Assembly: GCF_003918875.1 (NCBI RefSeq)
Contig: NW_025765942.1
Location: 1 to 64,000 of the forward strand
Length of the DNA: 64,000 nt
Direction of reading: 5' to 3'
Origin: Haliotis rubra
Lineage: Eukaryota
Shown: positions 1 through 64,000 of the stretch, one piece after another
How positions within the stretch are numbered: the first letter of the stretch is position 1
How the letters are laid out: every line of letters begins with the position of its first letter
Position numbers and translations under genes: made by a program
Notes under the pieces: generated by a model
Seen by the model: the letters and a program-made list of their open reading frames with translations, nothing else
Database searches by the model: none
Told to the model about the DNA's origin: nothing

Positions 1-955
1 CCATGTCGGTTGTGACGGTACACTCCACCATGTCAGTGATGACAGTTATGACATATACTCACCATGTCAGTTGTGACAGTACAGTCACCATGTCAGTGAT
101 GACAGTCTACTCACCATGTCAGGGATGACAGTATACTCACCATGTCAGCAGGGACAGTATACTCACCATGTCAGTGATGACAGTATACTCACCATGTCAG
201 CAGGGACAGTATACTCACCATGTCAGTGTTGATAGTATACTCACCATGTCAGTAATGACAGTATGACAGTTATGACAGTATACTCACCATGTCAGTTGTG
301 ACAGTACACTCACCATGTCAGTGATGACAGTATACTCACCATGTCAGTTATGAAAGTATACTCACCATGTCAGTTATGACAGTACACTCACCATGTCAGT
401 GGTGACAGTATACTCACCATGTCAGAGGTGACAGTATACTCACCGTGTCAGAGGTGACAGTATACTCACCATGTCAGCAGGAGAGGAAACTCAGTCAGTG
501 AAGTATACTCACCATGTCAGTTATGACAGTACACTCACCATGTCAGTGGTGACAGTATACTCACCATGTCAGAGGTGACAGTATACTCACCGTGTCAGAG
601 GTGACAGTACACTCACCATGTCAGTGGTGACAGTATACTCACCATGTCAGTGAAGACAGTACACTCACCATTTCAGTGATGACAGTACACTCACCATGTC
701 AGTGATGACAGCACACTCACCATGTCAGTGATGACAGCACACTCACCATGTCAGTGATGACAGTATATTCACCATTTCAGTGATAACAGTACACTCACAA
801 TGCCAGTGATGACAGTATACTCACCATGTCAGTGATGACAGTATACTCACCATGTCAGTGATGACAGTATACTCACCATGTCAGTGATGAGAGTATACTC
901 ACCATGTGAGTTTGGACAGTATACTCACCATGTAAGTGATGACTGTATACTCACC
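1..955. repeat. 26-bp minisatellite (consensus GTATACTCACCATGTCAGTGATGACA), ~35 copies
   Basis: Direct tandem repetition. Each unit contains a TGTCA-gtga-TGACA mini-palindrome and, on the - strand, ATG|GTGAGTA (a 5' splice-site match). Confidence 0.95.
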
Positions 956-1724
956 CCTTAATTATTTCCCTTAAATCAGGTAAATGCGTGGTTAGCAGAC
1001 CAGTTGTGACGCCTGTGTAATCCTGAGATATCTCCCTTCAATCAGATGAAGTCTATATTGTGTACTTTCAAAGTGTCTGTCAAAGCTGTAGCCAAGTAAT
1101 CCTGTCTGTTGAGATATTTTCACTTGCAGGGAAATAATTTCTGTGTTCAGCTGCCATACACTACACAGTATCATTTTGAGATGAGTTAATTATAACAAGT
1201 GTTCACAGCTGTTTGTTTCTGGTTTAGTTGTGGACAAATAGTAAATAGAAATGGCTGACCAACCCAAAACTGTCATTTTCCTGATCATGATTTCTGTGTA
1301 CTTGTTATGCCCTTGTATTGAAAAGGGGGATATAGAGATCAACATGTGCTTCCATCCATCTGCCCATCCCCGTTTTCGAGTAGAACTTCCAAACTGCAGA
1401 GTAAATTCATGATGACACTTATTATATGAGTTGCAGTGAACCTAAGGCTTTTGATGACTTGGGATATTTTGTATTCTATAACATTTATGTTTTCACTATG
1501 AGAAAAGGTATTTGCATTGTAAAAATAGAGCAGAACTCCTAACACTTTGAATATTTCAAGATGAAATTTACTACACTGCTTGATCTTGTGGTGAACAGGT
1601 GTCTTTTGATGCTTTGGGGTTTTGCAAATACTTAACATTGTTAATTGTTTACTCAACAACTTGGATCTATCTAATTGCAGACCGCTAAATGTGGGGCAGA
1701 AGCAGCCAAACTCCTTTAGGAACT

Positions 1725-2080
1725 TCTCTGATTCACCTATCAGTCCTCTACAACCAAGGACCCTACCTTCAAGACCTACTGACACATTACTCTCTAGAAA
1801 TAACTCTACGCTCATCACAACGACTGTTACTCGCTGTCCCAAGCTATAATCTAAAATCATTTGGCTCAAGAACCTTTCTCTGTGGAACTCTGTCCCAATC
1901 GAGTTAAAATCATCTCCTACCCTAAGTATATTCAAAACATGACTCAAGACTCATCTATTTCTCCACTACAAGTAACTTTTAATCAATGATACAGTTTTTA
2001 CTTGAGCTCAGGAAGCGGTTTGAGCATATCCCAGTCACATGGTAAGGTGCTATATAAATGTCCTATCATGATTTTATTAC
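1725..2080 (+). mobile_element. Degenerate 3' end of an L2/CR1-group LINE (ORF2 C-terminus plus 3' tail)
   Basis: Translates across frames as YLQDLLTHY..TLRSSQRLLLAVPSYNLKSFGSRTF../LWNSVPIELKSSPTLSIFKT*LKTHLF, the typical L2/CR1 ORF2 end, followed by a tail resembling aagcg-tttgagca..gctatataaat..attatta. Confidence 0.75.
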
Positions 2081-2082
2081 AG

Positions 2083-2728
2083 ATTTAGATGAAAAAATGC
2101 AGCAGAGAGGGTTCGTTATTATTAACTTCATCTCTTGATGACTCGTTTCAGGCTGCAGAAGCCCTTGCTGCAAGAGTCTCCCCATGCTTGATGAGGAACT
2201 GCCATGTGGCTGCGTATCGACAGTATGTGACACAGAGGCTGATGTCCGCTGTGGTGCTGGCTGTTGATGAGCAAGCAGAAACTGTGATGTCAATGGAATT
2301 TGCCAAGGAAGAGATCCAAGTAACTGATGTATCTGGCAGTGAATCAAGACCTGATGTGTCAAACCGTAATCTGACACCTGGTGTTTCAGGCAGTGAACTG
2401 ACACCTGATGTGTCAGGCTGTAGGCCGACACCTATGGAATGTGAAATAAATGAAACTGAAAATGTAACATTTTCAGAGGAAACAACATGTGCTATATTAT
2501 CCAAGGAGGAGAGTGCAGGTTCTTCCATGGCTGAACTAGATCATGTTCATTCAGATGCCACTGCCCTTGGCCATGTAGAGACAACTAGAGACAGAAACTT
2601 CAGTGTTAGAAGTAGTATCCCATGTGAATGTAATGGATCTCAGGAAGATATGAAGATTGAAGTTGCAAAAGATTCTGTACAGGATCAGTCAGGACCGATG
2701 GAATCAGAGTCTTGTGTAAACACTCTTG
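2083..2728 (+). CDS. Upstream coding exon of the large ankyrin-repeat gene (acidic, Ser/Glu-rich, with four 9-aa repeats)
   Basis: ORF 2089-2790. Donor G|GTAAGC after 2728 is phase 1 and matches the acceptor at 3906/3907. The 5' boundary (ttattacag| at 2082 or ttag| at 2088) is uncertain. Confidence 0.65.
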
Positions 2729-3906
2729 GTAAGCTCTTTTTGAGTAAAGTATTTTTAGTACACAGAATATATCTTTTCAATCAGACATAAGTTTGATTGT
2801 TTGAAAGAGTGGTATGGTGGGTGCTACAGATAGGGCAGGAAATGCTTACCACTGACCACTGAACACCTGGTGTCAACACTGAGTTTTAGTGATCCATTCA
2901 GAACAAATTTCAGAGGACAGTTAAGACTGGATATACTATACTATAGTCCTTGAGTTTCATATAAATACTTCATAACGATAAGTGACTAACATATTTCACT
3001 TTTTAACAAGGTTCATGACCAACCTCAATGAAACTGATTGCCATCCCAACTGAACATGTTCTGATACCATTTGTTCCAGATAAATCCCCTTATTACCTCA
3101 TTCGGGGTCAAAACGTGGGTACTGGCCTGTTCCTGTTGACACTGTCTTACTCCAATTATGTACCCAATTTGATAAAACGGGGTTGTATTTAAACATACTC
3201 TGTCATAAGTAACCCTTCCTCAGAAAATAGGTCAACTCTAGTCAATCAGAAAGCAGCTTTCACATGTAAGCATTATGGATCTTGTTACAAACAGCAACTT
3301 TCATTCCAGACTATATTTTGAAAAGTACTTGACAAATATCTTGTTTCAAAAGTAAAAACCTGGACGAAAGAAAATTCTCGATTGTCTAATACTTTACGAT
3401 ACTTTTCTGGGGACTATGGAAAGAATATGTTGTTTCAATTGAATTTTGACGGAATCAGTGCTAACCTTTTTGTAGATCTATGATTAGAAATAAATTCCAA
3501 ATGTCACTTTACAGATCTGGTAAGCAGCGCTCTGATTGGTTTGAGGAAAGTTGTTCTGACAATATCCAGAATACTATATTCTCTATCATTGTTCATCATG
3601 TTTATGGTAACAAGAGCTGGGATAGTATTTTCATGAGATTGTTCATGATCTGCCGACATGTGATCTTACAGGCTGCCAAATAGGATAAAATATATGTCTG
3701 TTGAAAAGAAATTACAAATACCGGTAGCTTCTATGAATTCAATTTTTGACATTTCTTTGGGACCATCAGTTTGTAGTTTGCCACTACCTATTTTCAAAAA
3801 GAATACGACAATATATTTCCTGCCCAGTCGTTTAACTAAATTAACCCCAAATTGATGGTATTGTCATGGTTAGATTCACAGCTTTTTTAACCATTGTCTC
3901 TTGCAG

Positions 3907-6900
3907 ATCATGTTTCAACACGGTCACAGTGTGAGGCTTTATTTGAAAACCAGAAGCCAAACTTTACAGCTCTGATGCTACTTTGTTTGGACAGAGGAAA
4001 ACTGATGATGTCAAACTTGGATGATGCAGCAGAAGAGTGGCACATGAGGTGGTCCTGTCAGTTGACCAGAATGGACGAAATGAGTAAAGGGCAGTTTAGC
4101 CAGTGCTTACATGGCCTGACTGGGTCATTACTCACATCACAGGATACAGTAGTACAGTTCAGGTATAAAGATACACAATCTCATGTAGAAGCAATCATCA
4201 AGGCTGCTGCTGTTGAATATATCTGTGAACTAGATCCTTTGTTTATATACAGACACGTGAAGGTGCCCTGGACTTCCTTGAAGAATGACCCAGGATTTAC
4301 CATTTACTTGGATAAGAGCAGACAGAAGGACTTGGCATTACACTTTAAAACAGAGATAGAAAAACACAACTTTGCTTTTACCTTGACTCATCAAGCTTGT
4401 GGAAAGCACACTTTTGCTTCAACATTAGTACGATCCATTGGAATGGGTACCTCAGTACACAGAAATATAAGAGAACTTTTTAAAACATGTGATACAACTC
4501 ATCGTGGTACCTTCCTGAACTGGATATGTTTTGGAAGAAATGCTGAATTATACAAAGTGCTTTCAAGTTACATGACTGAAGAGGAGAGGAAAGAATGTGT
4601 CATACCGTGTTGTGTGAGTGGCAATTCAGAAATACTGCAACTACTTCTAGAAGATATGGAACTGGATGTAATTCTATCCTTGTCACCCAGCTTACAAGTA
4701 GTCTATGGCATTGACATTTGTAAGGGACAAACTGAATGTCTCCAAACTCATCATCTTCCCCCACTACATCTCGCCTCCTATTACGGACATGCAGACATCG
4801 TTCAGCTGCTGCTTCAGTATGGATGTGATGTAAATGCCCAGCTGCAGCCCCAGTTAGGTGAAGCAGGACATATCGCCGCCAGATCAACACCAGCTGCTGT
4901 AGCAGCACATGGAGGACATACAGAAGTATTAAAGTGTCTGATGGAAAGCAAGGCTGATCTCAGTCTGGTCGACTGCAACTTTAACACTCCCCTCCACTTA
5001 GCTTGTGAAGCCGGCCATAAAAGGAGTGTTTTGATACTAGCAAGTATGTGTAAGATCTCTCCCAGGAATAAAGATGGAAACACACCTGTTCATCTAGCCT
5101 GCCAAGAGGGAAGAATAGATGTTGTTGATATTCTACTTAAAAGAAATGCTGATCTCACCATACTAAACTTTGACAACTGTTCACCATTACATGTTGTATG
5201 TAGTAAAGGTTATTCCAATGTTTTACAGCTATTGCTGGATAGAACAGCATATCCATTGCCAGTTGATGGCTCCCAAACTCCCTTGCATGTGGCATGTCAG
5301 AATGGACACTCAGAGATTGTGAGGACACTTTTACAACACGGCGCTGGCAGGTCCGTTTCAGCTGGTAAAACCACACCCCTTGGAATAGCTGTGAGAGAAA
5401 GACATACTGGTGGTGTTAAACTGTTGATAGAGAAAGGGGCTGATGTATCTGGTGGTGGTTGTGGTCACACACCTCTGTCATGGGCCTGTAAGAATGGTCA
5501 TATTGATATAGTCAAACTGTTGATAGAGAAAGGGGCTGATGTATCTGGTGATGGTTATGGTTACACACCTCTGTCATGGGCCTGTAAGAATGGTCATATT
5601 GATATAGTCAAACTGTTGATAGAGAAAGGGGCTGATGTATCTGGTGGTGGTTGTGGTCACACACCTCTGTCATGGGCCTGTAAGAATGGTCATATTGATA
5701 TAGTCAAACTGTTGATAGAGAAAGGGGCTGATATATCTGCTGCTCATGATGGTGACACACCTCTGTCATGTGCCTGTGAGAATGGTCATATTGATATAGT
5801 CAAGCTGTTGATAGAGAAAGGGGCTCATGTATCTGGTGATGATGGCTATAGTGACACACCTCTGTCATGTGCCTATAAGAATGGTCATATTGATATAGTC
5901 AAGCTGTTGATAGAGAAAGGGGCTGATATATCTGGTGATGATGGCTATAGTGACACACCTCTGTCATGGGCCTGTAAGAATAGTCATATTGATATAGTCA
6001 AGCTGTTGATAGAGAAAGGGGCTGATATATCTGGTGATGATGGTTATAGTGACACACCTCTGTCATGGGCCTGTAAGAATGATCATATTGATATAGTCAA
6101 GCTGTTGATAGAGAAAGGGGCTGATATATCTGATGCTGCTGCTGATGGTGACACACCTCTGTCATGGGCCTGTATGAATGGTCATATTGATATAGTCAAA
6201 CTGTTGATAGAGAAAGGGGCTGATATATCTGGTGATGATGGCTATAGTGACACACCTCTGTCATGTGCCTGTGAGAATGGTCATATTGATATAGTCAAGC
6301 TGTTGATAGAGAAAGGGGCTGATATATCTGGTGGTGGTCGTTATGGTTACACACCTCTGTCATGGGCCTGTAAGAATGGTCATATTGATAAAGTCGAACT
6401 GTTGATAGAGAAAGGGGCTGATGTATCTGGTGGTGGTCGTTATGGTTACACACCTCTGTCATGGGCCTGTGAAAATGGTCATATTGATATAGTCAAACTG
6501 TTGATAGAGAAAGGGGCTGATGTATCTGCTGCTGATGGTGACATACCTCTGTTAAGGGCCTGTGAGAATGGTCATATTGATATAGTCAAGCTGTTGATAG
6601 AGAAAGGGGCTGATGTATCTGGTGATGGTTGCTGTGGTGAGATACTTCTGTTAGGCGCCTGTAAGAATGGTCATATTGATATAGTCAAGCTGTTGATAGA
6701 GAAAGGGGCTGATGTATCTGGTGATGATGGCTATAGTGACACACCTCTGTCATGTGCCTGTGAGAATGGTCATATTGATATAGTCAAGCTGTTGATAGAG
6801 AAAGGGGCTGATATATCTGGTGATGATGGTTATAGTGACACACCTCTGTCATGTGCCTGTGAGAATGGTCATATTGATATAGTCAAGCTGTTGATAGAGA

Positions 6901-9900
6901 AAGGGGCTGATATATCTGATGCTGCTGCTGATGGTGACACACCTCTGTCATGTGCCTGTGAGAATGGTCATATTGATATAGTCAAGCTGTTGATAGAGAA
7001 AGGGGCTGATATATCTGATGCTGCTCATGATGGTGACACACCTCTGTCATGTGCCTGTGAGAATGGTCATATTGATATAGTCAAGCTGTTGATAGAGAAA
7101 GGGGCTGATATATCTGATGCTGCTGCTGATGGTGACACACCTCTGTCATGGGCCTGTATGAATGGTCATATTGATATAGTCAAACTGTTGATAGAGAAAG
7201 GGGCTGATATATCTGGTGATGATGGCTATAGTGACACACCTCTGTCATGGGCCCTGTAAGAATGGTCATATTGATATAGTCAAGCTGTTGATAGAGAAAG
7301 GGGCTGATGTATCTGCTGCTGGTGGCTATTGTTACACACCTCTGTCATGTGCCTGTGAAAATGGTCATATTGATATAATCAAGCTGTTGATAGAGAAAGG
7401 GGCTGATGTATCTGCTGGTGATGGTTATGGTTACACACCTCTGTCATGTGCCTGTAGGAATGGTCATATTGATACAGTCAAACTGTTGATAGAGAAAGGG
7501 GCTGATGTATTTGCTGCTGATGGTGCCGGTGACTCACCTGTTGTCAGACTTTTAGGTAATTTGAACATATCGGCAGGTTGGTTTGCCAAAGAAGAAAGAG
7601 AAGTTGTCTCTTTGTTGCTGAAAGAAGTGTTACCTAAACATGTAACATCTTTGTCCGACTGTTTTCACAGATCATTGATTGATTGGGTCTTTACTTCTGA
7701 AAGTCAAGATATAGTAAAACATGTTTGTGATAGATCTGATAAGAAATCTTTCTCAGGCAGGCTATGTCAGTCTTTACTGAGGAAAGCTATTGTGAAGGGT
7801 GATGCATATGGCGTTTGGTTGCTCACAGAATATGCCACGCCAATGGTCTCCAATGATCTTCTCTTGAGTCTCATGTCAGTAGCTATAGGGAAGCGTCACA
7901 TTGCAGTTTTTCAAATGCTGCACTGCATCCCGCATGTTCATGATTCCAGTGACACATTAGTTCAGAAAGCATGTCGTTATGGATTGGTACAAGTCTGTAA
8001 TGTCCTGCTAAGATGTGGATCGAATCACTCTGGAGTATGTTTCACCAAAGCACTCAAAGTGAAAAATGTTGTTCTTGCCGAGCTGCTACTTAGCCATGGT
8101 GTGGATGTCAATGCACGTGATGATGATAACAACACTTCACTGCACTTAGCATGTGAAGTAGGGGAATGCAGTTTAGCGGAGGTCATTGCCAAAAGCATTG
8201 GTGTGTCACAAACGAACAAACGATCGGAAACACCTTTGTTTGTTGCATGTCGTTACGGATATGTCAATGTTGCCAAACTGTTGTTAAGCTTAGGTGCAGA
8301 CATAACAACAAAGGATGTCAATGGAAATACAGTTCTGCACTCTGTGTGTCAGTCTGGACAAGAGAAATTACTTCAGCTGTTTCTTCATTATATTTGGGTG
8401 GAAACAGACAATGGATATCATGATCAAGCACAGGAACACTTTTGCAATCGTAGGTATGCTGGTGATGTTCTTCATCTTCTTAACAATGATGACGAAACAC
8501 CCCTTCATGCTGCATGTAGAAATAAACGTGCAAAAGTTGTTAAATTACTGCTTCAGTACAAGGCTTCTGTATTCATGACTGATAAAAACGGACACACACC
8601 TCTCTATCATGCAATGAAACTAAAAACATTATTCAGTGTTCTTTGTTCAGCGACATGGGACATAAATGGGATGGATTCTGACGGGAATACCATTCTGCAT
8701 ATGGCATGCATGAAAGGCTGTTTGGAAAGTGTTGATGTACTTTGTAGCAGAGGAGCAAGTGTGGTGGTTTGCAACAAGAATCACGAATATGCACTTCATA
8801 AGTCAGCAGAGAATGGAAATGCAGAAATTATGAACATTCTTTTAGCTCACCAAGCTGATGTAAATGTGACTGACGGGGACAAAGCAGACCCCACTACATA
8901 TTGCATGTGCTGAGGGCCATTTGAAAATAGTTGAAGTCTTGATTAAAAGTGAAGTCAATGTAAATGTGCCTGATAAACATTTACTCGTTCCACTGCATCT
9001 CGCATGTAGAGACGGACACAGAGATATTGCTGATGCTTTGATGAAGTCATCAGCGGACATTGAACCATTTTCTGGGAAACGATACACACCGCTAATCTAT
9101 GCTTGTGAAGCCGGGCATATTGATTGTGTTGCACTCTTGGTGGAGAATGGTGCTTGTGTCAACATTGCAGGATTTCGGGGCAATACTCCTTTACACCGAG
9201 CATCTGTTGGGGGTCATGTGAATGTTGTGAAGTTGTTGCTTTCTTGTGGAGCTGACCCAATACGGGAAAATGACAATGGAAAGCTTCCATTACACCATGC
9301 AGTTCTGTGGGGCCACCTTGCTATTGTTAACATGCTATTAGACAAAACAAGATTGTTCCTTCATGAAATGGAAAACGTCATGTCATTGCTTGAACGGGCG
9401 TGTTCAAGAGGACATGCTGAGATAGTGAAGAGGTTGATCGATTTCATTCCAGGCGGTTCTATGTCATCCCTTCCCATGACTTCTCTTGTCGCAAGTGTCA
9501 TCCGCGCAACCACATTAAACTTTTACCTGTACTTTCGGATACAGGGCTGGACATCAAACTGCAAGATGAATTTGGAAGGAATGCACTGCAAATGTTATGT
9601 GAAATGGAAGGCTGTGAAATAGACACGTTAGAGAAAGTTTTAGAGTTAGGATTTGATTTATCAAAGACAACTGGACTAGGGGAATCAATGCTTCATGTTG
9701 TCTGCAAAGTAGGAAATATTGAACTGGTGAATTACTTGATTGGTAAAGGAATAGATATCCAGACAAAAGACACCAATGGAAATACAGCTCTCCATGCAGC
9801 ATGTGCTCGTGGTCACTTTGAAATAGCTAAAGTACTGATTGAGAAAGGACTTAGTTTCAATGAAAAGAACACAAGAGCAATGAGTCCACTTGATCTTGCA

Positions 9901-12085
9901 ATCATCAATACGCACTATGGAGTAACATGTGTATATGACCACTGGTATGCTGTGTCAAAGTGTCATCCAGGAATAAGCATGATATCCCTCCATCACATTT
10001 GCCGGGACAACAAAATACAGTTACTTTACAATTCTGAGATTGTTTTTGCTGAAAAAGACAGTGATGGAAATTCTGCTCTTCATGTTGCCTGTGAGGAAAG
10101 ATCGGAAGAGATAGTACAGTTATTGATAATAGCAGGAGCCTGGTTGCTTGTATTCAATAATCATGGAGAGGCACCAGTGCATATTGCTTGCCATGGACCA
10201 TGTCTTAAAGCTATGATAGATGCAATTCACAAGAAGATCAAGGTCAAGGTTTTGTCACTGCGTGACAAAAATGGAAATACTCCACTTCACCTTGTAATAC
10301 GCGCACAGAATCTAGGAAACTTGTGCATTCTTTTGGATAACAATGTTGATGTTGAAATGGTAAACAGCTTTCATCAAACTGCTCTGCACATTGCCTGCTA
10401 TGGTGGGAATGTGAACGTAGTTGAAAAACTCTTAGGAGCTGGAGCTAGTGTTATAGCTGTTGACAAAAAGTGGTAATACCCTCTTCATATAGTGGTGAAA
10501 TTGCAGGAGGAATCTACCATTGTTAAAGCATATAAACAGCACAGATGATGTGATTACTTCAAAGAATTATGAAGGAAGAACACCTTTCCACGAAGCAGTC
10601 AGCCATGGACACGCTTATGACATGATCCATTACATGATGACAGAATACTGTCACTTTTCTGCCATGGATCTGTCCGTGCCGCATCTTCAGCAGTTTATCA
10701 GACAGGTGGGCAGAGAAGACTTCATGAGACTGATGATGGCTGAAGAGATTGATATTAGCTCCATGGTAACACACCCTTACACTATGCAGCAGAAACTGAG
10801 AGCCTTGAAAATGGTGAGAACTTTGATCAGACGAGGGTACAGCTGCGATGCTAGAAATAAGCAAGGAAGACACCCTTGTATAATGCATGTTCAAGTGGAA
10901 GTGCAAACATAGTAAAACTGATTTTGCAAGAATCGTCATTATCTAGTGTCAGTGATTCTAACAATATGACACCTTTGCATGTAGCCAGTTGGAAGGGCCA
11001 CGTGGATGTTGTGAAGCTTCTGCTGGAATCTGACCATGATCTCCAGGCAAAAACCAATGACGGACAAACAGCACTTCATTTGTCTTGTCTGGAAGGACAC
11101 CGGGATGTTGCTGAAGTTTTATTGAAGGCTGGATCAGATATCAATGCATTAGACAGTGCTCTTGATACACCTCTGCATTTAGCTGCCAGAGCTGGTGTGT
11201 GTGATGTGGTGGTTCTCCAGGCTAAGTGGGGAGCGAGGGACACACAGTGTAACAAGCACGGTAAAACTGCTCTTCATGTAGCATGTCATGAAGGACATAC
11301 TGATGCTGTCAAAGCACTTCTCAACATGGGGAGTGATATTCTAGCAACAAATAATTAGAAAAGACCCCTCTGATGTTAGCCTGTGATCGACAACATGAGT
11401 CCATTGTGGAGTTGTTGCTTCATCGGTCACGGCTGCAAATAGAAGTTCAGTGTTCACAGAACCAAAATCAGGGCTTCTTACGGAAGAAAACATTCATCAA
11501 AAATCTAAACTACTGCCTTCTTGTGGCTTGTACGTACAATTACATTAACACAGTGAAACTGTTACTCAAGTATGATGTTGATATTAATCACAGACGTAGT
11601 GAGTCCGATATAGGGAACATATGTAGAGACAGGACTGAGGGCAGTTGTGCAAGTGACATGGACAAGGACAAGATGGAGGGTGGTTGTACAAGACATACGA
11701 ACAGAGTTCAGATGGACAGGGAGGCCGAACTTGAGACCCCGTTACATAGCTGCTGTTATGAAGGACATAATGAATGTGTTGAGCTTCTCATACAAGCCGG
11801 GGCACTGCTGGAGCCAAGAACTGCTCGTGGGGACACGCCACTGCATGTGGCTTGCAAACAAGGACATGCGCGTATTGTGGATCTGCTGATGGCACATGGG
11901 GTCTCGCTATCGCCTGTGAATTCTGATAATAGTACTCCGCTACACTATGCCAGTGAAGGAGGATATGAAGGCCTTGTGTCGAGACTGTTGGAAGCAGGTG
12001 CAGATGCTGACGTCAGAGACGTTCACGGGAAATCCCCACTTGAAGTATGCAGCAGCCGAGGGGTGAAAAACATCCTCCATAAAAG
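3907..12085 (+). CDS. ~8.2 kb exon of a giant ankyrin-repeat protein (roughly 60 repeats by hand estimate), broken by at least 6 apparent frameshifts
   Basis: Consecutive ORFs 3894-7259, 7216-8913, 8921-9622, 9592-10476, 10520-10912, 10876-11358 and 11373-12149 all carry TPLHxAxxxGH..VxxLL..GA motifs. Acceptor ttgcag|AT at 3906, donor AAAAG|GTACGT at 12085. Frame breaks near 7252, 8883, 9470, 10465, 10870 and 11355. Confidence 0.9.
5418..7530 (+). repeat. Coding tandem array of ~21 near-identical ankyrin units (93/96/99 bp)
   Basis: 22 LLIEKGA motifs. Unit is LLIEKGAD[V/I]S-(variable loop)-TPLS[W/C]AC[K/E/M/R]NGHIDIVK. Confidence 0.97.
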
Positions 12086-12659
12086 GTACGTTGGTTGTTG
12101 TTTAATGCCGCACTCAGCAATATTCCAGCTGTATGGCAGCGGTCTGTAAATGATTGGGTCTCAACAGCATGATCATCGTTCTACCTTAAAAGGTAAGAAG
12201 ACAATGATGCAAAAAAATGCTACTGTTAGTAATAATATAATGTTACATATTTATTTCGCCATTCAAATTCTTTAAACTCTCTTCATGATCACCTTGATGC
12301 CAGAAATATTATGAGTCTTTTAGAAGCAGAATCCTGTTTAAATGATTTACAATATCCAGCTCTAGAATTCTTTAATATGTGTTATGGGGAGAGGATATGA
12401 TGTTATGAAAAGTATTTTCTGAGACTGCCATAACGCTAGGATGCGCAGAGCATTATGTGAAACAGCACTGCAAATACCTGATTCCTGTTTAAATGTTCAG
12501 CCATAACTGGTCACCAGTACTTTCTGTGATCATCAGTAAGAGGTGAATTGATGGATCCGGTGGTCAGACTTGGTGACGTGGTTGTTTGTTGATTGTTGCT
12601 CATGATATCAATCACTAGATTACCTTGTCCAGATAATATATTTACAGGCTGAATATCAA

Positions 12660-13615
12660 ATTCTCTCTCTCTCTCTCTATCTATATCTAACTCTATCAAT
12701 CTATCTAACTCTCTCTCTATCTGTCTATATCTGTCTCTATCTAACTCTCTCTAATCTACCTACCTACCTATCTATATATCTATATCTGTATCTATCTATT
12801 TATGTATATCCAACTCTCTCTCTATATATATATCTAACTATATATCTATCTATCTAACTATCTATCTATCTCTATCGATCTATCTCTCTCTCTCTCTATC
12901 TATATCTCTCTATCTCTAGCTATCTAACTCTATCTATCTAATCTACCTACCTATCTTATCTATCTAATCTACCTACCTAATCTATCTACCTACCTATCTA
13001 TATATCTCTATCGACCTAACTCTCTCTCTATCTATATCTCTCTCTCTAGCTATCTAACTCTATCTATCTAATCTACCTACCTATCTTATCTATCTAATCT
13101 ACATACCTAATCTATCTACCTACCTATCTATATATCTCTCTCGACCTAACGCTCTCTCTATCGATATCTCTCTCTCTAGCTATCTAACTCTATCTATATA
13201 ATCTACCTACCTATCTTATCTATCTAATCTACATACCTAATCTATCTACCTACCTATCTATATATCTCTCTCGACCTAACTCTCTCTCTATCGATATCTC
13301 TCTCTCTAGCTATCTAACTCTATCTATATAATCTACCTACCTATCTTATTTATCTTATCTACCTACCTACCTAATCTATCTACCTACCTATCTATATATC
13401 TGTATCGACCTATCTATCTAACTATCTTTCTATATCTCTATCTAACTCTATCTATCTACCTACCTACCTACATATCTAGCTGTATATATATATATCTATC
13501 GATCTATATGTCTAACTCTCTATCTCTATCTATCTGTCTATCTATCTAATCTACCTACCTACCTTATCTATCTATCTGATCTACCTACCTACCTTATCTA
13601 TCTATCTATCTATCT
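12660..13615. repeat. Complex (TCTA/CCTA/TC)n microsatellite with a 130-bp higher-order period (intronic)
   Basis: CTAGCTATCTAACTC recurs at 12916, 13046, 13176 and 13306. Confidence 0.9.
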
Positions 13616-13702
13616 CCAAACAACTCCAAACAAGGAGTCATTCAATGTGTATGATGTCTTCAAGTGTCTACGTTATGCTTATACGACATGTTATTTCCAC
13701 AG

Positions 13703-13778
13703 GTATGGAAGAAAAAGAATTCAGGAAAGTTCACAGGAAGTTGAGGCTACCCCCCTCAAAGTACCACGACACCAATGA
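13703..13778 (+). CDS. Probable terminal coding exon of the ankyrin gene: (R)YGRKRIQESSQEVEATPLKVPRHQ*
   Basis: Acceptor tttccacag| at 13702 is phase-compatible with the phase-2 donor at 12085. TGA at 13776-13778. The last ~38 bp are duplicated at 13793-13830. Confidence 0.7.
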
Positions 13779-14341
13779 AAGATCGAGCTAGCTGAGGCTA
13801 CCCCCCTCAAAGTACCACGACACCAATGAAGGATCTGACTGGATTATGAGTAACCTATGAAAAAGATGAGGCGGTTTCGTCTCTGCTGACACACACACAC
13901 CTGGTAGAGAGTGAGTTAAATCTCAACTGGGTTGTTCCTGGATGCCTGACACTCCTGGTACATCATCTGTTATGCAGCTAAATGGATTATTCACATCATT
14001 TGACAACTTACTGCATGTATATATTCAGTGTACATATCTAAACAGTGGGCACTAGTGGGACGTTAGTTTTGTGATCCAGTTGTACAGTGCTGATAAACTG
14101 AAATGTACATAGACTTTACACCATATCTGTCAACTCAGGAATGATAGTAGCACCTGTACTGAAACCTAAAGTCTGCATGACAATCCATATTTCAATGTGT
14201 ATATTAATGGTGTTCAAATACAGAAAACAGCATTGTAGAAGGTGTATATACTTGTCTAGTAACTATCAGAATGAAATCGGTCCACCAAGTTTTATATTAC
14301 ATTGACCACCTGCACCCCATGAGTGACATCATTTTGAACTA

Positions 14342-14493
14342 TACTGATGGAAACAAATAAGGGAACGCCACTTCATGGTAGTGTTCCTTTATATATTTCT
14401 CAGATTTCCTCCCACAGCGCTGGTGATGAAAACTGGAAAATATTAAAGGAACACTTGAATTTTCCTGCATTTCTTTATTTGTTTCTCTCAGTA
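14342..14493. mobile_element. Short MITE, Tc1/mariner-like
   Basis: Imperfect TIRs TACTGATGGAAACAAATAA ... TTATTTGTTTCTCTCAGTA, with TA on both sides. Confidence 0.6.
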
Positions 14494-14894
14494 TATTAAC
14501 TTCACCATTTGAGATTAGTTGTTCACAGTTTTATCCATTTTTTCAACAGTTTAAATGATCATTGTGTCAAATGTGTTTTATTTCTATTGTAGTTTGCCAA
14601 TGGCTCTCTTTGATACTGATATTTTGGGAAGGATCATTTGGTATTGGGGAGCTAGGGCTTTATAAAAAAAGAAAGTAAATTTTCACAGAAAGTGTTTGAA
14701 AAAATAATTATTGTTCACAATATGGACTAAAATAACATCATATCTGCCACAAAAATTACATTTTTGCAAGGCTGTTATTTTTTCATAAAAAGTCCAACAA
14801 CATGAAGGCTTGTAGTTTCAATTGGAAATACAAGTAGGTTCAAACTATCCAGTTTGAATAAAAACTTCAATCCGAGCCATTCCTGAATATATAT

Positions 14895-17800
14895 GATTAA
14901 ACTATCTGAGCAATTGCTGTATATATTTGATAAAACTATCTGAACCATTTCTGTATATATATTTGATGAGACCATCTGAACCATTACTGTATATTATTTG
15001 ACAAGACCATCTGAACCATTACTGTATATATTTGACAAGACTATCTGAGCCATTACTGCATATATTTGATAAGACTATCTGAACCATTACTGCATATATT
15101 TGATAAGACTAACTGAACGATCACTGTATATATTTGATGAGACCATCTAAACTATCACTGTATTTGTTTGACATGTCTGTGTAAACCATTACTTTAAATA
15201 TTTGACAACACTGTCTGAACCATTACTGCATATATTTGACCAGACTGTGTGAACCATTACTGCATATATTTGACAAAACTCTCTGAACCATTACTGTAAA
15301 TATTTGATAACACTATTATGTATTTGATAAGACCATCTGAACCATTACTGCATATATTTGACAAGACTGTGTGAACCGTTACTGCATATATTCAATAAGA
15401 CCATCTGAACCATTACTGTACATATTTGATAAACTATCTGAACCATTACTGTATATATTTGATAAACTATCTGAACCATTACTGTATATATTTGATAAGA
15501 CCATCTGAACCATTACTGTATATTATTTGACAAAACCATCTGAACCATTACTGTATATATTTGATAGACCATCTGAACCATTACTGCATATATTTGACAA
15601 AACTGTTTGAACCATTACTGCATATATTTGATAAGACTATCTGAACCATTACTGTATATATTTGATAACACTATCAGAACCATTACTGCATATATTTGAT
15701 AAGACTATCTGAATGATTAGTGCATATATTTGACAAGACACTCTGAACCATTACTGTATATATTTGATAAGACCATCTGAACCATCACTGTATATGTTTG
15801 ACAAGACTGTGTGAACCACTTCTTTAGATATTTAATAACACTGTCTGAACCATTACTACATATATTTCACAGACTATCTGAACCATTACTGTATATATTT
15901 GATAAACTATCTGAACCATTACTGCATATATTTGACAAAAACTGCCTGAACCATTACTGTATATATTTGATAAGACTATCTGAACCATTACTGTACATAT
16001 TTGATAAGGCTATCTCAACCATTACTGCATATATTTGATAAGACTATCTGAATCATTAGTGCATATATTTGACAAGACCATCGGAACCATTACAGCATAT
16101 ATTTGATAAGACTTACTGAACGATCACTGCATCTTTTTGATAAGACCATCTAAACCATCACTGTATATATTTGACAAGACTGTGTGAACCACTACTTTAG
16201 ATATTTGATAACACTGTCTGAACCATTACTGCATATATTTCAAAGACTATCTGAACCATTACTGTATATATTTGACAAGACTACCTTAACCATTCCTGCA
16301 TATATTTGATAAACTATCTGAACCATTACTGTATATATTTGATAAGACCATGTGAACCATTACTGCATATATTTGATAAACTATCTGAACCATTACTGCA
16401 CATATTTGACAAAACTGCCTGAACCATTACTGCACATATTTGACAAAACTGCCTGAACCATTACTGTATATATTTGACAAAATTATCTGAACCATTACTG
16501 CATATATTTTATAAACTATCTGAACCATTACTGTATATATTTGATAAGACCATCTGAACCATTATTGCATATATTTGACAAAACTGCCTCAACCATTACT
16601 GTACATATTTGATAAGACTATATGAACCATTACTGCATATATTTGATAAGACTATCTGAATCATTAGTGCATATATTTGACAAGACCATCTGAACCATTA
16701 TAGCATATATTTGATAAGACTTACTGAACGATCACTGCATCTTTTTGATAAGACCATCTAAACCATCATTGTATATATTTGACAAGATTGTGTGAACCAT
16801 TACTTTAGATATTTGATAACACTGCCTGAACCATGACTGCATATATTTCAAAGACTATCTGAACCATTACTGTATATATTTGACAAGATTATCTTAACCA
16901 TTCCTGCATATATTTGATAAACTATCTGAACCATTACTGTATATATTTGATAAGACCATCTGAACCATTACTGTATATATTTGATAAGACTATCTGAACC
17001 ATTACTGCATATATTTGATAAGACTATCTGAATGATTAGTGCATATATTTGACAAGACACTCTGAACCATTACTGTATATATTTGATAAGACTAGCTTAA
17101 TGATCACTGTATCTATTTGATAAGACCATCTGAACCATCACTGTATATGTTTGACAAGACTGTGAACCACTTCTTTAGATATTTAATAACACTGTCTGAA
17201 CCATTACTACATATATTTCACAGACTATCTGAACCATTACTGTATATATTTGAAAAGACTATCTGAACCGTTACTGCATATATTTGATAAACTATCTGAA
17301 CCATTACTGTATATATTTGATAGGACCATCTGAACCATTACTGCATATATTTGATAAACTATCTGAACCATTACTGCACATATTTGACAAAACTGCCTGA
17401 ACCATTACAATACATATTTGATAAGACTATCTGAACCATTACTGTATATATTTGATAAGACTATCTGAACCATTACTGCATATATTTGATAAGACTATCT
17501 GAATGATAAGTGCATATATTTGACAAGACACTCTGAACCATTACTGTATATATTTGATAAGACTAACTTAATGATCACTGTATATATTTGATAAGACCAT
17601 CTGAACCATCACTGTATATGTTTGACAAGACTGTGTGAACCACTTCTTTAGATATTTAATAACACTGTCTGAACCATTACTACATATATTTCACAGACTA
17701 TCTGAACCATTACTGTATATATTTGAAAAGACTATCTGAACCGTTACTGCATATATTTGATAAACTATCTGAACCATTACTGTATATATTTGATAAGAGC

Positions 17801-18525
17801 ATTTGAACCATTACTGCATATATGTGATGAACTATCTGAACCATTACTGCATATATTTGACAAAACTGCCTGAACCATTGCTTTATATATTTGATAAGAC
17901 TATCTGAACCATTACTGTATATATGTGATAAGACTATCTGAACCATTACTGCATATATTTGATAAGAGTATCTGAACCATCCCTTTGTATATTTGATAAA
18001 CTATCTCAATCATTACTGCATATATTCGATGAGAACATCTGAACCATTACTGTGTATATTTGATAAACTATCTGAACCATTACTGTATATATTTGATATA
18101 CTATCTGAACCATTACTGTAAATATTTGATAAACTATCTGAACCATTACTGTTTATATTTGATATGAATATCTGAACCATTACTGCACATATTTGATAAA
18201 CTATCTGAACCATTACTGCATGTATTTGACAAAACTGCCTGAACCATTACTGTATATATTTGATAAAACTGTCTGAGCCGTTACTCTATATATTTGATAA
18301 GACCATCTGAACCATCACTTCATATATTTGATGAGACCATCTGAATCATTACTGCATATATTTGATAAAACTGTCTGAGCCATTACTGCATATATTTGAT
18401 AAACTATCTGAATCATTACTGTATATATTTGATAAAACTGTCTGAGCCATTACTGCATATTTTTGATGAAACCATCTGAACCATTACTGTATATATTTGA
18501 TTAGATTATCTAAGCCATTACTGTG
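14895..18525. repeat. 33-34 bp satellite (CTATCTGAACCATTACTGTATATATTTGATAAGA), ~105 copies, with higher-order blocks
   Basis: Direct tandem repetition. Diagnostic variant monomers recur at ~470 bp and ~610 bp spacing. Confidence 0.95.
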
Positions 18526-18575
18526 TGTGTATATATATATAGAAAGTGATGAGAATACCGAGCGTACAGTAGTAC

Positions 18576-18687
18576 ATATATAAGAAGAAGTTTCTGAAAT
18601 AATCAGACTACACGGATCTTCTCCATCAGGTTTCACTTTTATCTTCAGGAGAAGATCCGTGTCGAGTGATTATTTCAGAAACTTCTT

Positions 18688-18696
<9 letters not shown>
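18576..18696. other. Long hairpin (~45-bp stem) embedded in (TA)n
   Basis: AAGAAGAAGTTTCTGAAATAATCA..ACACGGATCTTCTCC / GGAGAAGATCCGTGT..TGATTATTTCAGAAACTTCTTCTT. Confidence 0.9.
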
Positions 18697-18725
<29 letters not shown>

Positions 18726-18754
18726 ATATATAACTGTCTTATCTATTATTGAAT

Positions 18755-19040
18755 GACAGTGTTTGAGAGGAAAGTACGAATGGTAATTGCATATATTTTA
18801 TGTACCTATTTAGTCCATTATTGTTTACCAGTAATTGAGAGGAAAATAGGTGCCATTACTGAGTATATTTTATGTAACTATCAAACTTCTTCTTGTATAC
18901 CAGTATTTGAGAGGAAAAGAGGACTCACTACTGTTTATGTTTTATGTAACTATCAAACTTCTAGTTGTATACCAGTATTTGAGAGGAAAATAGGACTCAC
19001 TACTGTTTATGTTTTATGTAACTATCAAACTTCTAGTCGC
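18755..19040. repeat. 72-bp tandem repeat, 4 copies
   Basis: GAGAGGAAA at 18765, 18837, 18909 and 18981. This explains ORF 18753-19073. Confidence 0.9.
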
Positions 19041-19825
19041 CAGTCAACAAGGTTATATAATGTTATCAGATAGCTGGGTGATGGTTGGGGGAAGGACTGA
19101 CCAATAATGCACAACACGTTTGTCTCTATGATCTCTGATATGTATCTACTCACAGGGACAGAAAATATTGTTTGTCAGCTGAGACAAGAGACACACATAA
19201 ACATGTGTACATGTTCCCTATCTGAATAAGTGTCTACCACACACACATTAGATCTTTCTTCTAGCTGGTTATTTAGAAAGTTGGCCCCTTTGAGTATAAC
19301 ACCTTCTAGGATCTGAATCCCCAGGTTTATTCTGTGATCATACAGTGTAATGTTTAACTGCTCCTGACAATTTCTTCCACAAATGTTACGAAAAGTTCAT
19401 TTTTTGTTGTCAGATGGCCAAGTCAGGTAATGATGTTGAGTCTAATGTCTCAAATCCCATATGAGTCAAAATGTTGTAGTTAATACCCAGGATTAAATGA
19501 CCGCAGGTTTCAGATGCTGATAAATTGGTTTGAAAGTGAAATAAGAACTGCAGCTTGAGCATGTACTAGTGGATATGTGTACTATATAAATATCCTATAA
19601 TATGATTATTATTACAGTTATTTACAGTTGGTATATATGTACACCTATGACACTTACGATTGTATCTATATTCAGTGTAATGTAAAACTGGCAATATGCT
19701 CCCATTTACCCCCATTCCCCTGATGAAGGAGTTAGAATATACTCCGAAACTTGGTGTTCCTCAAATAAAGAAACTGACATCCGTAAATTCTTCTCTTATG
19801 TGTATCACTTCTAAATGCTTTTCAG

Positions 19826-20048
19826 AGAGTGTGTGAGTGAGTTTAGTTTTACGCCGCCCTCAGCAATATTCACATGTAAATAATTGTGTCTGGACCAGAC
19901 TATCCAGTGATCAACAGCATGAGCATCGATCTGTGCAATAGGGATACAATGACATGTCTCAACCAAGTCAGCGAGTCTGACTACCAGATCGCCTCTTATG
20001 ACAAGCATGGGTTACTGAAGATCAATTCTAACCCGAATCTACATGGGT
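19826..20048 (-). mobile_element. SINE family A (Nin-domain-like core ACCCATGCTTGTCGTAAGAGGCGACTAA, (CACT)n tail)
   Basis: The same ~240-bp sequence occurs many times in the window in both orientations; a partial copy lies at 12088-12185. Confidence 0.8.
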
Positions 20049-21272
20049 ATCGTTAGATGTACTTTGTCGCGCCGTTAATGTTACTGTCCGAAATATCCAT
20101 CTGGTTGGATCAACATCTGTAAATATGGCTAGCTAATACCAAGTGAGAAATTTTTTTGTTTTCAAAAATTGTAAAAATAAAGATAAAACATCGTCCACTG
20201 TTTTATCTCCATACTTCCCCGTGTATTTGTGATGAGTTACCATGGTTGTGGGTGTAATCATGCCCCTTAAATCTTTTGTCAGTGATTTGATCTAACACTG
20301 GGAAAAAACAATATTTCTGTTATACCACAGAGTGGCAACGTTCTGTCTTACACTGAAACTAGTCAATCTTCACCAGTTATCTACTACTGCAAAGAAGTTA
20401 AGGATAACCCAACTATCCTTATCCATATCTCTCATAACCATAGTCAATCTTTCATGCCATGATATATGAACCATAGCAACATGAAAGAATCCTTTCAGTG
20501 GTATGTTTTACAAAACAAATAAAAGGTACTGAGAGGTATTTCTGTCCCTAAATCCCCATCAGGCAGTCTTGTCATCCAGAGAATCCCCACAACACAAGAC
20601 AACAATAAGAGTCCCTAAATCCCCCAAAAGCAGTCTTGTCATTCAGAGAATCCCAACCACACGAAACAACAATAAGAATCCCTAATTCACCCCAAAGCAG
20701 TCTGGTCATTCAGAGAATCCCAACCACACAAGATAACAATAAGAATCCCTAAATCCCCCAAAAGCAGTCTGGTCATTCAGAGAATCCCAAAAACACAAGA
20801 CCACAATAAGAGTCCCTAAATCCCCCAAAGGCAGTCTTGTCATTCAGAGAATCCCAAAAACACAAGACAACAATAAGAGTCCCTAAATCCCACAAAAGCA
20901 GTCTTGTCATTCAGAGAATCCCAACCACAAGAAACAACAATAAGAATCCCTAATTCACCCCAAAGCAGTCTGGTCATTCAGAGAATCCCAACCACACAAG
21001 ACCACTATAAGAATCCCTAATTCACCCCAAAGCAGTCTTGTCATTCAGAGAATCCCAACAACACAAGATAACAATAAGAATCCCTAAATCCCCCTAAAGC
21101 AGTCTGGTCATTCAGAGAATCCCAACCACACAAGACCACTATAAGAATCCCTAATTCACCCCAAAGCAGTCTGGTCATTCAGAGAATCCCAACAACACAA
21201 GATAACAATAAGAATCCCTAAATCCCCCTAAAGCAGTCTGGTCATTCAGAGAATCCCAACCACACAAGACTA

Positions 21273-22145
21273 CAACAAGTGTTTGCCACGGATATTGCAA
21301 TGTCCCCTGCCACTATAGAATGGAATATCTATATTTACTACTTTTCATTTTTTTTGTCACATACAAGATGCCTGAAATACCTGGTGTCTGCATAATCACC
21401 CAATGTTGGCTGTCGACATAATTGAAAACATTGGGTGCAATGTTTTATGAGATATCGAGTTTAAATAAGTTTGAAAAGTGGTCAAAGTGTCGTAGTGACC
21501 TTGAAGATAAGGCCAAGGTCACCCAAATAAACTGGTGTCTGCAAAATCCCCTAATGTAGGCTGTCACCAAATTTGAAGACATTGGGTACAACAGTCCAGA
21601 GATGTCTCATTAACAAGACTGACTGACTGAGTATGGTTTTGCGCCGTTTTTAGCAATATTCCAGTAATATCCCGGCGGGGGACACTAGAAATGGGCTTCA
21701 CAAGTTGTACCCAAGTGGGGAATCGAACCCGGGCCTTCGGCGTGACGAGCGAACGTTTTAACCACTAGGCTACCCCACCGCCCCGCGCATTAACAAGAGC
21801 TTGAAAAGTGTTCAAAGTGTCATGGTGACTTTGAAGACAAGGTCAAGGTCACCCAAATCAACTGGTGTCAGCATAATCCCCTAAAGTAGTCTGTCACCAA
21901 ATTTGAAGACATTGGGTGCAACAGTTCATGAGACATCACGCTAACAAGAGTTTGAAAAGTGGTCAAAGTGTCAGGGTGACCTTGAAAATATGGTCAAGGT
22001 CACCCAAATCGACTGCTCTCTGCATAATCCCCCAATGTAGGTGGTCACCAAATTTGAAGACATTAGGTACAACAGTTCATGAGATATCGCATTAACAGAA
22101 TCGCGACGTACGGACATACGTACGGACGCCGCTGAATACATAGGA
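21273..22145. mobile_element. Non-autonomous element with ~130-bp internal GACCTTG/AAGGTCA repeats and an ACGG microsatellite (pearl/HINE-like)
   Basis: Several copies of gaccttgaa..aaggtcaaggtcacccaaat..aaatttgaagacattggg, ending in gacgtacggacatacgtacggacg. Architecture resembles molluscan Helentron-associated elements (recalled, not searched). Confidence 0.55.
21619..21787 (-). mobile_element. tRNA-derived SINE family B with 11-bp target-site duplication
   Basis: Reverse complement has A box (TAGCCTAGTGG) and B box (GGTTCGATTCC). CATTAACAAGA is duplicated at 21608-21618 and 21788-21798. Confidence 0.9.
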
Positions 22146-23474
22146 CAATAAGAATCCCTGAATCCCCACAAAGAAGTCAACAAAATCCCAGCAATACAAC
22201 ACAAGACTACAATAAGAGTTCCTACATCCCCACCGGGCAGTCTTGTCATCCAGAGAATCCCAATAACACAAGACTACAATAAGAGTTCCTGCATCCCCAC
22301 CGGGCAGTCTTGTCATCCAGAGAATCCCAACAACACAAGAGTACAATAAGAGTTCCTACATCCCCACCAGGCAGTCTTGTCATCCAGAGAATCCCAACAA
22401 CACAAGACTACAAAAAGAGTTCCTACATCCCCAGCGGGAAGTCTTGTCATCCAGAGAATCCCAATAACACAAGACTACAATAAGAGTTCCTACATCCCCA
22501 CCGGGCAGTCTTGTCATCCAGAGAATCCCAACAACACAAGAGTACAATAAATCTCTTTACTGTGGCATCATATGACCATGTGACATTTCTACAATAAACA
22601 AAAGTAAACTGTTGCAAAATATAAAGTAAACAGCACAGCCTGGTCCATGATTCAAAAACACCAAGCTTACAAGGGAAAAGACATAGCACAATTTATATTC
22701 ACATTTGTCCAGTTCATGTTGTGTTGACACAAAAATACATACATTGAAGACACGATTTCCGATTTTGGAAAATAATCACACTTCCCATGAGCACTCAAAC
22801 ACACATTCATGCTGACATCCCTCACAGAAATATTGCTACAAGACAAGACAGACACAAATGTATATAGTAGCACTCTGAAATAGAACGAACACATCAGTAG
22901 TACCTTGGATGGTTACAAAATTTCATTTTTGTTTCTTTTTCGACCTGAACGATGTATCTTTCCCTTCCTTTAGGTCCATGACATTCCCCTTTGTTCTGTG
23001 GACCAGACATGACGATTCCTTTCTGCATATTTTCAGGGTTTCAGACAACCAAGGATTTTCCTTAGTTTGGGAATCGGGGACAAGAGAAAGTCTTTCATTT
23101 CTCATTGGTGTGTGTTTCGGCCACTAGGTATCCTTTCAATAAGTTTTGTGTTCCATGTATGAGAAAGGGTTTCCCATGGTGTCTTCTGGACATGAGAAAG
23201 CTTTCCGTTACTCTGATGTTAACATAACATTGAGGATTTTCCTCTGGTTTTGCTTCAAAAACAAGAAGAAAGCCTTTCATATAATTTTACATTGTCAACA
23301 TGAGGAGGCCTTTCCCTTTTCGTAGTATTGTGCTCCTGGCAAGAGAAAGCCTTTCATTTGGCTTCGTGTTCAGAACAAAAGAATGCCGATTCCTTCCCCA
23401 AGCATCGTTTTCTGGACAACGGTCCTTGTTTTTTCTGTGCATGTTTGTTTCTTTTGTACAGGTCTTGTACTTTC

Positions 23475-23575
23475 TCAGTCATATGAACTGTCACCTTGTC
23501 GCTTGCTCTGTTTTCGTTTCCGTTTGTGGCGTGTCTGCAGGTAACGTTTCTGATGAGCCAATATAGGGAACAATT
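23475..23575 (-). CDS. DROSHA: Drosha (RNase III) last coding exon: (E)LFPILAHQKRYLQTRHKRKRKQSKRQGDSSYD*
   Basis: Acceptor ttttgttttacag|. Phase-1 join to the exon at 26591-26737. FPILAHQKRY matches the Drosha post-dsRBD motif FPQMAHQKRF. TGA at 23477-23475. Confidence 0.88.
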
Positions 23576-24138
23576 CTGTAAAACAAAAAAGGATTTACAA
23601 AGATTTACAAGGCTAAGAATCTGCGATCAGTGCAGGCAAGATTCTTTTGAATTTACCACAGGAACCATTTCAATATTTTGCACGTATGTTCAACATATTG
23701 CACAATACCATCCAGAATATGGTAACACACAAAATACTGGCTTGGATATGATGAATAAAGTTACAGGGCTTCAGTGTAGATTTATAGACATTATCCACTT
23801 ACGTATATGTAATAAGTGGTGTCATGAAAAATCTCAACCATCGTTCAATTATATTCAGAGCTGTCTCCAATACTGGCTAATTTCACAATAGGTTCACACA
23901 CACAGATGATGTGGGATGAACTTGAGGATGCTAAATGGGACTAAGTCTGGCTAGTTCTCAATCTGAGCAAGTTTGATTCCAGTCATTTAAAGCCCACCAA
24001 ACATACAATGTATATCAATCTAGGAGTGAATGATTACCTTTTCACAAATATCTATATTTCTTGTCTCCAAATTGAGTACCATATCATCCTGGACTGAGAA
24101 AACGTGGGACTAGCATCATGAGCAATGACCCACGCTGC

Positions 24139-26540
24139 CAGACAGGTCACACAACCAGACAGGTCACATTGTCAGACAGGTCACACAACCAGACAGGTCA
24201 CATTGTCAGACAGGTCACACAACCAGACAGGTCACATTGTCAGACAGGTCACACAACCAGACAGGTTACATTGTCAGACTGGTCACACAACCAGACAGGT
24301 CGCATCGTCAGACTGGTCACACAACCAGACAGGTCACATTGTCAAACTGGTCACAGCAACAGACAGGTCACACTGGTCACACAACCAGTCAGGTGACACT
24401 GGTCACACAACCAGACTGGTCACAAAGTCAGACGGGTTACAAAGCCAGACAGGTCACATACCGAGTCAGGTCACACACCCAGACATGTCACACAACCAGA
24501 CAGGTCACATACCAAGTCAGGTCACACACCCAGACATGTCAAACAACCAGACAGGTCACATACCAAGTCAAGTCACACAACCAGACAGGTCACACTGGTC
24601 ACACAACCAGACTGGTCGCACTGTCAGACTGGTCACAAAACCAGACAGGTCACACAACCAGACAGGTCACAAAACCAGACAGGTCATATACCAAGTCAAG
24701 TCACACAACCAGACAGGTCACACTGGTCACACAACCAGACAGGTCACACAACCACACAACCAGACTGGTCACGCTGTCAGACTGGTCACACAACTAGACA
24801 GGTCACACAACAAGACAGGTCACACAACCACACAACCAGACTGGTCACGCTGTCAGACTGGTCACACAACTAGACAGGTCACACAACAAGACAGGTCACA
24901 CAACCACACAACCATACTGGTCACACTGTCAGACTGGTCACTCAACTAGACAGGTCACACAACCAGACAGGTCACACTGGTTGCACAACCAGACAGGTCA
25001 CACAACCACACAACCAGACTGGTCACAAAACCAGATAGGTCACATACTAAGTCAGGTCACAGACCCAGACATGTCACACAACCAGACAGGTTACATATCA
25101 AGTCAGGTCACACTCCCAGATATGTCACACAACCAGACAGGTCACATACCAAGTCGAGTCACACAACCAGACAGGTCACACAACCACACAACCAGACTGG
25201 TCACGTTGTCAGACTGGTCACACAACTAGACAGGTCACACAACCAGTCAGGTAACACAGGTCACATACCAAGTCAGGTCACACTCTCAGACTGGTCACAC
25301 AAGCAGAGGGGTCACATACCAAATCAGGTCACACACCCAGACATGTCACACAACCAGAGAGGTCACACTGTCAGACAGGTCACACTGGTCACGCAACTAG
25401 ACAGGTCACACAACCAGACAGGTCACACTGGTTGCACAACCAGACAGGTCACACAACCACACAACCAGACTGGTCACACTAAGTCATGTCACAGACCCAG
25501 ACATGTCACACAACCAGACAGGTCACATATCAAGTCAGGTCACACAACCAGACAGGTCACATACCAAGTCAAGTCACACAACCAGACAGGTCACACTGGT
25601 CACACAACCAGACAGGTCACACAACCACACAACCAGGCTGGTGACGCTGTCAGACTGGTCACACAACTAGACAGGTCACACAACCAGACAGGTCACACGG
25701 GTTGCACTACCAGACTGGTCACACAACCACACAACCAGACTGGTCACACTGTCAGACTGGTCACAAAACCAGACAGGTCACATACCAAGTCAGGTCACAG
25801 ACCCAGGCATGTCACACAACCAGACAGGTCAAATACCAAGTCAAGTCACACAACCAGACAGGTCACACTGGTCACACAACCAGACAGGTCACACAACCAC
25901 ACAAACAGACTGGTATCACTGGTCACACAACTAGACAGGTCACACAACCAGACAGGTCACACTGGTTGCACAACCAGACAGGTCACACAACCAGACTGGT
26001 CACACTGTCAGACTGGTCATAAAACCAAACAGGTCACATACCAAGTCAGGTCACACACCCAGACATGTCACACAGCCAGACAGGTCACACAACCAGACAT
26101 GTCACACTGTCAGACAGGTCACAAAACCAAACAGGTCACACTGTCAGACTGGTCAAACAACCAGACAGGTCACACACCCAGTCAGGTCACACTGTGAAAC
26201 TGGTCGCACAACCAGACAGGTCACACTGTCAGACTGCTCAAACAACCAGACATGTCATACAACCAGACAGGTAACAGAAGTCACATACTATGTCAGGTCA
26301 CACTGTCAGATTGGTCACACTGTCAAACTGGTCACACAACCAGTCAGGTCGCACAGTCAAACTGGTCACACAACCAGACAGGTAACACAGGTCACATACT
26401 AAGTCAGGTCACACTGTCAGATTGGTCACATAACCAGTCAGGTCACACTGTCAGACCGGTCACACAACCAGTCAGGTCACACTGTCAAACTGGTCACACA
26501 ACCAGTCAGGTCACACTGTCAGGCAGGTCACACTGTCAGG
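24139..26540. repeat. Complex ~17-bp minisatellite (ACAGGTCACACAACCAG / ACTGGTCACACTGTCAG) in a Drosha intron
   Basis: Direct repetition. The many overlapping ORFs here are repeat artefacts. Confidence 0.95.
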
Positions 26541-26590
26541 CCATCCTTGGGGGAACACAGGGACGACAGAGAAAATACAGCTTTCATTAC

Positions 26591-26737
26591 CTGCTCTGTT
26601 CTGTAAAGCATTAGTGGCAGCCTTCATCTCTGCCCCGCTGTATGCTGTGCCCCATGCCAGTGGCTAGCCGCTCACCCCGGAAGTACACTGCCACCACGCA
26701 CTGCCTTGTGTTGGTCGGACCACGGGACTCTATGACC
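26591..26737 (-). CDS. DROSHA: Drosha dsRBD exon: (K)VIESRGPTNTRQCVVAVYFRGERLATGMGHSIQ/AEMKAATNALQNRA
   Basis: Acceptor ttcttccacag|, donor G|gtaatg. Matches the Drosha dsRBD (GP..R.Y.VAVYF.GER...G.G.SIQQAEM.AA..AL). One extra base in the C-run at ~26633-26636. Confidence 0.93.
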
Positions 26738-26974
26738 CTGTGGAAGAAATGTGATAATCATGATACATGGTCCAATTTAAACCTGATCACTTTCCTGATT
26801 CTTGGAGGGGTTGATTATGCACAATACCAAAGATATCAATTGCAAAGAATTCCTCGTCATTCGGGCATACGCACTTAATGAAGAGTTCTCTGGAGCCCGG
26901 CCAAAGCTTAGATATCAGGCAACACTTGGCTATTTAAGTATGGCTAGCTCTCTTATTCATTTAACACTGACTGA

Positions 26975-28912
26975 TAGGGTTAGACAACACTTACTTGTAG
27001 AGAGGAATGTCTGGCTCTCCACCATCCAGCTCTCTCAGGGTTAGACAACACTTACTTGTACAGAGGAATGTCTGGCTCTCCACCATCCAGTTCTCTCAGG
27101 GTTAGACAACACTTACTTGTAGACAGGAATGTCTGGCTCTCCACCATCCACCTCTCTCAGGGTTACTTCTTTGAGTGGCATTTTAGAAGTTGGGAAGTAC
27201 AATATAGAACAAACTTTATGGATAACAACTTCTTTTTATTCGTGAGTACTCACGAATAAAAAAGTTGTTATCCATAAAATTGTTCATCTCAAGGTCGACA
27301 ACACTTGCTTGTGGAGCAGAGATGTCCAGCTCTCCACCATCCAGCTCTCTCAGGGTTAGACAACACTTACTTGTGAACAGGAATGTCTGGCTCTCCACCA
27401 TCCAGCTCTCTCTGGGGTAAGATAACTTGCACGCACTTGTGGACAGGAATGTCTGGCCCCTCCACTATCCAGCTCTCAGGGTTAGACAACCTTGCAGTTT
27501 GTAGACAGAATGTCTGGCTCTCCCACCATCCAGCTCTCTCAGGGTTAGACAACACTTACTTGTAGACAGGAATGTCTGGCTCTCCACCATCCAGCTCTCT
27601 CAGGGGTTAGACAATACTTACTTGTAGACAGGAATGTCTGGCTCTCCACCATCAGCTCTCTCAGGGTTGGGCAACACTTACTTGTAGACAGGAATGTCTG
27701 GCTCTCCACCATCCAGCTCTCTCAGGGTTAGACAACACTTACTTGTAGCCAGGAATGTCTGGCTCTCCACCATCCAGCCTCTCTCAGGGTTAGACAGCAC
27801 TTACTTGCAGACGAGTCTGTCTCTCCACCATCCAACTCTCTCAGGGTTAGACAACACTTACTTGTAGACAGGAATGTTTGTCTCTCCACCATCCAGCTCT
27901 CAGGGTTAGACAACACTTACTTGTAGACAGGAATGTCCGTCTCTCCACCATCCAGCTCTCTCAGGGTAAGATAACACTAATTGCCCTCACTTGTAGGCAG
28001 GAATGTCTGGCTCTCCACCATCCAGCTCTCTCAGGGTTGAACAACTTGCACTTACTTGTAGACAGGAATGTCCGGCTCTCCACCATCCAGCTCTCTCAGG
28101 GTTGACACCCAGCACTTACTTGGAACAGGAATGTCTGGCACTGCCACCATCCAGCTCTCTCAGGGTTAGACAACACTTACTTATAGACAGGAATGTCTGG
28201 CCCTCACCATCCAGCTCTCAGGGTTAGACAACACTTACTAGTAGACAGGAATGTCTGGCACTCCAGTTGTCAGCCAGCTCTCAGGGTTGGACAACTTGCT
28301 TACTTGTAGACAGAATGTCTGGCTCTCCACCATCCAGCTCTCTGGGGACAGACAGCACTTACTTGTGAACAGGAATGTCTGGCTCTGTCACCATCCAGCT
28401 CTCTCAGGGTTAGACAACACTTACTAGTAGACAGGAATGTCTGGCACTCCCACCATCCAAGCTCTCTCTCAGAGGTTGGAACAACACTTGCTTGTAGACA
28501 GGAATGTCACAATACTCCACCATCCCAGCTCTCTCAGAGTTTAGACAACTTACTTGCAGGCAGAATGTCAGGCTCTCCACCATCCAGCTCTCAGGTTAGA
28601 CAACACTGCTTATGAGACAGGAATGTCTGGCTCTCCACCATCCAGCTCTCTCAGGGTTAGACAACACTTACTTGTAGACAGGAATCCATCTGGCTCTCCA
28701 CCATCCAGCTCTCAGGGTTAGACAACCTTACTTGTAGACAGGAATGTCTGGCTCTCCACCATCCAGCTCTCTCAGGGTTAGACAGCACTTACTTGTGGAC
28801 AGAATGTCACAGGCTCTCCACCATCCAGCTCTCTCAGGGGTTTAAGAACAACACTTGCTTAGTAGACAGGAATGTCTGGCTCTCCACCATCCAGCTCTCT
28901 CAGGGTTAGACA
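26975..28912 (-). repeat. 61-bp tandem array, ~30 copies, each being the last 53 nt of a Drosha exon plus GTAAGTGT
   Basis: Unit (- strand): TGTCTAACCCTGAGAGAGCTGGATGGTGGAGAGCCAGACATTCCTGTCTACAA|GTAAGTGT, encoding CLTLRELDGGEPDIPVYK. Confidence 0.95.
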
Positions 28913-28966
28913 AGACTGTTGTAACTGAGACTTGGGGTCATTCCAGTCCTGATTCATGATGAACAT
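28859..28966 (-). CDS. DROSHA: Drosha exon, start of dsRBD: MFIMNQDWNDPKSQLQQSCLTLRELDGGEPDIPVY(K)
   Basis: Acceptor tctcttccag| at 28967. The peptide matches Drosha FILNQDWNDPKSQLQQCCLTLR..EPDIPLYK. As assembled it has one extra base at ~28861 and a GC donor; the array consensus is TACAA|GTAAGT. Confidence 0.95.
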   Translation of the reverse strand: MFIMNQDWNDPKSQLQQSCLTLRELDGGEPDIPVY

Positions 28967-29007
28967 CTGGAAGAGACATTTGTGTTGGTTGACATCATAT
29001 CTAATTT

Positions 29008-29950
29008 ACAACCTCTGGATGAGACAAATCTCACTTACAACCTCTGGATGAGATATGTCTAACTAACAACCTCTGGATGAGATATATCTCACTTACAACC
29101 CCTGGATGAGATATATAGAGAATACTACACTCGGTCTCATTACATACCAATTATACGAAACGAGTGTCCTTCTATGGTGTCTGATACGGCGAAGCGAGAG
29201 TCGAATATCTAGATGAAAGGTCTGGGATTTCGTGTTTGGATGTAATGAGACCGAGATTTGATATTATTTATTACCCACGTCTTACATGCATTTAGAATTG
29301 ACAAAATAGCGTACTTGCGTTATGTTTTGGTTTCAAACCGAAACCGGTTTCAATAAAAGAGGTTGCGGAAGAGTTTTTGTACTGTAGTACAACATTTGCA
29401 TGACGTCACACTGTAATGGCGTCCCTGCCATGGTAACCGACGTCACGATGCATGTCAGTTGTCATCGCCTCGTGCAGCCTCCTACAGTGGCTACCCGTAG
29501 CACCTCGTTTATTGGTTTCCAGTTGCTTCATTTTGGCTAACATCACTGGTGGAAACATTGCGTTTATGTTTTCGACGGATATAATGTCTCCAGTTCGGCT
29601 CACAATTAACAGCGTTGTAAAGCAAAGTTCCGCGATGTTTACATTCTCACAATGCATTTAAGTTGTAGAATGAATGAATTCACGTGTTTGATAGCTACGT
29701 CAGAATGTGACCTAATTGCGAGGTCATGGGTTATCCAATCAAATAGTTAGAATTTCAGGTCAAGTCATTACGACACAGGTCAACGGGATACGACAATCGC
29801 GTGACGTACGAGATTAGTATGCAACTTCCCATACGTTGACCACGTGGGTAATAAATCTCACTTACACCCTCTGGATGAGACATAGTTCACCAACAACTGG
29901 TTGAGACATATCTCACCTACAACCTCTGGATGAGACATATCTAACTTACA
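29008..29950. repeat. ~29-bp repeats (ACAACCTCTGGATGAGATATATCTCACTT) interrupted by an inserted element
   Basis: Units at 29008-29115 and 29856-29950. Confidence 0.8.
29116..29855. mobile_element. Non-autonomous DNA element with two pairs of inverted repeats
   Basis: TTTATTACCCACGT (29267-29280) / ACGTGGGTAATAAA (29842-29855), and CTCGGTCTCATTACA (29130) / TGTAATGAGACCGAG (29241). It interrupts the 29-bp repeat. Confidence 0.6.
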
Positions 29951-30512
29951 TGAATATATTTCCTGATAAATACTAAGACTACTGCCAGATGCACCTTATC
30001 TTCATGTTTGTATAACCGTTGTGAAGAGACTGATCCGTGCAAGGTAACGCAGTTAAAGACAGTGAGTAAGTGCGGGTTGACGCCCTGTCTGATAGCATGG
30101 CTGTGTTGACTGTAGACTGGCCTCATGTATACAGGTATATCAGATACACAGGGCTACTGAGAATCTGGATACCTAGAACATAACATAGTGCTGACTGTTG
30201 ACACAGACACGCCCATAATGTGTGCATCAGAGACGATATTTAGTGTACTAGTGCGTGGTGTAAGTGCATCCCATGCCTTGTGTTTAGGGGTGTTGATAAA
30301 CAGAAATGGTAGTGCGTTCATACGATGTCTGTCTTTGAAACGTTTGTTAACTCTTATACTTCCTATCCAAAGCGAAAGTTCAGGTTCCCGTGTATATTTA
30401 ACAGTATATTACACTACCTCAAAACTGAACTGTTACCAAATGCAGTTTAGCGAACTTAACGCAGCATTTCCGAGTGTAATATAAGGGAGATAAGACTAGG
30501 TGGAGGTATATT

Positions 30513-32813
30513 AATTTTATTAATGTCTGTCTTATACCGAGAACAATTAGACATATGTCGGAGTGCCGTGCTAGAGGTACTCTTGTTGTACCAGAGTGCC
30601 GTGCTAGAGGTACTCTTGTTGTACCAGAGTGGTATTCTTCCTGTTTTTGGCCTCTGTTAGCAGTAGGGAATGCCTATATCACACAAGTGAAGTGGTGGGT
30701 ATATCTCCCCAGAGCTAAGGAATGCTATGTAGCTTCCAGATTGAGGGGTGGATTGTTTGGAGGGAAAGATCTGCATTTCAATATGTTAGCTTTGCGTGTT
30801 GATTTCAGTGCATGCTAATTGTTTCATTCTGTTCACAGATGATGCCGGAGGGTGTTCGTAAGCTAGCGGCTGGTTTGCCGGAGTTGTTGTCCCATTGTAG
30901 AGCCGACTCTACTACCAGGAAGTACCGGTATGGGTTTGAGGCATGGGAAAGGTGGGCAGATTCATTTTCTATGAACAATAAGTTACCGATATCACCTTTG
31001 CATTGTTCTTTGTATCTACTGTCAGTAATTCAGCAAAGTGAATCTTATGCTGCGGTGCAAGCAGCATTTTATAGTATCAGGCATGCACATGTCAGTGTAG
31101 GCATTGAAAACCCAACAGATAGTTCTCTGGTTAGAAATGTATTGGAAGCTGCTAAACGGAAGCTAGCAAAGTCAGTTTCAAAAAGAACCGGTTACTATTG
31201 AGTTACTGGAGAAAGTGTATGATACTAACATGTGCCAACCTTCTTTGGCTGATTTGAGAATTGTTACGATGTGTTTGCTAGCATATGCGGGTTTGAGGTC
31301 AAGCAGAACTCTTAAATATTTCCAGATGTGATGTTGTTTTTATGATACTCATATGATGCTCTTTATGGGAACAGTCTAAGACCGATATTGTATAGAGACG
31401 GTTCTTGGCTGGTCATAAGCAGGAACAAACTCAAATTGTGTGTCCAAGTATCTTGTTTACTGAAATATCTGGACTATGCTAACATTCAACCAGAGTCAGA
31501 TATGAGTTTGTGTTAAGAAATTTATCAAGACCAAATCCGGCTACTCGTTAAGAAAAAGGCAATACTCAATGTCATTACACAAGGTTACGAGAACTATTTC
31601 TAGAGACATTCAAGCCGTTTGTCAAGGACATTAAAATGTACGGTTTGCACAGTCTCCGTAGTGGGGAGCGTCTGCTGCAGCAAATAACGGTGTTCCCGGA
31701 CGGTGTTCAAACGACATGGAAGGTGGAAAAGTGAGAACGCAAAAGATGGATACGTTGAGGATAGTTTGAATAATCGTCTACAAGTGTCATTGTCACTAGG
31801 GCTCTGAACACCGACTCTTTGAACCTCTTGCTATGTTATACAAATACAGCCAGTCCAAGTATTTATGATGTTGTGTTGTCTGTATACTTTGTGGAAGAGT
31901 GTAGGAGGAGAAATATAGTTTTCCTCGTTTGAAGAATGAATCAAAGGAAACTGATTTCTCCTAAGGGAGTAAGAGGTATCAAAGGCATGTAATCTAGGGG
32001 CGCTTAGTGGTCCTAGAGGGGGTATATAAGGCTGAGGTATTCAATGATTTGACTCCTCTCGGCTGTCGTACAGTACCATACAGGTGTCTTTTTTGTTAAA
32101 TCATTAATGTATTTAGTATTATCTATATGAAGCTTTGTTTTGTGTTTCGGGTGATTTTTCTGCAATGAATGTTGTGTTGCCAGCACAGTTACGATTGCAT
32201 TCAGAGTGATAACACCGCATATGGGGAGCTGTCCGTTTGCGGAAGAGTTTTAGTCGTTATGGCTGGTGCCGTATATGGCGATGTGAATTTATGCCGTTTA
32301 TGGTCTGTGTGATGCGTATGTGCTGATGTTGTATATGGAACGAGCCGTCTTGGCTAGTGCCGTTTATGGCGGTTTATGTTGATATCGTTCACGGAATGTG
32401 TCACAGCTGTGTTTGAGTGAATTGTTCAATTCTCGTGCCGCATATGGCTTCATTGGGTATTGGTAGATATATTATGACATTGGTCTGTTGTATATGTATG
32501 AAACTGCTTATGGATCTGTCATAGTTAGATTATGTGTTAATGTACATATGTATTCTAGTAATCCAGTTTTTCACTGATGACTGTAAACTCCCCAGTTAGG
32601 AGCTGTTGCATGCGTAGGGAGAACACGTTTCCAGAGTTTTTCTCATAACAGAGTTGTTATCTCTGGTTTTGCGTGTAGGGCACAGTTCTAATGTGTAATT
32701 GTGGCTTGTTGTCGGAATGTTATGTATGGTACTGCTATGTTATACAAATACAGCCAGTCCAAGTATTTATGATGTTGTGTTGTCTGTATACTTGTGGAAG
32801 GGGTGTAGGAGCA
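30513..32813 (+). mobile_element. 5'-truncated DIRS-order (Ngaro/PAT-like) tyrosine-recombinase retrotransposon
   Basis: The empty site GGTGGAGGTATATT(TTT)AGACTGGTTTG is present in the paralogous units (e.g. ~55316-55343). Contains the end of the pol ORF (LIPRTIRHMSECRARGTLVVPEWYSSCFWPLL), a YR ORF, a ~70-bp direct repeat at 31830-31897 and 32734-32799, and TATATAA at ~32023. Confidence 0.85.
30839..31807 (+). pseudogene. Tyrosine recombinase of the DIRS-order element (multiple frameshifts)
   Basis: RADSTTRKY (SAM-like N-terminus), CLLAYAG-LRS, SKTD..RDG, YGLHSLRSGGASAAANNGV, KRHGRWKSENAKDGYVED: catalytic R-K-HxxR-H/W-Y pattern. TGA at 31805-31807. Confidence 0.9.
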
Positions 32814-34094
32814 GACTGGTTTGTTTGTCGTAGAGCGCATGCACCTTACCGCTGCTGGGACTTTAGGTCACACAACACCAAATGTTTTCCCATAGACTTC
32901 TATAGTAAAGTTATATACTTTTTAAAAAATCATCCAGGCTGTCAACAGCCATTCCATGTACATATGTGTTCAGTCTGAACTTTAAACTACAGACAAACCC
33001 CACAAATCCCGGCTTACTTGACGTGCTAATTTTCCCAGCACAGGAAGCTGAAACACATCAACCCCAATTCTGCACCAAATGTCGCCTACATGAAAATATC
33101 TATACACACAATAAGCATAAATCGTGGTGATAAAAATGACAGCACTAAATACTTAATATTATTATAGGTTTCTGTTGCTGGATGTAAGTGCTTTTAAAAA
33201 CCATAAAAATCTTACACTATTTCTTAATTCCACAGCTCTCACATGTTTCTATCTCTTCAGATGTTTACATACGGTACTCGCTCAGGGCGCATGTCCTTCT
33301 CATTTAGTGTAGTGGAACCTGTAAGGACAGGGTACAGGTCTAGCTATGTCGTCTGCTGTCAACATATCCGTGAAGTCTGTTGTGACTATATCCGTGAAAC
33401 TGTTAGGGAACGATACTGAAAACAACATTATTTTCACGGATCACCCTGTATATATGTGACCGTGACCGCATGTCTGTTTGCACGGGTTAAACCTGAACTT
33501 CAGTCACTGTCTTCCACAGTACGTATACGTTACACACACATGCTCAATTCATTCTTAAAGAGAGACACTAAACTCAAGATGAAGAAAACATTGTAAGTCT
33601 TTAATGCTTCATTAGGCTAACACCTTCATAGTATATCTCATGTTTACACCTTGTCAAATGATGATCCGTGAAGCATGAGGCCATGTTTACAATTTACGGA
33701 ACTGAAAGTCTCTGAATGGCTTTGACATTACGTCACATTACATGATAACATACCTGTGACAGATACAAAAGTAGTCCCCTTTGTAGTTTTGAGTGTCTCT
33801 AAGAGTGGTTGGGGATGTTCAATACATTCAACTACAGCTTTAAGACAAAGTCTCTGCAACCCCAGAATCCGGAAAGTGTATCAATATTTTGAACAAGGTC
33901 CACGGATCAGTTCACGGATCAGTTATAAATAGCATTACAATGTTAACGTGTTTCTTGTTTCGTATGCATGTCATTATAACAATAGATCCGCCGATTCAAA
34001 CAATCCGTTCTACCCTACATAACGTAGAGATATATCAGAGTTTGCCAGTGCATCTATCGTTGTGGGAGAGAGCGCACTTCGAGGCGCTGTGCTC

Positions 34095-34977
34095 ATGGCA
34101 GGTCGAAGATGGAACAAGTTGGCAACCTTCAGAGGAATATGTCACAGCATGAAGAAGAAGCTGTGCTGCTGTGGTTGGCCAGGATATCAGGTAGGTGGCT
34201 CCAACTGCCCTTCAGATATACTTAATCTACCATGGTCCTACTTGCTTCCTCCCTTCCTTTCACCCTACCCTCCTTTCTCCTTAAGTCCTCTATCACATTA
34301 GCATCCTCAAATTGAGTTGACACATTCATAATATTCATAGTAAAGAGTTGACCTATGATGGCATGTGAAGTTACCAATCAAATTCCATTCACACTTGGAA
34401 TTCACATTCTCAGGGGAAAGAAATCTATGTTATTGATGACTTCATAATTTTAAGACTCACGCATACTATCACAGTGCGGGCGGTGGGGTAGCCTAGAATA
34501 AATTTCTCATAGAAGGTGAACGTTAGAATATATTCCGCATAGTAGATGAATAAGAATATGATATATTTGGCGTAAATTACACAATTCTTTGTACTCGTCG
34601 TGTCATATGTTGAATTTGCTGTTTTCCCCTGTCCTCAGTTGGTGCCACCAGACGAGGACTGGAAGGACGAGGACCGCCTGACAGAAGATGAAAGAAGGTC
34701 GTGTGTGTCAGAGAGGACCCTGTTCCTGGTGTCTCAACACGTGGGCGGGGGTTTCCAGATGCTGGGTCTGAGACTGGGGCTTCCCTACGTTAGTGTGGAG
34801 AGGTTCACGCTGTCACAGTCATCGCCTCAGATGCAGATATTCGCCATGCTGAACACGTGGAGACAGCGGAAGGGAAGACGGGCAACTGTTGAAGTCCTGG
34901 TTCAAGCCCTATCTGACAGCATGTCGGTCTGCACGGTGGACATGCCTCATGTCTACAGGGTGATCCGTGAAATGTAA
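34095..34977 (+). CDS. Death-domain-only protein copy 1 (exons 34095-34190, 34639-34977), open frame
   Basis: MAGRRWNKLATFRGICHSMKKKLCCCGWPGYQ|LVPPDEDW...LFLVSQHVGGGFQMLGLRLGLPYVSVERF..QMQIFAMLNTWRQRKGRRATVEVLVQAL: death-fold pattern. CAG|GTAGGT..cctcag| is phase 0. Start codon uncertain. Confidence 0.8.
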
Positions 34978-35240
34978 CAATGTGTGTCACCATATACATC
35001 CACGTACAGCAAGCAGCTCTCTGGGACTTATGACATACTTAAATATATTTCAAGTTCACTGCAGTTTTGCGAGATGTTGTTGAGAAGTATCAGTAATCTG
35101 CCACTATTTTCATTGTAATATTTCAGTAATGTCGATGCGTCCCTCCCATGATGTCTTGGACTCCGTGTAAACGTGGGATATTTTATGAAGGTGTTGACCT
35201 AATAAAGTCTTACAATGTTCTGTTTTGTGTCTATTCTTTA

Positions 35241-35418
35241 AGTGAGTGAATGAGTGAGTGAGTGTGTATGCTTTTAGGTCGCATTTAGCAATATTTGAGC
35301 AATATCACGGTGGAGGACACCAGAAACAGGCTTCACATATTGTACCCATGTAGGGAATCGAACCCGGGTCTTTGGCATGACGAGCCAACACTTTAACCAC
35401 GAGGCTACCCCATCGCCC
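35241..35418 (-). mobile_element. tRNA-derived SINE family B (paralogous copies at ~48380-48535, 53050-53210, 57747-57915; fragment at 42672-42750)
   Basis: GGGAATCGAACCCGGG (B box, reverse) and (GAGT)n tail. Confidence 0.85.
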
Positions 35419-36623
35419 TTTCTCTTTAAGAATGAATAAAGCATGTGGGTGTAACGTACTGTTTAAGACAGTGAATAAAGTTTAGGTTTAACCCGTACAA
35501 GCAGATATGCAGTCACATGCCGCATGTACACTGGTTGGTCCGTGAAATGTAACATTACTAGAGACAGACACTACGACATATGACTCCCTGAATATATAAT
35601 TACATGTATGAACGACAAGTTTCCTTAATGTTGATCGCATTTGTATGTTACTTTGGTGAGAAAGATTACCCAAATCATTACTTTCTTCGATTGTAAACAG
35701 TCTTTATCTATCCCTGCTATGATTCAAAACCTTTACACTTTGATTTTTTTATGTATCCACTGGATGTTTGTGAATATATTTCCTAATAAAAACTTAAGAC
35801 TACTGCCAGATGCACGTCTTAACTTCATTTTGTATAACCGTTGTGGAGAATGATCCGTGCAAGGTAACGCAGTTAAAGACAGTGAATAAGTGCGGGTTCA
35901 CGCCCTGTCTGATAGCATGGCTGTGTTCACTGTAGACTGGCCTCGTAATACATACAGGTATATCAGATACACAGGGCTACTGAGAATCTGGATACCTAGA
36001 ACATGATGATGTAGTGAATATGTCGCGTCATACTTCACAAGCCCGTTATAATTACTCCATTGTTGTCATTTAACTGTTACAAAGGAGCTTACTGTTTTTT
36101 AATTTGTTCTAGTTAAGTAAGAGTCAACATTTTTCTTGTTATACATATCTTTTAGTCACTCTACTTTGAAATCTCGAAATTCGGATAACAACTCTGTTAT
36201 GAATGTTTCATTTTGAAGCAGCAGTCAGTGGAGCTTTGGCAGTCATTACAGACACTTTGGTTGTGGACAGATGTACACGCATAGATTTCTGCTCCCCTCC
36301 TCCCTTTCCCTTCTTCCAACACACACGCCCGAATATAGAAAGTGCACGTACACACACACACACACACGCACGTACACACACACGCGCGCGCACGTCCGCA
36401 CACGCACAACGCAGAGACTGGGACGCCATGTTATATGTCCCATTTTACGTATCATGAACACTGTGCATTGCTATTTGGCGGAATGGGAAGGTATCCGTGA
36501 AATGTAACACTCGTAATCAGATTGCTGTTTCTAAATGGTAAGCGCCAGTTGACATTGTGACTGTATTTAAAACTGTTCGTCATGGTGACCATAATGACAC
36601 ACACTTGTCTATAAAGCTATCTG

Positions 36624-36850
36624 CCCGTGAAGATCCGGATTATAATTGATCTTCATTAACACATGCTCGTCCTAAAAGGCGACTAACGGGATCGGGTGGT
36701 GAGGCTCGCTGACTGGGTTGACCCATGCCATCGGTTCCCAACTTCGTAGATCGATGCTCATGCTGCTGATCACTGGATTGTCTGGTACTGACTGAATTAT
36801 GGCTGGAATATTGCAATATTGCTGAGTGCGGCGTAAAACTTAACTCACTC
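36624..36850 (+). mobile_element. SINE family A (paralogous copies at ~49702-49941 and 54383-54623; partial at 40731-40875 and 59090-59230)
   Basis: CCCGTGAAGATCCGG...GGCGACTAACGGGATCGGGTGG...AATATTGCTGAGTGCGGCGTAAAAC..ACTCACTC. Confidence 0.85.
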
Positions 36851-38780
36851 TCTGTGTGAACCTGCTGAAGCTCGATAAGGGAGCGAAGCCAAACCTCCGT
36901 TAAAGCGCAGCATTGTAATAAGCTTTAGATAGTCGCCGTTCCACTCGTGTGTTCTTTTGTTTGCAAATAATAATTATGCTGTCGACACAGACGATTGCTC
37001 AGTACACTGCTTGTCTAGTTTAAAATGTATCGAAAATACGTTTTCAGTGTTAGGTGCGTTTATACAATATTTATAAGAAATAAATTAAACTAAAACAGAG
37101 AACTGACTTGTGGACATATTAATGGCGGTGACAGATTGAGCATAGCGTGAGATACTTTAGTTGAAGAAAGACAAGTTGTTTGAATTACATTCTTTACAGT
37201 TTAAACCTACTATACAAATGTTGGCATAACATAGTGCTTACTGTTGACACAGACACGTCCATAATGTGTGCATCAGAGACCATATTTATGGTGCTAGTGC
37301 ATTATGTAAGTGCATCCCATGCATTGTGTTTAGGGGTGGTGATAAACAGAAATGGTGGTGCGTTCATACGATGTCTGTCTTTGAAACGTTTGTTAACGCT
37401 TATACTTCCTATCCAAAGTGAAAGTTCAGGTTCCCGTGTATATTTAACAGTATATTACACTACCTCAAAAGCGGAACTGTTAACAAATGTAGTTTAGCGA
37501 ACTTAACCGAGCATTTCCGATTGTAATACAAGGGAGATAACACTAGGTGGAGGTATATCATTAGACTGGTTTGCCTGTCGTAGAGCACGTGCACCTTACC
37601 GCTGCTGGGACTTTGGGTCACACAACACCAAATGTTTTCCCATAGACTTCTATAGTAAAGTTGTATATTTCTTTAAATCATCCAGGCTGTCAACAGCCAT
37701 TCCATGTACATATGTGTACAGTCTGGACTTTAAACTACAGTACAAAAGCCACAAATCCCGGCTAAGTTATCGTGCTAATTTTCCCAGCACAGGAAGCTGA
37801 ACACATCAACCCCATTTCTCCACCAAATATCGCCTGCATGAAATGTCTGTACACTGAAATAAGCATAAGTCGTGGTGATAAAATGACAGCACTAAATACT
37901 TAATATTATTATAGGTTTTAATTGCTGGATGGATGTGCTTTTCAAAAACCATAAAATCTTACACTATTTCATCCAACCACAGCTCTCACATGTCTCTATC
38001 TCTTCAAATGTTTACATACGGTACTCGCTCAGGCGCATGTCCTTCCTTCATTTAGTTAATAGTGGAACCTTTAGGACAGGGTGCAGGTCTAGCTATGTCG
38101 TCTGCTGTCAACATATCCGTGAAGTCTGTTCGTGACTATATCCATTGAAACTGTTAGGGGAACGATACTGAAAACAACATTATTTTCACGGATCACCCTG
38201 TATACATGTGACCGTTACCGCATGTCTGTTTGCACGGGTTAAACCTGAACTTCAGTCACTGTCTTCCACAGTACGTGTACGTTACACACATGCTTCATTC
38301 ATTCTTAAAGAGAGACACTAAACTCAAGATGAAGAAAACATTGTAAGTCTTTAAAGCTTCATTAGGCTAACCCCTTCATAGTATATCTCATGTTTACACC
38401 TTGTCAAATGATGATCCGTGAAGCATGAGGCCATGTTTACAATTTACGGAACTGAAAGTCTCTGAATGGCTTTGACATTACTTTACATTACATGATAACA
38501 TATCTGTGACAAATACAAAAGTAGTCCCCTTTGTAGTTTTGAGTTTCTTAAGTGTGTTTGGGGATGTTCAATACGTTTAACTACAGCGTTCAGACAAAGT
38601 CTCTGCAACCCCAGAATCCGGAAAGTGTATCAATATTAGGAAAAAGGTCCACGGAACAGTCCACGGATCAGGTATAAATAGCATTACAATGTTAACGTGT
38701 TTCTAGTTTCGTATGCAAGTCATTATAACAATAGATCCGCAGATTCAAACAATCCGTTCTACCCTACATAACGTAGAGAT

Positions 38781-39727
38781 ATGGCAGAGTTTGCCAGTTT
38801 ATTTATCGTTGTGGGAGAGAGCGCACTCCGAGTCGCTGTGCTCATGGCAGGTCGAAGATGGAACAAGTTGGCAACCTTCAGAGGAATATGTCACAGCATG
38901 AAGAAGAAACTGTGCTGCTGTGCCTGGCCAGGATATCAGGTAGGTGTCTCCAACTGCCGCTCATATATACTTAATCTACCATGGTCCTACTTGCTTCCTT
39001 CCTTCCTTCCTTTCTCCCTACCCCCTTCTCTCCTTAAGTCCTCTATCTCATTAGCATCCTCAAATTGAGTTGATTCATACATAATATTCATAGTAAAGAG
39101 TTGACCTATGATGGCATGTGAAGTTACCAATCAAATTCCATTCACACTTGGAATTCAGATTCTCAGGAAAGAAATCTGTGTCATTGACGACTTCATAATT
39201 TTAAGACTCACGCATACTATCACAATGTGGGCGGTAGGGTAGCCTAGAATAGATTTCACATAGAAGGTGAACGTTAGAATATATTCCGCATAGAAGATGA
39301 ATAAGAATATGATATATTTGGTGTAAATTACACAATTCTTTGTACTCGTCGTGTCATATGTTGAAGTTACTGTTTCCGCTGTCCTCAGTTGGTGCCACCA
39401 GACGAGGACTGGGAGGACGAGGACCGCCTGACAGAAGATGAAAGAAGGTCGTGTGTGTCAGAGAGGACCCTGTTCCTGGTGTCTCAACACGTGGGCGGGG
39501 GTTTCCAGATGCTGGGTCTGAGACTGGGGCTTCCGTACGTCAGTGTGGAGAGGTGCACGCTGTCACAGTCATCGCCTCAGATGCAGATATTCGCCATGCT
39601 GAACACGTGGAGACAGCGGAAGGGAAGACGGGCAACTGTAGAAGTCCTTGTTCAAGCCCTGTCTGACAGCATGTCGGTCTGCACGGTGGACATGCCTCAT
39701 GTCTACAGGGTGATCCGTGAAATGTAA
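38781..39727 (+). CDS. Death-domain-only protein copy 2 (exons 38781-38939, 39389-39727), 165 aa, open frame
   Basis: Only copy with an upstream in-frame ATG (MAEFASLFIVVGESALRVAVL...). Canonical GT-AG intron. Confidence 0.82.
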
Positions 39728-40122
39728 CATTGTGTGTCACCATATACATCCACGCACAGCAAGCTGCTCTCTGGGACTCATGACATACTTAAATTTATTT
39801 CAAGTTCACTGCAGTTTTGCGAGATGTTGTTGAGAAGGATAACTCACCCACCACTATTTTTATTGTAATATTTCAGTAATGTCGATGTGTCCCTCCCATG
39901 ATGTCTTGGACTCCGTGTAAACGTGGGATATTTTATGAAGGTGTTGACCTAATAAAGCTCTAAAGTCTTGTTCTCTTGTGTGTCTCTCTTTAAGAGTAAA
40001 TGAAGCGTGTGGTTGTAACGTGCTGTTGAAGACCGTGAATTAAGTTCTGGTTTAACCTGTACAAACAGACATGCGGTCACAAGCAGCATGTCCGTGAAAT
40101 GTAAATATGTTTCCTAATAAAC

Positions 40123-40308
40123 GGGGCGGTGGGGTGGTGGGGTGGTGGGGGTGGGGGTAGCGTAGTGGTTAAAGCGTTCGTTCGTCACGCCGAAGACCCG
40201 GGTTCGATTCCCCACATTGGTAGAATATGTGAAGCCCATTTGTGGTGTCCCCCGCCTTGATATAGCTGGAATATTGCTAAAAGCGGCGTGAAACTAAACT
40301 CACTCACT
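40123..40308 (+). mobile_element. tRNA-derived SINE family B, full length, with an expanded G-rich 5' end
   Basis: TAGCGTAGTGG (A box), GGTTCGATTCCC (B box), (CACT)n tail. Absent at the equivalent position of the other units. Confidence 0.9.
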
Positions 40309-41099
40309 TATAAAACCTAACACTACGTCCAGATGCACCTTATCTTCATGTTTGTATAACCGTTGTGGAGAGAGGTATCCGTGCCATGTAGCGCAGTTGA
40401 AGACAGTGAATAAGTGCGTGTTCAAGCCAATTAGCATGGGATTCTGGATAACTGGAACATGATCACAGAAACCCAACCCCCTACCCTCGAACATAGAGAG
40501 CGCACGCACGCAAGCACGCACAGCGCAGACACTGGGACGCCATGTTGTATGGCCTATTTACGTATCATGAACACTGTGCATTGCTATTTGGCGGAATGGG
40601 AGGCTATCCGTGAAAAGTAGCACACGTAACCAGGAAGCTGTTTAAATCACACCAGTTTTCATTGTGACTGTGTATTAGAAACTGTTCGTCATGGTGAACA
40701 TTATGACACACTTGTCTGTCAACTGATCTGCCCGTGAAGGTCCGGGTTAGAATTGTTCTGTAGTAACCCATACTTGTCGTAAGAGGCGGCTAACAGGATC
40801 GGGTGAACAGGCTCACTGACTTGGTTGACACGTCATCGTATCCCAAATGAGTAGATCGATGCTCATGCTGTTGATTAGCGTTAAATCTCACCTCTGACTA
40901 CATCGATAATTTACATATTATAGTAAACAGCGTTAATCTCATCACTGCCTAAATCGATCCATTCGCGGTTTAGAAAAGAAAACTGAAATTACAATTTGCG
41001 GATTACAAAGCACGGACCCATTCAGTGTCAACGATACGGCGGGTGTATTTTAAATGCGAATTTACTGGCGTCATATCAGATGAATAAGCAGTCTACGAA

Positions 41100-41565
41100 A
41101 ATGTATTGGCTGTTCCAGTCACGTGATCATTTCAGTGTCAGTATAGCTAACGCCTTGAGCGCGCATCGAGCACACAAAGTGGAAGGTAACGCACCTGTTC
41201 AAATGAGTCCCGGAGTCTGATCATGAAGGTAGGTGACTTCAGGCATCGTTCCACATTGACGTTAGCGACGCGACTATCAACCTCTATGTAAAAGTTTATC
41301 GGCTTAAGGTCAATTATTGTCTTAGGACGATAGCACTGTTGATTACTTCCTTGACAGTATTTGGAAATTGAACCATGTCTGTGTGAGATAAGTACGCATG
41401 GTACTACTCTGTTAACTCTGGTTATAAATGTGTTGGTGTCTAGTTAAAAGAGTTTCTAATCAATTCTTTTCTTCGCTGCACCTCTAAGGCATGACGGGGT
41501 TCTATTTATAGATGGGAATTTCCACGCGCTTGATCAATGGGTATTTTTAACACATGGGATTTCCG
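41100..41565 (+). promoter_or_regulatory. Putative promoter or first-exon block with NF-kB-type sites (duplicated at ~59560-60025)
   Basis: ATTGG (reverse CCAAT), TCACGTGA E-box, ATGAAG|GTAGGT donor at ~41228, CTATTTATAG (MEF2-type) at 41502-41511, GGGAATTTCC at 41514-41523, GGGATTTCC at 41556-41564. Motif matches only. Confidence 0.4.
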
Positions 41566-41691
41566 GGACATGTTTGTGTTGCTACAATGAGAAGACCAGC
41601 GTTAAACATTTAAATTGGTAAGAACCTCAGCGCTGGCGTGGCATGAACCTTAAATATATACATAATAATTCCTTTAGCATGAGAGAAAGAT

Positions 41692-41931
41692 TTGGTTGGG
41701 TTGTTGTTTTACGCCGCACTCAGCAATATTCCAGCTATATGGCGGCGGGCTGTAAAGAATCGAGTCTGAACAGACAGTACAGTGATCAACAGCATGAGCA
41801 TCGATCTACGCAATTGGGATACGATGACATGTGTCAACCAAGTCAGCAAGCCTGACCACCCGATCCCGTTAGTCGCCTCTTACGACAAGCATGGGTTACT
41901 GAAGACCCATTCTAACCCGGATCGTCACGGG
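41692..41931 (-). mobile_element. SINE family A (further copies at 43943-44176 and 60150-60390)
   Basis: Reverse complement of the element at 36624-36850. Confidence 0.85.
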
Positions 41932-44900
41932 CATTAGAGAAAGAGCTGGGCAGAAGGGAAGCTATGTACTTTGGGGGAAATTAAGCTACAGGCAAGTCAG
42001 TGGAATGTTAGATCCCGTGTGTAACTCAATAGGGTAACCAAAGGTTCTGGTAATAAAACTACGATCACTTTTATGTATACCCAGACAGTATATTGTTTTG
42101 TTCATAATATCATCCACCGGTTTGCCTACTCCAGACTGGTTAAAATAAGTGAAGTATTCCTGTATGTGGCGTTGAAATCAAACAAATCAAAGTTATATGA
42201 GAAATCCGAGAAATGTAATAAATCCTACTAGATTTGACCATGCAGGTTTACATACTGTACTATTGTACAGTATTAGTAACCATGGTAACCCTCATCTAGC
42301 CTTCCTGGAAACAACTTTGTAACTATGGTCCTTGCCACCGTAACAGAATCGCAAAACGATGAAATTATTAACTGACGAAGACAGCTGCATGTGACCCAAT
42401 ACTTCAACAGTGAAAACAAGTGATTCCGGCAATGAATATTACCTACAGCAGCCATTAAACGTGTGCAAAGTGTGCTTTACAGTAGAATTATCACTTTTAA
42501 AATCATTATTGAGTTTGACTCAGGTTGTTACATTGCGAGTATGGATTGACAGTCTGGTGACTTTGAGTGCAGTAAGAAGTCGTGCGTTCATAAGTAGGTC
42601 AATGGCGGTTTTAATACTATGCCTTCTCGGATTTCTTTAACTTTCGGTTCACGTTGGTAATTCGCATACCTTGTACCCATATAGGGAATCGAACCCAGGT
42701 CTTCAGCGTGACGAACGAACGCCTTAACCACTAGGCTACCCAACCGCCCCTAAACGGTTGTATTACAAGGGAGACATCAACGGTCCGCTCGTCGCTGCAC
42801 TACAGCTGCTGGTGGACTGGTGTAGTTCCGAATCCCTCGTGTCAAAAGGCAGTCTGACAACTTCATGCCCCAACACACAATATTGTAATACATTCCACAC
42901 ACCTCGCTGACATATAACTGGTATACATTTCATAGCCCCAACAAGGAAATCCGAACTTGTGAATGATACTATAAGATTACTATTACCGAAGACTAATAGG
43001 TCTGTGCATTTACAGCTACCTCAAAACTAAACTGATATCTTTAGCAAACTTGACCGAGCACTTCCGATTGTCATGCAAGGGAGATAACAATAGATGGAGG
43101 CATATTATAAGACTGGTCTGTCTGCCGTAGAGCGCCTGCGCCTTACTGCTGCTGGGACTTTAAGGACAGGGTACCAGTTAAGCTATGTCGTCTGCGTGCT
43201 GTCACTCTATCCGTGAAATTTTTCGGGAACGATACTGTTGATACCATTTTCTATGAAAGGGGCGAACATTTTTTCCGGTAAGATAAATATTACGTCAGCC
43301 AGTATCTTGAGGATATAACTGAATAGACGCCAGGGCGGGTATATATTCATAGACGTCTTATTTATCAGCCATAGACTTAAAGAAAATATACCATGGATGA
43401 TTCACAACATGATTCAGGCTGCACACGATCTTGTTATTTGTTAGCAGTGTGGACAGGCGAGTATTAATTTATATATCAGTGCATTAAAAGCTGTGTCAGA
43501 TTTAAGATCGTTGTTGTTGTCGTTTAGAGCCTCGGTTTATTTGAAGGCGTAGGGTATCGAAAATGGAGCTGTTTATCTGGATAAATGAGACCTGTGTGTT
43601 CAATACTTCGAATTCACCAACGCTTTCCTATCAATACTGCTGTCTGTAACCCTAAAGGGTAAACTCCATAAGAAGATGAATCCATCACGAACCATCATGA
43701 TGACATCATCGTATATATTTCATTCTAGTTTCATTTAAATAAAATGTCCTTTCCGATGTGTCTCCTGCTGGAAAAAGGGAGAGATTAATTTCTACCAAAT
43801 ATTTATTTGTGTAGAGGACAACACTGGAAACTGATTGTAAAGAAATTCGCACTCGGCAAGGTGTCAGTGTATTTAGAATATGTTGCATCACCTAGGTCTG
43901 ATAAACATAGTATAAGGTCGCAACTGATATGGGAAACATATCAGTGAGTGAGTTTAGTTTTGCCCCGCAATATTCCAGCAATATGACAAACAGTCTGTAA
44001 ATAATGGAATCTGCACCAGACAATCCAGTGATCAACAGCATGAGCATCGATCTGCACAACTGGGATACGATGAAATGTGTCAACCAAGTCAGCGAGCCTG
44101 GCCATCCGATTCCGTCAGTCGCCTCCTACGCTAAGCATGGGTTGCTGAAAATCGATTCTAATCCGGCTCTTCACATGTGATACGCCAGGAAACAAGTGTT
44201 AAGTACCATGTACACAGAGTCAAACTGTCTTTCTCTGGCAAACCAATTTAAGTCGGATTCATATAGCGATGATAATCTGCTGGCTGGAATGATATATAAA
44301 GAACCAATTCAATTCCATCAATTTTGGAGACAAAACCAAATACCGAAAATATTGAATTCTCTGTAATACTCAAAACATGTATATCACTATTCTGTGTTAT
44401 ATTATATGAACAATATTCAGACAAGGAATGACAAATGAATATTCACAAGTTCACGGTTTGGATAATGATCTCGTTTGAAGGGGGTCTGTGAATTACGATG
44501 GAAGGGATTTGGTTTGTTGTTTTAGTTAATATATCTAAAACATACATAACTACATATATATATATATATATAACATCGATTGGAAAGCGTGCAGGGTCAA
44601 TAGCAAATGGTATCTTTCAATTCATGAAGTATTCTTCACAGTTTTCGCTCTTATGCTTAATACTTTTTTTTAAAAAAGAAATTGAATTATTACATAGGTT
44701 TTGATTGATATGGCTGTACATAAATATCTGGTATTTCATAATCGGTTGATTTAATTGGCAATCCAGATTGTTAATGGCTGTATCTTAAAGTATTAAAGTA
44801 TAAAGTTAAAGTATTGTAAAATTATTGTCCTCCTGAGAGGTTAAGTTCCAAAGCTATAAAGGTCAATTTCGCTTTACCAAACATTTAAACGTAGTATATT

Positions 44901-44993
44901 CGTTGTTTTAACTAACAGCTAAAACTCGGTACAATCGCCTCTGGCTGAAGGGATGGGGTAAGTCCAGCTGGGGTCTATGCAGGTAGCAAAACC

Positions 44994-46722
44994 ACTGTAG
45001 GTCCCCATAGTCCCTAGTATGGTGATCTACCTTGAGTTGCTGGTGATCTATATATATAGTACTGTAGGTCCCAATAGTCCCTAGTATGGTGATCTACCTT
45101 GAGTTGCTGGAGATCTATATATATAGTACTGTAAGTCCCCATGGTCCCTAGTATGGTGATCTACCTTGAGTTGCTGGTGATCTATATATATAGTACTGTA
45201 GGTCCCCATAGTCCCTAGTATGGTGATCTACCTTGAGTTGCTGGTGATCTATATATATAGTACTGTAGGTCCCCATAGTCCCTAGTATGGTGATCTACCT
45301 TGAGTTGCTGGAGATCTATATATATAGTACTATAGGTCCCCATAGTCCCTAGTATGGTGATCTACCTTGAGTTGCTGGTGATCTATATATATAGTACTGT
45401 AGGTCCCCATAGTCCCTAGTATGGTGATCTACCTTGAGTTGCTGGAGATCTATATATATAGTACTGTAGGTCCCCATAGTCCCTAGTATGGTGATCTACC
45501 TTGAGTTGCTGGTGATCTATATATATAGTTCTGTAGGTCCCCATAGTGCCTAGTATGGTGATCTACCTTGAGTTGCTGGTGATCTATATATATAGTTCTG
45601 TAGGTCCCCATAGTCCCTAGTATGGTGATCTACCTTGAGTTGCTGGCGATCTATATATATAGTACTGTAGGTCCCCATAGTGCCTAGTATGGTGATCTAC
45701 CTTGAGTTGCTGGTGATCTATATATATAGTACTGTAGGTCCCAATAGTCCCTAGTATGGTGATCTACCTTCAGTTGCTGGTGATCTATATATATAGTACT
45801 GTAGGTCCCCATAGTCCCTAGTATGGTGATCTACCTTGAGTTGCTGGTGATCTATATATATAGTACTGTAGGTCCCAATAGTCCCTAGTATGGTGATCTA
45901 CCTTGAGTTGCTGGTGATCTATATATATAGTACTGTAGGTCCCAATAGTCCCTAGTATGGTGATCTACCTTGAGTTGCTGGTGATCTATATATATAGTAC
46001 TGTAGGTCCCCATAGTCCCTAGTATGGTGATCTACCTTGAGTTGCTGGTGATCTATATATATAGTACTGTAGGTCCCAATAGTCCCTAGTATGGTGATCT
46101 ACCTTCAGTTGTTGGTGATCTATATATATAGTACTGTAGGTCCCAATAGTCCCTAGTATGGTGATCTACCTTCAGTTGTTGGTGATCCATATATATAGTA
46201 CTGTACGTCCCCATAGTCCCTAGTATGGTGATCTACCTTCAGTTGTTGGTGATCTATATATATAGTACTGTAGGTCCCCATAGTCCCTAGTATGGTGATC
46301 TACCTTCAGTTGTTGGTGATCTATATATATAGTACTGTAGGTCCCCATAGTCCCTAGTATGGTGATCTACCTTGAGTTGCTGGTGATCTATATATATAGT
46401 ACTGTAGGTCCCAATAGTCCCTAGTATGGTGATCTACCTTGAGTTGCTGGTGATCTATATATATAGTACTGTAGGTCCCCATAGTCCCTAGTATGGTGAT
46501 CTACCTTCAGTTGTTGGTGATCTATATATATAGTACTGTAGGTCCCAATAGTCCCTAGTATGGTGATCTACCTTGAGTTGCTGGTGATCTATATATATAG
46601 TACTGTAGGTCCCCATAGTCCCTAGTATGGTGATCTACCTTCAGTTGCTGGTGATCTATATATATAGTACTGTAGGTCCCCATAGTCCCTAGTATGGTGA
46701 TCTACCTTGAGTTGCTGGTGAT
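44994..46722. repeat. 67-bp minisatellite, ~26 highly homogeneous copies
   Basis: Unit TAGTACTGTAGGTCCCCATAGTCCCTAGTATGGTGATCTACCTTGAGTTGCTGGTGATCTATATATA; period 45001 to 45068. Confidence 0.97.
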
Positions 46723-47452
46723 ACTCAGCCCGTTTTTAATCTTGTATTGTCCTGATTCATATCAGATTTTAAAGATAGATGCAAGTTTAATTTAATTCTT
46801 GATACTGTGATATTCTAGTTGGTTTTACTGTCCTACAGTTTTGTATTTATCATAAATGTATAACTGGTTTTAGTCACGATATGGCTGAAATACTGCTGAT
46901 GTGACTCTAAACTCTTACTCACTCACTCTCTCATGTGCAGGTAGGACTTGGTGATCTGGTCCAACTGGCTTACTTTAGTGTAGAGACGGATATCAGTCAT
47001 GAAGTGATCCGCATCAGATCATTTCAAATGATGATCTGTGAAGTATAGGGACATGTTTACAATTTACGGAACTGAAAGTCTCTGAATGGTTTTGACATTA
47101 CATTACATTACATGATAACATACCTGTGACAAATACAAAAGTAGTCCCCTTTGTCGTTTTGAGTGTCTTAAGAGTGTTTGGGGAAGTTCAACACGTTCAA
47201 CTACAGCGTTAAGACAAACTCTGTGCAACCCCAGAATCCGGAAAGTGTATCAATATTTGGAACAAGTTTCACGGAACAGTTCACGGATCAGTTATATATA
47301 GCATTACAATGTTAGTTTCGTATGCATGTCATTATAACAATAGATCCGCAGATTCACACATTCCGTTTTACCTTACATAACGTAGAGATATATCAGAGTT
47401 TGCCAGTTTATCTATCGTTGTGGGAGAGAGCGCACCTCGGGGCGCTGTGCTC

Positions 47453-48136
47453 ATGGCAGGTCGAAGATGGAACAAGTTGGCAACCTTCAGAGGACTATGT
47501 CACAGCATGAAGAAGAAACTGTGCTGCTGTGCCTGGCCAGGATATCAGGTAGGTGTCTCCAACTGCCGCTCATATATACTTAATCTACCATGGTCCTACT
47601 TGCTTCCTTCCTTCCTTTCTCCCTACCCTCCTCTCTCCTTAAGTCCTCTACCACATTAGCATCCTCAAATTGAGTTGATTCATTCATAATATTCATAGTA
47701 AAGAAATGATGAATATGAATATGATATATTTGGCGTAAATAACACATTTCTGTGTACTCGTCGTGTCATTGAAAATGCTGTTTTCCCCTGTCCTCAGTTG
47801 GTGCCACCAGACGAGGACTGGGAGGACGAGGACCGCCTGACAGAAGATGAAAGAAGGTCGTGTGTGTCAGAGAGGACCCTGTTCCTGGTGTCTCAACACG
47901 TGGGCGGGGGTTTCCAGATGCTGGGTCTGAGACTGGGGCTTCCGTACGTCAGTGTGGAGAGGTGCACGCTGTCACAGTCATCGCCTCAAATGCAGATATT
48001 CGTCATGCTGAACACGTGGAGACAGCGGAAGGGAAGACGGGCAACTGTTGAAGTCCTTGTTCAAGCCCTGTCTGACAGCATGTCGGTCTGCACGGTGGAC
48101 ATGCCTCATGTCTACAGGGTGATCCGTGAAATGTAA
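47453..48136 (+). CDS. Death-domain-only protein copy 3 (exons 47453-47548, 47798-48136), open frame
   Basis: Same structure; intron is ~200 bp shorter than in the other copies. Confidence 0.8.
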
Positions 48137-51100
48137 CAATGTGTGTCACCATATAGATCTACGTACAGCAAGCAGCTCTCTGGGACTCATGACATACTTA
48201 AATTTATTTCAAGTTCACTGCAGTTTTGCGAGATGTTGTTGAGAAGTATCAGTAATATTTCAGTAATGTCGATGTGTCCCTCCCATGATGTCTTGGACTC
48301 CGTGTAAACGTGGTTTATGTTATGAAGGTGTTGACCTAATAAAGTCTTACAATGTTCTGTTTTGTGTCTATTCTTTAAGTGAGAGAGTGAGTATTGTTTT
48401 AGGTCGCGTTTAGCAACACTCCAGCAATATCACGGTGGAGGACACCAGAAATGGGCTTCACATATTGTACCGATGTGGGGAATCGAACCCCGCATGACGA
48501 GCCAACACTTTAACCAAGAGGCTACCCCATCGCCCTTTCTCTTTAAGAATGAATAAAGCATATGGGTTTAACGCACTGTTGAAGACAGTGAATAAAGTTT
48601 AGGTTTAACCCGTACAAACAGACATGCAGTCACATGCCGCATGTGAACAGGTTGGTCCGTGAAATGTAACATTACTAGAGACAGACATATGACTTCCTGA
48701 ATGTATAATTACATGTATGAACGACAAGTTTCCTTAATGTTGATCGAATTTGTACGTTACTTTTGTGAGAAAGATTACCCAAATCATTACTTTCTTCGAT
48801 TGTAAACAGTGCTCATCTATCCCTGCTATGATTTAAAACCTTTACACTTTGGTTTTGTGTATCCACTGGATGTTTGTGAATATATTTCCTGATAAAACTT
48901 AAGACTACTGCCAGATGCACCTTTTCTTCATTTTTGTGTAACCGTTGTGGAGAGAATGATCCGTGCGAGGTAACGCAGTTAAGATAGTGAATAAGTGCGG
49001 GTTCACGCCCTGTCTGATAGCATGGCTGTGTTCACTGTAGACTGGCCTCATGTATACAGGTATATCAGATACACAGGGCTACTGAGAATCTGGATACCTA
49101 GAACATGATGATGTACTGAATATGGCGTCATACTTCACGACCGGTTATAATTACTCCATTGTTGTCATTCAACTGTTACAAAAGGAGCTTACAGTTGTTT
49201 TACTTTTGTAGTTCAGTAAGAGTAAACTTTCTGGTTATGCATCTTTTTTAGTCACTCTACTTTGAAATTTCGAAATGCAGATAACAACACTGACATGAAT
49301 GTTTCATTTTGAAGCAGCAGTCGTGGGCTTCTGGTAGACATAGCAGACAAAGTTGTGGACAGACACACCCACAGACTCCTCCCCCCCTCCCTTTCCCCTT
49401 TCAACATACACCCCCGAATATAGAAAGTGCACGTACGTACACACACGCACGCACACAAACGCACGCGCGCACGTCCGCACACGCACAACGCAGAGACTGG
49501 AACGCCATATTATATGTCCTATTAACGTATCATGAACACTGTGCATTGCTATTTGGCGGAATGGGAGGCTATCCGTGAAATGTAACACACGTAATCAGAT
49601 TGCTGTTTCTAAATAGCACCAGTTGACATTAATTGTGACTGTGTATTAGAAACTGTTCGTCATGGTGACCATTATGACACACTTGTCTGTAAACTTATCT
49701 GCCCGTGAAGATCCGGGTTATAATTGATCTTCATTAACACATGCTCGTCGTAAAAGGCGACTATCGGGATCGGGTGGTGAGGTTCGCTGACTGGGTTGAC
49801 CCATGTCATCGGTTCCCAATTGCACAGGTCCTTGCTCATGCTGTTGATCACTTGATTGTCTGGTACTGACTGAATTATTTGCAGACGGACGCCATATGGC
49901 TGGAATATTGCTGAGTGCAGCGTAAAACTAAACTCACTCACTCTGTGAACCTACTGAAGTTCGATAAGGGAGCGAGGCCAAACATCCGTTAAATAGCAGC
50001 ATTGTAATAAGCTTTAGAGAGTCGCCCTTACACGTGTGTTCTTTTGTTTGCAAATAATAATTATGCTGTGGACACAGACGATTGCTCAGTACACTGCTTG
50101 TCTAGTTTAAAATGTATCGAAAATACATTTTCATTGTTAGGTGCGTTTATACAATATTTATAAGAAATAAATTAAACTAAAAGAGAGAACTGGCTTGTGG
50201 ACATATTAATGGCGTTGACAGATTGAACATAGCGTGATATACTTTAATTGAACAAGGACAAGTTGTTTGAATTAAATTCTTTACAGTTTAAAACCTACTA
50301 TACAAATGTTGGCATAACATAATGCTTACTGTTTACACAGACACGCCCATAATGTGTGCATCAGAGACCATATTTATGGGGCTAGTGCGTTGTGTAAGTG
50401 CATCCCATGCATTGTGTTTAGGGGTGGTGATAAACAGAAATGGTGGTGCGTTCATACGATGTCTGTCTTTGAAACGTTTGTTAACGCTTATACTTCCTAT
50501 CCAAAGTGAAAGTTTAGGTTCCCGTGTATATTTCAGAGTATATTATACTACCTCAAAACTAAACTGTTAACAAATGCAGTTTAGCGAACTTAACCCAGCA
50601 TTTCCGATTGTAATATAAGGGAGATAACACTAGGTGCGGGTATATTTTTAGACTGGTTTGTCTGTCGTAGAGCGCACGCACCTTACCGCTGCTGGGACTT
50701 TGGGTCACACAACACCAAATGTTTTCCCATAGACTTCTATTGTAAAGTTGTATATTTCTTTAAATCATCCAGGCTGTCAACAACCATTCCATGTACATAT
50801 GTGTACAGTCTGGACTTTAAACTACAGTACAAAACCCACAAATCCCGGCTAAGTTATCGTGCTAATTTTCCCAGCACAGGAAGCTGAACACATCAACCCC
50901 ATTTCTCCACCAAATATCGCCTACATGAAAATGTCTGTACACACAATAAGCATAAGTCGTGGTGATAAAAATGACAGCACTAAATACTTAATATTATTAT
51001 AGGTTTTAATTGCTGGATGGATGTGCTTTTAAAAAACCATAAAAATCTTACACTATTTCATCCCACCACATCTGTCACATGTCTCTATCTCTTCAGATGT

Positions 51101-51913
51101 TTACATACTATACTCGCTCAGGGCGCTTGTCCTTCTCATTTAGTGTAGTGGAACCTGTAAGGACAGGGTACAGGTCTAGCTATGTCGTCTGCTGTCAACA
51201 TATCTGTGAAGTCTGTTGTGACTATATCCGTGAAACTGTTAGGGGACGATACTGTAGACAACATTATTTTCACAGACCACCCTGTATACATGTGACCGTG
51301 ACCGCATATCTGTTTGCACGGGTTAAACCCGAACTTCAGTCACTGTCTTCCACAGTACGTTACACACACATGCTTCATTCATTCTTAAAGAGAGACACTA
51401 AACTCAAGATGAAGAAAACATTGTAAGTCTTTAATGCTTCATTAGGCTAACACCTTCATAGAATATCTCATGTTTACACCTTGTCAAATGATGATCCGTG
51501 AAGCATGAGGCCATGCTTACAATTTACGGAACTGAAAGTCTCTGAATGGCTTTGACATTACATTACATTACATGATAACATACCTGTGACAAATAAAAAA
51601 GTAGTCGCCTTTGTGGTTTTGAGTTTCTTAAGTGTTTTTGGGGATGTTCAATACGTTTAACTACAGCGTTCAGACAAACTCTCTGCAACCCCAGAATCCG
51701 GAAAGTGTATCACTATTTGGAACAAGGTCCACGGATCAGTTATAAATAGCTTTACAATGTTAACGTGTTTCTAGTTTCGTATGCATGTCATTATAACAAA
51801 AGATCCGCGGATATTCAGACAATCCGTTCTACCCTACATAACGTAGAGATATATCAGAGTTTGCCAGTGTATCTATCATTGTGGGAGAGAGCGCACTTCG
51901 AGGCACTGTGCCC

Positions 51914-52789
51914 ATGGCAGGTCGAAGATGGAACAGGTTGGCAACCTTCAGAGGAATATGTCACCGCATGAAGAAGAAGCTGTGCTGCTGTGGCTGGCCA
52001 GGATATCAGGTAGGTGTCTCCAACTGCCGCTCATATATACTTAATCTACCATGGTCCTACTTGCTTCCTTCCTTCCTTTCTCCCTACTCCCCTCTCTCCT
52101 TAAGTCCTTTACCACATTAGCATCCTCAAATTGAGTTGATTCGCTCTTAATATTCATAGTAAAGAGTTGACCTATGATGGCATGTGAAGTTACCAATCAA
52201 ATTCCATTCACATTTGGAATTCAGATTCTCAGGGAAACAAATCTATGTTATTGATGACTTCATAATTTTAAGACTCACGCATACAATCACAATGCGGGCG
52301 GTGGGGTAGCCTAGAATAAATTTCTCATAGAAGGTGAACGTTTGAATATATTCCGCATAGAAGATGAATATGATATATTTGGCGTAAATTACACAATTCT
52401 TTGTACTCGTCGTGTCATATGTTGAAGATTCTGTTTTGCCCTGTCGTCAGTTGGTGCCACCAGACGAGGACTGGTAGGACGAGGACCGCCTGACAGAAGA
52501 TGAAAGAAGTTCGTGTGTGTCAGAGAGGACCCTGTTCCTGGTGTCTCAACACGTGGGCGGGTTTTTCCAGATGCTGGGTCTGAGACTGGGGCTTCCGTAC
52601 GTCAGTGTGGAGAGGTGCACGCTGTCACAGTCATCGCCTCAGATGCAGATATTCGCCATGCTGAACACGTGGAGACAGCGGAAGGGAAGACGGGCAACTG
52701 TTGAAGTCCTGGTTCAAGCCCTGTCTGACAGCATGTCGGTCTGCACGGTGGACATGCCTCATGTCTACAGGGTGATCCGTGAAATGTAA
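51914..52789 (+). pseudogene. Death-domain gene copy 4 with a premature stop (exons 51914-52009, 52451-52789)
   Basis: GAG>TAG at 52475-52477 (DEDW*), upstream of the death domain. Confidence 0.8.
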
Positions 52790-55700
52790 CAATGTGTGTC
52801 ACCATATAAATCCACGTACAGCAAGCAGCTCTCTGGGACTTATGACATACTTAAATATATTTCAAGTTCACTGCAGTTTTGCGAGATGTTGTTGAGAAGG
52901 ATAAGTCATCTGCCACTATTTTCATTGTAATATTTCGGTAATGTCGATGTGTCCCTCCCATGATGTCTTGGACTCCGTGTAAACGTGGGATATTTTATGG
53001 TGTTGACCGAATAAAGTGTTACAATGTTCTGTTTTGTGTCTATTCTTTAAGTGATCGAGTGAGTGAGTATGGTTTTAGGTCGCCTTTAGCAACATTTGAG
53101 CAATATCACGGTGGAGGACACCAGAAATGGGCTTCACATATTGTACCCATGTGGGGAATCGAGAACCGCATGAAGAGCCAACACTTTAACCACGAGGCTA
53201 CCCCATCGCCCTTTCTCTTTAAGAATGAATGAAGCAAGTGAGTGTAACGTACTGTTGAAGACAGTGAATAAAGTTTAGGTTTAACCCGTACAAGCAGATA
53301 TCCAGTCACATGGCGCACGTACACAGGTTGGTCCGTGAAATGTAACATTACTAGAGACAGACACTACGACATATGACTTCCTGAATGTACAATTACATGT
53401 ATGAACGACAAGTTTCCTTAATGTTGACCTCATTTGCTGGTTACTTTGGTGAGAAAAGATTACCCAAATCATTACTTTCTTAGATTGTAAAGAGTCTTCA
53501 TCTATCCCTGCTATGATTCAAAACATTTACACTTTGGTTTTGTGTATCCACTGGATGTTTGTGAATATATTTCCTAATAAAACTTAATACTACTGCCGGA
53601 TGCACCTTATCTTCATGTTTGTGTAACCGTTGTGGAGAGAATGATCAGAGCAAGGTAACCCAGTTAAAGACAGTGAATAAGTGCGGGTTCACGCCCTGTC
53701 TGATAGCATGGCTGTGTTCACTGTAGACTGGCCTCATGTATACAGGTATATCAGATACACAGGGCTACTGAGAATCTGGACACCTAGAACATGATGATGT
53801 ACTGAATATGGCGTCATACTTCACGACCGGTTATAATTACTCCATTGTTGTCATTCAACTGTTACAAAAGGAGCTTACAGTTGTTTTAAGTTTGTAGTTA
53901 AGTAAGAGTAAACTTTCTTGTTATGCATCTTTTTTAGTAACTCTACTTTGAAATTTCGAAATGCGGATAACAACACTGACATGAATGTTTCATTTTGAAG
54001 CAGCAGTCATGGGCTTCTGGTAGACATAGCAGACACAGTTGTGGACAGACACACACACAGACTCCTCCCCTCCCTTTCCCCCTTCAACACATACGCCCGA
54101 ATATAGAAAGTGCACGTACACACACACGCACGCACACACACGCACGCGCGCACGTCCGCACACGCACAGCGCAGAGACTGGGACGCCATGTTATATGTCC
54201 TATTTACGTATCATGAACACTGTGCATTGCTATTTGGCGGAATGGGAAGGTATCCGTGAAATGTAACACACGTAACCAGATTGCTGTTTCTAAATGGCGC
54301 CAGTTGACATTAATTGTGACTGTGTATTAGAAACGGTTCGTCATGGTGACCATTATGACACAATTGTCTCTAAACCTATCTGCCCGTGAAGATCCGGGTT
54401 AGAATTGATCTTCATTAACACATGCTCGCCGTAAAAGGCGACTATCGGGATCGGGTGGTGAGGCTTGCTGACTGGGTTGACCCATGTCATCGGTTCCCAA
54501 TTGCACAGGTCATTGCTCATGCTGTTGATCACTTGATTGTCTGGTACTGACTGAATTATTTGCAGACAGGCGGCATATGGCTGGAATATTGCTGAGTGCA
54601 GCGTAAAATTAAACTCACTCACTCTGTGAACCTACTGAAGCTCGATAAGGGAGCGAAGCCAAACCTCCGTTAAATAGCAGCATTGTAATAAGCTTTAGAG
54701 AGTCGCCGTTACACGTGTGTGTTCTTTTGTTTGCAAATAATAATTATGCTGTGGACACAGACGATTGCTCAGTACACTGCTTGTCTAGTTTAAAAATGTA
54801 TCGAAAATACATTTTCAGTGTTAGGTGCGTTTATACAATATTTATAAGAAATAAATTAAACTAAAAGAGAGAACTGACTTGTGGACATATTAATGGCGGT
54901 GACAGATTGAAGATAGCGTGAGATACTTTAATTGAACAAGGACAAGTTGTTTGAATTAAATTCTTTACAGTTTAAACCTACTATACAAATGTTGGCACAA
55001 CATAGTGCTTACTGTTGACACAGACACGCCAATAATGTGTGCATCAGAGACCATATTTATGGTGCTAGTGCATTGTGTAAGTGCATCCCATGCATTGTGT
55101 TTAGGGGTGGTGATAAACAGAAATGGTGGTGCGTTCATACGATGTCTGTCTTTGAAACGTTTGTTAACGCTTATACTTCCTATCCAAAGTGAAAGTTCAG
55201 GTTCCCGTGTATATTTAACAGTATATTATACTACCTCAAAACTAAACTGTTAACAAATGCAGTTTAGCGAACTTAACCCAGCATTTCCGATTGTAATATA
55301 AGGGAGATAACACTAGGTGGAGGTATATTTTTAGACTGGTTTGTCTGTCGTAGAGCGCACGCACCTTACCGCTGCTGGGACTTTAGGTTACACAACACCA
55401 AATGTTTTCCCATAGACTTCTATTGTAAAGTAATATATTTCTTTAAATCATCCAGGATGTCAACAGCCATTCCATGTACATATGTGTACAGTCTGGACTT
55501 TAAACTACAGTACAAAACCCACAAATCCCGGCTAACTTATCGTGCTAATTTTCCGAGCACAGGAAGCTGAACACTTCAACCCCATTTCTGCACCAAATGT
55601 CGCCTACATGAAAATATCTGTACACACAATAAGCATAAGTCGTGGTGATAAAAATGACAGCACTAAATACTTAACATTATTATAGGTTTTAATTGCTGGA

Positions 55701-56601
55701 TGGATGTGCTTTTAAAAACCATAAAAATCTTACACTATTTCATCCAACCACATCTGTCACATGTCTCTATCTCTTCAGATGTTTACATACGGTACTCGCT
55801 CTGGGCGCATGTCCTCCTCATTTAGTGTAGTGGAACCTGTAAGGACAGCGTACAGGTCTAGCTATGTCGTCTGCTGTCAACATATCCGTGAAGTCTGTTG
55901 TGACTATATCCGTGAAACTGTTAGGGAACGATACTGTAGACAACATTATTTTCACGGACCACCCTGTATACATGTGACCGTGACCACATGTCTGTTTGCA
56001 CAGGTTAAACCCGAACTTCAGTCACTGTCTTCCACAGTACGTATACGTTACACACACATGCTTCATTCATTCTTAAAGAGAGACACTAAACCCAAGATGA
56101 AGAAAACATTGTAAGTCTTTAATGCTTCATTAGGCTAACACCTTCATAGAATATCTCATGTTTACACCTTGTCAAATGATGATCCGTGAAGCATGAGGCC
56201 ATGTTTACAATTTACGGAACTGAAAGTCTCTGCATGGCTTTGACATTACATCACATTACATGATAACATACCTGTGGCAAATACAAAAGTAGTCCCCTTT
56301 GTAGTTTTGAGTGTTTTAAGTGTGTTTGGGGATGTTCAATGCGTTCAACTACAGCGTTAAGACAAACTCTCTGCAACCCAGATTCCGGAAAGTGTATCAA
56401 TATTTGGAACAAGGTCCACGGAACAGTCCACGGATCGGTTATAAATAGCATTACAAAGTTAGTTTCGTATGCATGTCATTATAACAAAAGATCCGCGGAT
56501 ATTCAAACAATCCGTTCTACCCTACATAACGTAGAGATATATCAGAGTTTGCCAGTGTATCTATCGTTGTGGGAGAGAGCGCACCTCGAGGCGCTGTGCT
56601 C

Positions 56602-57483
56602 ATGGCAGGTCGAAGATGGAACAAGTTGGCAACCTTCAGAGGAATATGTCACAGCATGAAGAAGAAGCTGTGCTGCTGTGCCTGGTCAGGGTGTCAGGTA
56701 GGTGTCTCCAACTGTCGCTCATATATACTTAATCTACCATGGTCCTACTTGCTTCCTTCCTTCCTTTCTCCCTACCCTCCTTTCTCCTTAAGTCCTCTAC
56801 CAAATTAGGATCCTCAAATTGAGTTGATTAATTCATAATATTCATAGTAAAGAGTTGACCTATGATGGCATGTGAAGTTACCAATCAAATTCCATTCACA
56901 CTTGGAATTCAGATTCTCAGGGAAAGAAATCTATGTTATTGATGACTTCATAATTTTAAGACTCACGCATACTATCACAATGCGGGCGGTGGGGTAGCCT
57001 AGAATAAATTTCTCATAGAAGGTGAACGTTAGAATATATTCCGCATAGAAGATGAATATGAATATGATATATTTGGCGTAAATTACACAATTCTTTGTAC
57101 TCGTAGTGTCATATGTTGAAGTTGCTGTTTTGCCCTGTCGTCAGTTGGTGCCACCAGACGAGGACTGGGAGGACGAGGACCGCCTGACAGAAGATGAAAG
57201 AAGGTCGTGTGTGTCAGAGAGGACCCTGTTCCTGGTGTCTCAACACGTGGGCGGGGGTTTCCAGATGCTGGGTCTGAGACTGGGGCTTCAGTACCACAGT
57301 GTGGAGAGGTGCACGCTGTCATAGTCTTCGCCTCAGATGCAGATATTCGCCATGCTGAACACGTGGAGACAGCGGAAGGGAAGACGGGCAACTGTTGAAG
57401 TCCTTGTTCAAGCCCTGTCTGACAGCATGTCGGTCTGCACGGTGGACATGCCTCATGTCTACATTTTGATCCGTGAAATGTAA
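56602..57483 (+). pseudogene. Death-domain gene copy 5 with a premature stop (exons 56602-56697, 57145-57483)
   Basis: CAG>TAG at 57322-57324, mid-domain. Confidence 0.8.
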
Positions 57484-59349
57484 CAATTTGTGTCACCATA
57501 TAAATCCACGTACAGCAAGCAGCTCTCTGGGACTTATGACATACTTAGATATATTTCAAGTTCACTGCAGTTTTGCGAGATGTTGTTGAGAAGGATAAGT
57601 CATCTGCCACTATTGTCATTGTAATATTTCAGTAATGTCGATGTGTCCCTCCCATGATGTCTTGGACTCCGTGTAAACGTGGGATATTTTATGAAGGTGT
57701 TGACCTAATAAAGTCTTACAATGTTCTGTTTTGTATCTATTCTTTAAGTGATCGAGTGAGTGAGTACGGTTTTAGGTCGCTTTTAGCAACATTTGAGCAA
57801 TATCACGGTGGAGGACACCAGAAATGGGCTTCACATATTGTACCCATGTAGGGAATCGAACCCGGGTCTTTCGCATGACGAGCCAACACTTTAACCACGA
57901 GGCTACCCCATCGCCCTTTCTCTTTAAGAATGAATGAAGCATGTAAGTGCAACGTAGTGTTGAAGACAGTGAATAAAGTTTAGGTTTAACCCGTACAAGC
58001 AGATATGCAGTCACATGTCGCACGTACACAGGTTGGTCCGTGAAATGTAACATTACTAGAGACAGACACTACGACATATGACTTCCTGAATGTATAATTA
58101 CATGTATGAACGACAAGTTTCCTTAATGTTGACCTCATTTGCTGGTTACTTTGGTGAGAAAGATTACCCAAATCATTACTTTCTTCGATTGTAAAGAGTC
58201 TTCATCTATCCCTGCTATGATTCAAAACGTTTACACTTTGGTTTTGTGTATCCACTGGATGTTTGTGAATATATTTCCTAATAAAACTTAAGACTACTGC
58301 CGGATGCACCTTTTCTTCATGTTTGTATAACCGTTGTGAAGAGAATGATCCGAGCAAGGTAACCCAGTTAAAGACAGTGAATAAGTGCGGGTTCACGCCC
58401 TGTCTGATAGCATGGCTGTGTTCACTGTAGACTGGCCTCATGTATACAGGTATATCAGATACACAGGGCTACTGAGATTCTGGATACCTAGAACACGATG
58501 ATGTAGTGAATATGCCGTCATACTTCACGACCGGTTATAATTACTCCATTGTTGTCATTCAAATGTTACAAAAGGTGCTTACAGTTGTTTTAATTTTGTA
58601 GTTAAGTAAGAGTAAACTTTCTTGTTATGCATCTTTTTTAGTAACTCTACTTTGAAAATTCGAAATGCGGATAACAACACTGACATGAATGTTTCATTTT
58701 GAAGCAGCAGTCATGGGCTTCTGGTAGACATAGCAGACACAGTTGTGGACAGACACACACACAGACTCCTCCCCTCCCTTCCCCTCCCTTTCCCCTTTCA
58801 ACACACACACCCGAATATAGAAAGTGCACGTATACACACACGCACGCACACACACGCACGCGCGCACGTCCGCACACGCACAGCGCAGAGACTGGGACGC
58901 CATGTTATATGTCCTATTTACGTATCATGAACACTGTGCATTGCTCTTTGGCGGAATGGGAAGGTATGCGAACACACGTAACCAGATTGCTGTTTCTAAA
59001 TGGCGCCAGTTGACATTAATTGTGACTGTGTATTAGAAACGGTTCGTCATGGTGACCATTATGACACAATTGTCTCTAAACTTATCTATCCTTGAAGATC
59101 CGGGTTATAATTGATCTTAAGTGACTCATGTTTGTCGTGACTGGTGACTAACGGGTTCGCGAGGTCAGGCTCGCTGACTTGGCTGATCCCGTTAGTCGCC
59201 TCTTACGACAAGCATGGGTTACTGAAGACCAATTCTAGCCCGGATACTCAGGTATCCAGTAAACATTAGGACATAAGGTATGCATAGACGTATCCATTTT
59301 CCAGTCAGGCAATATGTCAGTTCAGAAAGTTCAATATATTGTAATAACC

Positions 59350-61131
59350 ATGTACATATAGTAAATAGCGTTAAGTCCCACCACTGATAAAATAAATCAT
59401 TTATATATAGTAAACAGTGTTAAATGTAATCACTGGCTAAATCGAGCTAGTGGCGGTATAGAAAAAAAATTGAAATTACAAATTGCGGATAACAAAGCAC
59501 GGACCCACTCAGTGTCGGAATTTACTTGCGTCATATCAACTCAATGAGCAGTCAAAGAACTTTATTGGCTGTTCCAGTCACGTGATTATTTCAGTGGCAT
59601 TATAGATAACGCCTTGAGCGCGCATCGAGCACACAAAGTGGAATTTAACCCAACTGTTCAAATGAGTCCCGGAGTCTGATCATGAAGGTAGGTGACTTCA
59701 GGCATCGTTCCACATTGACGTTAGCGACGCGACTATCAACGTCTATGTAAAAGTTTATCGGCTTAAGGTCAATTGTTGTCTTAGGATGATAGCACTGTTG
59801 ATTACTTCCTTGACAGTATTTGGAAATTGAACCATGTCTGTGTGAGATAAGTACGCATGGTACTACTCTGTTTACTCTGGTTATAAATGTGTTGGTGTCT
59901 AGTTAAAAGAGTTTCTAATCAATTCTTTTCTTCACTGCACCTCTAAGGCATGACGGGGTCCTATTTATAGATGGGAATTTCCAAGCTCTTGATCAATGGG
60001 TATTTTTAACACATGGGATTTCAGGGACTTGTTTGTGTTGCTACAATGAGAAGACCAGCGTTAAATATTTAAATTGGTAGGAACCTCAGTGCTGGCGTGG
60101 CATGAACCTTAAATATATACATAATCATTCCTTTCGCATTAGAGAAAGATTTGGTTGGGTTGTTGTTTTACGCCGTACTCAGCAGTAGTCAACCTATATG
60201 GCGGCGGGCTGTAAAGAATCGAGTCTGAACAGACAATGCAGTGATCAACAGCATGAGCATCGATCTACGCAATTGGGATACGATGATATGTGTCAACCAA
60301 GTCAGCGAGCCTGACCACCCGATCCCGTTAGTCGCCTCTTACGACAAGCATGGGTTACTGAAGATCAATTCTAACCCGGATCGTCACGGGCATTAGAGAA
60401 AGAGCTTGGCGGAAGGGAAGCTATGGACTTTGGGGGGAAATTAAGCTACAGGCAAGTCAGTGGAAGGTTAGATCCCGTGTGTAACTCAATAAGGTAACCA
60501 AAGGTTCTGGTAATAAAACTACGATCACTGTTATGTATACCCAGACAGTATATTGTTTTGTTCATAACATCAACCACCAGTTTGCCTACTCCAGACTGGT
60601 TAGAATAAGTGTAGTATTGGTGTTTGTGGCGTTGAAATCAAACAAATCAAAGTTATATGAGAAATCCGTGAAATGTAATAAATCCTACTAAATTTGACCA
60701 TGCAGGTTTACATACTGTACTATTGTACAGTATAAGTAACCATGGTAACCCGCATGTAGTTTTCCTGTAAACAAGTTTGTAACTATGGTCCTTGCCACCA
60801 TAACATAATCGCAAAACGATGAAATTAATAACTGACGAAGACAGATGCATGTGACCCAATACTTCAATAGTGAAACAAGTTATTCCGGCAATGAATGTTA
60901 CCTACAGCAGTCATTAAACGTGTGCAAAGTGTGCTTAACAGAATTATCACTTTTAAAATCATTATTGAATTTGACTCAGGTTGTTACATTGCGAGTAAGG
61001 ATTGACAGTCTGGTGACTTTGAGTGCAGTAAGAAGTCGTGCGTTCATAAGTAGGTCAATGGCGGTTTTAATACTATGCCTTCTCGGATTTCTTTAACTTT
61101 CGATTCAAGTTGGTAATTCGCATACCTTGTA
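59350..61131 (+). repeat. Duplicate of block ~40900-42676
   Basis: Long near-identical stretches (e.g. ORFs 42410-42640 vs 60845-61096). Both copies diverge after CGCATACCTTGTAC. Confidence 0.9.
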
Positions 61132-61152
61132 CGCAAGTATTATAGGCATTAG

Positions 61153-63172
61153 ATTATTGTAGCAAGTACAATAATCTAATGCCTATAATACGAATAGGAG
61201 AGATATATATATTTTTTATATGTGTATTAGCCTGTTGAGGCGGAGTCTTGTCCGATGAGATATGTATTAGCCTGTTGAGGCGGAATCTTGTCCGATGAGA
61301 TATGTATTAGCCTGTTGAGGCGGATTCTTGTCGGACGAGATATGTATTAGCCGTTGAGGCGAATTTCCTTGAGAATAGGAGAGAGATATTTATTTTTTAT
61401 ATGTGTATTAGCCTGTTGAGGCGGAGTCTTGTCCGATGAGATATGTATTAGCCTGTTGAGGCGGAATCTTGTCCGATGAGATATGTATTAGCCTGTTGAG
61501 GCGGAGTCTTGTCCGATGAGATATGTATTAGCCTGTTGAGGCGGAGTCTTGTCTGACGAGAGTGGTACAATGGTTCACCATGAGGGTGAATGTAGCCTGT
61601 CGAGGCGTAGATATATAAATAGCTCAAGTAATATTCATTGCGGATGGCTACTGTCAGTGGGCTCCTACCGGTAGCGACCCGCAAGAGCCGATGCCAGCCT
61701 CCCCTACACCACTGACGAAACTAGCCGTTGTTGCCCAAAGCTGACTGTTCGCCACTGCGCAGGGATACGGAAGGCTCACTATTATGTGGATGGGCAGCTT
61801 TGGTTATTGACGTAAGAGCCACAACAACAACAAACAAACAAAATAAACAAAAAAACACAAAAAAACGAATTCAGGCCACATTATCGTGTGACACACCTTC
61901 ACGGTACATGGAAAATAGAACAGCGCCAACAGACAACAAACCAATAAACAAAAGCAACTACTATTAATCACAGAGACTCAACCCTTGGTAGTATAAGGTT
62001 TTGTTTCATAATCACATTTAAACTGGAAACTTTACAAAGACACGCACCTATATACACCACCATGCTGGAATGGAGACTGTTGCGAAAACATGCGATCTGG
62101 TTGGCCCTTGGACCGGATGTAGAGACGGTTATACTTTTATGTATACAAACCAACACTATACTTGAAAAATAACGTCAGGTATTGCTATTGGACTTGTCAG
62201 GTGCTAGTTACGACAGTGAGAAGACTTTGTAACGTAATCAAGGCACATACTTTTGCCGTCTCTATCAATGCGTTTCTTGCATGCGGGAAGTGGGTTACCC
62301 GTTGAACGTCATTAAGTTTTACGTGCGTTATTTTCAATTGTGGTAGTCTTTTAGATAGTCACATATATTCCGTTGTGTACTTTACTGTTACAGTATCTAT
62401 ACTATTGTAATTAATATCCATATATAGCATGGCTCCCCTTGGTGACGACTACGATCACAAGATCACGTTATGGGGTATAAATTATGTCGCATGCCTCTGT
62501 TTTTGAAGTGCTTTGGATCATATATGTTTAAGGTGGGGGAACGTTGGGGAAAACCATAAACGAAATGGAAAGATAACAGGGCCGAACTCAAAGTGTTCTG
62601 TCAATTCATGGCCGTAGGACCAAAATTAACTTCCAGAATATTATTTTATTATATCGTCAAAGGGAGTTATACACATATATAGTAGATACCCATAGTTATT
62701 GTTGTTAACAAATATGTATTAGTATTGGGATTGATACCTTATACACACCGGGTAGCGGAATGAATTTATGTTATACTCAGTCGTAAACAATTGAACCATT
62801 TTGTATTCATTTCTCGTGGGTGATATGTTGCTATGTTAGTAGTTGTTGAAACCATTTTAACCAACGGGATTGTGAACCGTTCTATATGTTGTTGTACTCG
62901 ATTGTATTTCAAAACGGTTGCAGTCTACTGGCTCTGTCTGTCACATTCAAAAACAAAAGAATGAAAAATCAACAAAACCATTTGGCACAAACTTGGATCC
63001 CTGCGTCACAGAACTTAGAGTGTGTGGGCACACTCTTGGTCAGAAAGGGGGTCGTATTATAGGCATGAAATTGTAATATTGATAAAGATAGAACTTAGAG
63101 TGTGAGGGCACACTCTTAGTCAGAAAGGGAGTCGTATTATAGGCATTAGATTATTGTACTTGCTACAATAAT
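61153..63172. mobile_element. ~2-kb segment bounded by a perfect 41-bp inverted repeat
   Basis: ATTATTGTAGCAAGTACAATAATCTAATGCCTATAATACGA (61153-61193) and its exact reverse complement at 63132-63172. Confidence 0.6.
61222..61560. repeat. 40-bp tandem repeat (ATGTATTAGCCTGTTGAGGCGGAGTCTTGTCCGATGAGAT) in two sub-arrays
   Basis: Direct repetition, ~8 units. Confidence 0.9.
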
Positions 63173-64000
63173 AGATATACAATTGACATTATTAATAACA
63201 GGTGATTGGGAGGTGATAAGATACAAATTATGAGAGGATTTGATAATATATTTAAGATGTGAAGTGATTGATAACGTTGTAAGGTGGGAAGTCAGTAGCG
63301 GAGGTAATAAACATGAAAGTAGGTCGTTGGAGCTGATGGGGCAAGATGAGGTGACTCATAGCATAGGTAGGGAAAAACTACTACACTATCAAGACGGAGC
63401 GGCGTGTCCGGGGACCTAGCTACCAATTCTTGGTACTCTACGAGTCATATATGGCTAGGGGAGAGAGACTCTGAGATTCCTGGAATCCACCTCACAGTCT
63501 TACAAATATGGTATTGGGGGTACGAAATAGAGGTGGGGGAGAGTAATAGATAGTCAGGTTATGGGTTATTGACCAATAGAAAAAATGGGAAAGGGTGTTG
63601 GCTGTGACGTAGGAACCCAGCTTTATGCTGGAGCAAAGCTCAGAGACGGGGGAGTGGTGCGAGACCTGAAGCCGAGAACGAGTGTGCTCCTAGGAACCCC
63701 AAGCCTGGGGTCTAGGGCGCATCAGCTCTCATCTGATTGTCACTAACTTTCGTACTAAGAAACAAACTTTCGACTGAGACTGAAGCTTCCCAGCTGAAGT
63801 CTTCTAATTATGTGACAAATAGAGTGGGTTGGACCAGCATCGCTGTGTTAATAAAACTGTGGAACGAAGATCATCGTCTTGTGGTTGCTGGAGGAACTAC
63901 GGTAAAGGTCCAAAGGGCCCTTGAGTACTGACACGGTACCTCTCGCACATCCCTTATCGTCAGGACCGAAGTACGAGGGTATACCGTAGTTCCGGTAAGA

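Follow-up and report, generated by a model that had tools for sequence, protein, structure and literature searches.

Why does a gene of the blacklip abalone, Haliotis rubra, carry about 21 tandem ankyrin units that share most of a common scaffold and differ mainly in their loops, and what might such an array bind? An initial annotation of the window, by which we mean the whole stretch of 64,000 nucleotides analyzed, proposed a recombination-diversified recognition module, possibly an innate immune receptor with allelic or somatic shuffling of its repeats. The explanation that we judge likely is that the array consists of about 21 germline ankyrin repeats, recently homogenized and shaped by three processes, which would offer a surface for the targets of a peptidase encoded by the same gene. 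The features concerned, all on the plus strand, are as follows.

39-955 (+): 26-bp minisatellite in the upstream intron, found by Tandem Repeats Finder (TRF); the same satellite occupies the same place in H. rubra contig C414 and in the Haliotis rufescens locus.
2146-2727 (+): upstream coding exon, with 86% identity (tblastn) to residues 547-740 of XP_046559267, an H. rubra RefSeq model located on C414; open frame 2089-2790.
3894-4760 (+): helical linker domain that opens the giant exon; Pfam recognizes no ankyrin before ORF residue ~289.
4761-5420 (+): diverged ankyrin repeats 5' of the array (Pfam Ank_2/Ank, ORF residues 289-485).
5421-7482 (+): hypervariable array of 21 full ankyrin units of 93-100 nt (TRF, LLIEKGA splitting).
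7249-7252 (+): C run in unit 19 with one extra base that breaks the frame, probably an assembly error and absent from the contigs of four runs.
7483-7581 (+): degenerate 22nd unit forming the 3' edge of the array (LLIEKGA splitting).
7582-12149 (+): further diverged ankyrin repeats that make up the rest of the giant exon, split by 1-4-bp indels over six frames (ORF pieces and Pfam).

TRF reports a single array at 5421-7539 with a period of 99, 21.6 copies, 91% matches, and a score of 3193. When the units were delimited by splitting at the LLIEKGA motif, 21 full units of 33 residues and one partial unit were obtained over 5421-7581. The units carry the TPLH, GH, and LL..GA-type motifs of ankyrin repeats, Pfam Ank_2 is matched by the flanking ORF pieces with E values of 1e-42 to 1e-71, and the array matches Ankyrin-1 and DARPins among PDB sequences (E 1e-106 to 1e-100). 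An AF2 model of units 1-10 (pLDDT 80.6) predicts repeated helix pairs with loops of 13-14 residues between them. Mean identity between units is 78-82% for amino acids and 90-92% for DNA, while that of the scaffold alone is 87-89%; the shortfall of amino-acid identity from 85% is thus due to the loops. The description of about 21 units on a near-invariant scaffold stands as to the count and the overall similarity (about 91% DNA identity), but 17 of the 78 scaffold nucleotides vary. The common variants in the scaffold put W or C at ankyrin position 10, K, E, M, or R at position 13, and I or V at position 30, or swap the synonymous codons AAG and AAA; scaffold changes confined to one or two units of the window are all nonsynonymous, some of them altering the consensus T, P, or G. 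Singleton differences in this array may be errors, as the assembly is error-prone here.

Entropy per position is highest at canonical ankyrin positions 32, 33, 1-5, 10, and 13, which bears out the claims that variation is concentrated in the hairpin loop and helix 1 and that it falls on canonical binding positions. The DARPin library of Binz et al. 2003 is said to have been randomized at positions 2, 3, 5, 13, 14, and 33; compared with that list, positions 1, 10, and 32 are additional in Haliotis. The loop was also correctly described as a triplet run that changes only by whole codons: its DNA is 15, 18, or 21 nt long, and its codons are nearly all NNT or NNC, most often GGT (41), GAT (27), and GCT (18). 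All the loop types listed previously were found, together with three more (AADGD, DAAHDGD, and AGDGYGY).

Exchange inside units, also proposed in the initial annotation, is indicated by the occurrence of one loop type with two to four scaffold haplotypes and by failures of the four-gamete test, which affect 10 of the 28 informative site pairs in the window array, including sites just 7 nt apart, and 8/45 and 25/105 pairs in two other arrays. Such failures imply recombination or conversion within units. Scaffold distance is 0.051-0.079 inside arrays but reaches 0.145-0.157 when H. rubra is compared with H. rufescens, and species-specific synonymous differences in the scaffold are nearly fixed between the two; judging from these distances, the arrays evolve in concert. 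The idea that conversion evens out the scaffolds while sparing old loops was rejected, since pS in the loops (0.018 and 0) is no higher than in the scaffold (0.06 and 0.10).

The H. rufescens gene LOC124124203, on a 54-Mb record, is regarded as the ortholog because it is fully collinear with the H. rubra locus; it has an intact exon of 3008 codons with a 25-unit array, in which three- and four-unit blocks are duplicated. Runs of GCT, GAT, and GGT codons, (GAT)8 and (GAT)9 among them, make up its loops, which are 18-48 nt long and encode up to 16 residues. A distant paralog in H. rubra, LOC124260704 on contig C2602, has an intact frame of 2711 codons with its own 20-unit array, whose loop codons are not GNT runs. 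Its hypervariable ankyrin positions (33, 2, 3, 4, 7, 10, 13, and 32) show pN 0.30 and pS 0.06, compared with 0.08 and 0.09 at the rest, the former pN being inflated because the positions were picked by entropy. The array design is present in several paralogs and in at least three Haliotis species.

Three collinear contigs of H. rubra (the window, C414, and C2443) differ in unit number, with 21.6 units in the window, 23 full units and one partial in C414, and about 20 in C2443 (19 splits, two of double length), and have no loop type in common. In C414 the loops are equal in length except for two, and they differ by point changes at first and second codon positions. The three arrays may be haplotypes, which is how allelic shuffling would look, or they may belong to paralogs. 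If they are haplotypes, few coding arrays in molluscs would match them in polymorphism, and they would provide a tractable locus of recognition diversity in abalone, which are farmed and threatened by disease.

Nonsynonymous change far exceeds synonymous change in the loops and at ankyrin positions 10 and 13, as a per-site comparison among units shows. For the 7-codon loops, pN and pS are 0.264 and 0.119 in the window, 0.224 and 0.018 in C414, and 0.157 and 0 in H. rufescens, whereas pN/pS lies at 0.42-1.18 in the scaffold once codons 14, 17, and 18 are removed, and changes at codon positions 1 and 2 versus 3 number 36 versus 3 in loops and 60 versus 20 in scaffold (Fisher p = 0.027), the unit pairs being nonindependent and recombination unmodeled in both kinds of comparison. 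General point hypermutation of loop DNA was discarded as an explanation because loop pS is not raised and third codon positions are nearly invariant, and slippage acting by itself loses weight as a cause because loop length is mostly fixed in C414 and the paralog lacks GNT loops. The excess of loop pN is probably caused by positive selection.

The integrity of the window gene is a separate matter. Between 3894 and 12149 the coding sequence falls into seven reading-frame pieces, and the initial annotation missed the extra C in unit 19. The frame-breaking indels are private to the window contig when compared with the other H. rubra copies, and twelve of them are missing from the contigs of four sequencing runs; their removal yields one frame of 1909 codons at 3891-9619 that runs through the array. 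Most differences between those contigs and the window fall where the window alone departs from both other copies. The extra base at 7252 is scored as "left out 1" in all four runs with 0 contigs carrying it, evidence that counts for less than at unique sites, as contigs of other units also fit there. The H. rubra assembly, built from Nanopore reads at about 30x depth, was polished twice with Racon and once with Pilon. In C2443, frame breaks occur in about half of the units, and a G4 run is shortened to G3 or G2 in 7 of the 19 split units, a pattern resembling Nanopore homopolymer errors. As the window frameshifts are absent from the contigs of four runs, they are probably errors of the Nanopore assembly, and the gene itself is probably intact. 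Users of this assembly should be aware of such probable errors and of the threefold representation of the region.

The array sits inside an 8.3-kb exon of a giant protease-plus-ankyrin gene, and run X7, which is RNA by guess only, tiles this exon. Proteins of the family have about 3,500-4,100 residues in Haliotis and join a Ulp1/SENP-like C48 peptidase through a helical linker to a long ankyrin run; in the H. rufescens ortholog (~3,800 residues) the ankyrin solenoid forms the C-terminal part. The N-terminal region matches PF02902 with E values of 1e-14 to 1e-17, passing the Pfam cut-off in five members, and matches SENP1 (E 2.5e-11) with the catalytic His, Gln, and Cys aligned. The catalytic Asp of SENP1 is aligned with Asn in the H. 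rufescens ortholog, and peptidase activity of that protein is therefore not assured. Because the contig begins in the upstream intron, the 5' exons, including that of the C48 domain, lie outside the window, and tblastn located peptidase exons upstream in C414 only. Some paralogs show a weak CG-1-like match in Pfam ahead of the peptidase; CG-1 is DNA-binding, and its combination with a SUMO-protease-like domain points to a nuclear or cytosolic enzyme. The linker belongs to no Pfam family, and its single-sequence AF2 model is poor (pLDDT 48). An exhaustive phmmer search of 1.84 billion representatives found seven hits to the linker, all from Haliotis; by this measure of sequence kinship, the protein family is Haliotis-specific.

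Our preferred explanation can be put as follows. Unequal crossing-over and short-tract gene conversion among the 99-bp units would keep the scaffold uniform within a species, and the same exchange would copy groups of units and bring loop types into new combinations with helix-1 variants. The loop, an imperfect (GNT)n codon run in the H. rubra gene and its ortholog, would gain and lose whole codons, most simply by replication slippage. Amino-acid changes, probably favored, would build up at groove positions 32/33, 1-5, 10, and 13 while synonymous sites stay quiet. The outcome would be a long binding surface made from a small, reshuffled alphabet of loops, which most likely recognizes substrates or partners of the peptidase.

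A different possibility, which seems unlikely but deserves weight, is that a young tandem amplification produced all of this as a neutral by-product, its permissive low-complexity loops drifting by slippage and relaxed constraint without a role in recognition. The whole-codon length changes of the GNT runs agree with such drift, and so do the loop types of H. rufescens, mostly run-length variants of Ala, Asp, and Gly, including poly-Asp, which slippage alone could make and which we count against our preferred explanation. The rare scaffold changes in the window, being all nonsynonymous, suggest little purifying selection since the last homogenization, and the scaffold pN/pS there is near 1. 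Relaxed constraint alone, however, predicts pN about equal to pS, whereas loop pN, at 0.16-0.26, exceeds by a factor of 2-9 the synonymous diversity found in the same arrays (0.03-0.10). Neutral drift also fits poorly with the point changes at codon positions 1 and 2 in C414, which go beyond slippage, with the same hypervariable positions in the C2602 paralog that lacks triplet-run loops, with the recurrence of W/C at position 10 and of variation at position 13 in three arrays from two species, and with retention of the design in paralogs that are only about 35% identical over the N-terminal 1240 residues. A decaying pseudogene, or a mis-assembly of noisy Nanopore reads in which the array variation has no biological meaning, is suggested by the seven frame pieces; the broken units of C2443, the read depth and polishing of the assembly, and the presence of only 0.61 of the stretch's words in the best run also speak for it. 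The run contigs that lack the twelve indels and the homopolymer pattern of C2443 led us to reject that interpretation, which we consider very unlikely: most differing sites are private to the window, loop types recur in several units and are set apart from one another by many base differences, as random errors would not produce, and the design reappears in the intact H. rufescens exon and in the intact 2711-codon frame of H. rubra.

The remaining proposal, an innate immune receptor that reshuffles its ankyrin array, either somatically in the manner of lamprey VLRs or allelically for non-self recognition, appears extremely improbable. The wholly different arrays on three collinear contigs and an evolutionary signature like that of the non-self recognition repeats of fungal NLRs lend it some color, as do the H. 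rufescens RefSeq isoforms, which differ by whole units, with deletions of 32-98 residues within the array, although misalignment of repeats often creates such deletions. The literature also ties expansions of abalone ankyrin genes loosely to defense. However, an NLR or STAND receptor would have a NACHT or NB-ARC nucleotide-binding domain, mostly accompanied by a death-fold, TIR, or other effector domain, and Pfam found no NACHT, NB-ARC, TIR, or death domain in the ORF pieces of the window or in the first 1300 or so residues of five full-length members of the family, the same set yielding only Peptidase_C48, weak CG-1, and ankyrin. The partner of the ankyrin repeats is instead a peptidase of SUMO-protease-like type. 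The whole array is contained in a single germline exon in H. rubra and in the ortholog, rather than in an incomplete gene with flanking cassettes, so that no cassette assembly is needed and somatic shuffling is left unsupported. A bolder version, quite doubtful in our view, would take the three arrays as haplotypes of one locus and the array as a hyperpolymorphic, positively selected surface of this giant SUMO-protease-like ankyrin family that senses non-self in the form of pathogen proteins, mobile elements, or allogeneic factors, making it an animal counterpart of fungal NLRs with a peptidase in place of the NOD switch.

Several known systems resemble the array or its partner domain. DARPins, which are among its top PDB matches, likewise combine a fixed, consensus-like scaffold with diversity at hairpin and helix-1 positions, but they have two or three internal repeats, caps, and a fixed loop length, whereas Haliotis has about 21 units within a far longer solenoid and loops of 5-7 residues, or up to 16 in the ortholog. 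Ulp1/SENP proteases use a His-Asp-Cys triad and an oxyanion Gln, of which His, Gln, and Cys are aligned in the H. rufescens ortholog, Asp being aligned with Asn. Some CE-clan proteases of intracellular bacteria occur in large modular proteins with ankyrin repeats (PMC6133264); protease and ankyrin are thus joined in both, but the Haliotis gene contains introns and shows conserved synteny in an animal genome.

By analogy, the array comes nearest to the highly internally conserved (HIC) ANK, TPR, and WD repeats found in NOD-like receptors of fungi, such as Podospora het-e/het-d/nwd and Pa_3_8560 (Dyrka et al. 2014, PMC4986451). Both have tandem repeats that are nearly identical, evolve in concert, and are shuffled, and repeat number differs too, in Haliotis between collinear contigs that may be haplotypes or paralogs. 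In fungal HIC ANK the hypervariable positions are under positive selection and lie in the hairpin loop and inner helices of the groove, the same sites at which pN exceeds pS in Haliotis. In fungi, repeats count as HIC when they share 85% or more of their amino acids across 100 residues or longer (PMC4986451), and the Haliotis units, at 78-82%, fall below this cut-off; concerted evolution and shuffling are nevertheless seen in scaffold distances of 0.05-0.08 versus 0.15, four-gamete failures, and duplicated blocks. The partner domain is NACHT or NB-ARC in the fungal receptors and a C48 peptidase in Haliotis, where, unlike in the fungi, a run of triplet codons makes the loops vary in length. A uniform scaffold with diversified binding residues is thought to give fungal NLRs quick recognition diversity. 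Such arrays are rare and little studied in animals, in which only 0.8% of ANK/TPR/WD proteins have HIC repeats (PMC4986451), and the Haliotis genes join the design to a different enzyme and, in one lineage, combine it with a loop whose codon run lengthens and shortens in frame.

A single array was resolved at 5421-7539 by Tandem Repeats Finder (period 99, 21.6 copies, 91% matches), within an open frame that spans 3894-12149 with frame changes. The units, split at the LLIEKGA motif, and the preceding exon are as follows.

Ankyrin units and upstream exon of the window copy
5421-7482, 21 full ankyrin units
7483-7581, degenerate 22nd unit
2146-2727, upstream exon

The units follow the pattern LLIEKGAD(I/V)S, loop, TPLS(W/C)AC(K/E/M/R)NGHIDIVK, with loops of 5, 6 or 7 residues (GGGCGH, GDGYGY, AAHDGD, GDDGYSD in 7 units, DAAADGD in 3 units, GGGRYGY, AADGD, GDGCCGE, DAAHDGD, AAGGYCY and AGDGYGY). 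Loop codons are NNT/NNC, with G at the first position in 75% and T or C at the third in all except one codon. In the scaffold outside the loop, 17 of the 78 bases vary; frequent variants are I/V, W/C, K/E and K/M together with synonymous AAG/AAA, and the changes confined to one or two units are 100% nonsynonymous. Among PDB entries, the array matches Ankyrin-1 and DARPins. In an AF2 model (pLDDT 80.6), units 1-10 form pairs of 7- and 9-residue helices with loops of 13-14 residues between them, the W/C and K/E sites mapping to the first helix. With 21 full units and entropy maxima at ankyrin positions 32, 33, 1-5, 10 and 13 (canonical numbering), the conserved scaffold with variable loops described in the initial annotation is borne out.

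Two further H. rubra contigs, C414 and C2443, are collinear with the window's contig, C1052, over at least 27 kb at 91-97% identity, in the order intron satellite, gene, 34-bp satellite, and Drosha exon with its minisatellite. The collinear spans are C1052:1-27000, C414:128000-162000 (minus strand) and C2443:1-22000. Their arrays are wholly different, and no loop type is common to the three.

Arrays of the three collinear contigs and the H. rufescens ortholog
C1052 (window): 21.6 units; loop types as given above; loop pN 0.264, pS 0.119
C414: 23 in-frame units and a partial 24th; loops AADGHGN, TARGYRY, AADGDGY and others; loop pN 0.224, pS 0.018
C2443: about 20 units (19 splits, two double-length); loops AVGSFGY, AAGGCGY and others
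H. rufescens: loop pN 0.157, pS 0

The exon of the H. rufescens ortholog (LOC124124203) is intact, with 3008 codons and 25 units. Sequence comparison indicates that the arrays are under concerted evolution, because the scaffold distance is small within arrays (0.05-0.08) and larger between H. rubra and H. rufescens (0.145-0.157), and the H. rufescens scaffold carries near-fixed species-specific changes, synonymous ones among them. Over the rest of the exon, the two species share 78-80% identity. The ortholog array also contains duplicated blocks of three and of four units. The recombination inside units that had been proposed is also upheld: the four-gamete test fails for 10 of 28, 8 of 45 and 25 of 105 site pairs in three arrays, and a single loop type is found with as many as four scaffold haplotypes.

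What could have produced the loop variation was considered in the light of substitution patterns. Minimal changes in the loop number 36 at codon positions 1 and 2 and 3 at position 3, versus 60 and 20, respectively, in the scaffold (Fisher p = 0.027), where pS is 0.03-0.10 and pN/pS 0.4-1.2. Because loop pS is not elevated, the loops are not older than the scaffold and not hypermutable in general; both explanations were rejected. Loops in the ortholog measure 18-48 nt and consist of runs of GCT, GAT and GGT, (GAT)8 and (GAT)9 among them, which points to codon slippage as the likely source of length change. Slippage by itself, however, does not account for the design, as shown by another H. rubra paralog, LOC124260704 on contig C2602, which has an intact frame of 2711 codons, an array of 20 units and an N-terminal stretch of 1240 residues about 35% identical to that of the ortholog. 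Its array is hypervariable at positions 33, 2, 3, 4, 7, 10, 13 and 32 (pN 0.30, pS 0.06), with pN/pS values of 0.08/0.09 in the rest, and yet its loops are constant in length and lack GNT codon runs. The layout recurs in paralogs from H. rufescens and H. cracherodii, and the design is thus a retained family trait. The earlier suggestion of a recognition module is supported in part: units recombine, the arrays evolve in concert, and binding positions carry a signature resembling selection. Immune-receptor identity and somatic shuffling found no support.

Beyond a 289-residue N-terminal stretch of the ORF, Pfam detects ankyrin repeats only. An exhaustive search with this stretch returned 7 proteins, all from Haliotis, in which it lies 740-1050 residues from the N-terminus; the top match is encoded on C414. 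The N-terminal parts of the Haliotis family proteins contain a Peptidase_C48 (Ulp1/SENP) domain, and alignment of the H. rufescens ortholog with SENP1 reveals that the catalytic His, Gln and Cys are kept while Asn replaces Asp. The peptidase exons of the window copy lie off the window because it begins at contig base 1, inside the intron minisatellite. In the region search, the family was restricted to H. rufescens, H. cracherodii, H. asinina and H. rubra, with proteins of 3,288-3,815 residues. Contigs of run X7 (47 million letters), which is guessed to be RNA, tile the exon at depth 4-29 and suggest that it is transcribed. RefSeq isoforms X1-X5 of the ortholog differ by deletions of 32, 33, 65 and 98 residues (1-3 units) in the array, at residues 1590-1793 of its protein (P0011); these are either repeat-number differences between RNA and DNA donors or repeat alignment artefacts. 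Three family members (P0003, P0004 and P0005) have a weak match to Pfam CG-1 (CAMTA-type DNA-binding) at residues ~10-190, above the cut-off in two of them, and this match together with ankyrin repeats recalls the CAMTA architecture.

In the window, the exon is split among seven frame pieces, with one extra C in unit 19 at 7249-7252. Logan contigs from four runs (three samples, two species labels) were placed on 7200-12150, and this extra C and eleven other indels are missing from them; three more indels exist beyond these twelve listed ones. Support is weaker at 7252, where contigs of other units fit as well. Differences between contigs and window are mostly at sites where the window alone departs from both other copies. 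When the 12 listed indels were applied in a script, a single frame of 1909 codons was obtained at 3891-9619 and three breaks were left. Two are window-private 1-bp gaps relative to both other copies, at 9507 and 10866, and the third is a stop at ~10493, within the indel-dense stretch 10495-10508, where the applied edits are possibly imprecise. In C2443, a G4 run is reduced to G3 or G2 in 7 of the 19 split units. The H. rubra assembly, according to its paper, used ~30x Nanopore data, merged two assemblies, received one Pilon round and was reduced by purging from 1.9 to 1.378 Gb. Assembly error is thus the probable origin of the frameshifts, and the gene is probably intact.

It is plausible that C1052, C414 and C2443 are haplotigs or redundant contigs of a single locus because, in addition to their collinearity and the assembly history, the syntenic position in H. 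rufescens holds a single such gene, with a gene of 1393 residues after it on the opposite strand, and each run has only one contig per site (likeness at least 95%) over the unique 3' portion of the exon. That they are genuine paralogs is possible. Each carries its own private 1-bp indels, and the three resemble unpurged haplotigs or redundant, badly polished contigs. Gene models across the three will be broken.

The tandem-repeat content of the window is unusually high. A 34-bp satellite of ~108 copies follows the gene (window 14870-18524; C2443:13186-17328) and occupies the same place at the H. rufescens locus (L030:32468-35118), and therefore the satellite locus is older than the species split. 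The 26-bp minisatellite of the intron keeps its position in the window (39-955), in the C414 copy and in H. rufescens (L030:14696-16147); the window's contig ends within it, and the assembly probably broke there owing to this repeat. Satellites with 67-bp and 40-bp units occupy intergenic DNA at 20545-21279, 22196-22550, 44994-46722 and 61223-61561. A segment of ~400 bp occurs five times at a spacing of 4.6-8.4 kb (34584-34979, 39335-39729, 47729-48138, 52346-52791 and 57034-57485) and matches, at 80-88%, small genes that lie upstream of the ortholog in H. rufescens (L030:294-2733) and have a weak Death-domain match. The five segments possibly represent death-domain-like genes in a tandem cluster.

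DARPins are an apt analogy for the design. The abalone literature draws a loose link between defence and both the expansion of ankyrin genes and highly divergent haplotypes, which is context and not evidence for the array gene. A known natural counterpart is the highly internally conserved (HIC) repeats of fungal NLRs, which evolve in concert, are polymorphic in repeat number and show positive selection at the inner helices and the hairpin loop, and HIC-type repeats occur in just 0.8% of metazoan ANK/TPR/WD proteins (Dyrka et al. 2014, PMC4986451). The Haliotis array differs from the fungal repeats in having an animal host, in being coupled to a C48 peptidase and not a NOD domain, in its whole-unit identity of 78-82%, under the 85% cut-off, and in its variable loop length.

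What the first reader, a model, noticed from the sequence alone, without database searches (positions are those of the whole stretch)
34095..57483. Birth-and-death cluster of small death-domain-only genes with a polybasic tri-cysteine membrane-anchor motif
Seen: five copies of [MAGRRWNK..MKKKLCCC.WPGYQ]-[acidic linker]-[death domain]; three are open and two have independent nonsense codons. Only copy 2 has a longer, moderately hydrophobic N-terminus. Established: basic residues next to Cys clusters often signal S-palmitoylation, and death-fold-only proteins can act as adaptors or dominant-negative decoys. Inference: a copy-number-variable family of membrane-tethered modulators of MyD88/IRAK, IMD/FADD or TNFR signalling. 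I do not recognise it as a named gene.
Basis: partly seen in the sequence, partly recalled or inferred. Interest (0 to 1): 0.7.

Follow-up and report, generated by a model that had tools for sequence, protein, structure and literature searches.

The report
Abalone tandem death-domain-only gene array
This stretch of blacklip abalone DNA holds five tandem copies (three intact, two broken) of a small gene, listed in RefSeq only as "uncharacterized", that encodes a CRADD-like death domain behind a short cysteine-rich leader; it is a real abalone-specific family of probable cell-death or immune-signalling modulators with no tested function.

Summary
Five ~4.7-kb tandem units in Haliotis rubra contig QXJH01001945.1 each carry a 96-nt leader exon (MAGRR..KKKLCCC.W.GYQ) and a 339-nt death-domain (DD) exon. 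Copies 1-3 are open. Copy 4 has a TAG at 52475 and copy 5 a TAG at 57322.

Copies 1 and 2 equal RefSeq "uncharacterized" 144-aa proteins. Orthologues sit at the syntenic site in three other abalone species. The DD is under strong purifying selection (omega 0.12-0.15), and all 13 H. rubra copies examined form one clade.

- The products are small and DD-only.
- A cysteine pair in the leader is invariant across subfamilies, and some sister subfamilies carry MG...C dual-acylation-type starts. A lipid anchor is therefore plausible but untested.
- The DD is closest to CRADD/RAIDD, then ankyrin and PIDD, not to MyD88, IRAK or FADD.

New here: the only spliced RNA contigs found enter the leader exon just after its ATG, from an upstream exon. 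They also use an H. rubra-specific acceptor 23 nt upstream, which puts the cysteine leader out of frame. RefSeq starts copy 3 at a duplicated, conserved first exon at 41223.

The scan found a similar cluster before on other DNA of this genome (s1-349432, s1-349505).

The parts
29951..33533 (+). Partial, gene-less repeat unit at the head of the array. It holds unit positions 2199-2429, 3633-3966 and 3970-4688, interrupted by 2.3 kb of foreign sequence.
   Evidence: blastn of the reference unit 51364-56051 against the window
33534..38285 (+). Unit 1 with intact copy c1. Leader exon 34095-34190, intron 34191-34638, DD exon 34639-34977 (stop 34975-34977), AATAAA at 35201. It has no AG at the -23 acceptor.
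   Evidence: The two exon translations equal RefSeq XP_046566136 (P0017) end to end. RefSeq CDS range is 34095-34977.
38284..39994 (+). Truncated unit 2 with intact copy c2. Leader exon 38844-38939, DD exon 39389-39727, AATAAA at 39951. A private upstream ATG lies at 38781. The internal acceptor ..CATGGCAG|G lies at 38850|38851.
   Evidence: Equals RefSeq XP_046566138 (P0001). The RNA contig matches start at 38849.
40876..42679 (+). A 92%-identical duplicate of the array's downstream flank, inserted between c2 and c3. It carries a conserved promoter-like block and a first exon ending ATGAAG|GTAGGT (ATG 41223, donor after 41228). RefSeq uses this exon as the start of the c3 gene.
   Evidence: (gene range 41223-48136)
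44860..46835 (.). 67-bp satellite of about 29 copies, 95-98% identical, which splits the array into two sub-arrays.
47024..51360 (+). Unit 3 with intact copy c3. Leader exon 47453-47548, short intron of 249 nt, DD exon 47798-48136, AATAAA at 48338. It has no AG at the -23 acceptor.
   Evidence: The DD exon equals the C-terminus of RefSeq LOC124274810 isoforms P0009 (126 aa, starts MKKKLCCC) and P0007 (114 aa, MK plus DD).
51364..56051 (+). Unit 4 with pseudogene c4. Leader exon 51914-52009, DD exon 52451-52789 with nonsense TAG at 52475-52477, plus R>S and G>F changes. The -23 acceptor AG is present (alternative exon start 52428).
   Evidence: The part of the RefSeq annotation returned for this stretch lists no protein model.
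56052..59189 (+). Truncated unit 5 with pseudogene c5. Leader exon 56602-56697 (ends WSGCQ), DD exon 57145-57483 with nonsense TAG at 57322-57324 and five further replacements. The -23 acceptor AG is present (alternative exon start 57122).
   Evidence: (omega about 0.9-1.4 in comparisons with c4 and c5)
59366..61135 (+). Original downstream flank of the array, with the second copy of the conserved first exon (ATGAAG|GT at 59682-59689). It is syntenic with the sequence that follows the array in three other Haliotis species.

Best explanation
The region is a recently expanded, abalone-specific tandem array of a two-coding-exon gene. The conserved product is about 144 aa. It has a basic 32-residue leader (net charge +7) that contains an invariant cysteine pair or triplet just before ..W.GYQ. 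An acidic linker follows, then a single CRADD/RAIDD-type death domain, and nothing else.

Most likely mechanism: the cysteines are S-acylated, so the protein sits on a membrane. Its DD joins CRADD-type DD oligomers. Because it has no CARD, it cannot recruit a caspase. It would therefore damp or relocate the assembly, acting as a membrane-tethered, CARD-less competitor or sorting adaptor.

Copies arise by unequal crossing-over and die by nonsense mutation, as in c4 and c5.

In H. rubra, a captured upstream exon and a copy-specific acceptor 23 nt upstream also yield transcripts that lack the cysteine leader or put it out of frame.

Shown: gene structure, DD identity, purifying selection on the DD, lineage-specific expansion, pseudogenes, spliced RNA.

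Inferred: acylation, membrane location, partner and decoy role.
For: Gene structure and RefSeq identity.

DD identity:
- Pfam PF00531 scores above the gathering cut-off.
- The best solved relative is the CRADD DD (profile E 5.5e-7). It is also the Foldseek top hit, 2o71, with TM 0.77 and 27% identity.
- Profile hits of about 200 aa are mostly CARD plus DD (6 of 10).
- RefSeq names some sister proteins 'CRADD-like'.

Function retained:
- DD-exon omega is 0.12-0.15 between species at dS 0.15-0.5. It is about 1 between the two pseudogene copies.

The leader frame is the conserved ORF:
- The ATG is kept in 21 copies from 4 species.
- The four independent indels in otherwise intact copies are all multiples of three.
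- The other frame has ATG-TAA in H. rufescens and H. cracherodii.
- The 58%-identical paralogue keeps LCGCC..YQ and a phase-0 junction.

Anchor:
- The Cys pair is invariant across the whole family, with MG..C(C/W) starts in sister subfamilies.
- The AF2 model shows residues 1-43 as disordered and 45-144 as helical.

Expansion and synteny.

Expression: two RNA-type runs hold contigs with the intron removed.

Context: molluscs lack APAF-1 and PIDD, and CRADD is their only CARD-bearing caspase activator (PMC11463336).
Against: No acylation, localisation or binding data exist.

The leader shows no codon periodicity (17/19/17 changes by codon position). Its pN/pS is about 1-2.5 between H. rubra and H. 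asinina. Only the Cys core and a few residues are constrained. The KKK run is not conserved.

Both spliced RNA contigs use the -23 acceptor and start their match just after the leader ATG. The RNA in hand therefore does not encode the anchored 144-aa form. Those contigs also come from a copy that is none of the 13 examined (best 9 of 18 diagnostic sites), so expression of this window's own copies is not shown.

DD-DD specificity cannot be read from sequence. Similarity to the CRADD DD is modest (27% identity).

The AF2 model is of moderate quality (mean pLDDT 60).
Confidence: 0.55

Rival explanations
1. The proteins are soluble, non-acylated DD-only adaptors. On this reading the leader is a fast-evolving, disordered N-terminal tail, and its cysteines are not a membrane anchor. 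They might be redox, metal or disulfide sites, or have no function.
For: The leader's pN/pS is about 1 or more, and it shows no codon periodicity. The polybasic run is not conserved. One H. cracherodii copy has only two Cys. RefSeq isoforms and the RNA contigs exist that lack the Cys leader.
Against: The Cys pair is invariant in every intact family member and in the distant paralogues P0004 and P0027. Sister subfamilies have a canonical MGxxxS/T-C start, which has no obvious role other than dual acylation. The reading frame is kept by in-frame indels only.
Confidence: 0.2
2. In H. rubra most array copies are decaying passengers. On this reading they are transcribed mainly because a duplicated promoter and first exon from the neighbouring gene feeds into them, and mis-splicing gives non-productive RNAs. 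Only one or a few copies, as in the other species, carry the function.
For: Five of 13 H. rubra copies have broken DD exons. RefSeq starts c3 at the duplicated flank exon at 41223. The RNA contigs enter after the ATG and use a non-conserved acceptor. Other species manage with 2-3 copies.
Against: Intact H. rubra copies still show omega of 0.12-0.18 against each other. The frameshifts in other contigs could be long-read assembly errors. RefSeq also models the canonical junction at several loci.
Confidence: 0.15
3. One reading: modulators of MyD88/IRAK (Toll), IMD/FADD or TNFR death-receptor signalling.
For: TNFR1, TRADD and FADD DDs appear as weaker structural and sequence matches. Palmitoylation is known to control death-receptor complexes (review PMC8196677, listed). 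DD-DD specificity cannot be excluded from sequence.
Against: The top sequence, profile and fold matches are all CRADD/RAIDD, then ankyrin and PIDD. No MyD88, IRAK, Pelle or Tube DD appears among the solved-structure matches. The related architectures found are CARD plus DD and ZU5 plus multi-DD.
Confidence: 0.08
4. The two exons are the 3' end of a longer receptor or multidomain gene.
For: The RNA contigs carry 28 and 82 extra 5' letters that were not placed. An upstream exon exists for c3.
Against: That exon contributes at most Met-Lys (P0007). It is non-coding in H. rufescens, where it reads ATG-TAA. All RefSeq models in four species are 114-147 aa. An in-frame TAA lies upstream of the leader ATG (read).
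Confidence: 0.02

Closest known systems
CRADD/RAIDD (caspase-2 adaptor; PDB 2o71, 2of5)
   Same: Its death domain is the nearest solved relative by sequence profile (E 5.5e-7) and by fold (TM 0.77, 27% identity). RefSeq calls sister abalone proteins 'CRADD-like'.
   Different: There is no CARD, so the protein cannot recruit a caspase. It has a basic Cys-cluster leader instead. It is about 144 aa rather than about 200 aa, and it is tandemly expanded and abalone-specific. It is not an orthologue of CRADD.
CARD-only and PYD-only proteins of primates (COP/Pseudo-ICE, ICEBERG, INCA; POP1/2). Comparison from my own knowledge, not tested here.
   Same: They are single death-fold-domain proteins made by recent tandem duplication. 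They lack the effector half of an adaptor, are lineage-restricted, and act as competitive inhibitors of death-fold assemblies.
   Different: They use a different death-fold subfamily (CARD or PYD, not DD). They have no lipid-anchor motif. Here a decoy role is only inferred.
NRADD / p75NTR-type membrane death-domain proteins (PDB 2ib1)
   Same: It is a small protein whose main module is a DD held at a membrane. It is a weak sequence match (E 0.008-0.04).
   Different: NRADD is held by a transmembrane helix. The abalone proteins have no hydrophobic segment and would rely on S-acylation.
N-terminal S-acylation and dual-acylation motifs (GAP-43 MLCCMRR, PSD-95, Src-family SH4 MGC..). Comparison from my own knowledge.
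   Same: A cysteine cluster lies next to basic and hydrophobic residues near the N-terminus. The sister subfamily's MGNYVSCW fits the N-myristoylation consensus followed by a Cys.
   Different: In this family the Cys cluster lies 24-26 residues from the N-terminus, and there is no Gly2. No acylation has been shown.

Membership tests
Death domain superfamily (Pfam PF00531) | Sequence match to the DD profile above the curated cut-off | tested here: met
   33.5-34.9 bits against a cut-off of 22.6, E about 2e-8, for four DD exons tested (c1-c4; the c4 query starts after its stop codon)
Death domain superfamily (Pfam PF00531) | Six-helix bundle fold | tested here: met
   The AF2 model has helices at 57-66, 68-77, 95-113, 116-125 and 134-143, plus N-terminal helices, with pLDDT 70-83 in the domain. 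All top Foldseek matches are DDs, with probability 1.0. The model is of moderate quality.
CRADD/RAIDD | N-terminal CARD | tested here: not met
   No CARD hit in either exon translation. Only 32 leader residues precede the linker.
CRADD/RAIDD | C-terminal DD of CRADD type | tested here: inconclusive
   CRADD is the best PDB match, but at 27% identity. No tree with abalone CRADD was made.
PIDD / ankyrin / UNC5 (ZU5-UPA-DD) | ZU5 and UPA domains before the DD | tested here: not met
   Absent. The DDs of ankyrin-1 and PIDD are the second-best matches.
MyD88 / IRAK / Pelle / Tube | TIR or kinase domain, or a DD closest to these | tested here: not met
   No such domain. None of these DDs appears among the PDB sequence or fold matches.
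TNFR-type death receptors | Cysteine-rich ectodomain and transmembrane helix | tested here: not met
   The product is 144 aa with no hydrophobic segment (sequence) and no other Pfam domain.
S-acylated (palmitoylated) peripheral membrane proteins | Conserved cysteine(s) in a basic or hydrophobic context | tested here: met
   C25 and C26 are invariant in 12 of 12 family members, including the 58%-identical paralogue. The leader has net charge +7.
S-acylated (palmitoylated) peripheral membrane proteins | Thioester-linked fatty acid and membrane association | not testable with these tools
   This needs acyl-biotin exchange, click labelling and fractionation.

The most novel reading that the evidence does not exclude
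Abalone, which like other molluscs lack APAF-1 and PIDD and rely on CRADD as the only CARD-bearing caspase activator, may have evolved a fast-turning-over family of lipid-anchored, CARD-less CRADD-like death domains. These would gate CRADD-dependent caspase activation at membranes. In H. rubra, a captured promoter exon plus a frame-switching acceptor 23 nt upstream would toggle between anchored and unanchored isoforms.
Probability: 0.15. Interest if true: 0.7.

Novelty: new variant of a known kind. Interest (0 to 1): 0.4.

Why it matters
Death-fold-only decoys (CARD-only and PYD-only proteins) are known regulators of inflammasomes in primates. A lipid-anchored DD-only counterpart has not been described.

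In molluscs the CRADD route is thought to be the main way to activate CARD caspases. A rapidly duplicating family of CARD-less CRADD-like domains would therefore be a natural control point for apoptosis or antiviral defence in a farmed animal that suffers herpesvirus and Vibrio mortalities.

The array is also a compact example of three processes acting together on one small gene: tandem duplication, promoter capture and new splice sites. All functional statements remain predictions.

Tried and rejected
1. The alternative reading frame of the leader exon (RefSeq isoform X1, starting MEQVGNLQ..).
- Between H. rubra and H. asinina it shows 7 synonymous against 4 replacement changes.
- I rejected it as the conserved frame. 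It has ATG-TAA in H. rufescens and H. cracherodii. The -23 acceptor it needs is absent there and in c1 and c3. In c2 the segment is 22 nt, and in one H. asinina copy it is 24 nt.
- Over all 21 copies no frame shows periodicity.

2. The upstream exon as a donor inside the 3'UTR of the preceding copy (ATGAAG|GT, 20 nt before AATAAA, at 35185, 39935, 48322 and 57691).
- This is not supported. An 82-nt piece from there would have been laid on c1, but the depth table leaves no room for it.
- RefSeq places the c3 start at 41223 instead.

3. Assigning the RNA contigs to a particular copy failed. The best match is 9 of 18 diagnostic sites.

4. The look-up of P0007 to place its first exon returned nothing on record.

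5. The GATCCGAA word reported for another DD cluster (s1-349431) has 0 matches in this window.

6. I searched for the first coding exon of the giant protease-ankyrin gene after the flank, but it is not within the window.

7. The Foldseek E-values are weak (0.016 at best) because the model includes 43 disordered residues, so I relied on probability, TM-score and the sequence profile.

The spliced products were taken as the stored RefSeq proteins P0001 and P0017, which equal the two exon translations.


Full report
**What is there.** The window is the first 64 kb of Haliotis rubra contig QXJH01001945.1; window and record coordinates coincide (species also). From 29.9 to 59.2 kb it is built of a ~4.7-kb unit repeated head to tail:
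- a gene-less partial unit at 29951-33533;
- c1 at 33534-38285;
- c2, truncated at 39994;
- a foreign block and a 67-bp satellite (44860-46835);
- c3 at 47024-51360;
- c4 at 51364-56051;
- c5, truncated at 59189.

Units are 92-94% identical.

**Gene structure.** Each unit holds a 96-nt leader exon and a 339-nt exon, joined by CAG|GTAGGT ... CAG| in phase 0. The second exon passes Pfam's Death-domain (DD) threshold in all four copies tested, c1-c4. c1-c3 are open. c4 has TAG at 52475-52477, and c5 has TAG at 57322-57324. That extension comes from a single ATATAT>ATATGG change absent from 20 other copies.

**It is already annotated, without a name.** The word search with the DD exon found only Haliotis proteins. 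c1 and c2 equal RefSeq XP_046566136 and XP_046566138, both "uncharacterized" and 144 aa, end to end. In the part of the RefSeq annotation that the look-up returned for this stretch, c4 and c5 have no protein model. Further copies lie on at least two other H. rubra contigs: six or more on QXJH01001062 and three on QXJH01000998. Some of these may be haplotigs. H. asinina has 2 copies in the fetched locus, H. rufescens has 2 and H. cracherodii has 3. In all four species the array is followed by the same flank. In H. rufescens and H. cracherodii that flank lies 2.4-2.6 kb before a 3,800-aa gene, which in H. rufescens shows Peptidase_C48 and ankyrin domains. The loci are therefore orthologous.

**Selection and turnover.**
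- The DD exon is under strong purifying selection between species, with omega 0.12-0.15 at dS 0.15-0.51.
- Comparisons involving c4 and c5 give omega 0.5-1.4, as expected for pseudogenes.
- On a tree of the DD exon plus 3'UTR, all 13 H. rubra copies form one clade and the H. asinina copies another. H. rufescens and H. cracherodii share two orthologous types.
- Five of the 13 H. rubra DD exons are disrupted. Frameshifts on the other contigs could be assembly errors.

Birth-and-death evolution is a fair description. Within-species copy-number variation was not tested.

**Which frame does the leader use?** RefSeq also lists 147-aa "isoform X1" proteins at sister loci. These read the leader exon in another frame and join an acceptor 23 nt upstream. 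I therefore tested the frames.
Its ATG is present in all 21 copies from four species.
- The four independent indels in otherwise intact copies are all multiples of three; one H. rubra copy, L003_20679, has a frameshifted leader.
- The other frame reads ATG-TAA in H. rufescens and H. cracherodii.
- The 58%-identical paralogue P0004 keeps ..LCGCC..YQ and the phase-0 junction.
- The -23 AG exists only in some H. rubra copies. It is present in c4 and c5, absent in c1 and c3, and in c2 the segment is 22 nt.

The leader itself is barely constrained. Minimum changes by codon position are 17/19/17, and pN/pS is 1.1-2.5 between H. rubra and H. asinina. What is kept is the start, a basic character (net charge +7), a Cys pair and W..YQ.

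**The anchor idea.** C25 and C26 are invariant in all 12 aligned family members. The exhaustive profile search (283 hits at E 1e-3 or better) shows that the nearest relatives are further small abalone DD-only proteins.
- P0027 carries ..LICC...
- P0035 starts MGNYVSCWSGF.Y, which fits the N-myristoylation consensus (PROSITE pattern, from my own knowledge) followed by a Cys.
- P0106, from an unnamed sample, starts MGGTITCC.

Independent lipidation-type starts on homologous leaders are the best available support for a membrane anchor. It remains an inference. The KKK run is specific to H. rubra.

**Which death domain?** By single sequence, family profile and predicted fold, the nearest solved structure is the CRADD/RAIDD DD. 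The profile E-value is 5.5e-7, and the Foldseek top hit 2o71 has TM 0.77 and 27% identity. Ankyrin-1 and PIDD follow. TNFR1, TRADD and FADD are weaker, and MyD88/IRAK are absent. Six of ten profile hits of about 200 aa are CARD plus DD. Longer hits are multi-DD proteins with ZU5, FIIND-UPA or CARD domains. A published survey reports that molluscs lack APAF-1 and PIDD and have CRADD as the only CARD-bearing activator (PMC11463336). A CARD-less CRADD-like DD is thus most simply a competitor or relocator of CRADD-type assemblies. This step is inference.

**Transcripts.** No run on record as RNA holds the stretch. Two small runs of one study, guessed to be RNA, cover only exons and repeats, and they contain contigs with the intron removed.
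- Both contigs join the leader donor (38939) to the -23 acceptor.
- In both, the match begins at 38849, with 28 and 82 further 5' letters that were not placed within 33900-39800.
- This fits an acceptor ..CATGGCAG|G at 38850|38851, which would remove the leader ATG.
- The contigs come from a copy that is none of the 13 in hand. Expression of the family is therefore shown, but expression of this window's copies is not.

**The upstream exon.** RefSeq's range for the c3 gene starts at 41223. There, ATGAAG|GTAGGT ends an exon. This explains isoform P0007 (MK plus DD) and isoform P0009 (starting MKKKLCCC), and it explains the 2-nt AG overlap at 38849.

That exon lies in 40876-42679, a 92% duplicate of the array's downstream flank at 59366-61135. 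The flank has a conserved CCAAT/E-box-like block and a donor conserved in all four species. In H. rufescens the exon reads ATG-TAA, so it is non-coding there.

My reading is that the first exon of the downstream neighbour was duplicated into the array and now feeds c3. The extra exon adds at most two residues, so the "longer receptor gene" refutation is not met. Even so, three of the four RefSeq isoform types found in H. rubra (114, 126 and 147 aa) lack part or all of the leader. Only the 144-aa and 126-aa forms keep the Cys cluster.

**Verdict.** This is a real, selected, lineage-specific family. The architecture of an acylation-type leader plus a CRADD-like DD alone is not described in the papers searched. 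It is a variant of the known theme of death-fold-only modulators. The scan has already reported a similar cluster on other DNA of this genome (s1-349432 and s1-349505), and those notes agree with what I tested here. Function, acylation, partner and the dominant isoform are all open.

Noticed in passing
window 40876-42679 and 59366-61135: The array's downstream flank is duplicated at 92% identity into the middle of the array. It carries a promoter-like block (ATTGG..CACGTGA) and a first exon ending AAG|GTAGGT, both conserved in four Haliotis species. RefSeq starts the c3 gene at the duplicate (41223). This looks like promoter or first-exon capture from the neighbouring giant protease-ankyrin gene.
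   Followed up: partly
window 44860-46835: A 67-bp satellite of about 29 copies, 95-98% identical, sits between the two sub-arrays.
   Followed up: no
window 35515-35555, 35888-35944, 48632-48672, 48993-49060, 53308-53348, 53679-53746, 58013-58053, 58383-58450, 30068-30135: Each unit carries two short relics (77-88% identical) of the 3' end of the DD exon, 0.5 and 0.9 kb downstream of the real exon. Equivalent relics occur in H. asinina, H. rufescens and H. cracherodii, so they predate the species splits.
   Followed up: no
window 34109-34190 and homologues (leader exon, the frame of RefSeq isoform X1): Between H. rubra and H. asinina the alternative frame of the leader exon shows 7 synonymous against 4 replacement changes (ratio about 0.2). 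The conserved frame shows 1-2 synonymous against 9-10 replacement changes. The numbers are small and the effect disappears over all copies, so it remains unexplained.
   Followed up: partly
window 34351-34554 (intron of c1; the same segment is absent from c3): A ~200-nt repeat-like insert lies in the intron. c3 lacks it, one DNA contig skips it, and all three RNA-type runs cover its 5' part even where the gene itself is not covered. It is probably an expressed dispersed repeat.
   Followed up: no
window 35185-35206 and homologues: In H. rubra the 3'UTR has ATGAAG|GT 20 nt before the conserved AATAAA. The GT is not conserved in other species. I considered it as a read-through donor and found no support for that.
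   Followed up: yes
window 30812-31201: A 129-codon ORF lies in the 2.3-kb foreign insert of the partial unit. It was not searched and is possibly part of a mobile element.
   Followed up: no
L007 10001-10929 and about 15847-16700 (H. rubra contig QXJH01000112): The 136-aa paralogue P0004 is itself duplicated 5.8 kb downstream, with the same MPVNSQG start and DD exon. Only one copy is listed as a gene.
   Followed up: no
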